This document shows positions 1 through 64,000 of a stretch of 64,000 nucleotides of DNA, in pieces (within the stretch, counting starts at the first letter, position 1; every line of letters starts with the position of its first letter). The stretch comes from Leucoraja erinacea (lineage: Eukaryota), in the NCBI RefSeq assembly GCF_028641065.1, contig NC_073383.1:36642001-36706000 (forward strand), given 5' to 3'. The notes beneath the pieces were generated by a model, which saw only the letters and a list, made by a program, of their open reading frames with translations, was not told where the DNA came from and did no database searches. A program made the position numbers and the translations under genes.

Positions 1-262
1 TTAAGGTGAGAGGGGCAAAGTTTAAAGGAGATGTGTGAGACAAGTGTATTACCGAGGGTGGTGAGTGCCTGGAACATGCCGCCACAGGTGGTGGAAGCAG
101 ATATGATAGTTGCATTTTAGAGACTTTTGGATAGGAACATGTATATGCAGGAAATGGAGGGATATGGATTCAGACAAGAGCTGATCTTAGCATCATGGTC
201 AGCGCAGGCATCGTGGGCCGAAGGGCCTGTCCTGTGCTGTACTGTTCCATGTTTTACATTCT
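1..262 (+). mobile_element. CR1/HER1-type LINE 3' end, cut by the window edge
   Basis: Typical CR1 terminal sequence (gtggtgagtgcctggaac...atggagggatatgga...gggccgaagggcctgt) ending in a short-repeat tail. Confidence 0.8.
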
Positions 263-984
263 GGTAAATCTCCTCTGCACTCTATTCTGTATAATTGCGT
301 ACTTCCTATGACACTGTGTAAAACTGGTGTTTTGTACAGAGGGGTTTGCGTATGTTCAGAGGCATTATACTCTATTACATGCGCTTTAGGTTTATCACTT
401 TATTACGTGGGTACTGTACAGATGGATATAACTCTGCTGCTGCTTAACAGTGTGATAGCAATGCTGGATTCAGTGTTTCACTGATTTGCAAGGAACTCCT
501 GAGCATAGTTATGAGACCTGCCCAATACATCACACAGAATTAAAGTACATTGCAGAAATGTGTTTCATGTTCCTTTGTGTGTTGGGAATGACAAAATAAA
601 GCTTGTGGCAACACTGTTCACTTGAAACAGTCTCTCGTGGCTCATTGCAATCTTAGAAATTGCTACATGGGGATACAGAGGAAATGCCGGTTTTCCTGGC
701 ACATCTCGTGGGATATTGATGCAGGTTATTAATATCCAACAATTTACACATGAGTGTTGAACAGTATCTGTGATTCCAGGAACATGGCTTGCTGAGCAAG
801 CATGTGTAATGGCCTCACTGAATTCACCTAAATAATTGTCAAATGTATATGTAACCAGAGCACGTCTTGCCCAAAGGCACCCTCTTGCCCCTCTTGCTGT
901 GAATTTGGCTCCTTAGATTGGTGACAAATTTGTACAACTTTGAACAAACATATGACAATAGACAAATATAATACACATATAATA

Positions 985-2390
985 ATCTTATATGTTTCAA
1001 TAAGATATCCTCTCATCCTTCAAAATTCCAGAGTATAAAAGCCCAGCTGCTCCATTCTCTCAGAATTGAACAGTCTTGCCATCCCGGGAATTAACCTTGT
1101 AAACCTACGCTGCACTCCCTCAATATCAAGAATGTCCTTCCTCAAATTAGGGGACCAAAACTGCACATAGTACTCCAGGTGTGGTCTCGCTAGGGCCCTG
1201 TACAACTGCAGAAAGACCTCTTTGCTCCTAATCTCAACTCCTCTTATTGTGAAGGCCAACATGCCATTTGCTTTCTTCACTGCCTGATGTACCTACATGC
1301 TTACTTTCATTGACTGATGAACAAGGACCCCCAGATCCTGATGTACTTCCCCTTTTCCCAACTTGACACCATTTAGATAATAATCTGCCTTCCTGTTTTT
1401 GCTACTAAAGTGGATAACCTCACATTTATCCACATTAAACTGCATCTGCCATGTATCTGCCCACTCACCCAACCTGCCTAGTCACCCTGCATCCCCATAG
1501 CATCCTCCTCACAGTTCACACTGCCACCCAGCTTTGTGTCATCTGCAAATTTGCTAATGTTACTTTCAATCCCTTCATTTAAATCATTGATGTATATTGT
1601 AAATAGCTGCTGTCCCAGCACTGAGCCTTGTGGTACCCCACTGGTCACTGCCTGCCATTCTGAAAGGGACCCATTAATCCCTACTCTTTGTTTCCTGCTG
1701 CCAACCAATTTTCTATCCATGTCAGCACTCTACCCCCAATACCATGTGCCCTAATTTTGCCCACTAATCTCCTATGTGGGACCTCATCAAATGCTTTCTG
1801 AAAGTCCAGGTACACTACATCCACTGGCTCTCCCTTGTCTTCCTAGTTGCATCCTCAAAAAATTCCAGAAGATTAGTTAAGCATGATTTGCCCTTCGTAA
1901 ATCCATGCTGACTCGGATCGATCCTGTTACTGCTATCCAAATGTGGAAAATGGAAAATGATCACCAATGTGTTCACGATTTCTATAGCCCCTTCCTTAAG
2001 TACCCTGGGATGCACACCATCAGGCCCTGGGGATTTATTAGCCTTCAGTCCCATCAGTCTGCCCAACATCATTTCCTGCCTAATGTGGATTTCCTTCAAT
2101 TCCTCTGTCACCCCAGATCCTCTGGCCACTACTATATCAGGAAGATTGTTTGTGTCCTCCTTACTGAAGATGGATCCAAAGTACCTGTTCAACTCATCTG
2201 CCATTTCCTTGGTCCCCATAATAAATTCACCTTTTTCAGTCTTCAAGGGTCCAACTTTGGTCTTAACTATTTTTTTCCTCTTCACATACCTAAAGAATCT
2301 TTTACTATCCTCCTTTATATTCTTGGCTAACTCACCTCATCTTTTCTCCCCGTATTGCCTTTTTATTTATCTTCTGTTGCTCTTTAAACA
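985..2390 (-). mobile_element. CR1 LINE ORF2 (reverse transcriptase) fragment, degraded, with an internal deletion near 1945
   Basis: ORFs 1478-1720 (VTSGVPQGSVLG..FADDTKL), 1020-1280 (RPHLEY..QFWSP) and 1815-2285 (KSPGPDGVHP, QHGFTKGKSCLTNL). Highly similar to 42692-44617. Confidence 0.95.
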
Positions 2391-2404
2391 TTAAGACAAA
2401 AACA

Positions 2405-2980
2405 AAGGACATTTATAGTTACATACACCAATTGGTGCAGTGAAATTTGAGTTACCATGCAGCACACAAATAAGATAAACACATCACTATAGAATTTAAC
2501 ATAAAACATAAAAACACCCCCCTCAGCGGAATCAATGTTTCCCACTGTGAGGGAAGGCAACAAAGTTCAGTTTTCTTCCTCATGTTCACCCGTGGTTGAG
2601 GCCTATTGAAGCCTCCGCAGTCGCCGCAACAACGGCCCGATGTTTCAGGCCCTCTCGCCGGGATAATCGGGACTCCGGTGTCGGAACGGAAGAACACTCA
2701 GTGGCATGGAGTTTCCGAATTGGCCACTTCCTACTGGAGACCACGGCTTCCGAAGTCCACAGGCCATGCTGGGCAGAGCTCCAACACTGGCGATCCCTGG
2801 CAAAGGATCCCAGGACTCCGCGATGTTAGAGTCAGCGCCGCCCGCGGCTGGAAGCCTCTCAAACCACAGCTCCACGATGTTGAACAGCAGTCCCAACACA
2901 TTGGAGCTTCACATGGCGATCCCCGGTAAGGCCTTGCCCTCTCCACGATGGCAATCCAGAGCTGCGCCACCGCTGATGAT
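2405..2980 (-). mobile_element. CpG-rich non-coding retroposon, family member (3' part)
   Basis: Shares gccttccctcacagtgg and gagctccacgatgtt-type motifs with 22850-23556 and 31437-32283. Confidence 0.6.
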
Positions 2981-2984
2981 CTGA

Positions 2985-3390
2985 CTGGTCTCTGGCAGGC
3001 AAGGCCGCGCCAATCCAGATGGTAGGCACTCCACAAACTACCTTTCTTGGGGTCCAGTATCAACCTGATTTTTGCAATCTACCTGCATGTTGAAATCACC
3101 CGTAACAACCGTAGCATTACCTTTACGACATGCTAATTTTAACTCTTGATTCAACTTGCACCCTATATCCAGGCTACTGCTAGGGGCCCTGTAGATGTCC
3201 CATTAGGGTATTTCTATACATACAATTCCTTAGTTCTATCCATACTGACTCCACATCTCCCGTTTCAATGTCATCCCATGCAAGGGACTGAATTTCATTC
3301 CTCACCAACAGAGCTACCCCACCCCCTGTGCCCACATGTCTGCCTTTTCGAATAGGAGGTATACCCTTGAATATTCAGTTCCCAGGGCTT
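2985..3390 (-). mobile_element. CR1 apurinic endonuclease domain fragment
   Basis: Minus strand reads WELNIQGY...GDFNMQVD, typical of the CR1 endonuclease. Confidence 0.8.
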
Positions 3391-3511
3391 ATTATTCTTC
3401 TAAGGAGTGGGAATAATGAATTCTTAGACCCTTTATGCCTGCTGGCCAAGCATTTTGCATGTTGCTCAACATAAGGATACTGGCCTATTAATACAAGACC
3501 TCCAATAGAAA

Positions 3512-3700
3512 GGAGACACAAGAGACTGCAGGTGCTGGAACCTTGAGCAAAAAAAGCAAACGGCTGGAAGATCTCACTGGGTCAGGCAGCATCAGTGAAG
3601 GCAAATTAACAGATGATGTTTTGGGTTGGGGTTCTTTTTCTGAATTACGCAGTAGAGCAGAGAAGGTTGGCGGAGATGAGTGGAAGGAGTGGGATAAGAA
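3512..3700 (-). mobile_element. Degraded Penelope-like terminal repeat
   Basis: gacacaagagactgcaggtgctgg...gggtcaggcagcatc motif shared with the other copies. Confidence 0.6.
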
Positions 3701-4547
3701 CTGGCTAGTGATGGGTCCATACGGATGAGGAGGTATTTCCAACTACAGATACTTCCGATAGAAAACCGTCTGAATAGAAATAGAACAGGGCAGTTTGGTG
3801 TACTGATCCCTGATTCCAATTGTAATACATGGACTTTAAGGGGATCGGGTGGAAGATGGGCAGCTGGAGATCCTGATTGATCTTCACCACACTTGTATTT
3901 TTGTAACTTTCCACCTTACCAGCTCCTCCATCTGAACCTTACGTTGATTTGGATGAAAGCAGATGTGGAGCGTGTTGAAGGTGGAAATTAGTGGCAAGCC
4001 TGGGCAAGGAACATCTTTGTATGACCTGATGCTGCTAGTAGTGAGGAAATCTAAAGAAGCTTCGTTAACTTGTACTATACGCAGCTCTCCCACAAGTGAC
4101 CTCGAAACAGGCCTGATCTTACAAGCTAGCCATCTCTACTTGCGCTCTGGCCTTGTCCTGAAGAGGTGGGACATGTCCTTTTGCCTGTCTTACACACAAT
4201 ACAGCAATGAGTGAAATAAAAGCAGAAAATCTGGAAACTGAGTTCAGGCAGCATGTGTGGAAAGAGAAACAGTTAACATTTAGGTCAGAGATCCATAGTT
4301 AGAATTGTAAAATGGAGAAACAAGATGGGCAATGGAAAGGAGTGGAACAGAGGGACAATGTGTGCACTGGGTGCAGCACATTAGACTGAGAGATGTGCAC
4401 CTAAGAAGATTGGATAGTGTGAAGGGAAGAGGTGAAAGGGGCAGACCTCTATCACTGATTTCCATTTGTTTTGATTTTCTATTTGATTCATTCCATTAAG
4501 GCCACTTTGCGATCAACCTCTGGGCCTTCCAAATCTACAAATAAACA

Positions 4548-4950
4548 AGGTGGCAGAGTAGACAGCTACTTGAGTTGCTGCCTCATAGCTCCAGCGATCC
4601 AGGTTCAATCCTGACCTCTGGTGCTGTTCATTGTAATTTGTATGTTCTCTACTGCGTGGGGTTCCTCCTAGTGCTCCAGAGACATGCTAACTTGAAGGTT
4701 AATTGCCCACTGTAAAATGTCATGAATGTTTAGCGAATGGTAAAATCTGCAGAGAATGAAAATGGCTTGCTTGATGATTGCCACAGACTCAGTGGGCTGA
4801 AGATAGACACAAAATGCTGGAGTAATTGAGTGGGACAGGTAGCATCTCTGGAGAGAAGGAATGGGTGGTGTTTCGGGTCGAGACCCTTCTTCAGACTTCT
4901 TCAGACAGTGGGCTGAAGAGTCAGTTTCATTGCGATCTGACTCTATGACC
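4548..4950 (+). mobile_element. HE1-like tRNA-derived V-SINE, interrupted by a Penelope unit at 4801-4905
   Basis: tRNA-like head (ttgctgcctcatagctccagcgatccaggttcaatcc) and V-core. The flank cagtgggctgaaga is duplicated around the insert. Confidence 0.75.
4801..4905 (-). mobile_element. Short Penelope-derived unit with a hammerhead-like core
   Basis: Reverse complement reads ctgaagaagggtctcgacccgaaacacc...ccagagatgct...ccagcattttgtgtct. Confidence 0.75.
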
Positions 4951-5754
4951 AGGTCAACATGAGTAACATGAAAAAATAGGGTGACGACCCCAGCATAGAG
5001 GTGGTGTAGGGAGACTTCCTGCTGCCACAGAAGGTAGTTCTTAGATTGAGCAGTATTACTCCTGAGTTGTCACAAAAACAAAAGGTGTATGTGTTTAGCT
5101 CTATTGGCTCACTTTTAAAAACATTTTCAGTTTTAACTGTAAATCGTGCTGAGGTACATTTTCACGGTATCCACAGTTCTCAGATTGCTTTATCCAAGTA
5201 ACTGATTTTTATATACCTGTAAACAGCTAGCACCAGTGGGTTAGACATCACAGTCTATTTTGAAGTCCTGCTTTGTCCTAATGTCTGTACAATTCTGTAA
5301 AGTAGTCATTGGGTAATGGTTGAGATTGGTTGCCTAGTCTGGGTGTTCTCACCCTCTTCCGGTAAGGATATGGCGATCAACTACAGAGCTGCAAATTCCC
5401 CGTGAAAGATCGCTCACACCAACTTGTTCAATAAGGCAGCTCCCTGTACGTTTCACATTAATGTGTCAACTAGAAAGAAGAAGCATGAATACTTAATACT
5501 CATCTTAATTGAAATAAGGAGAGTAAAATAATTAAATTCAATGCAGCAATTAATTTATTTTAATTTGCTGTGTTTACACTTAGGCTTAATCTTAGGAGCA
5601 TGTCTGAACACACCAGACAAATCTAATTTCAGAAAAGGACCAAATGAGCTTACTATTAAAGGAATTGCAAGGAAGAAAGTTTTACTGATAAAAATGAATA
5701 AAACTGTCAGGGACTATCTCAAAAGTCAAGAATGACTATTCATCAGGTTTGGAC

Positions 5755-5960
5755 AGGGTGCCACAGTGTTGCAGCTGGAGGAGCAGCTGCCTCATAGATC
5801 CAGTGAACGGGTTCACACCTCATCTCGAGTGCCATCTGTGTGGAGTTTGCATGTTCTCCCTGTACCTGCGTGGGTTTCCCCCTTGGTACTCCAGTTTTCA
5901 CCCAAATCCCAAAGGAGTGCAGGATGATAAGTTTATTGGCTGCTTCAAGTTGCACTAACA
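5755..5960 (+). mobile_element. HE1-like SINE
   Basis: A/B-box-like head and V-core tgtgtggagtttgcatgttctccctgt...gcgtgggtttcc. Confidence 0.75.
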
Positions 5961-8110
5961 TGAAGGTTGCACAAAAAGGTACCCCGTGGAAGTGAAGGTT
6001 ATAGGAATCAAGTGAAAACTCTCCAGTGGGAGGAATGGTATCTGGGACATCAGGATGTCGTTATAAGTGAAGAGCAATCAACACACACAACTTTCCTCAG
6101 ACTGTAATACTTCATCAATAACCTTTCCTCCGCGATAAAGCCAGAATTGGGACTGTTCACTGACTGCATGATTCCCAGTTCTGCGTTGTTTTGCTTTAAA
6201 CATCTCTTCAGCATTTATTGGCATCATCATCACCCAGTTCCTCAACATCAGTACTTTGGGTGACCAATAACCCACCTGCCCCAGTCATGTAAATGTGACA
6301 AATGTTTAAACCCACCAGTCATGGATTTCAAGAGACTGTAGCAACTTGATAAAGCAATTCATTTCAAAGATGCCTTATTCACCAGCCTAGACATGCAAAC
6401 TTTCATCTTAAGCAAACAATGGATGTTGCATGAGTGGCTGGCATTTTGCACAACTGCAAGCTGTCTTCAGCAGGCTCTCGCCATCTAGAAGAACAAGGGC
6501 AGACTATGGTGCAATAAGAACAAGATCATTTGGTTACCCCTGTAAGTCGCTACTATTCTGACCTGAACATACTTTGGTACTCTATTGATCTGTCGGGTCA
6601 AACTCAATGCCAACAACCCTGTGTAAGCATTTACACTGCAAAAAACTACAGCTGGGCTGGAACTTGCCATCACCCCTTTCAAGATAATGAGAAATTGCCA
6701 CCCTAGATAGCAATGTTCATAGCTGAGGAAATTATTATTTTTAATCCATCTTTCTTCTTCCGGTCCCTTGCTCTCCCTTCCCTTTCCCTCTTTCCCCAGA
6801 GGCATGAATTGATACTTTTGACTAATCACATACTTAATGAAACCGGTCATGTAGAATAAGTTAGGCAATAATGTATGATTTCACTAACCACGTTATAATG
6901 AATATTCTGAAACTAATACTATTAAATACTTTACAGCAAAGTCATTGGTTCTATTATGACTCAATGAAGTGTACATCGTTTCTCTGGAGGGCATATAAAT
7001 TGATGTTAAAATTTGGAAATGAATTTGCAATGCACTTATCAAATCAGTGACCACCCTCCTCATTAAATTGCTAAAGGTCAGTAACTCCCACTCCAGAATT
7101 AGTCACAGAATGATATCGCTGAAAAGTGAGCTCTCTGAGGCTTCACTAAACAGTGTGGGGCAAGAAGTGGTATTGAAGCAACTCGCCCGTTTTGAAATGG
7201 TAACAAGAACTGAATACACCAGTTGTATCAATGCATTGGTATGAGCATGGGTGAGGCTGCATTTCATTCTTTGATATGTGATCAAGCATTGGTGTTACAT
7301 TCAGCTCACAATCCTTAACTGCAGTTTGCAAAGCTGTATCACGAGGCTGTGAGGTATCCAAAAAGCTTACATAAACCAAAATAATCCTGTTACCATCCAT
7401 CAATCCTTAAATCGATTGGATCACATTTAGTCACTAAGTAGCGATTAACAATGGAACTAATGGTAAAAGCCTTCCTCGCAGAGCATCATTAACTATTTGG
7501 AGAATAATCCATTGCCAAAAGGGGGAAAAGAGGTGGCTTTTTAGTGGAGGATAATTTTAAATTGATTTCCAGTCGAGTTAGTATGAATCTAATGACAGCT
7601 CCTTTGTGAAATTTTATGTAATCAAAGACATAGCAAATTATTGCCTGCAAGTAGGCCAGTTAATCAAAAAAATCACCACATCACTGCAGAGACAGAAAAT
7701 CCTTAAAGTCATAATTATTTAATGCGGAGAACTTAATTTTTTCTCAGCTTTCCTTTTCATATGCAATTCTATCAGATCTTGATATGCACGGGAATAAACA
7801 ACATAGAGCTTTGGTTAAAAAATAACTGTGAGCCAAGGGGGTAGCTGGTGATAAACCGGCTTCATCTGCACCCAAAACGGATGCTCAAACATGAAAATGT
7901 TGTGTGAAAATCATGGCAGACGAACTGAGACATGGGATGCACATTGGTCATTCATATTATTAATGCGTCAGCTCATGACCAGAGTACTGATAGCATAGTC
8001 TGTGCTAATTGAGTAAGGACATTAACCTTACCTCAAGGATAGACCAAGAGGTAAAATCTTTAAAAAGAGATTCCAGCATTTTATTAAGTATAGAGTTAGA
8101 ATAACGAGGG

Positions 8111-8200
8111 CAGACACAAAATGCTGTAGTAACGCAGCGGGACAGGCAGCATCTCTGGAGAGAAGGAATGGGTGATGTTTCGGGTCGAGACCCTTCTTCG
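8111..8200 (-). mobile_element. Short Penelope-derived unit
   Basis: gacacaaaatgctg...gtttcgggtcgagacccttcttc. Confidence 0.75.
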
Positions 8201-9319
8201 GAATAACAAGGGACCTTGTTTTCTTGCTTTAATTTTGTGTAATCAGGAAGGAAATTTGTACTAGCTTCACAGAATTAAATTGCGAATGGTACCAAGAAAT
8301 TGCACAAGCTTTATCGCTCAGACTAAAGGACATTTGGCCTAATTGGCTTTTGCTGTTCACTCTTCTCACTGTGGTCCAAACTAGAAGAAACTAAAATGAT
8401 TCCAGTACTTGAAGCAAGCCTTGTCATGTCAATCGCATGCTCTTCTCCCGTTCTCTATCCACGGCCACTCGCATACATAGCTGTATCATGTGGGGCTCCC
8501 ATGTCTTCATGCTCCTGCCCAAGAATAGTGGTTAAATAGCTACAGCCTTCTGGGCAACTTGGGTGCTGTATGATTCTATGTCTTCCACGGGGGCAGGGGG
8601 AGGGGTTGGGGTGTGTGAAGTTGTGTCGGGGATGGCAGCATCAATAGCATGTTTAGTAAATGCATTGGAATTACAAGCCTCAATCTAATTTAATATCTGA
8701 AAATGGGCCTGCAGTGCAATCTCTGTCAATGTCAATGCCGTATTGAGAGCTCTGATTTTAACTCTTTCACTAACTCTGCATTCTGTGTGACTGTGATCAT
8801 GTGGCCATTTGATCTGTAATCTTTTACAATCACCTCTCCCTGCATCTCCTACCATCAGCTTGACAGGATCGCCCTTGCTTGATTGTACATCTCTAGCAAC
8901 AGTTTTTTGATGAATGTTCCCAGCATCTAGGCCCAATGTCTTTATTTCTAAGCTGGTATATGAGCCACAGTCCCAGTAATTATGGAAATGTTGGAGGGAA
9001 TGGGAGAACAGGTGCAGCGGCAAGCAACCTCAGACATGCAATCATTAAATATTTATCGTCCAGAAGGAGGCCATTTGGTCCATTATGTCTGGGCAAGTCA
9101 ATCGAGAATTTCCAGGCTGAGCTCATCTTACATCACTGGATCTGTTGCCCTGCTTGTCACATCTCTTGTAGAGCACTATAACTGAAAAGGTTTTCTTCCT
9201 CTCCCACCTTTTCAGGTTGAAGTTTGCGGCACCACTACCTCTGTGGTGAAATAATTATTCTCCTCTCATTATTCCCCTCTTAACTCTCCTCTAATCCTTC
9301 TACCAGCATCTCCATATCA

Positions 9320-9745
9320 ACTCTTATCTACACTTCAAACTGCCTTGGGAAAGCAGCCAATCTGATCAAGGACCACTCATACCAAGGTCATTCCTTCTTC
9401 TCCGCACTCCCGTCAGGCAGAAGATACAAAAGCTTGAAAGCATGTACCACCAGATTCTAAAAAACAGCTTGTTTGGCGCTGCTGTTGGACACTTATATGG
9501 ATCTCACACATGCTTAGAATGTATTCCCCATTATCCAAACGACCTCATTGTGGCTCTTGCACTTTTTTTAACCTGGAACATTATCTATATTTGTAATAAT
9601 ATTCTGCACTCTATTTCATTTCTCTTTTTGCATTATTTATTGTATGATATGATTATATTATGTATGGTATGATCTGTCTGGACCTCATGCAAAACAGTTA
9701 TTCACTGTATCATCCACACATAAAATAATAAACTAAAACAATAAA
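9320..9745 (+). mobile_element. Rex1/Babar LINE 3' end, degraded
   Basis: cactcccgtcaggcagaagatacaaaagcttg (PSGRRY-type C-terminus) and a tail ttcactgta...aataaactaaa. Confidence 0.65.
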
Positions 9746-10621
9746 TTCCCCCCCGAGCCTCCAATATATTTGTTTGCTGTAAACACCAGTCCAGTGGCAG
9801 GGCAGGATTTATTTTACCATCCATTGTTTACTTGCTGGAAAGGAACCAGGTTTGATAACTTGCTGGAAGAGCTTTGGCGCCAGGTTTTTCAGAGACCAGA
9901 GAGCAGGAGTGTGAATGTGGGGAAATATCAGCTGTATGAATTATTGGAAGCACTGTGGTCCCCGACTAAGACAAGTTGCGAAATGACCACAGAGCATAAT
10001 TAAGGACCAGAGGGATCACAGAATGAGTCAGCAGCATAGGTAAACACACGCCCCGACCCAACCTGTGCTGGACCTGTCCACTCACGCCTCTAATCTGCAG
10101 TCAATCTTAAACTAATTACGAGTTTTCCTAAATCGATGAGTGAAGTCACCTATTCCTCTCCCCACTCTGCCCACAATGGAAATGCCACTGAAGAGAAGCA
10201 CATCAGGTAGCATGCACAGAGAAAGAAAAACAGTCAGCATTTCAGATCAATTAATGAAGATGATGATGACTCATTTGACTGACTACTGTCAGACCATGGT
10301 CAGGCTTTTTAATATCTCTTGAAACCCATCAGTCATTCAATGGTCTTCATCCAGTTTTTCTGGCTCGAGTTTCCTATCAGAAGCTTTGTGAAGTTCATTC
10401 CTCTCGGAATCCATTCACCACTTTTCTCCAATAAGACTTTCTTTATCCATCTCTTTGGCCAACTTTTCAGTCATCTACATATGACTTGGTGTGGGATAGG
10501 ACACAGGCAACAGTGGTAATGGGAGAGGATGGGACACTAAAGGGCAAACGTTAAAGGAATGGAGTTCATAGTATCTGAATGATTTAGAGTATACCAAGCA
10601 TGGATCAAAGGTGATGTTACG

Positions 10622-11349
10622 GAGACAACAACCTGGAGCTTAATGGTCTTAAGACAGTGGAATTGATTGTAGAATTTAGGAGGGATCCCCCTCCCCTCAC
10701 CCCACTCACCATCAACAACATCACAGTCACATCTGTGGAGTCTTTTAAGTTCCTGGGAACCATCATCTCCAAGGACCGTAAATGGGGGGCCACCATCGAC
10801 TCCACGGTTAAAAAGGCACAACAGAGGATGTACTTCCTGCAGCAGCTGAGGAAGCACAATCTGCCACAGGCAATGATAGTCCAATTCTATACGGCCATCG
10901 TAGAGTCTGTCCTCACCTTCTCCATCATGGTCTGGTTTGGCTCGGCCACCAAGCGCGACATCTGGAGGCTGCAGCGAATTGTCCGATTAGCTGAGAAGGT
11001 TATTGGTTGCGACCTTCCCTCCATTGACGAACTGTACACTGCAAGGTACTCTTTAAATCACTTCCCTCTGGAAGACGACTACAGACTGTCAAAGATGCCA
11101 CAGCTAGACATAAAAACAGATTTTTTTCCACGTAGTAGCTCTACACATTAACCAAAAATCTGTAGCCTCCTTTTGCTCTGGTATTTTATTTAAATCACAT
11201 GCTTAATAGATAATGTTTTATTATTAATGTTTAATGTTTTATGTGTCATTCCGAACTGTCACTGTATGCCATGTTGTCATTTGCGGGTGGAACACCAATG
11301 CAAATTCCTTGTATGTCAATACTTGGCCAATAGACTTATTCATAAACTT
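10622..11349 (+). mobile_element. Rex1/Babar LINE, 5'-truncated (RT C-terminal region plus 3' UTR)
   Basis: ORF 10657-11151 (SFKFLGTIIS..KKAQQRMYFL..FYTAIVESVLT). Near-identical to 25052-25650. Confidence 0.9.
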
Positions 11350-12669
11350 TTTTCTAATTCATTTTTATTTGAAGCAATTGTACAAGGATAAGACGATCAG
11401 CATAACAATTATACAATTATTGTACAGCTTTTTATTGACCATTAACTTATTCATAAACTTAATAAACCTAACTTAATTCATTGACTTAATCATTGACTTA
11501 TTCATAAACTTAAACTAGAAATAGTGGAGATATACAGAGTTTAGACCATGGACAGTCCGATTCAGATGGAGTTGGACAAACAGAATCAGAGGTGAAAGTG
11601 CAAAACTGGTGGCATGCTCTTTTTGACAGGTATCTCGCCCTACTCTGAAGAAGGATCCCAATCCAAAACATCATTTGTCCATTTCCCTTCACTGATGCTG
11701 CCTGACCTGTTGAATTCCATTAGTAGTTTGTTTATTCACCCAAGATTGCAGCATCTGCAATCTTGTGTCTCCATGGGAATAATGATGATTGCTTTCATCT
11801 TCCTAATGCTGAATTGTAGGAAGTTTAGACTCATCCAAGACTTGATGTTGGATAAATAACAACCAAAGGTGGACAATTGTCCACTACCTTAAAGGGGGGA
11901 TAATAGCTTATATAGGAGGATGTGGAACATTTTGCTCCAGTCAAGTGCTCTTTGTCCTGGTCCATATCATGTAGGATGTAAGAAATAATTTCTAATTTTT
12001 ATGGAATGAAGCTATAGCTACAGGTGAGTTCATGTATTTTGTTCATTTTTTAAAAGATACATTATAAGTGTCCAGTCTATACACATTAAATAATTAAGGT
12101 GAATCTAGGACTCACTTGGAGCATTTTCCAACCCCTATGCTATTTAACAGCTCAACAACTTAATTGTATTCTGACATTTTTTTACTACTTATGTTGAGTT
12201 GAGTGATCATCTAATTTACAGAAAGTGCAATGAAAACTTCACCAAGCGGGAAAAGGCAGGCCTGCGTTGCCACACAGCCTCCAGGACCCTGCATGCATGT
12301 GGCACCCGTTCCCCCATTCTGTGTTGATCATTTCAAACTTTGTCCTGCCAACTGCAAACATTCATGGACAGACATCCCTAGCCCTTCCCATCGTCCCCTC
12401 TGATGTTTAATTTAAAGTACTTGTTACATTTCTGGACAAAGCAAACCTCTTCACACTAGATTGATTAGATTTCATGTCACATGCCGGTCCATATCTACAA
12501 TTATACTGTGATCTCCTACTATTCTCCTCATTGGTTATGACAGTTTGAAGTTTGATGTCATCTGGAAACTTTGAAATTTTACTTTTCACATCTGTCCAGT
12601 CTTTAATAGGCATCAAAAAGAGCACTGACCTTAAAATAAACATATTTCACTGGAGTCTTTGATGTTCCT

Positions 12670-12945
12670 TCTGAGGTTCCAAAGTGTGTTACAGACAAGG
12701 TAGTACCCTTGAAATGCAGACATTGTCATAATGTAGGAAAAACCACCATCCAATTTAGATGCAGCAGGCCCCTACATGCAGCAATCAAGTTGCCCCAAGT
12801 AATTCTGGCTGTACCTAATGTTGAATAAAAAGGTTAAACCTCAGCAAGGACGGCAACAGAACAGTCATGTGGGTCTTTGTACATCCACTCAAGAGCAGGT
12901 TCAGTTCAACCGAATGATGTTGCCTGCAGTCACCCTTAGTACTGA
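12670..12945 (-). mobile_element. Ancient DeuSINE-like (SacSINE1-type) relic
   Basis: Resembles the reverse complement of the Deu domain (ccaaagtgtgttacag...ttgaaatgcagacattgtcataatgtaggaaa...ccaattt); highly diverged. Confidence 0.45.
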
Positions 12946-12967
12946 ACAAAAATTTACCCCAAAAACT

Positions 12968-13097
12968 TTAGTCTGAAGAAGGGTCTCGACCCGAAACATC
13001 ACCTATTCCTTTTCTCCAGATAAGCTGACTGACCCGCTGAGTTACTCCAGCTTTTTGTGTCTTATCTTTGGTTTAAACCAACTTCTGCAGTTCCTAC
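12968..13097 (+). mobile_element. Short Penelope-derived unit starting at a hammerhead-like core
   Basis: CTGAAGA-A-GGGTCTCGACCC-GAAACATC at 12973-13000, followed by the shared downstream sequence. Confidence 0.75.
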
Positions 13098-13179
13098 AAA
13101 TTTACACCAGGAGTCTCTGGAGTGGAACTGTGAGCTTTCAACCTTCCGATTCACAAGCAAAGGAGTTACTAAGTGAAGT

Positions 13180-13640
13180 CACAAGACTGCAGGAGCTGTA
13201 ATCTTGAACAAAAAAACCCCAAACAAACTGCTGGAGGAACTCAGCAGGTCAGGCAGCATCTATGGAGGGAAGTGGTTTGACAATATTTCGGGTTGGGACC
13301 CTTCTTCAGACTGCTGGAACAGAGGTGAATGGGTGGAAGAAAGAGGTATCTAGCAGCGTAAAGAGGGTTGGCCCAAATTTGTATGCAGTCTATCTTCTGA
13401 CCCATCACTAACCTTGCCACTTAGAGAGAGACAGAGTGGTCTAGCAATAAGGAGGCACCCACATGAAAATGATTTAGAAGTGTTCAGTCAGCGAAGGTCT
13501 TCAGGACTCCAAACTGAAGAAGGGTTCCAACCGAAACGCCTTCTATCCATTTCCCTCCACAGATACTGCCTGGCCCACTGAGTTCCTCCAGCACTTCCTT
13601 TTTTTGCTTAAGAAGCCTGCCTCCCCAGTCCCCTGCATTT
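13180..13640. mobile_element. Inverted pair of Penelope-like terminal repeats around a ~190-bp spacer
   Basis: 13228-13312 (ctgctggaggaactcagcaggtcaggcagcatctatggaggg) is reverse-complementary to 13513-13594. Confidence 0.7.
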
Positions 13641-13784
13641 CCCTCAGGGATGCAGTGTTGTTAGGACAGTGAGCTTGCTCAACTGGCCATGAAATCTTTC
13701 GCACAGCTGTCAAAGAAACTACTCAGCAAAAGAACATCTGTTGTTCCTCTGAAATATGAAGGAGCTAAAATATTTCATTCTCAT

Positions 13785-13955
13785 CAATTCCTCCCAGATT
13801 CTGCCACTCTCCCACACACGGGAGCCAATTAACCTAACAACCTGCACATCTTTAAAATGTGGGCAGAAACTGGAGTACTCGGGGGAAACCCTGGTAGTCA
13901 CAGGGAGAACATGAAAACCTTGCACTAACAACACTGGAGCTCATTGAAGCTGTAA
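13785..13955 (-). mobile_element. HE1-like SINE fragment
   Basis: Reverse complement of the V-core (gaaaccctggtagtcacagggagaacatg). Confidence 0.65.
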
Positions 13956-15149
13956 GGGACCATATTTATTAACGGTGCTACATCACAAACAGACCCTTCA
14001 GCCCATCAAGTCTGTGTTGACCTTCAAGAAGCCATTTACATAATCCTGCATTAACTTCATTGTGCTCCCCACATTCTTATCAACTCCCTTCAAATTTTAC
14101 TACTCATCCACATACCAGTGACAATTTACCATGCCAAATCCTACTTTATTGACTTGAGCACAAGTTTTGTTTTTCCCCAGGCAATGGAACAAGAATGAAA
14201 TGGACTTGGAAAGGAAGTAATGGAGATGTGCCGAAATGCGGAAAACTGGTGAGACACACCAAAAACAGAAATCACACAAGATGACTTTGTTTGACTTCTA
14301 TCTGCTTTAACTGGTCAAGCTATAATCATATTATAATATACATTGGGAAAAGGTAAATACAAATGTTTCCTGACTTTTCCCATCATTAACAACCTTCATT
14401 ACAGAATGCATGAAAATATGTTACAATAATTCTTATAACCCAGTTGCTTTTCCTAGCATATTGAAGTTAATTGAAATCTGTCATCGATGGTCTGCAGAGG
14501 ATAAGATTATGCACACAAAGCATACACGCGGATACCAGTCAAACAGCTGAACAGCAGGAAGCTTTGCTGTGATAAAATAACTTCTCATTTGTAACATTTG
14601 AAATTGAAACCTTATGGGATAAGAGAGTATTACCCTCACATGCAAGAAAGGCATCTTTTTAATGAAGATCTATGAATACTTTTATTTTCACCCAGAGGGA
14701 GTTGAAATAAATCAGTGAAATACAAAATGGGGAAATAAGGAAAACGATCGAATATAATTGGGTGTCTTCTCCTCCTTAGAAGGTGCTGAGTCATAAGTAA
14801 ATAATTTACATTATCAGCTTAAAAATTCCTGGGCTAGAAATTTTATCATGTTTTTATGTATTTTGCTGTATGTAATATCTGAAAATTAATCCCTAAATGT
14901 GTACTTTATCTATACATGGAGAGCTGCTGAGGCAAATTCAAGTGTGGTCCTCCATGCAAATGATGTGCAGGGACAGTTAAGTATGCAGCGATAAGACTAT
15001 TCGCAATGCATGATTGAGATTTCCATTGCAATATTGCAGCATGAATATGTGCTTTGACTTTGGACCTCAAATGCAGGAGCAGACAGTGTGCCAGTCTTTG
15101 TTATGGCCCCTAGTTTATCCATCTCTCCTTCACCCAGACATAATGTTCC

Positions 15150-15460
15150 CTTTAATTTAGTTTAGTTTAGTTTGGAGATGTAGCATAGAAACAGGCTCTT
15201 CGGTCCACTGAGTCTAGGCCAACCATTGATCACCTGTACACTAGTTCTGTCCTACACATTAGGGCCAATTTTTTACAGAAGCCAATTAAACTACAAACTT
15301 GCACATCTTTGGCATGTGGGAGAAACCAGAGCACCCAGAGAAACCCACACGATCACAAGGACAATATTCAAACTCCGTACAGGCAGCACCCATAATCAGC
15401 ATCGAATCTGGGTCTCTGGCGCTGTAAAGCAGCAACTCTACCTCAGCGCCACTGTGCCAT
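15150..15460 (-). mobile_element. Near full-length HE1-like SINE with a (CTAAA)n tail
   Basis: Head (reverse complement ggcacagtggcgctgaggtagagttgctg), V-core, CR1-derived tail and tttag repeats at 15150-15172. Confidence 0.85.
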
Positions 15461-15871
15461 CCCACCTTCACATTTGATAGATTGGCATCCAATCAACTGC
15501 TGGAGGCGCACAATGTCCACGGCCCACCCATTGGCAGTAGATAAAACCAGCAAAAAATGATCACCACAACTGATGCGGGAGCTCCCATGGCTAAGAACCC
15601 TCGTCATAGTTAGAACATGGATCCACTGCAGCTTCCCAAATTGATAATGTTCCCCATCTTACATGGCTTTAACATGCCTTCTTCCTCAGAGAATTTCCTA
15701 GCTTTATATTTGTGATAATACAAATTTGCTATCTCATGGTCTTGCTATAAGCATCCACCTTTCATGAACCTGAAACCATTTATACCTCGGCTACCCATAC
15801 TCAACGCCAATAAAGACTGTGCTTGTTCCTCCACATCAGCTCCTGGACCTACTGACAGCACAATTTTAATA

Positions 15872-16108
15872 TTCTTTACTCAGAGAGTGGTGGCTGTGTG
15901 GAATGAGTTTCCAGTGAAGGTGGTGGAGGCAGGTTCGTTTTTATCATTTAAAAATAAATTGGATAGTTATATGGACGGGAAAGGAATGGAGGGTTATGGT
16001 CTGAACGCAGGTGTATGGGACTAGGGGAGAATACGTGTTCGGCACGGACTAGAAGGGTCGAGATGGCCTGTTTCCGTGCTGTAATTGTTATATGGTTTAT
16101 ATGGTTAT
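15872..16108 (+). mobile_element. Young 5'-truncated CR1 with ATATTCT target-site duplication
   Basis: Near-identical to 56780-57017; tail (tatggtt)n; atattct at 15869-15875 and 16107-16113. Confidence 0.9.
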
Positions 16109-16329
16109 ATTCTCATCTTGACGTTCAGATCCCTCTATGGCCTCTACTCTCTCTTTTGCTGGAACATCCAATAACTCTGACCCCTTGCAAAGCTCCAATC
16201 ATCACATCTTATCACCAACACCATTCAACATGCATCCTGCTTGTTTAGTACTCTACCTGCTAATGTACCCATAAAACCCCATGCCCTCCACCTATGTGCC
16301 ATCCAACATCTAACAGGGAACAGCCCAAC

Positions 16330-17560
16330 TCCCAAGGGAATTTAACTCCATCATCATGATTGTGGTCCCACCCCAGACAAGCATTTGTCCAGCACTGGAG
16401 GAGCTGCATACCATAGTCAACAAGAACCGAACAGCAAAGCCCAATGCTTTCCCATCAATGCCGGAGACTTCAATAAGACTAGTTCGAAGAAGTCACTTCC
16501 TAACTAACAAGCACATTTCCTATAGCACCAGAGATCAAATACCATTCATCATTGCTGCTCCTACAACAAAGATGCCTTAACATTCCATCCCCTGTCCTCA
16601 CTTCTGGGAAATCAGACCACCTGGTTGTGCTCCTTCTATCCGTGCAACAGCAGCAACTGAAGAGTTTTAGTGGTGCCGATTGCACAGAGCTGGTCAGAGG
16701 AGACAGAGGAATAAATCTGCAACTGCTTGGAGTTGGTAGATTGGGTAATGTTCAAGGATTCAGCAATAGCTCTGAACAAATATGCCACAGTTGTTACTGA
16801 CTTCACAAGGAAATGTGTGAAGGAGTGTGTTCCCACCAAGAATATCATCAGCTTTGGATAAACCAGAAAGCCCACAATATATTGAGGAATAGTTCTTGGG
16901 TTTGCTGAATCTAATCCTCAGTATATTGTGATAGAGGGTCACATAGGAAACCCAGGTATGATCTCAGCAAGGTCATCAGAAAAGCGATGAAATGCTTTTG
17001 GCCTAAACTGGAGGAGGAGACAGACTTTTGACAGCTGTGACAGGCCTTGCGTGCCATCACTTCCTACAAGGTGAAACCAAGCAGCAGTTCAAACGACAAT
17101 GAGTCATCACTCCAAGACAAGCTCAATGCTTTCTATTTTCAATTTGAAAGGGAGAACCTTGATGTATCTCATGCTCCACATAGCCCCGGCCACACTGTAA
17201 TCTCAGTTACTTAGGCCAATGTCAAAAGATCCTTCATGAAGGTGAACCTTCAGAAATTGTCTAGCTCTAATGGTGTACCTGGCCGTGTTCTCAAAACCTG
17301 TCCAGAACAAGGGTCTGGAGCTTTTTGCAGACATCTTCAACCCCTCATTCTAGTAAATCTCCTTGTACTCTCTCTATTTTGTTGACATCCTTCCTATAAA
17401 GGTTCCCACCTGCTTTAACAATACCAGTGTCCAAGAAAATTTAAGTGACATGCATCAATGACTACCGACCAGTGCTAACATCCATGGTGATGACAGATAT
17501 CAATTCTTCCCTTACTAAAGACTTGGAGCCATGACAATATGCCTACCACTACAATAATGA
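16330..17560 (+). mobile_element. Old Rex1/Babar LINE, endonuclease to RT N-terminus, degraded
   Basis: AGDFN-like motif, GKSDH (16605), GVPGRVLKTC and NDYRPV (17458) remnants. Confidence 0.75.
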
Positions 17561-17656
17561 GTTTATAAGGATAAGGGGGGACCTCATTGAAACTTACTGA
17601 ATAGTGAAGTGAAGTGGATGTGGAGATGGTGATTCCACTAGTGGGAGAGTCTAGGA

Positions 17657-17825
17657 CAGGGGTGGGGAACCTGCGGCCTTAAGACCATGCTGCCTTCTAG
17701 GCCATTAAGTGCGGCCTATTGAAATCCAAATTTTGTAGAACAAATCCTTTTATTTTGGATGCGGCCTTATTAGATTACAGCTAACTTAATGTAGCATTCC
17801 AACATGAAAAGGTTCCCCACCCCTG
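17657..17825. mobile_element. hAT (Charlie-like) MITE, 169 bp
   Basis: Perfect 16-bp TIR caggggtggggaacct; 8-bp TSD gtctagga/gtctaaga; subterminal tgcggcc repeats. Confidence 0.92.
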
Positions 17826-17881
17826 GTCTAAGACCAGAGGTCATAGCCTCAGAATAAAAGGACGTTCTTTTAGGAAGGATA

Positions 17882-18975
17882 CTAGGAAGGATCGCGAGCG
17901 CTAGTATGGGTGTTGTGGGCTGAAGGGACTGCTTTCCAGTGGGCTAGTGTGGACATTGTGAGCCAAATGGATTCTTGGGCTGGCGGCTCAGTCACTCAAG
18001 CCTGTTGTGCTGGCATCTCACTCACTCACGGCTGGTGGGCTGGCAGTTGACTCACGGCTATTCCTTGAAATTCCATTTCAAGCAGGGTGCAAGGCTACCA
18101 AATTCAAGTGCAGTTTCATACCACTTCAAGCAGGGTGCAAGGCCACCAAATTCGAGTGCAGTTTCATACCACTTCAAGCAGGGTGCAAGGCCACCAAATT
18201 CAATTACAGTTTCATTCCATTTCAAAGACAGGGCAAGGCCACAAAAGACAGCGAGTCGTGACCTCTTGCTACCCCATCTTGCAGAGACCGAGCCATGCCC
18301 ACATTTCTGGGTTTTATACTCCCTCCCCCACACACCAGAAAGGGCATGGCCTGCATGGCGTGATTGACAGGAGAGAGAATCTCAACATTTTTTAAACACT
18401 AATAACTCTTTTATTTTTCATAAATGGGAAAAATCCTCGGCACCTGATGAGCGGATGGGGACTCTGAGTAAGATGGCCAAAAATAACAGCCGTACGTGGC
18501 AGCTTTAGTATTTTCAAACCAAAGGCAAGGGAGCTTTAGCATTTTCAAACCAAAGGCAACACAGCTTTAGGATTTTCATTTTCAAACTACATTTTCAAAC
18601 CACATTAAGGGCACTGACAGGTCAGTAAAACCACTCACAGTTTAGTAGACATGTGTTCAGTGTTATTCACAGCTCAGACTGAGAATCGCGACCTCTCGCT
18701 CCCCCATCTTGCAGAGAACTGAGGCAGCTCCACCCTTATGGGTTTTATAGTCCCTCCCGAAGGTGTGTGGCCTTCAGGAGAGAGAATCTCAACATTTTTT
18801 AAACATTAATAAGTATTTTATTATTCATCTATGGGAAAAATCCTCTTGTCTTGACCAGTGGCAGGGGACTCTGGGTAAGATGGCCAAAAATCACAGGTGT
18901 AAGTGGCAGCGTTTTTTCTAAAATCAATATGCAGTGCAACAGGAAGTGGTCAAGATGAGACTTTAATAATATAGA
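17882..18975 (-). mobile_element. Non-autonomous Helitron-like element
   Basis: Minus strand begins TCTATATTATTAAAGTCTCATCTTGACC and ends CTAG; sits between host A and T with no TSD. Homologous to 62555-63097. Confidence 0.7.
18072..18245. repeat. 48-bp minisatellite (~3.5 copies) inside the Helitron-like element
   Basis: Unit ccacttcaagcagggtgcaaggccaccaaattcgagtgcagtttcata. Confidence 0.9.
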
Positions 18976-19234
18976 TGAGGAGGAATTTCTTTAGTCAGAA
19001 GGTGGTGAATCTGGGAAATTAATTGCCACAGACGGCTGTGGAATTAATTGCCACAGAAGGCTGTGGAAGCCAAGTCAATGGATATTATTAAGGCAGAGAT
19101 AGATTCTTGATTAGTATGGTCGTCAGGGTTATGGGGAGAAAGGAGGAAAATGGTGTTGAGCGGGAAAAATAGATCAGCCATGATTGAATGGCAGTAGACT
19201 TGATGGGCCTAATTCTGATCCTATCACACATGAA

Positions 19235-20165
19235 CTATGAACAGGGGATGCAATTCTGCCTGGTCTCCATTCTGCACAGGACCACTTAGATAATATGAAC
19301 ACGTACATCATGCTGTTGTTCATAGACTTCAGCTTGGCATTCAAAACCATCATCCCCTCCAAATCTATCATTAAACCCAGAGAGCTGGGTCTCTGCTCAT
19401 CCTTGTTGGATTCCTATGCAACTAGACCATCAATTTCCTCAACAGCAGGCCACAATCAACACAAATTGGCCACAACACTCCTTGGTAATCATCAACACAA
19501 GAGCATCTCATGGCTGTGTGCTTTATTCCCTATTCTTCTCTCTCTATAACTGTGACTGTGTAGTCAGATATCTTTAAATTCACAATGATACAACCGTTGT
19601 GGGGTGCATGACAGGTAATGATAAGTCAAAGTACAGGAGGGAAATTAAAAATCTGATTGGTGCGATAACAAAATGGAGAGATGGTGGAGAGATTCAATAG
19701 AGAGCGAAGATCCTGAGCATGCATATCTCTGAAGATCTCCCCTGGGCCCAGCACATTGATGCATCACGAATAAAACTCATTAATGTCTCTACTTAAAATA
19801 TTTGGCATGCCTGTGAATATTCTATTGAACTTCTATATCTGTCCAGTAGAGATCACACTGACTGGTTACATCATAATCTCATTCAGCAACTCAAACACCC
19901 ATAAAGAAAAGAGACTATAGAGGGTGGTCGGTACTACCTAGTCCATCCCAACAAAGACCTGCCCAACAAAGGGATCTATAGGAGGTGCTGCCACAAGAAG
20001 GCAGCCAATATCAGAGATTCACACCAGGCTGGCTGTGCTCTCATTTCACTATTATCATAGGTACAGGAGCCTGAAAATCGTAATCACGGGATTCAAGAAC
20101 ATCTAAGCAACCACCAGACTATTGAACACTACACGACACTAACCTCAGCAACTATGATCATTGAT
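19235..20165 (+). mobile_element. Degraded Rex1/Babar RT fragment
   Basis: ORF 19295-19549 contains MLLFIDFSLAFKTIIPSK. Confidence 0.8.
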
Positions 20166-20167
20166 GG

Positions 20168-20440
20168 ACTGCTGGAGAAACTCAGCGGGTGTGGCAACAT
20201 CTATGGAGTGAAGGAATAGGTGACGTTTCGGATCGAGACCTTTCTTCAGACTGATGTGAGGTAGGGAGGGAGCAGGAAGAAGAAAGGAAGAGGCGGAGAC
20301 AGTGGGCTCTGGGAGAGCTGGGAAGGGGAGAGAATGGAGGGAGAAAGCAACGACTACCTGAAAGTGGAGAAGTCAATGTTCATACCGCTGGGGTGTAAAC
20401 TACCCAAGCGAAATATGAGGCGCTGCTCCTCCAATTTTTG
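20168..20440 (-). mobile_element. Penelope-like element 3' fragment with an intact hammerhead-like core
   Basis: Minus strand reads KLEEQRLIFRLGSLHPSGMNIDF (GIY-YIG C-terminus); core CTGAAGA..GAAACGTC at 20222-20249. Confidence 0.85.
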
Positions 20441-21120
20441 TTTGGTTTTTTTAGCCATCCCCACCATCAAAAACATCCACACATGGCCAAGGTGGTGTCT
20501 AACCCCAGTAGGTTTTAATTAGTCATTTTGGGTGAATGAGTTAAAACAGCCAAAATGTTATTGCATTGACCTGGTAACATTGGGAATTAATTTATTCACA
20601 TCCCATCAGTTGATAGTGTTCTCTTTAAATGGGTCTCCTTGGATAAATGCATGATTGCAACTTATTCAAAGTCTCTCTCTTAATCAGCATTAAATTGTTC
20701 CAACATGAGAAGCACCAAAAGGAAATGATTTCTGGATGAGAAACTTCCCTGAGTGGGCTCTGCATTCAGTTATAAATGTGATAACACTATGTGGTGATTG
20801 TCAGTTCCAGACCCGAGGATACATAAATTGATGGTACGTGCTAGAAAAGGTAATACATGTAATGAATGAGCAAATTGATCAAAGACAATTAGGAATGAGT
20901 GTTTACATCAATTGAGAATTCATGGCTTCTAATTAACAAGTGTCAATGACACATTCTCTTCTGTGGGTGTGTTTTGCTTTCTCATCAGAAGCAGAAGGAG
21001 CTTAAGGCAAGTCCAGAAAGATTATCAGCTCTCATCAGGAAATAATAACCTGGTGACTTTAGTGACTATAAATAATAACCAGGCCTCCCAGGAGACTGCA
21101 TAAAAGTAGGGCATTGAAGC

Positions 21121-21590
21121 CAAATGGAGCTTCATCGGTAGCGGTGGAGCCTCGCCTGTGGCGGTGGAGCCTCGCTTGTGGCGGTGGAGCCTCGCATGTG
21201 GCGGTGGAGCCTCGCTTGTGGCGGTGGAGCCTCGGTTGTGGCGGTGGAGCCTCGGTTGTGGCGGTGGAATCTCGGTTGCGGTGGTGGAGCCTTGGTGGTA
21301 ATGGTGAAGCCTTGGTGGTAATGGTGAAGCCTTGATGGTGAAGCTTCGCGGATTGACCCGCGGTCGATGTGGGGATTGAGTGTGGGGAGGACTGCTGTGA
21401 GGGAGGGGGAAGAACAATGGACAATGGAGGACCTTGCGTGCGGGAACCACTGGGGGGGGGGAGAACAAAGGAGGAGCCAACGTACTTCGTAAGTGTCAGT
21501 GCTGTAGGTGGCTGCTATTTGTATACCTTGGGTATGCAAGCAAAAATAATCACTGTGCCTTGTTGTATGTGACAATAAAGTATTCCACTC
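21121..21590 (+). mobile_element. Retroposon 3' part containing a 20-bp minisatellite and a Rex-type tail
   Basis: About 11 units of gcggtggagcctcgcttgtg (21121-21345); tail tcactgtgccttg..tgtgacaataaag. Confidence 0.6.
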
Positions 21591-21706
21591 CATTATTCAT
21601 CCTTCCAATGGGGTGTAGTTGGCAATTGGTATCTGACAACAGAATTATTTACATTTTCACTTTGGTTACTTTGAAAAATAGTTCAAAAATGATGAAGGTT
21701 TTGTAT

Positions 21707-22432
21707 TGTGACAGTGCCGCCCCTCCTTTTGGTGTCGCTCTGATCCCTGTCACTGGCCAAGAGAGACCAATTACCAACAGCATTGGTAACATCAGAACCC
21801 AATTAGCTGATATTGTTTTGGCCACCTAAACCTTGTCCGCTTACTCCCTATAAAACAGTTATTTTAGCCAGAAGAGGGCAGACGAGGGCAGTGTTTTTCT
21901 TTCACAGGTTTGAGGAAGACTAAGCCGCTCGGAGAAACTTGAGACTACCAGTGTCACTGTGTGGTCAAGACTGGGCTTCCGAGAAGATGCCCATGGCAGC
22001 CAGTGCCTCTACTGAGGCTAAGACCGAGTGGATGGAGCAAGCCTGAGATGCCAGTGCCTCTTCCTGCCCATAGACAATGAGTGCCCACACTCGGAGGCAA
22101 AGACTTGAGCTGCCAAGATAACCCAGAGACTGCTAGAGCCGTCTCTTCAAGCCCAGAGCTGAGTCACCAGGGTAAACCTGAGAAAACTAGTGGCTCCTGT
22201 CAAAGTAAGGTGAACTGCAGGGAGATGCCTGAGATCGCCATGCCTGCTCCATTGAGATCCAAGACTGAGCTGATCAGACAAGCCTGAGGTCGCCAGTGTC
22301 AATGCACATGCCCCCTGATGATGAGGGACAGCGCCCTGCATTTGGTCCTGGACTTTCTTACTACTGTAAATAAATATATCATGTGAATTCACCTTACTAC
22401 GAGTGTCAGTGTGGTTATTGCCGAACCCAGCA
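21707..22432 (+). mobile_element. Candidate solo LTR (726 bp)
   Basis: TG...CA ends, CCAAT boxes, TATAAAA at 21849, AATAAA at 22369, imperfect 4-bp flank gtat/ttat. Confidence 0.55.
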
Positions 22433-22494
22433 TTATCCCTGATGCCTCAGTATTTATGCATGGCTTTGCATCCACTTTGTGCATCATGTGGGCT

Positions 22495-22770
22495 GAGTTC
22501 TGCCTTGCAGTGCCAGAGGCCTGGGTTCGATCCTGACTAAGGGTGCTGTACGGAGTTTGTACGTTCTTTCTGTGACCTCATGGGTTTTCTCCAGGAGCTC
22601 CAGTTTCCTTCCACATTCCAAAGATACAGGTTTGTAGGATAATTGGCTGTGGGATGTTATAAAATTGTCCCTACAATGTAGGATAGTGTTAGTGTACAGG
22701 GTGATTGCTAATTGACACGGATTTGGTGGGCTGAAGGGGCTGTTGCTCTAAAAAGTCTAAAGTTTTAGAC
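22495..22770 (+). mobile_element. HE1-like SINE
   Basis: B-box gggttcgatcc, V-core and tail gtctaaagt. Confidence 0.8.
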
Positions 22771-22849
22771 GCCATAGTATAAACAATAGAAATTAGTGAT
22801 GAACGTATCAAGATAAAATTAATCCAACCTAACCTGACTAAATATTTGT

Positions 22850-23556
22850 AATTGATTTTATTAGCCAAGTATGAAAATAAAACAAGTATGTAAATCATAC
22901 GTGGAATTTGATTTGCCATACAGTCGCACCAAAAAAGCAAAACACGCAACCACCTAAATATTTAACATAAACATCCATCGCAGCGGCTCCTCCACATTCT
23001 TCAATGTGATGGAAGGCAAAAAAGTCTTATCTTCTTTCCTCCTTTTTCTCCTGCGGTCGGGGGAATTGAACCATCCGCAGGTGGGGCGATTGAAGCTCCT
23101 GCAGCCGGCGATCGAAGCTCCCACATCGGGGCGATCGAAGCTCCCGTGATCGGGGCGGTCGAAGTTCCTGCGGTTGGAGCTCGCGAAGCTGGTCCCTTAC
23201 CAGGGACAGCGAGCTCCACAATGTTAAACTCCGCAGGCTCCCACAGTTGGAGCTTTGGAGGTCGATCCCTGGCAAAGGTACCGTCAGCTTCGATGTGTTA
23301 AATCTGCAGGCTCCCATGGTTGAAGCTCTCAAGGGCAATCCCCAGCAATCCCCAGCTCCACGATATTAGGCCGCAGTGCAGACGGAGATACAATAATGAA
23401 AAAGTCGCATCTCCGTTGAGGAAAGTTCCCCCACCCTCCTCTTCCATTATACAAAACTAAAGATACATTAAAACAGCATTTAACTACAGACTAAAAAACA
23501 CCAAAGAGAGAAAAGGACGAGACCGACAGTTGGCAAGGCTGTCGGCGCCACCCGGG
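22850..23556 (-). mobile_element. CpG-rich non-coding retroposon, near full length
   Basis: Head ggtggcgccg, internal gggagcttcgatcgcccc repeats, tail aaattcc..gtatg..atacttggctaataaa. Confidence 0.65.
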
Positions 23557-23887
23557 ATGTTTATTGTCACATGGACACAAGGATGGTGAGGTGAAATGAA
23601 AATCTTGCTTGCAGCAACATCAGAGACATATAGACTCAGACAAACACACAGAAATTATATACAAATTTCTCTGAAAATTATGCAAGACTGTGAAAAGAAT
23701 AAGGACCGCAAAAGGAACACCCAGACATCAGTGCAAAATACAATGTCCATGGTTCTATGCCACACCTCTAGTACTGAATATGTGGCTATGTTAGGGAACT
23801 AACCTAAAAACAACTTCCCTTCCTTTCTTCCCCTCTTCTCCCTGTGCCTAACCTAGACTTGCATCTATTTCTCCCCTTTCCCTTCCT

Positions 23888-24935
23888 TCAGTGACTAGTA
23901 GGGTGCTACAAGGCTCGGTGCTGGGACCCCAGTTATTTACAATATATATTAATGATTAAGACAAGGGAATTAAATGTAACATCTCTAAGTTTGCAGATGA
24001 CACAATACTGGGTTGGCAGTGTGAGCTGCGAGAAGGATGCTATAAGGCTGCAGGGTGACTTGGATAGGTTGGGTGAGTGAGCAGATGCATGGCAGATGCA
24101 GTATAATGTGGAGAAATGGTGAGGTTATCCACTTTGGTGGCAAGAACAGGAAAGCAGATTATGATGCTAGAATGGTGTCAGATTAGGAATAGTGGAGGTG
24201 CAAAGAGATCTGGGTGTGCTTGTACATCAGTCACTGAAAGTAAGCATGCAGGTACAGCAGGCAGTGAAGAAAACTATTGGCATGTTGGCCTTCATTGGGA
24301 GAGAATTTGAGTTTAGGAACAAATAAGTCCTACTGCAGTTGTACAGGCCCCTGGTGAGACCACACCAGGAGTATTGTGTACAATTATGGTCTCCTAATTT
24401 GACGAAGGACATTATTGCTATTGAGGTAATGCAGCATAGGTTCATCAGGTTAATTTCTGGGATGGCAGGACTGACATATGATGAAAGAATAGGTCGACTG
24501 GGATTGTATTCACTGGAATTTAGGATGAGAGGGTGTCTTATAGAAACAAATACAACTCTTAAATGATTGGACTGGCTAGATGCAGGAAAACTTTTCCCGA
24601 TGTTGGGGGAGTCCAGAACCGGGGTCACAGTTTAAGAATAAGGGGTAGGACTGAGATGAGGAAAACCTTTTTCACTCAGAGAGTTAGGAATCTGTGGAAC
24701 TCTCTACCACAGAGGGCAGTGGAGGCTGATTCACTGGATGTTTTCAAGAGAGAGTTAGATTTAGCTCTTGGGGCGAAAGTAATCAAGGGATATGGAGAAA
24801 AAGCAGGAACGGGGTACTGATTTTAGATGATCAACCATGATCGTATTGAATGGCAGTGCTGGCTTGAATGGCCAAATGGCCTGCTCATGCACCTATTTTT
24901 CTATGTTTCTATGTTTCTATGTTTTCTATGTTTCT
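23888..24935 (+). mobile_element. CR1 LINE, 5'-truncated (RT C-terminal half plus 3' UTR)
   Basis: QGSVLGP, KFADDT and YCVQLWSP motifs; (tttctatg)n tail. Confidence 0.93.
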
Positions 24936-25051
24936 ATATTTCCCCTTCCACCTATATTCCTTCCCATGGATTCACAATTTGTCCTTCTATGTCCTTGTCT
25001 CACACCTTTTGTCTTTGCATCTCTGTCCTTCATCCAACCATCTGCCTGTCA

Positions 25052-25650
25052 CAAAGGCACAACACAGGATGTACATCCTGCAGCAGCTGAGGAAGCACAA
25101 TCTGCCACAGGCAATGATGGTCCTATTCTATACGGCCATCGTAGAGTCTGTCCTCACTTTCTCCATCATGGTGTGGTTTGGCTCAGCCACCAAGCACGAC
25201 ATCCGGAGGCTGCAGCGAATCATCCGATCAGCTGAGAAGGTTAATGGCTGCAACCTTCCCTCCATTGACGAACTGTACATTACAAGGGCCAGGAAGCGAG
25301 CTGGTAAGATCATCATTGACCCCTCTCACCCTGGCCACAAACTTTGAATTACTTCCCTCTGGAAGGTGACTCCGGTCTGTCAAAGTTGCCACAACCAGAC
25401 ATAAAAACAGCTTTTTTTTCCACGAGTAGTAGTTCTACTGAATAACCAACAATCTGTAGCCTTCTTTTGCTCTGGTATTTTATTTAATTCACATGTTTAA
25501 TCAATAATGTTTTATTATTAATGTTTAATGTTTTATATATAATTCCTAACTGTCACTGTATGTCATGTTGTCACTTGCGGGCAGAGCACCAAGGCAAATT
25601 CCTTGTATGTGAATACTTGGCCAATAAACTTATTCATTCATCCATTCATT
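25052..25650 (+). mobile_element. Rex1/Babar LINE 3' part
   Basis: KAQHRMYILQQLRKHNLPQ..IIDPSHPGH; (attc)n tail. Confidence 0.9.
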
Positions 25651-26189
25651 CTGATCTAACCTCCCATCACCTGTATCCACCTATCACTCACTTGGCTTTA
25701 TCCTGCCCCCCCTTCTCTTCCAGTTTCCACCTCCCAGAATTGGGAGTGGTAATTTGGAAAAAAGCTGCCAAGGTAGGTTTGAAGATATATACAATTAAAA
25801 TGTTTAAAATAATTTGGAGAGGTACTTGGATAGGAAAGGCATGCAAGTAATAGGTATTAGCAGGCAAGTGAGATTAGTGCAGATAGCTATTATGGTTGGC
25901 TGGATGAGGTGGGCTGAAGGGTTTGTTTGTTTGCTGAACAGCTCTTTAACTCTATGACAGCCTGACATTGCCCTGTGGGTGATGATTGTGCTGATTTGAA
26001 CGATACAGCAGCAGTACGACCTGAGTCACAATAACCTCCCAGTCTAATGAATGCTGGTTCTGGGAATAGTGCCAGCAACAATGTGGAGCTTGAATGTCCT
26101 GTCCCCTCTCAGGATATCAGCATCTCTCTTCACATTATTGAATCTCTAGCAATGGCCTCAGACTACAGACTGATGCACCTCAGCTCCAG

Positions 26190-26945
26190 ATGTTAAAGTG
26201 TCACCTAGTCGCTTGCAATGAAGACAAAGGGGCTAGTTATCAACCTCAGGAAGCATGGTAGAGTACACACTGCAATCAGCGCCAATGGTAATGGTTTTGA
26301 GATTCAGATTCCTTTGCGTTAATATTACCTACGATTTGTCGTGGATCTACCACATTAAAACGACAGCCAAAAAGGCACACCAATGCCTCTGCTTCCTCAG
26401 GAGACAGCAAATTCAATGTCTTTAATGTCTCTTACATACTTCAAAAGATGCACTACAGGAAGCAGACCTTCGGGATGCATCTCAGCTTGGTTTAGGAACA
26501 GCTCTGCCCAAGACTGCAAGAAATTACAGAGTTGTGGATGTTACCCAGTCCATCAGACAAGCCAAACCCCCACCATTGACTCCATCTACACTTCCCATTG
26601 CCTCTGAAAAGTAACCAATGTAATCAAAGACTTGCCCCACTCTGGTCATTCCTTTTATTCCCTGTTCCCATCGGGCAGAAGATACAGAAGTTTGGAAGCA
26701 CGGACAGCCAGACTCAGAAACAGATTCTTCCCCTCTGTTTCCTCGGATTCATCTCTATACTATTGAGGACGTTATACTTTGTCTCTGGTACTGGTGCACT
26801 ATATATTGCATTCTGTACCTTCCTCTTTGGCAGAGCTGAGGTACTATTGTACTTGAGTTTGGCTTGATTGTATTTATGTATGGTATTATCTGATTTGCAA
26901 AACATTGTTTTCCATTGTATTTTGGCACACATTACAATAATGAAT
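26190..26945 (+). mobile_element. Degraded Rex1/Babar 3' part
   Basis: FRFL.VNI, KKAHQCLCFLR and AWFRNSSAQD remnants, followed by the 3' UTR. Confidence 0.7.
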
Positions 26946-27779
26946 GTAAAGATCTTTGCATTCCTACATTGCAGTCACTGCCAATGAAAGGGAATAACCT
27001 TCCGCCACCCAACTACACTCACAACTGAGTTTTGGAACTCTAGGAAGGCCAGTAAACTGACTTCATTGTTACTAAGAGGAAATCAAAGGTGCACAATTCA
27101 TATTGTTGTATAGTTCATAAGATTCTTGTCGTTCTAATTATCTAAGAATAGATAATTTTACCGAATCATTATTAAGTTGAATTTAATAGTATGGTCATTA
27201 CATTTATTTTAACTTTAATGGTCTTTTGCTATAGTTAATTAAAATCTTTCCTTCATATTATTTCAGGCTGACAATTTCAGTGAAAAGTGTAGATATGTTG
27301 CAGAGGGAAGGTTTTGGAATTGCAGTGCAGAGACAGTGGTCTGTCTCCATGTGTAACCCTTGTGTTTCTTTTCATATATCAGTCTAAGAGCAGACATTGT
27401 AGAGGTGGAAAATTTGGTTCTGAAGGACCTTGACCTTCTTTCAATTGCAAGATGGAATTGGTGGGGGGGGGGGGGGGGGGGGGAGGGAGTTTCTGACAAC
27501 ATGTGTAAAGTGATTAGCGGAGGTGACCTTGGGTATAGCAGTTCTTTCCTGCCTTTTATTATGTTATAAACTAACTAATCAGTATCCCATGGAGGATCTG
27601 CTGTGCTTTCCCTTGGAGTTAAACAGCCGGAGAGGCTGAGTTGGCAAGTTAGTGGTGGATAAAAATTAAATGAAGATCTGCAGATGTGGGCATTCTGATG
27701 ACTGGGTAATTAGCCGTTGGTGCCAAGAGCCTCAGGAAAGAAAGCGTCCCATGCTTGCATGCAGAGGAAGCCAAAGCAA

Positions 27780-28540
27780 GCTCCACGCAGGAGTTAAAAC
27801 AGCAAGTGACATTTGCCCAACATGAAATAGACAACTAAGATCTCCAGCAAGACAGGTCAAGCAACTAGAAACCTCCCCTTTACATTCACCTATTAATTTT
27901 CCACTATCAATATCCTGGAGCTCACAATTGCCCTGAAACTCAACTGGACCAGCTACATAAATGTGGTGGCTACAAGAGGAGGTCACAGACTGAACTTATT
28001 GTGCCAAATTAATCAATTCCTGACATCTCAAAGCCTTTCCGCCATCAGCTGGGAAGAGTTCAGCAGAGTGATGGAGTATTTGCCCAAATCAAAGCAGCTC
28101 CAACTACACTCTACGCTCCAACTACACTCGGTACAATCACATCAGATTAAACCCTTAACTGATTTTCCACATGCACTGGCTTAAATATGATGTTCTTCTG
28201 AAACAAGCGAATGGTGGCTGTAGTGTGTACTATCTACAAAATACATTATAGTTACTTACCCAGGCTACTATGAAAACACCCTCTAAAACCTGCAACCTCA
28301 GCCATCAAAGACTATACTATGGAACACCACCAAGTGCAAGTTATCCTCTAAATGGCACACCAGATTTGTTGATGTCTCCAGTTCCTCTTCATCGCTGGGC
28401 CTAAATCCTGGAACTCTTTACTTTACAGCTCCGTGATAGCACCTTCACCAGAAGGACTTCAGTGACCGAAGATGGCAGCTCACCACTACTTTCTCAAGGG
28501 CAATTAGGAATGGGCAATAATTATCCTCATCCCATAAATA
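27780..28540 (+). mobile_element. Old CR1/L2-group LINE 3' fragment
   Basis: QVTFAQH, ILE, RVMEY and SWNSL remnants; tail ttctcaagggcaattaggaatgggcaataa. Confidence 0.55.
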
Positions 28541-29169
28541 TGCAGTACATTATAAAACACAATGCTAAACTACTTTAAAGACCGTAAGCTACTTTGGGGA
28601 TATCCTACAGTCGTGAAAGGAAATATAAGGATGCCAGAGCTTTTTTCTGAGCCTATTTGAGGGTAATGTCACAAGCAATCATCTAAAATATATATAGAGA
28701 AGGGTGAAGATATATCAGTGACTGATGAATGATGTCTAGCATTCATGAATTTTAATTTAAGTTCAATTAGAGATCTGACAAAGGTTAATTTATCTCAGAA
28801 TGCTGTATTAAACTCATTGTTTGTCTTGATAAGATGCAGAGGCTGAGGCTCTTAACTAATGATTTCTGCTGGAAGATTTCCATGTCTGGAAGCTTTCTGG
28901 CATGCACTCAGGCTACCCAACTGAAATGCAATTATGTGGTGGCGATACGACTCTTGATTAATGGAATATTTTTGGAGCTCAAGTCATGTTAGTCTATCCG
29001 GTTGGTAGTTCCCTGTTTTCTCACTCCCTCTATTTATAAGTAGAGAGGGTTGCCTTGTTCCCTCCTACAGGAAGAATTCCAGAATCAAAAGAATTAGGAA
29101 GATGGCAATTGAAGCACCTGCTTTCTCCATTGACAATGCTTTCAAAATCCTGAGGTGTAGTTCATTTTC

Positions 29170-29990
29170 CATTTGAGTTTATCGTCATGTGCATGAGCAT
29201 GGTGAAGTACAGATACAATCACAGGCAGATAGACTCAGTCAAGCATGCATAAACAAATCATACATAAATCACACACAAAATTCTAAAAGAACTGTGCAAA
29301 AAAACAAGATATTAGTGCAAAAAAGTATTTAGAAACAAAAAACAAGTTCATGGTAGTGCAAAAGGTGGGCTGTAGTGTCCCGTTGCCAAGGTAGGATTAG
29401 GTTGTGTATATTGATTCAAGAACCTGATAGTTGGAACAAAGCAGCTATTCCTGAACCTGGTGGTGCAGGACTTCAATTTTCTCCACCTCCTGCCTGACAG
29501 TAGCAGCGAGGGGAGATGCTGCCTTCTTGAGGACTTGATGATAGGGAAGGCTGTGCCAGTGATAACGCGGACTGTCCATCACTCTCTTTAGCCTGTTACA
29601 TTCCAGTGTACAAGGCAAAGCTGCAAACAGTCAGGATACTTTTTACAGTAGATCGGTAAATGTTTGAGAAGCATGCTCGGTGAGGTGCTGACTCGCTTTA
29701 AACTTCTTGAAATGTAGAGGCAGTGGCATCTTCTTTGTGATTGCATATATTGCTGGGCACAAGATAGCTTATCCGAGATGTTAATGTCTTGGAATTTGAA
29801 GCTGTTCTCTCCACCAGCGACCTGCCAATAAAGCCTGTTCTCCCAATTTCCCCTTTCTGAAATCGATAATTAGTTCCTTGGTCTTGTTACTGATGAGCAA
29901 GAAATTGTTGTTGCGCCACTCAACCAGGTGTTCTAACTCTGCCCTGTACGGTGGGTCAGATTATCAGGTCCTTGTGATTTCAAGCACATT
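29170..29990 (-). mobile_element. Degraded Rex1/Babar fragment
   Basis: Reverse-complement similarity to Rex1 3' sequence (ctcctgcctgacagtagc; ttgttgttgcgccac). Confidence 0.6.
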
Positions 29991-31436
29991 TGCTTTACAG
30001 TAAAAGGCAAACTGCTGGAGGAACTTAGTGGGTTAAATAGCATGCGCAGAGGCAGAGGTGATGGTTGGCATTGCTGGTCAAACCCCTGGATGAGGACTGA
30101 AGGTGTAGAACAGAGATGGCCAGCGTGAAAATGTGAGGGGGAAGGTAGGAGATGACAGTGAATAGGTGAAGCCAAGTGAGGAAGGGGATGATGGGCAGTA
30201 GGGACCAGATGGGGGAGGGGGGGTGGTGGAGGTAGAAACGGAGGCTTGAAATCAATCAGTGGAGGTGAAAGAGGGATGTAGATATGAGAATCTGATGAGG
30301 AAGTTGATACCTCTCTGTAATTTTTTGGTGAGAGTTTGTTGTTATATGTATTGGCCCCTGAATTATCCACTATTTTCTTGATGTACTCTGGTGTGAAGAC
30401 AGACAGTTCCTTATCCCCATTTTAAATCCGTTCATCTTGGAGTTAAAGGGACCGATGTCCCTCACTTGTTTATTTTCAAATTAAATTTCTCTTTTTATAC
30501 CCTTTGCTGATTTCTGAAACATTTCCAATTGGCTTTGTTCTTTCTCCGATAACTTTATGCCTTTTTCTAAGATTTAATACTCTCTTTAATTTTTCCTGCA
30601 GCCCCCAGATGGAGCATCTGTTCGATTGTGCCTCTGCGGCTTAAAGAAATATATATTTGTTGCAAAACATATTTTTTCCTGATTTCTATAAAGATTACAT
30701 GGGATATCTGCTACTTTGCTGCACCTACGGGAGATCTAATATATCAATGAGAACGAACCAGGCATTTATGATACTTCCCTGGCTGTGGCTTAGCAGAAGA
30801 GAACTTCCTTTGCAACCTTTAACACATTAAATAAATATTTCCACAGAAATAAATGGGGTCAAGGATAAATATGAAACCAAAATCATTAAGATTAACTGTT
30901 TGATGCACAGCCTCTAAAACAACATGTGATCCAATATTAATGTTATCACGCAGTAACGTGACTATTTCTGTAGATGTTCCTACATAAATCTTCAGCTATA
31001 TTACAAACAGGTAAGTTGCAAAGTCTTTCCCTCAGGCAGGACATTCTTGTAAGGGAATTTAGCTCTTTGCCTGGATATTCACCTGAGTCATTAATGACTT
31101 ACATTTGCCCTCAAGAGATTCTGTAACGGATTATGTTCTGGGTGGAATGTGCATTTTACCTGGATTGCATGGCTTTAGAAATTCAATTTGAAGAAGCTTA
31201 ATTTACAGAATATGTTTGCAAATGCTAATTACAATTTTATGGTATTAGTTTTCATAGAAGCCATCATCATGTAAGTTCTCTGGTTTCATCTCTTTTCCTT
31301 TCAAATAAAATCAGCTTCTTAAACTTGTTTTACATGCCAATTTTAAAATACTAGCCATTGTTTGTGAATCTGTTCGTGCCTCACTCTGGTTCCCCACAAT
31401 AGTTTTTGCAACCTTTTTGTTTGTGAGAAGCTCCTG

Positions 31437-31537
31437 TGGGCGGTGGGCGGCGCGACTCATGTCGCAGTGGCCTCTGCAGTCCGTCTGTCTTTTTGTTATT
31501 TTTTGTCCCGTTTTAATGTTTTTTTTTTTTTTTGATG

Positions 31538-31576
<39 letters not shown>

Positions 31577-32283
31577 GGGGAAAACTTTTAAAATCTTTCC
31601 CCTGCACGGAGAACCCGACCTTGTCCCTGTCGGGCCTCCGTTGTCGTTGGGGCCTAGCACCGTGGAGCGGCCTCCGGCAGGAACGACCTAGGTCTCCAGT
31701 CGCGGAGCTGCGGACCTATTCACCATCGTAGAGCTGGCCGAGTTCGGAGCGGGTGGAGCGATGGTGGCGCGCTGCTGCGACCCGACCCCGGGGATTCGGA
31801 GGCTTACCGCAGGTCCGGTGGACAGTGACACCGGGAGCCCGTGGGTCCCTGGTGGGAGACCGCTTTTCGGGGCTTCCGCAACGGCGACTTCACCCGCCCG
31901 AGTCGCGGGGTCGAGGAGTACTTGGAACGGGGCCTTACATCATCGCCCAGCGCGGCTTCAACGGCTGCGGGACTTTGCTAGTGCCCGCCGGGGGCTCTAA
32001 CAACAAGACCCGGAGCAGGGCCTTGCATCACCTGGCGCGGCGTTAATGGCCGCGGGACAATTGCCATCGCCCGCCGGGGGCTTTGACTCTGACATCGGGA
32101 GGGGAATGGATAAGTTTTTTTGCCTTCCATCACAGCGAGGAGGAGATGCGCTGTGATGGAGGTCTGTGTAAATTGTGTTGTGTCTTGGGTCTTTTTTTCT
32201 TGTGTGTATGACTGCAGAAACAACATTTCATTTGAGCCTCTATGAGGTTCAAGTGACAAATAAATTGTATTGTGTGTATTGTG
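31437..32283 (+). mobile_element. Young CpG-rich non-coding retroposon (~850 bp)
   Basis: CpG largely undecayed; internal poly-T and (GT)n; 3' hairpin ttgagcctc-tat-gaggttcaa, then aataaa and (ttgta)n. Confidence 0.7.
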
Positions 32284-32514
32284 TGCTTTGCTTGTCTAAT
32301 TCTGTACAATATCTTCCAATGCCCTGATTTCCACATTTGGGTGTAACCAACCCCTTCATGACCATTTTCAAAGCATTTTGAAAGCATACCTTTCTAATCA
32401 GACCCTTGGTCACAATGCCTAACATCAATTTCCTTCTATCTGATACCAAACTAAGGAAGGATATACTTCAATTCAATGATTCAATGCAATTCAATGTGAT
32501 TGAGAGATTGGTTA

Positions 32515-32762
32515 GGCATAGTCATACAGTGTGGATGCAGGCCCTTCGGCCCAACATGCCCACACCGGCCAACATGTCCCTGCTATCTAGTCCTACCTGC
32601 CAGCATTTGGTTCATATCCCTCTAAACCTGTCCTATCTATGTACTTGTCTAACTGCTTCTTAAATGTTCGGATGGTCCCTGCCTCAACTACCTTCCCAGT
32701 CAGCTTTTTCCATACATCCACCACCCTTTGTGTGAAAAGTTACCCCTCAGATTCCAATTAAA
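32515..32762 (-). mobile_element. CR1 3' end
   Basis: caggcccttcggcccaac...accaccctttgtgtgaaaa. Confidence 0.8.
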
Positions 32763-32789
32763 TTGCATGTGGTTTTCTTTGAACTATTA

Positions 32790-33490
32790 AAGGCCTGTCC
32801 CACTTGGGGATTTTTTGGCGACTGCCGGCGTCATTGACTGACGTACCAGGTCGCCGAAAAACCGTCAAGGTGTACGACAAGCTATGACAAGATATGACAC
32901 AGTTGGCATCAAGCTGCGACAATTTACATCATCTGGCGTCATCATTTTTCGGTACCTGGAACGACCACAACAGCGACAACATACGACAACCTACGACCGC
33001 ACAGACGTCAAACAACGATAACCGAGGTCAACATACGTCCACCCGCGACATAATACGGCAAGATACGACAAGCTACGACACTGCGACATCTGAAGACAAC
33101 AGAAGACAAGTAATATTATTTTGATCCGTATCTTGATGCAGGCACTGTCGCCGGTTGACGTATGATGACGCAGGTTGTCACAAAAGGAATTCGCCGAGGT
33201 CATGATCTTGCAACATCATACATCACCTGCCGTCATCCTGCCAACAACCTACGACAACCTACGACGGTACCTACGACAGGAGATGACAGACAATGTCAGG
33301 CAACGTCAAGCCCACTGTCGCCGCAAGGTTTTGAACATTTCAAAATCCAGCGGCGACAAGAAAAAAGTGCTGACACTTGCGAAGACAGCTCACGACCATA
33401 CAGGCGTCAGGCTGCATTACGCCGCGACCATGAGGCGACAGCCTATTTTTCGACAGTCGCCGAAAATAGTCGCCAAGTGGGACAGGGGCT
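32790..33490. mobile_element. PIF/Harbinger-type MITE, 701 bp
   Basis: TIR aaggcctgtcccacttgg / ccaagtgggacaggggct; TTA on both sides (32787-32789, 33491-33493). Confidence 0.88.
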
Positions 33491-34064
33491 TTAGTTCCTA
33501 AAATACTGTTAATCCTGAAAACACAGATCTCTTTGCTCTACGGATTACCATTGTTGGATGATTCCATTCCCGTCATTCACATTTTTAAGCATTTACGTAA
33601 AATACAGACAAGTTAAAATTACTGGATGACACACCAGAAGCTATTGGTTTATTACTTGCCTTGAGTGAGCAATTAATGAACTTGCTAACTTACATTCTCT
33701 TAATGAGCATGAAATTCCACAAATACATAATTGCTTCATAAAATACCCAAGGCTCAGTATTTCCATAGTTTCTAAGATTTTATATGCAAAATAAATTCCT
33801 TAAACCTCAATGTTTTTAATTAAATATACATCCAGGCCATCTTTTCAGAAGATGAGGTCACAAAATTCACCTCCTTAGGGTATGTACCCTAGTTGTTATG
33901 TGTGCCAAGTTGGATCCATGCAAGTACACACTTGTGAAGGAGTTACGGCACTTTGACTGAAGTACACAACATGGAAACATCGGCCCATTGAGTATGACAC
34001 ACTGTCTATCGATCATCCATTCACACTAATTCTATCTTATCCCACTTTCCCATCCATATCCTAC

Positions 34065-34308
34065 AGACTCATACTCATACATACATTATTAGCCAAGCAT
34101 GTTTTACAACATACCAGGAATTTGATTTGCCATACGGTCATACTAATAAAAAGCACCAGAACACACAAAATACATATTAATATAAACATCCACCACAGTG
34201 ACTCCTCCACATTCCTCACTATGATGGAAGGCAAAAAAAAGTTCAGTCTCTTCCCTTCTTTGCCCTCCAGTGGCCGGGGGCCTCTAACCTTCCGTTGACG
34301 GGACGATC
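34065..34308 (-). mobile_element. 3' fragment of the CpG-rich retroposon family
   Basis: Matches 22850-23080 (taaacatccaccacagtgactcctccacattc..gatggaaggc). Confidence 0.7.
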
Positions 34309-34309
34309 A

Positions 34310-34506
34310 CACTAGGGACAATGTAAAGAAGCCAAGTAAATACACAAACCCACATGTCATTGGGATGTGGGATGAAGTCAAACACCTGGAAGAAACCCAG
34401 ACAGTCACAGTGACAACATGCAAACTTTACTCAGACAGCACCCAAGGTCAGGATTGCACCTCCCACTGTGAGGCAGAACTCTGCTCCCTGCACCACTGTG
34501 CTGCCC
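34310..34506 (-). mobile_element. HE1-like SINE 5' part
   Basis: Reverse complement gggcagcacagtggtgcag head and V-core. Confidence 0.7.
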
Positions 34507-34949
34507 TCTTTTTTAATTCAAAAAATGTATTCAATTATTAAAAATATATATATTTTACTTCGGAGTCACGTAAGTGACTAAGTGAAGAACCCAGCCAGGA
34601 TGCATGCGTGACATATCGCTACATGCATTGCAACGAGTCACGGCAGGGGGAACAACATTCCCCTTAGCGGCAGAATTTGAAAGCCGGGAACAGCAGGTAA
34701 GGAGACTCTGCGTTCCTTCCACTTACCTTACAGGTGGAGACATGGACCAGATCCACGGAGGCTGCGAAAAAGCTGGCGAAGGAGAACCGCAGAGTTGCGG
34801 GCAGCCAGCAGCAGCAGCCAACAGCACGCCAATCTCCAGTAATGGGAACAGCTGTGCCCGATGTCGCTCCCGCACTGGCCATGGCCAGGCGGTAGAGCGA
34901 AGCAAAAAACTTACAGAGTCGTTGACTCCGATGAGTCAACCGCTCTATC

Positions 34950-35280
34950 GCTGCCAATGCCCGTGAGCATTGGGGCCGGTTGGAGCGGCTTCAGGAGCAG
35001 CCGCGAGTGGCCAGTGCCCATGTGCATTGGAGCCGGTTGGAGCGGCTGGGAGCAGGGAACAAGAGCAGCCACGACAACCAGTGCCCGTGAGCATTGGAGC
35101 CGGTTGGAGCGGCTGTAGGAACTGGAGCAGGAGCGGCTTCAGGAACAGCCGCGACGGCCAGTGCCCGTGAGCATTAGAGCCGGTTGGAGCGGCTGCAGGA
35201 AATGGAGCAGGAGCGGCTTCAAGAGCAGCCGCGACGGCCAGTGCCCGTGAGCATTGTAGCCGGTTGGAGCGGCTGTTGGA
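34950..35280 (+). repeat. Tandem repeat (57-80-bp units, ~5 copies) in the DIRS gag-like region
   Basis: Repeated gccagtgcccgtgagcattggagccggttggagcggct. Confidence 0.9.
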
Positions 35281-35771
35281 GCAAATACTCCAAAGTGACA
35301 GGCTCCGGAAGAGGGAGACTAGTCACATTGGGCAGCTGGTAAGTCCTACAGCAGTAACGCTTGTAGGGCTGCACAGTGTTTCTCCCTCATCAGAGGGGAG
35401 TACAGGGGGTCAATTCTGGGCTGACCCTGAAGACGGGTGCAGGACATACCCCTAGTACACATGGATTGCCAGAAAACATATTGGATATGGTGTCCCAGTT
35501 TATTCAACCCGACCAAACTGGCCAAAACCTGGAACCTAAAATAGCTGCAAGTATCAACTACTTGTCATTCAACCAGCTATAAGGACAGGCATTATTGGAC
35601 ACCATAGCAAGACACTTACCATCAGGGAACTGCAAATCACTGAATGTTCCCAGTGTCAACCAGTGTATTTGAAAACATGTCGGAGCCTAAATCAGAGCCA
35701 GGGACTTGAAACTACAGAAAGTTCTGAAAGTGCTAACAGCGGGAATTACGGTTTTCGCCCGCACAATAAAT

Positions 35772-36533
35772 CAGTCATAGTGCCATCAACTGCGCCAGAA
35801 GTGCTCTGTCAACATACCTGTGGCAAGGAACAGAGCGGCATTCTGTTGGGACACACCCTGGTAACCAAACTCATGAGGGGCATTTTTAATGTTAATCCCC
35901 CAAGAACCAGGTACTCCCAAATATGGGATGTGAGCATTGTACTGACCATGTTAAGAAACTGGTCTCCAGCTACAGCTCTGTCCCTACAGAAACTGACTAT
36001 GAAAACAGTCATGCTGATGGCCGTGGTCACGGCACAAAGGGTCCAGTCACTACAGAAACTTAGGCTGGACAACATGACTATTTCATCTGGTAATTTAACT
36101 TTTCACATCAATGAATTAGTCAAACAGAACAGACAAGGGTCAGCAGGCCTAAAAACAGCAGGGCCTACCCGACAGATGATCATCTCTGTATTGTAACACA
36201 CTTACTATTATATATGGAGTATACTAGGATCATCAGAGGGAAAGAAATATCACTTTTAATCAGCTACAAACAGCCACTCAAAACAGTGACAGTCCAGACC
36301 ATCTCTAGATGGCTAAAACAAGTCCTAATAAAGGCTGGAGTAGACACTAGCATTTTAAATCTCACTCCACCAGGGCTGCAGCTACATCAGCAGCTATGAA
36401 GTTGGATGTTCCTATGGACCAAATCCTCAAGACAGCAGGATGGTCAACGGAGAAAACTTTCCAACGATTTTATAACAAACCAGTCATTGAACCTGGAACA
36501 TTTGCAGAAACAATTTTAAGTTCTGTAATATAA
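35772..36533 (+). pseudogene. DIRS tyrosine recombinase, frameshifted
   Basis: WDVSIVL, TAQRVQSL (catalytic R), TISRWLK, SHSTR (HxxR), AGWS and FQRFYNKP (Y) across frames; stop at 36531-36533. Confidence 0.92.
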
Positions 36534-37629
36534 TTTACCCCATAAATAGGGGCTATAATTTGGTGTAAATATATTTATCGTTGAGTTTTTCAATATCGTA
36601 TTGATGTCTAATGATGTTAACACTATTCTCCCCATAATCAAGGCAGATGTGATGCATGGACTCGTTTCCACAGCATGAAATCGCAGAGCTTTAAAATCTT
36701 CACGCAGTCACTCACGTGACTCCGAAGTAAAATGGTAAGATTAAACGAGAACTTACCAGTTTGAAGTTTGATCGTTATTTTATTAGGAGTAACGTTGAGG
36801 GATTACGTGCCCTCCGCTCCCACCCTTGATCATATACTCAACTGGTATCTCTTCTCTAATCTTACTATGTTTAGTCATTACAGTTATCTGTGATTTCACA
36901 CCGCTGCTTTGAAGAATGACACGCATGCGTCCTGGCGGGGTTCTTCACGTAATCCCTCAACGTTACTCCTCATAAAATAACGATCAAACTTCAAACTGGT
37001 AAATTCTCGTTTAATTTTACTATTACACTACAATAAAACAAACCAGACCCACCACCATAATACAATACAAACAAATATCCTTAATAAACTACTATACAAC
37101 TATCTTACACTCCTTGTCAAGGATGCATTCAACACCCTGCAGAGCCCAGCGGTCCCGGAACTCCCTCAGGGTGCCCGTGGATAGTGCATATTCACTTTCT
37201 AACCCCACCCGGGCACGGACATAACCCCAAAAAAGGGTCAGGCAGCTGGCTCGGGTAAAGCCCTCTACCGCCTGGCGCCTTGAGTCGCGGATGGCCAGCT
37301 TGGCCAGGCCTAGGAGCAACCCAACCAGGACATCTTCAGCCCTTCCCTCTCCCCTACGCACAGGGTGTCCAAAGATGAGGATGGTCGGTGAAAAATGTAG
37401 CCAGAAGGCAAGGAGCGGCTGGTGCTCCTCTGATTTTCATTAAGGAACTTAGTGCTCTTTTAACTATGGAAACACACAGGAGGGTACCAATAATACAACA
37501 CCACGGCTTAGGTGTTAATTGACCGTTACCATACCCAATGTGTTTCCTAGCTTTAGAGAGAATTCGTATCATACAGCATGGAATAAGGCCCTTCAGCCTG
37601 CCATGCTGACTATTAAGTACCCACCGATA

Positions 37630-37965
37630 CTTCATTCATGCTTCTTTCATAGCTATTTCCCCTCTGTCATTAGGTTTCTGAACAGTCCTTCCATAAGTAC
37701 AGTCCGATTCTGCTCTACCTCATTGTGGACAATGAACAGTATTTCTGGAACTGGAACGCTACAATGCTCAGAATTATATTCTGCACTCTGTGCCTTTTTC
37801 TTGGCTCTACCTATTGTACTTGAGTTTGACTTGCATTGTATTGTGTTTACATATAGTTTTATCAAATTCGGTTGGATAGGAAGCAAAATAAAACTTTTCA
37901 CTGTACCTCGGTACACGTGATAATAATAAACCTAACCTAACCTAACCTAACCTAAACTAACCTAA
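37630..37965 (+). mobile_element. Rex1-type 3' UTR with a (CTAAC)n tail
   Basis: ttcactgtacctcggtacacgtga..aataaacctaacctaac. Confidence 0.7.
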
Positions 37966-40149
37966 GCCCATTTTAATCGGCGGGCCACACTAGCTTCAAA
38001 GTCATCCTGTTGAGTCTCATTGTCTGTAACTTGGTTTCACATAGCCCACAGCAAACAATGACCTAATCATTGTTACTATTTTGCATAGCTTTCATTCAGT
38101 TGTTCTATATCTCTCTATATCACCATCTATATCTCTCTTATCCCTTTCCCCTGACTCTCAGTCTGAAGAAGAATCTCAACCTGAAACTATCCTATTCCTT
38201 TTTTCCAGAGATGCTTCTGACCCGATGATTTACTCCAGCTTTTTGTGTCTCTCTCCCACTTTAATCTCCCTGCATTTCCATCAGCTCACCACTGTGCTGC
38301 TAAATGGTGAACTAATGCGCTTCTGGGATGGGGACTAGCATTCAACCTATCAATGAGGATGATTCTTACGTACCCTCTGGTCTGACATTGCTGTTTGCCT
38401 GAAGAGCAATTGAGCATTGAACATGACTGCCTTGGACCGTCCTGGATAATTAACATTATCTTTGATAAAATGGATTTTGTTAAACGTTTTTTGTAAGAAG
38501 TATTGTGTACAGTTTGGTTTTCTCACCTGTGAAAGTTGTAGCAAACCAAAAACGATATCAATGAATTATTTACTAATTAGTTGTTATCAAGCCAAAACAA
38601 ACAATCCTCCTTCAACTGGGAATATGTAACAGCAGAGTGGAAAGGAATACGGGACCTAATGCAAATTTAGCAATGTTATACCATAGCTTTACCTGCATCA
38701 AAAGGAGGAGGTTGCAGCCAAAGGTCAAACAAGGATTAAAGCGGATTGAATCTCCGTTACTTCTTCCAGTTAAAGGAGGTTGTACACAACCAGAAAATGA
38801 AGTGAGGGAGATGGAGACGTGATCTTGCTCAGCTATCACTCTGCCAGTCTGGGAAAGCAAATTGAAGTCAAAGTGTTTGTTAGCTTCTTTGTCAAAAGCA
38901 TCCTGACTTATTTTATATGAATTGAAACTGAAACACTGTTTTCCTCAGTTTAAGAAAAGTGCAGATACCCATGGTCGTCTGATCAGCATTCATACTGAGC
39001 AAAGACAAGGGTTTGTAGCAGAAAACTGAAAGATAATCAATTATATTTCAGTTGTCACTTATGATGAAGGGTCTGAAGCTGAAACATGAGGCAGGCCCTG
39101 CTCTTGGCAGATGTTGTGCATTTCCCAGCATCTTCTGTTTTATCTTCAGACTCCCAGCATTTGGAGTCTTTTAATTTGAAATAAACGGAGCTGTCAGTGT
39201 TACTTGCAGTTCACCATGTTCCCGAGAGTTATTATGCTACTCCTTAAAATCCAATCCAAACAGCACAATATTTGGTTTGCAGACCCTATTATTCATCTGT
39301 GCTGAAATACAAGGAGTATAATGGCTGTGATTGTTCAGAGAAAAGAGAGTAGCAATAAGAATCAGGTAGAGGAGTTTGCCATCTGGCCCTTCGATCCCAG
39401 CTTGCATTCATAATGATTCATCTTTAACCATAACTCCATGAAAATATAGGCTGCTGTTACTAGTTTAGTGTATGGAGACATTCAGCACAAAGCCAAGCCC
39501 TTCAGCAAACCAGGTCCTTGTGAACCATCAAGCACTATTTACTCTAATGCCACTTAATTCTCCCCACATTCAATTCAGGTCCTCCCAGTTTCTACCAAAC
39601 CACCTATAGACTTAGGGCAATTTTCAGCAACCAGTTGACCTACCAGCCCTTGGAATGTGCAAGGAAACTGGAGCAGCCAGAGAACTCGGATCACTGGATG
39701 AGTGAGGCAGCAGCAATAATAATTATGCCACCGTGTTGCCCAAGATTTTATGGTGGACAAGAGTCCTCTTATAGATCACAAAGAACTTGAACATTCCCAT
39801 CAATGGACTCAGAGGCCATATGCGTGTTGCCACAACTCTCAACACAAGATAAAAAAGGACCATTCCCACAGTCCTGTGAATGGATCTGATGCTGCTGATC
39901 TCTTTGACCTGCACCACCAGCAGTCGTTGAGCTTTGTTTCAGTGAGACATGAAGAACAGAGTGGCGCAGCTGGTAGAGCTGCTACCTTACGGTGACAGAG
40001 ACCTTATGTTTGATCCTGACCTCGGAAGTTGCTTATGTGGTGTTTGCATGTTCTCCCTGTGAACTAAAAACTAAACTAAACTAAACTGCTAAACTATTTC
40101 AGGAATGTCAGGATTAGCCTAGTCTGCACATCCTAGGGTTGGCTGCCAG

Positions 40150-40820
40150 TCAAGGTTCATAAAAACATATGAAATTACGAGCAGGATGAGGTCAATTGGC
40201 CCCTAAAGCCTGTCATGGCTACTCTGCCCCTGGCCAGTGTCCATTTTCCAATGTTAATTTCCCATAGCTCTCCATCTCCTGATCTTTCCATACTTTTTCC
40301 ACTTCCTCTTTAAATACCTCCAATGATCTCGCCTTCACTCTTCTTCGAGCTCCTCCTAGTGGTAAAAACATCTCAACATCTACTCTGTCACGCCCTCTTA
40401 TGATCTTACGTGTTACAATACAATCACCGTTCATTATTCTGAACTCTAAAGGGAGTGGATCAGCCTCTCACCCCAGGAGTTAGCTGAATGACTCTCTTCT
40501 GGACAATAGACAATAGACAATAGACAATGGGTGCAGGAGTAGGCCATTCAGCCATTCGAGCCAGTACCGCCATTTAATGTGATCATGGCTGATCATCCCC
40601 AATCAGTACCTCATTCCTGCCTTCTCCCCATATCCCCTGACTGCTATTTTTAAGAGCCTTATCTAGCTCTCTCTTGAAAGCATCCAGCGAACCTGCCTCC
40701 ACCGCCCTCTGAGGCAGAGAATTCCACAGACAACCTCCAAAGCCAATATATCCTTTGTTTAGTAAGGGAGTCAAAACTGCACAGTAGTCTCAGCTTACAT
40801 GATGCACCCTCTAACGTTTC
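40150..40820 (-). mobile_element. Old CR1 fragment with a younger CR1 3' end nested at ~40501-40730
   Basis: (gacaata)n tail at 40501-40528; GCLWNSLPQRAVEA in the minus frame. Confidence 0.75.
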
Positions 40821-42691
40821 CCCATTAAAATCAGAGCTGGAGACTCAACCATTACTTTTCAAAACCCACGCAGTAGTTTATATGATGCCAAAAAAGAAAG
40901 GATAGCTCAAAATATGATCTAACATTAACTTCAAATTGAGAATGTTCTGCCAATGAGAGAAAGAGATACTGAGTTAATTAACAGTGTGACACTGCAGTAC
41001 CGGTTTTCAGCATGCCCTGCCTATCCTTAGGACAATGTCAGATGACAATGATGAAGTTCTGTAATTATTTGAGGTACGCCCCATTTTTAAAAGCTTTTCA
41101 TTTCACCTCCTATACTTCAAGATTCAACTATTCCATTACACTTTATTATCATATTTACCTGGGTCCAGAGAAATTCTTTATTTTTGCATCCAGTACGCAA
41201 AGTACACAGAGTCACCACGTACCTGATGCTGACAAAGTTATAAATGTACTCATTGGAGCCCCAATGATCCCACTTTGCTCTCAACCCCCCCCCCCCTCAC
41301 CGGGTCCCTCCTCATACTCTTGCCTGGAGGTAACAAAGGCATGGAGAGAGTTCCTGCTTCAGATGAACTAGTGCAGGGGGCAAAGACTGGCAATGTCATG
41401 CAGGTGAACTTGGTCACAGAGAGATACAGCACAACAATAGGTCCTTTGCCCACCAACAACCACGCATGTGCACTAATTTTCTCCACATTCTGAAGAACTA
41501 CCCCCAGATTCTACCACTCAACTACAGATTCAAGGCAATTTGAAACAGTCAATCCACATGTCTTTGGGATGTGGGAGGAAACCAGAGCAGCCAGATGAAA
41601 TGAATGCAGTCATGAGGAGAGCATACAAACTCCACACAGAGAGCATCAGCGATCAGGATTGAAGCAGCATCTGTACCACTTCTTAGAGTCGGCGGGATCT
41701 GTGATCTGATGTACAGTTCAACATCAATTGTGCCACCAAGGTTGTAAACAATTTGATAGAATCTTTACATAATGATGTTTTTCATGAATATTCTATCATC
41801 AATATCCAGAACAGAGACAATAAAAGATGATGTTACAAGTATAATATTCCAACTTCGAGCTCCTTCTGGGCATACATATTTCAATTCTGTTTGTTTGCAA
41901 TACGTGACCAATTTAAATTCCGGGGAGTATTTCTGATTTGTGGTCTTGGAAGAGAAAGCTCATTGTACTCAAACAAACTTCAGTGAAAGCAAAGACGTTG
42001 TCAGTTAACTCATCCAAGTCAAGATAACATGATTTATGACAATTAGCCTCAGAGCTTTGTTATTGAGGGAGATATCTTTATATCTCATGGTCATTTTTTG
42101 GGGAAAAAACTGGGACTAGATAGGCAACATAAGCTTACAGGATTCAACACATTACTTGTGCTGTACAATATCCCCCTCCACACCACTGCCGTTGGTTACC
42201 AGTCTTGTCACTCCTCATGGTGAATCTCCTACCCAGGGCACATCGAATTGAATGGCTCTTGAGTATTCATTAAGCAGAATTAATCCCAAGTTTAATAATG
42301 ACTGTTCGACACATTGTTCAAAGATAATGTTTTAAAGTATTTTTAAATGCATATTTGTTACTATCCCTTAAACCTTTCTATTGAATTGTTGTCAGGAAAA
42401 TGTGGAGATTCCAGTTAAAACCCGAGATCTTGACAACCCTAAATAGTGGCCTGACATAGGAAACATTTGTTCATTGCCTTGGTCCCATGGTGGTTTTGAG
42501 GGTCAATACTAGTTTGTCATCACCCCCTTCTCATTCTATGTATCCAACACCCCATCACCCATCCCAGCCAGAAGAGGGATTTAGCTGTGAACTGCTTGCA
42601 TTGGAGTGGAAAGCCCATATTCCAAGCCAGCATAAACGTCTGTGGAGGCACATGTGCCATTTCATTTAAACAAGATTTGGGTGTATTCTTG

Positions 42692-44617
42692 GAGACAATA
42701 GACAATGGACAATAGACAATCGGTGCAGGAGTAGGCCATTCGGCCCTTCGAGCCAGCACCTCCATTCAATGTGATCATGGCTGATCATCCACAATCAGTA
42801 CCCCGTTCCTGCCTTCTCCCCATATCCCCTGACTTTGCTACCTTTAATAGCCCTATCTAGCACTCTCTTCAAAGTATCCAGAGAACCGGCCTCCACCTGA
42901 GGCAGAGAATTCCACACTCACAACTCTCTATGTGAAAAAATGTTTCCTCACCTCCGTTCTAAATGGCTTACCATTTATTCTTAAACTGTGACCCCTGGTT
43001 CTGAACTACCCCAACATCGGGAACATGTTCCCTGCCTCTAGCGTGTCTAAACCCTTAATAGTCTTATATGTTTCAATAAGAACCCCTCTCATCCTTCTAA
43101 ATTCCAGAGTATACAAGTCCAGCCGCTCCATTCTCTCAGCATATGACAGTCCCGCCATCCCGGGACTTAACCTTGTAAACCTACGCTGCACTCCTTCAAT
43201 AGCAAGAATGTTCTTCCTCAAATTAGGGGAGCAAAACTGCACACAATACTCCAGGTGTGCTCTCACTGGGCGCCGGTACAACTGCAGAAGGACCTCTTTG
43301 CTCCTATACTCAACTCCTCTTGTTATGAAGGCCAACATGCCATTCGCTTCCTTCACTGCCTGCTGTACCTGTATGCTTACCTTAATTGGCTGATGAACAA
43401 GGACCCCCAGATCCCGTTGTACTTCCCCTTTTCCCAACTTGACACGATTTAGAAAATAATCTGCCTTCCTGTTTTTGCTACCGAAGTGGATAACGTCACA
43501 TTTCTCCACATTAAACTGCATCTGCCTTGCATCTGCCCACTCACCCAACCAGTCCAAATCACCCTGCATTCTCATAGCATCCTCCTCACAGTTCACACTG
43601 CCACCCAGCTTTGTGTCATCTGCAAATTTGCTAATGTTACTTTGAATCCCTTCATTTAAATCATTGATGTATATTGTAAATAGCTGCGGTCCCAGCACCG
43701 AGCCTTGCAGTACCCCACTAGTCACTGCCTGCCATACTGAAAGGGACCCGTTAATCCCTACACTTTGTTTCCTGTCTGCCAACCAATTTTCTATCCATGT
43801 CAACATTCTACCCCCAATACCATGTGGCCTACATTTGCCCACATATCTCCTATGTGGGACCTTATCAAATACTTTCTTAAAGTTCAGGTACACTACATCC
43901 ATTGGCTCTCCCTTGTCCATTTTCTTAGTTACATCCTCAAAAAATGACATAAGATTAGTCAAGCATGATTTCCCCTTCGTAATTCCATGCTGACTCGGAC
44001 CGATCCTGTTGCTGCTATCCAAATGTGCCGCTATTTCATCTTTTATGAGTTGGATGATCAGCCATGATCATATTGAATGGCGGTGCAGGCTCAAAGGGCT
44101 GAATAGCCTACTCCTGCACCTATTTTCTATGTTTCTATGATTGTCTCCAGCATCTTCCCCACCACCAATGTCAGGCTATCTGGTCTATAATTCCCTGTTT
44201 TCTCCCTTCCGCCTTTCTTTAAAAAATGGGTTAACATTATCTACCCTCCAATCCACAGGAACTGATTCTGAATCTATAGAACATTGGAAAATGATCACCA
44301 ATGCGTCCACGATTTCTAGAGCCACTTCCTGTGATGCAGACCATCAGGCCCTGGGGATTTATCAGCCTTTAGTCCATTCAGTCTACCCAACACCATTTCC
44401 TGCCTAATGTGGATTTCCTTCAGTTCCTCTGTCACCCAGATCCTCTGGCGACTAACATCAGGAAGATTGTTTGTATCCTCCTTAATGAAGACACATCTAA
44501 AGTACCTGTTCAACTCATCTGCCATTTCCTTGTTCCCGATAATAAATTCACCTTTTTCAGTCTTCAAGGGTCCAACTTTGGTCTTAACTAATATTTTCCT
44601 CTTCACATACCTAAAGA
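42692..44617 (-). mobile_element. CR1 LINE, 5'-truncated (~1.9 kb), with a tiny opposite-strand CR1 tail nested at ~44048-44139
   Basis: Long RT ORF, 3' UTR and (tctattg)n tail; the nested piece is flanked by tatga. Confidence 0.95.
43006..44022 (-). pseudogene. CR1 reverse transcriptase domain, 338-aa open segment without endonuclease
   Basis: QHGI..SCLTNL, YLNFKKVFDKVPH, GVLQGSVLGP, KFADDTKL. Confidence 0.9.
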
Positions 44618-45157
44618 GAGTTGTGATCTAACAGAGGTGGTCATGCTGATGAACACTGTGCATAATGCTTATGCTTCCTATCAGATTATTCTATCCTGCC
44701 AAGGGACGGCCACAATGATCAGCAACACGTAAATCCTGCACGTATTTTTAACTGTTTGGAATATTAAAAAGAACAAACAGTTAGTGTCAGTATAGAGTCT
44801 GTGTTTTCAATCATTGTAATTATCTATAATCAGTCTTAAGCTCTTTGAACTGTGTATTTCTTCAGTCATTGACTTATATTTGGTCAGCCCAGTTTCTCCA
44901 AAATACCAACAAAGCTCTGTGGGGTGTATTTTCTTTTCAATTTACACCATCTGAACTTCTCTAGCATAATAACAGCGCACGGCAGGGGAGCTTTTCTGAC
45001 AGCCAAGGCACTCTGATTGCACCCTCCCCAATGATCAGTTGTGTAATTAGTTCCACTTCCGAGATTAAAGCACTTGAGCATTATCGGGAGAATGCTGTAC
45101 AATCAGAGACACTACCTTTTAGTTCATACATGTATCCAATGCCCTATTGGACCTAAG

Positions 45158-45372
45158 ATAGACACAAAATGCTGGAGCAACTCAGCGGGACAGGCAACAT
45201 CCCTGGATAGAAGGAATGCTTGATGTTTCGGGTCGAGACCCTTCTTCAGATCAGTCTCGACCCGAAACGTCACCCATTCCTTCTATCCAGAGATGCTGCT
45301 TGTCCCGCTGAGTTACTCCAGCATTTTGTGTCTATTTTCGGTTTAAACCAGCATCTGCAGTTCCTTCCTACA
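45158..45372. mobile_element. Palindromic Penelope-derived element
   Basis: 82-bp arms 45158-45239 and 45254-45335 around a 14-bp spacer. Confidence 0.85.
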
Positions 45373-45904
45373 ACATTTTTCCCTGTTGGACTTTCTTTGC
45401 ACAGGTCCTCCCTGAGCATGACCGGGTTCTGTTCCTGAAAACTGCTCGTAACAGTTTGTAAGTTGTAAGTGCAGTTGAAATCTGAGTTTCTACATGGCAG
45501 ATGTTGCCTGTAGCCCAGCAGTCATTGGCAAATCCATCCTGCTGGTCTCTCAAAAGCTCACTTTGTATGTATGGGCTGTACATAAGTCGAGCGTTTGTAA
45601 CAATTGTATAAGAAATTGTATAAAATCAACCAAGGGAATGGTTCCCGGAGGTTCTCCAGTGTCCTGCCAATATTTACTAAGCCCTACATCAGATTACCTA
45701 CTTATTAACACAGTCTACCATGTTGTCATGTACATTTCAAATGTACCCTACCGGATGCAATGCATGCTGCATGACCAGAGAGAGTGGATGCTGTTGGAGT
45801 AAAGATCTTTATATGCACTGGACATTCTTCGTTCAAACAATGTTTGGTGCAAGTGCTTCTTCCTATCTCAATACAGCATTTTGGGGGTCCATTGCATAGT
45901 TTAG

Positions 45905-46337
45905 AAATTCAGCGTGGAACCAGGCCCTTCTGCCAACCAGCGATCCATGCACACTAACACTATCCCACACACAAGGGACAATTTACAATTATACCAAGGC
46001 CAATTAACCTACAAGCCTGTGTGCCTTTTAAGTGTAGGAGCTCTAGGGGCTAGCGGAATCAAGGGATATGGAGAGAAGGTAGGCACGGGTTATTGATTGT
46101 GAATGATCAGCCATGATCACAATGAATGGCGGTGCAGGCTCATAGGGCCAAATGGCTTCCTCCTGCCCCTATTTTCTTTGTTTCTATCTATGTTTCTATG
46201 AAACCGGAGATCTAGAGAAAACCCATGCAGGTCACAGGGAGAACGTACAAACGTACAGACAGTACCTGTAGTCAGAATCAAACCCAGGTCTCTGGCGCTG
46301 TAAGGCAGCAACACTACCGATGTGCCACTATGCTGTC
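45905..46337 (-). mobile_element. HE1-like SINE interrupted by a plus-strand CR1 tail (~46038-46200)
   Basis: SINE tail at 45905-46035, head at 46200-46337; the CR1 tail ends tttctatg. Confidence 0.75.
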
Positions 46338-47313
46338 CTAAGTCCATGGTGATGAGGACTTTCTGGCCTTTCAGGTGTATTGTGCTAATAATGAGGAGGT
46401 GCAGACAAGTTATGCAGCCTCAAATCTGGGCATTTCCTTCAGAGAGGACAATGAGAGAATGATAAGCTTGACTACAGCCAAGGCTGTACTCAGCAGGTGA
46501 TGCCGATACAACCCCAGTACTCCCCCCGACTGCAGAAAAATACTTAGATTTTGAACTAGGATGAAGATCAAAATCTCTGGCAGATAGATATTGCTTAGAG
46601 CCTCAATGCATCATTGTTTGTCATTTTTCTTTGATGATTAATTGTCATCCATTGTTATGCAGCTATTATAATTAAGAGACCACCATTGATTGAAATACAT
46701 TGTTGGAAAAATACTGCATCACACTGTCGGCAGAATATTTAATTTCCGTTTGAAGATGGTGTGCTGCAAATACACAGAGCTGTACGTGGTGTCTTAATGG
46801 TTATGACAGGGCTCCTGGGCTCTCCCCTGAACTGAAGGCAAGGCTCAAGGACTTGCTCAAGAGTGAACCATTTTGGCGAATCAATCGGCCTCTGGTCAGT
46901 TCACAGCATCAGCTGTGGTAGTGGCGAGAGGATTGCTCTGTGTTTTAAAAATAATTAATCTAGATGCATTGCATTTTGTTTTTGCTGAAGTGCCAGTGAA
47001 CTAATAAAAAACAGAAGAGAGCTGCGAAAGACTCCCTCTGATTCTGAATCCACAAGCCTAATCTCTGCTTTTGGAAAACTAGTCACTTTCTTTGTATAAA
47101 ATAAAAACGTCATTGAAAAATAAATCATTATTGTCTCCACACTCCCCCTATATGAAACAGCTCACTGAGGCTCATTTCAGTTAAGTGAGGGTGATCTCAC
47201 TCGGTATGTGGCCCCGGTCAATGTTTGTGGATGTGGGGATATATTTGGTTATTTTCGGCTAGTTTCCCAGTCTGCCACAGTGTTCATCCTCACTCAACTC
47301 TCTAAGTAATCTA

Positions 47314-47795
47314 CCACCAGGTGGCGCCAGCAATGGCTGCATCGCCAACAGTCTGTCTGTTCTTTCCTGCTTTGTGTTTTAATTGTATGTGTGTTAAATG
47401 TATGTTTTTTGTGTTCTTTAGCTTGTTTTATGTGGGGGGTGGTGGTCGCAGGAAACATTTTCTAATCACTTACCTCGACAGAGATGCGATTTTTTTCTGT
47501 ATCGTATCTCTGTCAGCACTGCGGCCTAACATCGAGGACTTGGCGGCCTTTGCTGGAGACAGATTTTGAGAACTCCACTGCAGGTGACTACGGGACTTTA
47601 ACATTGCGGGGCACATAATCTCTTTGCCAGGGTTCGACCTTGCAGCTCCAACCATGGGTGCTTGCGGACTTTAACATCACGGAGCCTGCGGTCAGAGTCC
47701 GACTTCGGGAACTCCAAGCCACGGGAGTTTCGACCACCCCAACGTGAGAGTTTCGATCACCCCAACACGGGGTGATCGAATCGAAGTTGGTCAAT
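47314..47795 (+). mobile_element. 5' part of the CpG-rich retroposon family
   Basis: Head ccaccaggtggcgccagcaatggctgc; gcggactttaacatc and gagtttcgatcacccc repeats as in 22850-23556. Confidence 0.65.
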
Positions 47796-50014
47796 CCCTT
47801 TCATTTCCTCCCTAGCACCCTCATTTCCTTATATTTAGTTGGCTAGAATTAGTCAAAATGATCTAACCTGCCATTTTTATGTGTAACATAAAAACTACGC
47901 ATATTTCTAATCCCATTGTCACACATGCTTCACTGGTTTTTCAACATGCACGTTTAAGGAATTACAGTATACATGTCCACCTCGTTCCCCAACAGTGCTT
48001 TTTTTTAATTCACATTGTCTCTGCTACTCTATCTTGTAAAGTGTGTCACAATACTTTTTTGAATTAATTTTATTTACCCACCTGTTTACCCGTTCAGCCA
48101 GCTTATCCATGACATCTTGCAACCCATTACCAAACTCCTCACTGCATTCTGCACTTTGTGTAAACAGCAAAGTACAAACTCTTAGCCTGCACAACCCATA
48201 CCTGAATGATTAATATAGAGTCACACAGCACAGAAACAAGCTCTTCGGCCCAATTTGCCCATGCCAACCAAGATGCCCCACCTACACGTGTCCCATCTGC
48301 CTGCATTGGCCCACATCCCCTAAACCATTCCTACCTATGTACTTGTCCAAATGTCTTTTAAACAACAAATATGTACGATTATTGCTCAGTTTCTGAGTGA
48401 GAGATGAACAGGACAAAGGGAATATCCAATAGGGTGGAGGCTGGAGTGCCATGTTGATAAACTCTTTTGTTTGATGAATTAACAAGGGGCGAAAGCTGTG
48501 AAATGCAGGCCAGAGTTGTGGGGAATACCCTGCATTCCAAGCACTGTCAGATAGAGAGAAAAGAGAAAATATTACATATAGAATCAATTAAACTCATATC
48601 GAGCATGACCAATAGTTTGTACATATCAATTATTCAGATCAGATCAATAATTGGATGAAAATGAATTGAATTCCTCATAATTTGTCTCCTCCCAATTAAC
48701 AGTAGATAATTCATTACTTACTATTTGTTATCAGGCTTCTAATGATTTTTGTAAAAGTGAAATCTATTACTGAATGTATTCCTCTGTACTTTTCCATTTG
48801 TAAAACTGCTTGTCACTGAATTGGAACAAATATGTGAGTGTGATATTTTGATCTGTAAAGCATGATTTGAGTGATAATTTGATCTTTTCTTGTCACTGGT
48901 CAAATTCAGACATAAAATTAACAGTTTTATCAAATTTAATTTCAAACCAAGTTGAAACCTGGATTGCTAATGCTTTACCATAGCCATTAAGCTACCAATT
49001 CAATTTATTAGGCCCAGGCAACCCTTAAAAATAAGCACAGTATTGAGATAATCTCAACTGGGAGTACAGAATCAAACCTGCAAGATTCTGGTGCAAAGCT
49101 GAATTGCTCCTTCATTTCACATTTCTATGAAAAATATTTTGTGTTTGATTTATGCCCTTTGTTTTGTTTGATCATTTCCAAAGCTGCCATGTATACTGAC
49201 CTCAGAGATCTATAGGATTTATTTTAAATTGCGATTAATTCAATTTCTCTTTGATGGGCTGACTTTATGCTTGGTTCAGTAAAGCTGCCATATGGTGTTA
49301 ATACATATCACACAGTGTTAATGTCCTATTACACTCAATATCCTGGTCCTGTTCTTTCTCTTGACCATAATCACATTGAAGAAATCACAGATAGGCCCCC
49401 AAAGAATGAATTGAATTCAGTTAGTTCACTCGTACACTGCAATCAGTTTTTTGATTAATTAAAAAACTAGTTACATGCCAGTCAAATGGAAGAAAGCAAA
49501 AACTGATCAAATATTCCAAGATGCATGTGTTATGTTCAAAAACATCTTTTAAAGAAAATAGCAAGTGGGCAATCTGTCATTTTTTACGGATGAAAATTTG
49601 TAAAACAATGTAACATTCTGATTTATCAGCTGCATATATAAGGCTGTGATAGACCATGGATGCACCCAGTCGCAAACTAAGAATACAAAAATTATATTAA
49701 CTGAAACAAGGGGAGAATAGTCCAACGAATCAAACCATATCTCCCACAAGGGAGTTGGTTGTGATTGTCGGATGTCTACAGTCATCCAAGTCCTGGGAAG
49801 TCGCTGTAGGAGATACTCAGAGAAGTGTCCTGCACTGAGTCATCTTCAGCTGCTTCTTCAATAACCTTCCTTAAGGTAGGGGGCGGATACATTCACTAAT
49901 GAATGCACAATATTTAGATCTCCACTGCAGTCACTCTGTTCATGACCACCTGTTCCTAGGTTTAAGTTTAGGTTTATTATTGTCATTTGCACTGAGGCTT
50001 AAGATTCTGTCAGT

Positions 50015-50311
50015 GGACACAGCCTCTACCAGCTACTGGAGAAGATTGGATTCCACCACCTCTTCTAAAACTTCATTCAGTCCTTCCATGCAGTGTGCAG
50101 TGCAATGTGAAGAGGCTACATCGGACAGTTTCCTCATGAGAAATGGAGTGAAGCAAGGCTGCGTCCTCGCTCCCACTCTGTTCGGCATCTTCCTATCTGG
50201 CCTTCTTTACTTTGCCTTCTCGACAGGTACGGAAGGAGTGTATCTTCACACCAGAAGAGATGGGAACTCTTCAATCTAGCAAAGCCAAAATGAAGGTAAG
50301 AACTGTGCTAG
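50015..50311 (+). mobile_element. RTE-clade (BovB-like) RT fragment
   Basis: SDSFLMRNGVKQGCVLAPTLFGIF..GVYLHTRRDG. Confidence 0.85.
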
Positions 50312-50314
50312 TAA

Positions 50315-50640
50315 TGGGCCTGTCCCACTTAGGCGACTTTTTAGGTGACTGCAGGAGACTATGCGGTTGCGACATGGTTGCCACATGTTTGAGGGTGGTT
50401 GCCAGGTAGTCGCCTTCATGGTCGTGAGGAGTTCCCGCATTCTGGGAACTAGTCGCGGCCTCATTATGGTCGCCGCAAATTTTTCAACATGTTGAAAAAT
50501 TAACGGCGACAAGAATGAAGCTGCCATGGAGAGTAATGAGAATTCTCGTGCCATAGGTGCAGTGGTAGTGGGTTGCCAGGAGATCTAAGGTTCTCGTAGG
50601 TTCTCGTAGGTTGTAGTTGGTGCTGACTGGTGAATTTCAT
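50315..50640. mobile_element. Harbinger-type MITE, one end only
   Basis: TAA followed by tgggcctgtcccactt, the same TIR core as 32790. Confidence 0.75.
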
Positions 50641-52490
50641 GCCTGGGATCAAGTATATTCCTGTAGGAATTTTGGGTATTGAGGTGAATGCTAAAAATAG
50701 AAATTAGGAGAGCTAAAAGAGAACATGAGATACCTCTGGCAGGTTATATAAAGGATAATCCTAAGAGATTTTATAGGTACGTTAAGGGAAAAAAGGTAAC
50801 CAGAGAGAGAATAAGGCCCATTAGGAATCAAAGGAGTCAACTCTATGAGGAACCACAGGAGATGGGCAAAGTCCTCAATTAGTATTTCTCCTCTGTATTT
50901 ACCATGGAGAAAGACATGAGGGCCGAGGAACTTGGGGCAGTCAATGGAAGTGTGTTGAGGACATTCAGTATTATAGTCGAAGTGGTGCTGATGGTTCTAA
51001 CACGTATGAAGTTAGATAAATCTCCCAGACCTGATCAGATATATCCAAGGACACTGGGAAGCTAGAGAAGAAATTGCAGGTGCCCTGGCTGAGATTTATG
51101 AGTCGTCATTAAATATGGGTGAGGTGCCGGAAGACTGGAGGTTGACAAATGCTGTGCCTCTATTTAAGAAAGCCGGCAGGGAAAAGCCAGGGAACTACAG
51201 GCCAATGAGTCTAACATCTATGGTCGGAAAGTTACAAGAGAGTATTCTGAGGGATAAGATATACATGCATTCAGATGAACAATGGCTGATTAGGGATAGT
51301 CAGTACAATTTTGTATGTGGGAGATCGAGTCTAATGAATATGATTCGTTCTTTTGAAGATGTGATCAAAAAGGTTGTTGAGGGCAGAGCTGTAGACATCG
51401 TATATATGGATTTCAACAAGGCATTTGATTTTGCATGATAGGCTCTTCTGGAAGGTTAGATCACATGGGATCCAAGGAGAGATAGCCCACTGGATAGGCA
51501 ATTGGATTTGTGAAAGTAAGCAGAGAGTGGAAGGTTGTTTTTCAGACTGGAGACCTGAGACTAGTGGTGTGTCACAGGTTTCAGTGCTGGCCCCATTGCT
51601 ATGCGTCATCGATATAAATAATTTGGATGAGAATGTACAAGCATGATTAATAAGTTTGCAGATGACACTAATGTGGGTGGTATTGTAGATAGTGAAGGTG
51701 GTTGTCAAAAATTGCAACAGGATCTTGATCGGTTGGGCAGGTGGGCTGAGAATGATTGATGAAGTTTAATACCGAGAATTGCGAGGAGTTGCATTTTGGG
51801 AAGTCTAACCAGGGCAGAACCTAGACCGTAGGTGTACGGCTCTGTGGAGTGTTGTAGAGGGAGTTAGGAGTGTAGGTACATGGTTCCTTGAATGTGGTGT
51901 CACAAGTAGATAGGATGGTCAAGAGGCTTTTGGCACATTAGCCTTCATCTATCATAGTATTCAGTATAGAAGTTTGGAGGTCATGTTTCAGTTGTATAAG
52001 ATATTGGTGATGCCACATTTAGAATATTGTGTTCAGTTTTGGACTTAAGGGCCTGACCTATAGCGAGAGGTTGAGCAGGCTAGGATTTTATTCCTTGGAG
52101 TGCAGGAAGATGACGGGTGATCTTATAGAGGTGTATAAGATCATAAGAGGAATGGAAAGGGTAAATATTTGCTCAAAATCTTTTACACAGAGTAGGGAAA
52201 TCAAGAACCAGAGGTCATGGATTTAAGGTGATTGGGGAAAGATTTAATGGGAACCCATGTGGCACCAAGGTTGGTATATGGAATGAGCTTTCAGAGGAGG
52301 TAGTTGAGGCAAGTACTATCACAACATTTTTTTAAACATTTGGACAGGTACATGGATAGGATAAGTTTAGCAAGATATGGGCCAAATGCAAGCAGTTGGA
52401 ACTAGTGTAGATAGGGCATGTTGGTGGACATGGGCAAATTGGGACAAAGGGCCTGTTTTCACACTGTATGACTATGACCATGACTCTATC
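50641..52490 (+). mobile_element. CR1 LINE (second subfamily), degraded RT region and 3' UTR
   Basis: GEVPEDWR, PGNYRPMSLTS, YMDFNKAFD, KFADDT; (tatgac)n tail. Confidence 0.92.
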
Positions 52491-53419
52491 TCATCGCAGT
52501 GCCACCATCGCAATGCCCCCTATTGGTATTGGTTTAATATTGTCGCGCCTACCAAAATACAGTGAATATCTTTGTTTTGCATGCTATCCAGACAAATTAT
52601 ACCAAGCATGAGTACCTCAAGTAGCGTAAAACAGAAAATAGAGTGCAAAATATAATGTTACAGCTACAGAGAATATGCAGATACAGAAAAATGAACGTTT
52701 TCTGACACGATGGGGTAATGGGACTGATGGGTTTGCTCCAAGAACTGGCATGGGCACAACAGGCCCAATGGCAATGAAATTGTTAATATGAGACAGGCTA
52801 TATATTCTGATGGAAAGTGGATATAATCTTTAGCACTACATGTGAAAATTGAGCTGGTACACTGTGCTGCTGGGTCTGCAGGAAAGCACTAGTTGTCAGG
52901 GGTAACCTCAGAAGTACAGAGCAAGGACAACCAAGAATGTGTGGTCACATTTGTTCTTTTAGCTTATGTCACAACTTGCTTTTTCATTTAACCTGAAGTA
53001 ACGAAGATTTGTGTCTACACATCACATTCTATAGACTTCAGTGTAACATCTGACTGACACAGTGCACTGTGGAAGATTACCAGATCAATAATACGTTACT
53101 GTTTGTGTAACCCACCTGCACTTAAATTAGTTGCTTCAATTCTTACATTATAAAGGTGAACAGCTTTTCAAAAGTAATTAACTGTTAATTTGGATCGATA
53201 GTAAATCTATACTCCCTTTTTAACACAGTAAAACATTCCAAAAACTTAGCAGGAATATTGTCCAACAACAATTCATACTGAGCCAAAGAGGAGCTCTGAT
53301 GAAGCTCTGAGTCGGTTTTTTTCTCCAAGGATGTTGAGTGATCTGCTGAGGATATCAGGCACTCGCAGATTTTCTGATCATTTGGGCAGATAAAATGTTG
53401 GCAGGTTTCAAAGGGAGAT

Positions 53420-53665
53420 TTAAGAGAGAGAAAGAGGAAGTCTGGGAAAGAGAGCAAAGGGTAGGAAAATAAAAGTGGGTGGAGGGAGAGAGAGGGGAAG
53501 GGAGAGAGAGACAGAAGGAAGGAGAGGGACAAATAAAGGATGAGGGGAAAAGAGGGGAGGAAAGGAGCGGGGAAGAGGGGAAAGGGGAAGGAGGGTGGGG
53601 GAGAGAGACAAGGAGAGGGTGAAGAAGGTGAATGAAATAGAGAAGAAGAAGAGAGAGGGGAAGGA
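53420..53665 (+). repeat. Purine-rich (GA) low-complexity tract
   Basis: Almost exclusively A/G over ~240 bp. Confidence 0.8.
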
Positions 53666-53959
53666 TTCAATAAAGGTACTTTATTGTCACATGTGTGCTT
53701 GTGTGTGTGTGCTTGTGTGTGTGTCTCCTATTTCTACTTTGGAGAATTTTCAATTCTTGCACCTATCAGGACCTGCATTTCCCCAGTGACAACATGAGAT
53801 AAAACATCAGAAACTGGTGCTTTAATGTTCACTTGCCAACTTATTGTCAGTGATGCAGTGAACTGTTCACCAGCAAAACTGAACCGATGAAGTATTGCAT
53901 TCTAGACCTTGCCAGAATAGGATTGGCAATTTTATGCCACATGCTGTCATGAGCAAGAC

Positions 53960-54721
53960 TTTTTTTTTTTTTTTTAATTTAATTTTAATTTTATTTTTAT
54001 TAGTACAATAAGTTACAGTAATACACACCACATATATCTTATTACATTTGTTGTACCCCTTCATTTTTTGAGCTTTAAGAAAGATGGAAATAAAAGAAGT
54101 GAGGAAAGTGAGAAAGAGTCGTGAAAGTGCAGGAAAGTGTTGGAAAAAGCAAGCCCATTAGAGAGAGAGTTAGAGAAGAAAGTTAAGAAATAGACCCTAG
54201 AAAAGAAAGAAAGAAAGAGAAACAATCGCTCTATTATAAAAAAACTCCGCCAAAAGGGATATACCAACCGTATTTTTCACCCCCGTTACCAGATCCTGGC
54301 ACCATTTATTTTTTAAATTACTATTGCACCTTATGCTTGTAGTAAGTTCATAAATGCAGACCACATCTGCATTTGTGATAAATGTCAGTCTCAAGAAGCT
54401 ACCATAGCGCACTCTTTTGTTTTTTGTATAAAAATCCAAACATTCTGGAATGAAATATTTGAAATCTTCACAAAACTATTTAAAATATAACTGATACCAA
54501 AAGCAGAATGGATTATTTTTGGAATAATGGAAGGTAGCCCTGAACTAAACGTGTTTCAAAATAATTTAATTAATTACGGGCTAATAACGGGAAAAAAGCT
54601 TATACTCAAATTCTGGAAAAACGCTCCTATACCAACAATAAAAATGTGGATTTCAAACATGTTCGAAACATTACACCTGGAAGATATGAGATTCCTCCTC
54701 GCAGGCAAAGCAGACTACTTC
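53960..54721 (-). mobile_element. L1-clade LINE insertion with 5' inversion
   Basis: Poly(T) at 53960, 3' UTR and ORF2 end on the minus strand, ORF2 zinc-knuckle region (CDKC..H..C) on the plus strand; TSD catgagcaagac. Confidence 0.9.
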
Positions 54722-54750
54722 CATGAGCAAGACTTTGCTTGGGGTTTATG

Positions 54751-54985
54751 CAGGCCCGTACGAAACTTTACAAAAAGGGGGGCATGACAGGATTACAAAA
54801 CGTTTAATGTGAAACAATGTGCGCGCTGTGCACATCATGAGCACAAATCGTGGTCCCTCGATGCCAGGGTCCAGGGCCCACTTAAGGGCCCTGGAAGCTC
54901 AGGGGTTTTAGATGCTCTCTGATGCATTCTAAGCCTTATTTTGGAGCATTTTTGCACCAAATTTATGACCAATATTTCCAAAATT
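54751..54985. mobile_element. Putative DNA transposon (hAT-like) end fragment
   Basis: Begins caggcccgtacgaa; internal 10-bp stem tccagggccc-acttaa-gggccctgga. No partner TIR is certain. Confidence 0.4.
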
Positions 54986-55789
54986 AACAGGAATCTGAGA
55001 GGTAGCTTTTTCACACAAAGGGTGGTGGGTGTATGGAACGAGCTGCCAGAGGAGATAGTTAAGGCTGGGATGATCCTAATCTTTAAGAGACATTTGGACA
55101 CGTACATGGATAGGACAGGTTTAGATGGATATTGTTCTTTAGTAACATGTCAGTTTCTTTGTTGAACTAAATTAAGGCGCATGTTGCAATCAAAACGCTT
55201 GAACAATTGGTTGGGAAACTGTAAGAAAGAGGACTGCATGTGAGTGGGACTAGTGTAGATGGGACATGTTGATCGGTGTGGGCAAGGAGCTAAAGGACCT
55301 GTTTCCACACTGCATCACTCTATGACTAAAAATTTAAGAAGTAAAATGCATGTAGATAAGTAGAGCAGACTTGAAAAGGAGTGAAATGTAAAGACAGAGA
55401 GAGGTTTATAGGTGGAAAGGAACATAGGAAAGGAGGGAGGAGGGTGGGTTTAGGAAAATAGACACAAAGTGCTGGAGTAGCTCAGTGGGTCAGGCAGCAT
55501 CTGTGGAGAACATGGATAGGTGACATGTCACAGTGCTGGAGTAACTCAGTGGGTCAGGCAGTATCTCTGGAGAAAAGGTATAGATTATATTTCTGGTCAA
55601 GACCCTACTTCAGTAATATGCATGATGTGACATGATGCATGTTACCCAAACCATCGTGAGTTACTTTGTGATGGTGCTTGTATCTCCTATAATGTTTCTG
55701 CTGCCTTGGGTGATGCAGGACAGGACACGAGCTTTGGGACATGGTGTGAAGCTGTTGCAGTCTGTCCCAGCCTGGTAAAAGCCTGGATT

Positions 55790-56490
55790 AAGTGGATATG
55801 GAGAGGATGTTCCACTAGTGGGAGAGTCTAGGACCAGTGGCCACAGCCTCAGAATTAAAAGACGTTCCTTTAGGAAGGAGATGTGCAGGAATTTCTTGTC
55901 AGAGGGTGGTGAACTGTGGAATTCATTGCCACAGACAGCTGTGGAGGCTAAGTCAGTGGACATTTTTCAGGAGGAGATTGATAGATTCTTGATTGATACG
56001 GGTGTCAGAGGTAATGGGGGGAAGGCAGAAGAATGGGTTTGAGAGGGAAAGATAGATAATCATAGAGTGGTACAGTGTGGAAACAGGCCCTTCGGCCCAG
56101 CATGTCCCATCTACACTAGTCACACCTGCGCACGTTTGATCCATACCCCTCCAAATCTGTCCTATCCATGTACTTGTCTAACTGTCTCTTAAATGTTGCG
56201 ATAGTCCCTGCCTCAATTACCTCCTCTGGCAGCTTGTTCCATACACCTACCACCCTTTGTGTGAAAAATATACCCCTCATATTCCTATTAAATCTTTTCC
56301 CCTTCATCTTAAACTTAGGTTAGGTTTGGAGGGGCATGGTAGTTAGGTAGGTACATGGATAGGACAGGTTTGGAGGGATATGGACCAAAAGCAGGCAAGT
56401 GGAACTAGTGTGCTGGGACATTGTTAGCCGGTGTGGGCAAGTTGGGCCAAAGGGCCTGTTTCCACAATGTATCACTCTATGACTATCCAT
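55790..56490. mobile_element. Cluster of CR1 3' ends: 55790-56050 (+), 56060-56315 (-), 56348-56485 (+)
   Basis: WNSLPQTAVEA and FFTQRVVGVWNKLPEEV translations with CR1 tails. Confidence 0.8.
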
Positions 56491-56537
56491 GTTCTCCAGA
56501 GATGCTGCCTGACCCGCTGCGGCAGATTGTGCGGAGG

Positions 56538-57017
56538 TGCACAAAATGTTGCCTGGGTTTCAGCAACTAAGTTACAGAGAAAGGTTGAACAAGTTAGGGC
56601 TTTATTCTTTGGAGCGCAGAAGGTTAAGGGGGGACTTGATAGAGGTTTTTAAAATGATGAGAGGGATAGACAGAGTTGATGTGGAAAAGCTTTTCCCACT
56701 GAGAGTAGGGAAGATTCAAACAAGGGGACATGACATGAAAATTAAGGGACTGAAGGTTAGGGGTAACATGAGGGGGAACTTCTTTACTCAGAGAGTGGTA
56801 GCTGTGTGGAATGAGCTTCCAGTGAAGGTGGTGGAGGCAGGTTCGTTTTTATCATTTAAAAATAAATTGGATAGTTATATGGATGGGAAGGGAATGGAGG
56901 GTTATGGTCTGAGTGCAGGTATATGGGACTAGGGGAGATTATGTGTTCGGCACGGACTAGAAGGGTCGAGATGGCCTGTTTCCGTGCTGTAATTGTTATA
57001 TGGTTTATATGGTTTAT
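56538..57017 (+). mobile_element. Young CR1 3' end
   Basis: Uninterrupted ORF 56537-56932 (LGLYSLERRRLRGDLIEVFK..FFTQRVVAVWNELP). Confidence 0.92.
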
Positions 57018-58087
57018 GTGGTGCAGATGTCTGTGGAGGTGCAGCCATTGGTGTAGAGAGAGTAAAGGAGAGGGGAGAGTACACAGCCTTGCGGTGCTCC
57101 TATGCTGAGCATTTGCAAGTCCAAGATGTGCTTTCCCAGCCTCACATGCTGCTTCCTGTCTGTCAGGAAGCTGGTGATCCACCGACAGAAGGGTTCAGGC
57201 ACAGTCAACTCGGAATGTTTGCAGCGTAGTAGCTCTGGCACAATGGTGTTAAATGCAGAGCTAATATCAACAAACAAAATCCTCGCATAGGTCCCCTGGC
57301 AGTCTAGGTGCTGGAGGATGAAATAAAGGCCCAGGTTGACTGTGTCATGCACTGATCTATTGGTCCGATATGCAAACTGCAGAGGGTCCAGCAGGGGATT
57401 GTGATATTTTTCTGCATGGCCAGCACAAGCCTTTCAAGGGTCTTCCTGAATACAGAGGTCAGTGCGACTGGCCTGTAGTCATTAAGACAACTAATCCTTG
57501 CCTTTTTGGGTACAGGGACAATAGTGGAGACTTTGAAGCATGCAGGGTCAGTACATGTTTACAGGGACTGGTTAAAATTGTCTGGGAGATTTCCGGCTTT
57601 TCTGTCTTCTGAAAAGCCTCTCCACCTCCTCTAATTTTATTGTTAATGGGATGATGTTGTTCAGCAAGGAGGGAGTGGGTAATTGGGTGTGAAGTGGTGA
57701 TTGGAGTGGGGTGGGTGTAGAAGGGCCCAGTCTTTGCAGACTGAGGTCAGGCTGTGAGTGGGTGGGAAGTGTTGGTTGGGGTGGGAAAGGGTCCAATCTT
57801 TTCATACTGGAGTCTTGCCTTAAGTAGGTGTGAAGTAGTGAATGGGAAGGAGAGGGTGCCAGGTTTATTCTTTGCAGACTGGGGTCTGGCTGTGTTAGTT
57901 GGGGAGGGGGTACCAGGGTTATGTTTCTGATTTTCAAACCTGCAGTAAAACTCATTCAGGTGGTTGGTCAGCTGACGATTGTCCAAAGAGCATGCGGCTT
58001 CCCTCATAGCTGGTAATTACTTGCATTCCTTTCCAAACAGAAGAAGAGTCACTAGCTGAGAATTTGCTCCTCTGTAGCTCTGATTCC
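57018..58087 (-). mobile_element. Rex1/Babar RT fragment
   Basis: YARILFVDISSAFNTIVPE, GAPQGCVLSPLLYSLYTN and LNDYRPVAL. Confidence 0.9.
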
Positions 58088-58089
58088 TC

Positions 58090-58945
58090 TTCTCAGCTCT
58101 TTATCGATTAGGCAATCGGCTTGACGCACATTAGGGGTGGGGGGGAGAGTCAAGGGTCTGCGGCGGGGGGAGAGGCAAGGATCCACGGCACGGGGGGGGA
58201 GAGGTGAGGGTCTGCGGCGGTAGAGGCGAGGGTTCGCAGCGGGGGGGGAAGAAAAGCGTGGGCCCAGCGGGAGTGGGGGGTGGCGTGGGCCCAGCGGGGA
58301 GGGAAAAGAAAGGCATGGGCCCGGTAGGAGTGGGGGTGTGGCATAGGACCAGCATAGTGGGCCCGGTAGGAGTGGGGGTGTGGCATAGGGGGGTGGGAGG
58401 GGTGGTGTCATGAGCCCAGTGGCGGGGGAAGTGAAGGCCAGGCCGGAGCGGAGTCTGGTGTCGAGGTTACGGCCACTGCCAATCATTCCCACTCCCACCT
58501 GGCGATGGGAGAATAGTCTCCTGTTAGACCCCTCGCGGGTAGCTTGCTACCCAGGATAAAAACCAGACTGTAGTGAAATATTGCCTCCCGCAACGCAATA
58601 TTTCACTACTTATGCAGAGTAGACATGAGGCATCGAGGCGATCGCTGACTGTGTGCACGGCAAAATGCAATCTGATGCCGCCCGGGCCCACTGCGCACGC
58701 GTGGAAAGACAGCGTCATTTTGAGTCGCTACTGTGTCACCGGCTTCCCCCAACTGTGCAGGCGCGGATGGTCAAAATAATATTTTTTCCCAAATCATCCA
58801 GCAGGCTGGAACCAGAATTTCGGGTAAACGCTGATTGCACTACAATTTTTTTTTTCTCTGGATGTTTTTCTTACTGTGGGAAAAAAAGGGGGGTGCGAGT
58901 GTACCCCCAATGCCCCCCCCCCCCCCCCCCCCTTCGACGGCCATG
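58090..58945 (-). mobile_element. GC-rich non-coding repeat, probably a non-autonomous DNA transposon fragment
   Basis: CpG-rich, with G-run tandem units; terminus reverse-complements to catggccgtcgaagggg. Confidence 0.4.
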
Positions 58946-60723
58946 TTATGAGCTGAAGGAGGTCCAGCCTAACAGCTCAACTGCAAATGCATCCAACGTG
59001 GGGACTCCTACAGCCATGTCGGAGACCTCAACCCTTTTCCAACCTTAAAGGCAGAAGTGCACACCCAACCCACTACACTGTCCCCAAATTCTGCTTAAGC
59101 AAATTGCAAAATTCCCTCAAATAGCAAAATCGAGGGAAACTTTTATTCAAACATTGAACTTGCAATCAAACTCATTTGTTTTTACAAATAATAAACGTGT
59201 TAGATTCAAATGTCATGAGGTGTTTATTCTTAATTGGAACTTACAATGAAATGCAGAATTTCACCTGCCAGTCATCATTGAACTACAAATGTGAATGTTG
59301 TAATTAGATTCCCCAAATCATTTGAAAGTATTTCTATTATCATTGCACTAAAAAGCATATTTTTATTTACAAAAATAATTATTTGTTTCTTTTATTGGTG
59401 TTCTTGATTATATTCCATTGTTCATTGTGAATCTCTGAAAAAAATCTGATGTTTTTTTATCTCAGCAACGTAAAATGTATTAAAGTTTGTAACCACATTC
59501 TACATTTCATTTGTTCTGCAGTTTGTTTATCTTCTACATCTGTATTGCTTTTCGCTTCAAATATTATTTGAAATATGTATATATCATTTGATATATTATG
59601 GCTAGAACAAAAAGGATCTTCTAAAGAGATATAGAAAAAATAGAAAATATGTCCCTTAGTCCATCAAACTGTCTGAGCTTCAATGAGATGACAACAAATA
59701 TGAGAGTTGATCCCTTTCATCTCGCAACCGAGAAATCAGAGAATCTACAACAAACTCCAATAATCCAGTGTGTGATTGTCTGGGAATCCCAAAGGCACAG
59801 TCCGAATCATTGTGTTTAGTTTCCCACATTCTCTTTACATTCATCGGTTTCTGTTTTATTTAAACAAAATGAGACCCCGTTTCTCACTGTCCCTTTAAGC
59901 ACACCAAGGCCTCTTTCCTTGTGATCTCTACAGAGGCCCCATTTCCCATGGTCCCATTAAACACACTAGAACCCCATTTCCCGCTTTCTTTAAACTCACT
60001 GGAGCCCTATTTTCAGAACTTCCTTTCAAGCCCACTAACATCCTGTTTCCAATGCACTCTTTAAACTCACCAGGAAGAATGGGAAATCTACAATATTGCC
60101 ATGCAACATCTAAAAATAAATCAATTAAAGGTATTAATAGGTGTAACATCCAATATTCTAGAAAATCTGCTGGTTCAGCACCACCAAAGTCCTGGGGGAG
60201 TTGGTTTATTGTTTTCTTGTAATTAGGTTGATTATTTTCTCAGCAGTTTGTGGTTTAAATATGGTGTGGATCATTTCCGTGTTAAGCATCCAGCTATCCA
60301 ATCACAAAATCAATGCTCTTATTATCATTGCCTTGTCACAGATTTAAGTGTTCATAGAATGAATGCTTTGCTGTTTTCCCTTGAAAGCCATTCCCTATTT
60401 CCTTTGGCAGCCACTTCTTCGCGCAAATATCTCCAGCATGAATAGAGATCCCATTGAGATTTTCGCTGTCCAGCTTATGTCAGAATCATTTTATTGTCAG
60501 AATGTTACAGTTAAGGACTGTCTTTTAACTCCATTTAAATTGTTTATGTTTTTTTAACTATCCTTTGCTGTCTTTGTGACTGAGTTGGAACATGTAGATT
60601 AATAGAACCAAAGGAGCCAGAAGATAAGGTGTAACAATCTTATTGTTCTGCTAGCGGGACACGTGTGCAGAAATGCCAGACATAACATTTTATTAAACAG
60701 CATAATGTAACTAGTTTGACTTA

Positions 60724-61262
60724 AACCCCTTTTTCACGGGGCGACTTGACGCAAGAGTTAACCAGAGTTGAACATCGTGGGAACCTCTTGCGATAACCGT
60801 ACGGCATTCGTGGACCACCGTGTACCACCGTGGCGCTAACAGCAGGTACTCGTGTAACTTGGTGACTCGGGAGAAAATTCAAACAAGCTTGAATTTCTCC
60901 AAGAGCGATTGTACACTTGTGGTTGAACATTGCAACATTATATGCACGTAGAGGCCAGTGCGATATCCGTACTGACTCTTGCGTGTACCGTGGGAACTCC
61001 TGCGAATGGTGAACCCGGAAGCTGGACAGAGGGGACAGAAGGTGAGTAAAAATTGTCTTCTGTGGGATTGAATTTAAAAAATAAAGATTTGCATCCGCAT
61101 ATGTACATCAACTTATTCATGAGTTATGTTAATGAGATTCAAGAAAATAACTATAATCTTTAAAAGGGACTTTACTGAAAGGTCCCGCATTTTTATGGTC
61201 CGTGAGAAATTTTTCACTTGTACTTCTTTGAGAGATACAGCTCGGAGTCCTCGCCGACCAGC
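60724..61262. mobile_element. Harbinger-like MITE fragment
   Basis: TTA followed by aacccctttttcacggggcgact, resembling the 32790 terminus; CpG-rich; other end not found. Confidence 0.5.
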
Positions 61263-61363
61263 GATCGATGCCTTTCCGAAGCAGGGTCCGGAACGCTACC
61301 AATCAATGTTCTCCAGAGACCCGTGTAAAGGAGTGAACTGCACATGCTGGTTTAAAACGAAGA

Positions 61364-61680
61364 CAGACACAAAAAGCTGGAGTAACTCAGCGAGTCAAGC
61401 AGCATCTCTGGAGAAAAATAGGTGATGTTTCGGGACGAGACACATCTTCAGACTCAATTCCGATTAGAATGTCTGAAGAAGGGTTACGATTCGAATCGCC
61501 ACCTATACTTTTTCTCCAGAGATGCTGCCTGACACGCTGACTTACTCCAGCTTGTTATGTTTTTCTTCCCAGATCTAACTTACCTGCTGAGTTACACCAA
61601 CATTTTGTGTCCGTGTTCACTATGAACGTTGAATTATTTAATTTTAGGTAACTTACACTCTCTCTCTCTCTCTCTCCCCC

Positions 61681-61734
<54 letters not shown>

Positions 61735-62115
61735 ATGCTCCCCCCCCCCCATGCAGTAAATGTCGGTTAACCAGTCCAAGGTTGGCAACGCTGGTTCCCT
61801 CTTGGGATCACACTATCCCTAGCCAACAATTGGCCTATCAGGGAACCAAATATGGACATAAAGTGCTGGAGTGACTCAATGGGTCAGGCAGCATCTCTGG
61901 AGGAAAGGGTTAGGCGACATTTCGGGTCGGGACCCCTCTTCAAAATACCCTGCTGAGGTAATCTGTTGTTGGCCCTGATTTGTCCCGGTCTTTTCTTGCT
62001 TCCAGTTCCCCCCTACAATCATCCCGAAGAAGGGTCCCGACGAAAAATAGAATCTATTCCTTTTCTCCAGAGATGCTGCTTGGCCCGCTGAGTTACTCCA
62101 GCATTTTGTGTCTAA
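61364..62115. mobile_element. Two palindromic Penelope-derived elements (61364-61560, 61855-62115) flanking a poly-C run
   Basis: Each has an antisense arm ending ..cttca and a sense arm starting (ct)gaagaagggt. Confidence 0.75.
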
Positions 62116-62554
62116 CTTGCTGATTCAGACAGTTTTTGATTTACTCTGAAACACACGTTGGAAATTTAAACTTGGGCGCAACTAACATCGTCTTACTACT
62201 GTGGGAACTCTTTAACTCAGCGGGCAGGCAGCAGTTAATTGTTGCTCCCTTCAGTTTCCCAGGGGGTTGGGACGGGACTGGAGTTGGGAGGGAAAGGTGG
62301 GGGAGTCGAGGGAGAGGAGGGGGAGACAGATGGGGGTGTCTTCATTTACTGGTGGTGGGTGTCTGTCACTGAAACAGGCAGGTGACAGACACCCGCTGCC
62401 AGTAAATGAAGACTTCAGTCTGATTTTAATCGATTCCACATCTTATTTGATGTTTTTGATGTTATAATTGGACCAGCATTTATGCTTTACAGCTTTACAG
62501 CCAGTTAATATTTTGCTCCTTCCAGGATAGTTTACCACTGCTAATTAACATATA

Positions 62555-63097
62555 TCTATATAATTAAAAATCTCATCTTGACCACTTCCTGTCTGCACTG
62601 TATATTGATTTTAGAAAACGCTGCCCTGTATCGCTGTGATTTTTGGCCATCTTACTCATAGTCTTCCTCCGCTGAGCCAGCCCCAAGGATTTTTCCCATC
62701 GATGAAAAATAAAAAAGATTATGAGTGTTTAAAAAACCATGAGATCAGCTGATTGGTCCTTTCACCTGTCAATCACCGCAATTAAGGTAACGCCTCTTCT
62801 GAGTGGGGGGTGGGGGGAGCAGGACTATAAAACCCCAGATGCCTGGACGTGAGTCAGTCACTCTGCAAGATCGTGAGGGAGAGGCCACGACTGTCATTCT
62901 AATCTGTGAATCAACTGAACTGTGAGTCTGCAATATACTTGCAATAAATTATTTGTTAGCCCTTAACGACAATGCCATGAGTTGTTTGGCCTCCTGCCCT
63001 GCCTGTGCTTGAAAGTGCAAATTTTAATTGGAAATGAAATTAAATGAAATGACAATGGCATGAGTTGTTTGGCCTGCTGCCCTGCCTGTGTTTGGAA
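62555..63097 (+). mobile_element. Helitron-like element, 5' part
   Basis: A|TCTATATAATTAAAAATCTCATCTTGACCACTTCCTG; homologous to 18975 leftwards. Confidence 0.7.
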
Positions 63098-63104
63098 GGT
63101 AAAT

Positions 63105-63508
63105 AAAAACACTGGAGAAACTAAGCAGGTGCGGCAGAATCTATGGAGCGAAGGAATAGGCGACGTTTCGGGCCAAGAACCTTCTTCAGTGATGTGGGGG
63201 CGGTGGGGGCTGGACGAAGAAAGGAAGAGGCGGAGACAGTGGGCTGTGGGAGAGCTGGAAAGGGGAGGGGGAAGAGGGAGAAAGCAAGGACTACCTGAAA
63301 TTGGAGGCCAATGTTCATACAGCTGGGTTGTAAACTACCCAAGCAAAATGTGAGGTGCTGCTCCGCCAATTTGCAGTGGGACTCACTCTGGCCATGGATG
63401 AGGCCCAGGACAGAAAGTTTAGATTCGGAATGGGAGGGAGAGTTGAGGTGCTGAGCAACCGGGAGATCAGGTTGGTTATTGCGAACTGAGCAGGAGGACC
63501 GGAAGGCA
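63105..63508 (-). mobile_element. Penelope-like element: GIY-YIG C-terminus plus terminal repeat
   Basis: PDLPVAQHLNSPSHS..KLAEQHLTFCLGSLQPSCMNI; core CTGAAGA..GAAACGTC at ~63162-63189. Confidence 0.88.
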
Positions 63509-63511
63509 GGC

Positions 63512-64000
63512 AGAGGAACGTGGAAGTTAAATGCGAGGCTGGTGACTCCAGAGAACATTGAGGAGCTAAAGAGGGACTACACATGTTGGAGAACGGTGAA
63601 GCCCCTCTTTGACTTCCCGACACAATGGTGGAAAGCAACCAAGGAGAACATTAAGAGGTTCTTCATATTTAAAGGGATTCAGAGAGCAAGACCGAGTCAG
63701 AGGGAATTATGTCAACTCCAATCGAATTTGCAGCAACTGCTCCTTCTGCAGTTGAGAGGAGCTGCGGTACTTGGCGCAAGTGTGGCCTGTCCCTCCCTCC
63801 TATCCCCACAGGGATCACCCGGGCCGTCTTCCAGTTCATCTGGGGGTCGTGGATGGACAGGGGGCGACGGGCCACACTGCACGTCGGCAGACAACGGGGG
63901 TAAAAGCGTGCCCAACATCCCCCTCATCCTGATGGCCACCTTCGTGTGTGGCTGCATCAGGCAGAACGTAGAGCCAAGGCACGTGAGCACCAAGTGTCAT
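63512..64000 (+). mobile_element. Tx1-like LINE ORF2 remnants with large internal deletions
   Basis: GTWKLN, WWKATKENIKRFF, TRAVFQFIWGSWMD and VPNIPLILMATF motifs juxtaposed. Confidence 0.75.

Follow-up and report, generated by a model that had tools for sequence, protein, structure and literature searches.

Dispersed hammerhead-bearing units in Leucoraja erinacea are pseudo-LTR insertions with a common 5′ edge and likely by-products of Penelope-like element copying

A 64,000-nt stretch of the Leucoraja erinacea genome (contig NC_073383.1, positions 36,642,001 to 36,706,000; in the following, the window) is scattered with separately inserted units of ~100–130 nt which carry a minimal hammerhead ribozyme core. 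The original prediction took them for Penelope-derived pieces and proposed that a ribozyme-bounded mini-element may be mobilised on its own. What sets the ends of these units, and do they form an element of their own? A search profile made from 94 genomic copies found 21 copies in the window, among them all 12 places where the motif had been predicted and on the predicted strands (4868(-), 8173(-), 11645(+), 12973(+), 13285(-), 13513(+), 20222(-), 38163(+), 45221(-), 61472(+), 62023(+) and 63162(-)), these coordinates being either the CTGA itself or near the GTC. In 100 evenly spaced 10-kb samples of the genome (1.0 Mb) the profile gave 359 matches and in the same sequences read backwards none; by extrapolation the genome holds ~780,000 copies.

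Counted from CTGA, the 3′ ends lie at two sites, about +93 (site 1) and +130 (site 2), ~35 nt apart. The solo unit at 4804..4905 (-), with CTGA at 4894, ends at site 1 and has 11 nt of its initial sequence repeated at the 5′ end. The duplicated flank noticed earlier at this copy is real and consists of a 14-bp target-site duplication (TSD), at 4790..4803 on the 3′ side and 4906..4919 on the 5′ side. Another solo unit (8105..8201, -) also ends at site 1, and the one at 12970..13095 (+) starts with AGT (-3) and ends, with the tail, at site 2. Old units with a tail are found at 3515..3642 (-, decayed), 11645..11770 (+) and 13174..13348 (-; CTGA 13309, ~40 nt of upstream homology); the last stands head-to-head with an old unit at 13514..13597 (+), at a distance of ~200 bp which may be chance. 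A weak, very decayed unit lies at 30005..30087 (-; profile E 0.0009), an internal unit fragment at 56483..56521 (+), and a unit followed by a 66-bp internal tandem repeat, within a larger repeated segment, at 55455..55613 (-). Three head-to-head pairs are present, 45249/45254 (45151..45369, with 45249-45151(-) running to site 1 and 45254-45369(+) to site 2), 61451/61473 (61329..61615, 61451(-) with tail, 61473(+), gap 21 bp) and 61942/62025 (61846..62118, 61942(-) and 62025(+)). Two of the predicted copies are not solo: 62025(+) has 65–80 nt of upstream Penelope 3′ UTR attached, and at 38163(+) (37986..38254, +) the upstream 3′ UTR, ~175 nt, is that of a second Penelope family.

In several Penelope-like element (PLE) families with reverse transcriptase (RT) and GIY-YIG domains, the unit is that part of the pseudo-LTR (pLTR) which bears the hammerhead, and this identity supports the proposed Penelope origin. 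A tblastn search with an intact genomic ORF as query located the predicted GIY-YIG C-terminus 5′ of the unit in both 5′-truncated Penelope ends of the window, at 20440-20360 (E 4e-9) and 63489-63304 (E 3e-21). The first (20169..20440, -) continues into the 3′ UTR, CAGT and the hammerhead core (CTGA 20249, predicted cut after 20222), the second (63091..63497, -) into the 3′ UTR and the core (CTGA 63189, predicted cut after 63162). From the stop codon to the unit there are 115–330 nt (two main and two or three smaller families), and from the unit to the ATG, at +164, there are 164 nt. The single ORF was found as a 1193-aa open frame in locus L171 with an RVT_1 match (E 3e-6, under the cut-off); comparison of this ORF with Pfam gave no GIY-YIG match, and LIY..YIG is seen directly in its C-terminal region. 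The RT-EN linker reads CNRRRCNTC and fits the motif CX2-5CxxC as defined in PMC8557442, and by this motif the parent families classify as Neptune-type. The hallmarks of EN+ PLEs are present, namely partial tandem pLTRs, an inverted 5′ copy, a 30–40 nt tail and TSDs.

A minimal type I hammerhead core, as predicted, is contained in the unit and is located in the pLTR after the GIY-YIG stop codon and before the ATG. The majority sequences of five families with at least five members each all have CUGANGA, the extra base, G10.1-C11.1, GAAA, the palindromic 15.2-16.2 and NUH. Stem II has 4 bp; helix I has 2 bp (GU/AC or GU/GC), where 4–5 bp are expected of a minimal hammerhead. A loose descriptor of an intact hammerhead was passed in the window by only one of 21 copies and in the genome samples by 25 of 358, and an Rfam scan of the window gave no hammerhead match at E≤5, the minimal motif being below the Rfam models. 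Within this genome the family majorities differ by one-sided changes (U-A to U-G in stem II, U-A to U-G in stem I, C17 to U17) and loop changes, with no two-sided change in stem II; such changes occur in few copies, among them GGAT/ATCC in 11645..11770 and an A-U at stem II pair 3 in 5 of 234 single copies. The lowest-energy structure of the folded monomer 5′ UTR is not the hammerhead (z -0.54). Decay of CpG, earlier suspected from GTC to ATC changes, is evident: the CG of GAAACGTC is retained in 105 of 234 copies (CA in 53, TG in 33) and the CG of loop II in 107, that is, to the same extent. The predicted cut lies after +27, 28 nt inside the unit, and RNA cut there would begin at +28 and would not contain CTGA..GAAAC.

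The 5′ ends were analyzed in a young sample of 100 copies from the first 4.6 Mb of one contig (102 before two duplicate rows from the overlapping loci L244/L245 were dropped; L243 and L246 resemble one segmental duplicate and were both retained). A histogram relative to CTGA bears out the expectation that the ends are not random: 55 of 83 copies at risk end in -7..+7, a rate of 7.0% per base compared with 0.08–0.4% upstream, and this cluster rejects random 5′ truncation. No end falls in +12..+27 (94 copies at risk); among all 100 copies there is none at +28 and there are six in +29..+37, three of which are inverted joints. A ribozyme-bounded, retrozyme-like unit, in which hammerhead cleavage sets the ends of the mobile RNA, is thus refuted for most copies by the positions of the 5′ ends, 55 of 100 lying ~30 nt upstream of the predicted cut. 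It is tenable for a minority only, for which the six ends beyond the empty stretch +12..+27, one ORF-start copy (L194) that starts exactly at +28 and the retention of the core across families may be cited. Whole-unit arrays, however, are rare and the 3′ ends lie 65–100 nt downstream of the predicted cut, and we regard this explanation as extremely improbable.

The 5′ edge is soft and not a single cliff. Exact counts over the whole genome fall from 14,795 (0) to 9,545 (-3), 8,023 (-4) and 6,262 (-6), corresponding to a loss per base of 13.6%, 15.9% and 11.7% in the three intervals; with a shorter pattern they fall from 10,908 (-6) to 7,628 (-12), mutation included. A single sharp start at A(-3) predicts, by a hand estimate, ~7,400 copies at -6 against the 6,262 counted, and inverted joints account for at most 632 of the shortfall. 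This start is therefore rejected and several starts or a loss of end bases must be assumed. All five families have YCAGT as majority at this place, whereas the sequence farther upstream varies; YCAGT is initiator-like and likely a putative RNA start. Several features hint at a template end at this edge. Repeats of the first bases are found at the 5′ end in the copy at 4894 and at L129 and L278. In a test set up beforehand a G directly precedes the junction in 11 of 20 copies (chance 0.26, p 0.005), and post hoc in 23 of 50 against 13.7 expected, in work on 200 copies with intact CTGA and at most three substitutions, ends inside the core being left out. Two of the 11 cases, however, belong to an inverted partner, one reflects a point change in a long copy and three fall within the TSD, which leaves only about five that look untemplated.

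The same by-products could arise if the edge came from RNA processing or a block and not from a promoter. Either CAG|T would serve as a 3′ splice site shortly after a branch-like YTNAC, with RT stopping at the branched intermediate, or 5′-3′ trimming would halt at a protein-bound hammerhead core. The soft edge extending past -6 speaks for this, as does the order of motifs in the families, a pyrimidine tract, then CTGAC/CTAAC/CTCAC, which by its consensus may be a branch site, and then CAG. The implied distance from branch to AG is, however, below 10 nt, which is shorter than usual in vertebrates. Moreover, the solo copies have no common upstream exon, host flank or TSD adjoining the junction, and the extra G is predicted neither by splicing nor by trimming. 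In spite of the precedent of a D. virilis intron whose 3′ end coincides with the start of helix I (PMC4209133), we consider processing unlikely.

About one third of the copies pass the edge in register, and so do all 13 ORF-start copies that reach CTGA. That none of the 13 stops at the edge (Fisher p 4e-6) disfavours an intrinsic RT pause at this sequence, with the proviso that they were chosen by similarity to one young ORF and may derive from few donor loci. The same figure bears on a retrovirus-like strong-stop, in which all cDNAs would reach the RNA 5′ end, one third would jump by homology to the 3′ pLTR within the same RNA and give long copies, and the remaining ones would be inserted short. 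One template would then account for short and long copies, and jumps that lead elsewhere from the 5′ edge are indeed observed. The second arrival at the edge should, however, also stop two thirds of the cDNAs, barring a much higher efficiency of the second jump or an origin of the 13 copies from tandem donors, and we judge strong-stop and transfer to be quite unlikely. Head-to-tail joints, a further hint of a template end, connect -4..0 with one of the two 3′ end sites or with the ORF start (+190-200) (L311, L084, L087, L309).

At the other end of the unit, 60 of the 100 young copies end no later than +100, 37 no earlier than +120 and three in between. The claim of target-site duplication extends well beyond the copy at 4894: TSDs of at least 7 bp flank 33 of 41 solo copies compared with 5.5% of mismatched flanks, with doubtful calls at a few loci (L221, L271, L294). 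Neighbours within 50 bp among 358 sampled copies are head-to-head in 56 cases, tail-to-tail in four and tandem in 12, the latter mostly partial duplications and not the tandem units with a whole hammerhead that mark a retrozyme. The arms of pairs are more similar than random arms (0.81 versus 0.74). Fold-back copying between them is not supported, the partner being the closest copy in only one of 50 pairs, a test blurred by later decay.

Do the units then form a lineage? In a nearest-neighbour test with 91 solo and 66 long copies, solo copies were not nearer to solo than to long copies (0.569 versus 0.579 permuted, p 0.56), and solo, long and inverted copies occur in each body variant. This tells against mobilisation on its own as a lineage, and also against a SINE-like non-autonomous element, that is, the earlier idea minus the ribozyme boundary, in which each unit would contain a promoter and priming sites and solo copies would be the source of renewed mobilisation in trans. 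Fixed ends, TSDs, the ~780,000 copies and the putative promoter inside the unit would suit such an element, and one variant of the young family has 12 short versus two long copies, which is not significant. Against it, besides the missing lineage, catalytic and loop CpGs decay equally, neither a poly(A) tail nor a captured 3′ flank was noticed on reading the 100 young copies, and the anole enzyme requires RNA downstream of the start sites which solo copies lack (PMC11167929); we find it very unlikely. To sum up, the original prediction stands as to origin, core, CpG decay, TSD and non-random ends, and is not supported as to the ribozyme boundary and mobilisation as a separate lineage.

A look-up of the query sequence listed no RNA data set that contains it. 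We also searched four raw RNA runs, added by species label (two bulk, the others single-cell; oligo-dT and single-cell libraries). Reads on the unit make up ~0.1%. In the two bulk runs the strands are equal and 94% of these reads continue into unlike sequence, in the single-cell runs 70%. The reads are passenger transcription and are silent on start site or cleavage; no pile-up of read starts or ends was seen in the four runs, whose libraries, maybe from a related species, are ill-suited to show RNA 5′ ends.

The units are likely by-products of the copying of Penelope-like elements and not a ribozyme-bounded element. The data show that the units match the pLTR, end at two 3′ sites, have clustered 5′ ends, carry TSDs and form no separate lineage; the course that we favour, with some reserve, as probable is that TSD-flanked pLTR insertions arise from an internal RT start and run-off at the 5′ end of uncut RNA near CTGA. 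The RT-endonuclease would begin reverse transcription inside the RNA at the +93 and +130 sites, priming there being likely by analogy with the anole enzyme, and would run off the RNA a few bases before CTGA, where the RNA 5′ end and promoter probably coincide with the conserved YCAGT. The template of short copies would be RNA uncut by the ribozyme. The third of the copies that pass the edge in register, like the ORF-start copies, would therefore have had a template without that end, either a multimer from tandem arrays or a circle formed by hammerhead cutting and ligation. Head-to-head pairs may be two cDNAs that were primed on opposite strands at a single cut and then fused through their 3′ ends.

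A more specific version, possible but on the whole doubtful, is a cycle with two templates. Priming near the 5′ end of a capped RNA that starts at the hammerhead's front edge would give only run-off copies of 100–130 bp; hammerhead cuts in both pLTRs followed by ligation would give a circle, and priming on the circle would cross the junction and yield long, full-length and partial-tandem copies. In that case it would be the hammerhead that regenerates the pseudo-LTR, and the minimal hammerheads scattered through many animal genomes would mark, by run-off, where PLE transcripts start.

Elements and ribozyme motifs of this kind are known from the literature, as are dispersed minimal Penelope hammerheads; what these copies add is a record of mechanism. 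How the PLE pseudo-LTR is rebuilt and what the hammerhead does are posed as questions in the discussion of PMC2377424 and in PMC8557442. Both ends can be read at base resolution in a young family that has tens of thousands of near-identical copies, and the contrast between first-pass copies, two thirds of which stop at the hammerhead's front edge, and ORF-start copies, none of 13 of which does, makes the question of pLTR and hammerhead testable at the bench. A literature search, which took in few subscription journals and had Repbase and Dfam outside its scope, found neither a common 5′ edge nor an interpretation by run-off.

Minimal type I hammerheads in metazoan PLE pLTRs were described by Cervera and De la Pena (2014, PMC4209133). 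CUGANGA, the extra base before stem II, G10.1-C11.1, GAAA and the palindromic 15.2-16.2 are the same there, as are single dispersed motifs in their thousands, interpreted as truncated PLEs, and opposite-strand pairs, there 100–700 bp apart. Stem II has 4 bp here compared with 7–8 in S. mansoni, stem I has 2 bp as in the D. virilis variant, and the copy number is ~100-fold over the vertebrate counts given there; the available part of that paper holds no report of a 5′ edge at the core common to single copies. D. virilis Penelope has an internal Inr/DPE promoter (PMC2377424), which speaks for the promoter proposed here; against it, the start in D. virilis is ~120 nt upstream of the hammerhead, and the feature that maps to helix I is the 3′ end of an intron and not a start (PMC4209133).

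The EN+ PLEs of Neptune type (Craig et al. 2021, PMC8557442) and the solo and inverted pLTRs of Arkhipova et al. (2013, PMC3846280) share one RT and GIY-YIG ORF, the CX2-5CxxC linker, partial tandems, an inverted 5′-truncated copy, an optional tail and TSDs of 8–10 bp. There, recombination or deletion is invoked for TSD-less solo pLTRs, and antisense-template self-priming for head-to-head repeats; most solo copies here possess both their own TSD and a fixed 5′ edge. Non-LTR retrozymes (Cervera and De la Pena 2020, PMC7229834; Li et al., bioRxiv 10.64898/2026.07.22.740005) are likewise non-coding, hammerhead-bearing and derived from PLE pLTRs, with dispersed monomers, but form tandem units with whole hammerheads and circular RNAs, whereas the units here are single or head-to-head and not cut-bounded.

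The anole PLE studied in vitro by Frangieh et al. (2024, PMC11167929) belongs to the Poseidon clade and its ORF starts within stem II, in contrast to the ATG at +164 and the Cys linker found here; in the part of that paper available to us the 5′ ends of short genomic copies are not treated. There, uncut RNA is the main substrate, both target strands are cut and extended, and insertion proceeds without need for hammerhead cutting. Its RT starts internally at two sites, which lie in AC-rich sequence and bound a 30–40 nt tail; they match the two 3′ end sites of the units described here.

All 12 hammerhead-motif copies listed in the original prediction were found in the window. A profile built from 94 genomic copies of the unit, the Penelope-derived repeat of about 100-130 nt with the minimal hammerhead core, recovered 21 copies there. 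A sample of 100 evenly spaced stretches of 10 kb yielded 359, and the same profile gave no unit matches in reversed versions of the searched sequences. Extrapolated from the sampled stretches to the whole genome of 2.19 Gb, the copy number is about 780,000; a 31-letter word from one young family is matched exactly at 54,369 places genome-wide (reversed control 0). The expected GIY-YIG end precedes the unit at 20249(-) and 63189(-), and the duplicated flank of the copy at 4894(-) is indeed present, with a length of 14 bp. At 38163(+) and 62025(+) the upstream 3′ UTR is present and these copies are not solo (free of upstream Penelope sequence).

With the GIY-YIG fragment as query 150 places were scored, several of them within open frames of 750-1190 aa. 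The open frame at the genomic locus L171 combines a reverse transcriptase domain (RVT_1, E 3e-6, below the curated threshold) with a linker reading CNRRRCNTC and, at its C-terminus, an LIY..YIG endonuclease. The parent is an endonuclease-bearing Penelope-like element and, judged by the linker motif, would be of the Neptune type, whose linker is described in PMC8557442. In this frame (L171:3075-6653) a long insert (about aa 110-460), rich in Pro, Ala and Gly and containing short repeats, separates the N-terminal domain from the reverse transcriptase, and with it the full protein comes to about 1,270 aa. Of 29 copies of the ORF N-terminus examined, 13 have the unit directly upstream, with the ATG at +164 (counted on the element's strand from the C of CTGA as 0). 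The sequences upstream of the unit form more than 10 groups, and in the larger ones GIY-YIG coding sequence is found 115-330 nt upstream of the unit in 53/55, 44/47, 9/20, 5/13 and 2/5 members, the first two groups having been enriched by targeted searches. With GIY-YIG upstream and the ATG downstream, the unit is thus the portion of the pseudo-LTR that several families share and conserve, being 3′ UTR on one side and 5′ UTR on the other. In upstream group 7 (L049, L060, L178) a decayed unit sits inside another repeat and was copied along with it, its flanks on either side being identical.

In the five families with at least 5 members each, the majority sequence runs from YCAGT CTGAAGA A through a stem II of 4 bp to GAAAC, GT(C/T) and (A/G)CC; stem I has 2 bp only. 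The families differ in loop II, by U-G pairs replacing U-A in stem II and stem I, or by C17 to U17, and all keep the fold; no two-sided stem changes were seen between the family majority rows. In the dispersed copies CpG decays equally at catalytic and loop positions (kept in 105/234 vs 107/234), and a loose descriptor of an intact hammerhead is passed by 25 of 358 sampled copies. We conclude that inserted copies decay neutrally, without selection as ribozymes.

The ends were analyzed in 100 young copies, the first to match the 31-letter word along one contig (C1), picked irrespective of upstream sequence. The 3′ ends fall at two sites about 35 nt apart, near +93 (site 1) and +130 (site 2); 60 copies extend no further than +100, 37 reach +120 or beyond and 3 end between. 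The 5′ ends cluster in -7..+7 (55 copies); 28 copies continue further upstream and none begins in +12..+27. A further 11 begin in +8..+11, 7 of them inverted (head-to-head) joints whose position is blurred by the stem II palindrome, and 6 begin in +28..+37, none at +28 itself and 3 being inverted joints. Within the peak 7.0% of the copies are lost per base vs 0.08-0.4% upstream. Target-site duplications of 7-15 bp flank 33 of 41 solo copies vs 5.5% of mismatched flanks. When all families are taken together, 91 of 200 copies with the core intact are solo, 66 are long (continuing upstream) and 43 are inverted. Genome-wide exact counts of 14,795 (0), 9,545 (-3), 8,023 (-4) and 6,262 (-6) bear out the 5′ edge and show it to be soft, the inverted-joint form accounting for at most 632; with a shorter pattern the counts go from 10,908 (-6) to 7,628 (-12), mutation included.

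The proposal of a ribozyme-bounded mini-element mobilised on its own did not hold. The predicted cut, after +27 (GAAAC-GTC or GAAAC-GTT), falls about 30 nt downstream of where the 5′ ends cluster, so that the copies of this cluster derive from uncut RNA. Nor do solo copies form a lineage: they are no closer to each other than to long copies (0.569 vs 0.579 in permutations, p 0.56), and solo, long and inverted copies occur in every body variant. Within 50 bp, neighbours are biased to head-to-head arrangement (56, vs 4 tail-to-tail and 12 tandem), and so the units do not make up a retrozyme-type array. The units are very probably by-products of autonomous elements. The element protein would nick the target and prime at +93 or +130 on its own RNA; on an RNA starting just before CTGA, synthesis would run off the end 95-135 nt later, giving the product that is inserted. 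Priming on both target strands would yield two run-off cDNAs joined head-to-head. A template lacking that end, either a multimer or a circle made by the hammerhead, would account for the long and partial-tandem copies. We lean somewhat towards this run-off reading as a whole and regard the circle as an unlikely template. One ORF-start copy (L194) begins exactly at +28, as expected from cut but unligated RNA.

All 13 ORF-start copies reaching CTGA extend beyond it, from 127 nt to over 1,127 nt upstream, with endpoints all different where seen, and none ends in -7..+7 as against 55 of 83 young copies (p 4e-6). Since a pause built into the sequence would act on both passes it is disfavoured, and one class of template more likely ends at this edge. 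Three signs are compatible with a template end. A G precedes the junction in 11 of 20 cases of a pre-set test (10 of 18 not seen before; chance 0.26) and in 23 of 50 counted after the fact; about half of the 11 could be explained by the inverted partner, the target-site duplication or a point change, and the excess is suggestive only. The first bases are repeated in 4894(-), L129 and L278, and in L311, L084, L087 and L309 one of the two 3′ sites or the ORF start (+190-200) is joined directly to -4..0, the joint at L184 lying further upstream. Stray pieces reaching into the ORF start and ending at about +185 to +200 were observed at L084:9317(+), L087:7441(-), L309, L184:3806(-) and L159, 4 of the 5 being joined to the front side of the hammerhead; a third start of the reverse transcriptase or an RNA end near +200 is possible.

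The YCAGT at the edge matches the initiator consensus, and CGTCA lies 28-32 nt downstream of its A, at the spacing of a downstream promoter element. The Penelope promoter of D. virilis is described as internal, with RGACGTGY (PMC2377424), and its mapped start is about 120 nt upstream of the hammerhead. Against a promoter speak the softness of the edge and the RNA reads, in which no start was seen in four runs whose libraries are poorly suited to showing one. A 3′ splice site at the CAG, like the one at helix I of Penelope in D. virilis (PMC4209133), would serve equally well.

About 0.1% of all RNA reads have the unit, on both strands, and some span head-to-head joints (L192:1700-2700, RNA runs X20-X23); host transcripts may contain abundant fold-back RNA. 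In the window, at 55455-55790(-), the unit and a 66-bp internal repeat belong to a longer segment common to three loci (also L072:7093-7887 and L147:6878-7725; 80-87% identity), which extends about 170 nt upstream and at least 300 nt downstream, is not recognisably Penelope and was spread as a passenger or composite element. The 66-bp tandem repeat, derived from unit +19..+84, occurs at several unrelated loci (L145, L035, L162, L147, L072 and window 55455-55613), contains GAAACGTC without CTGANGA and is a derived, minisatellite-like sublineage of the unit. A near-perfect hairpin of 70-78 bp at 62337-62414, with weak miRNA-family scores far below gathering and no match among the genomic loci compared, may be a conserved hairpin or a small element with inverted repeats. 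The window also contains a 353-aa open frame at 43009-44067(-), resembling a CR1/L2-type LINE reverse transcriptase, and tandem repeats with periods of 30, 48, 31, 20 and 80 bp (17975-18606, 21125-21339 and 35060-35280).

The common 5′ edge and the contrast between first and second pass were not found in the literature searched. Earlier publications describe the element and its motif, the tail, the inverted pairs and single hammerheads in dispersed copies; the present copies add a useful mechanistic record to this known kind. PMC4209133 describes the minimal motif, with weak cleavage seen only in dimers or trimers, as well as dispersed single copies and opposite-strand pairs. In the anole, according to PMC11167929, the motif cuts only with protein present, uncut RNA is the main insertion template and a two-site tail signature is tied to two internal starts of the reverse transcriptase; the skate units carry this same signature.
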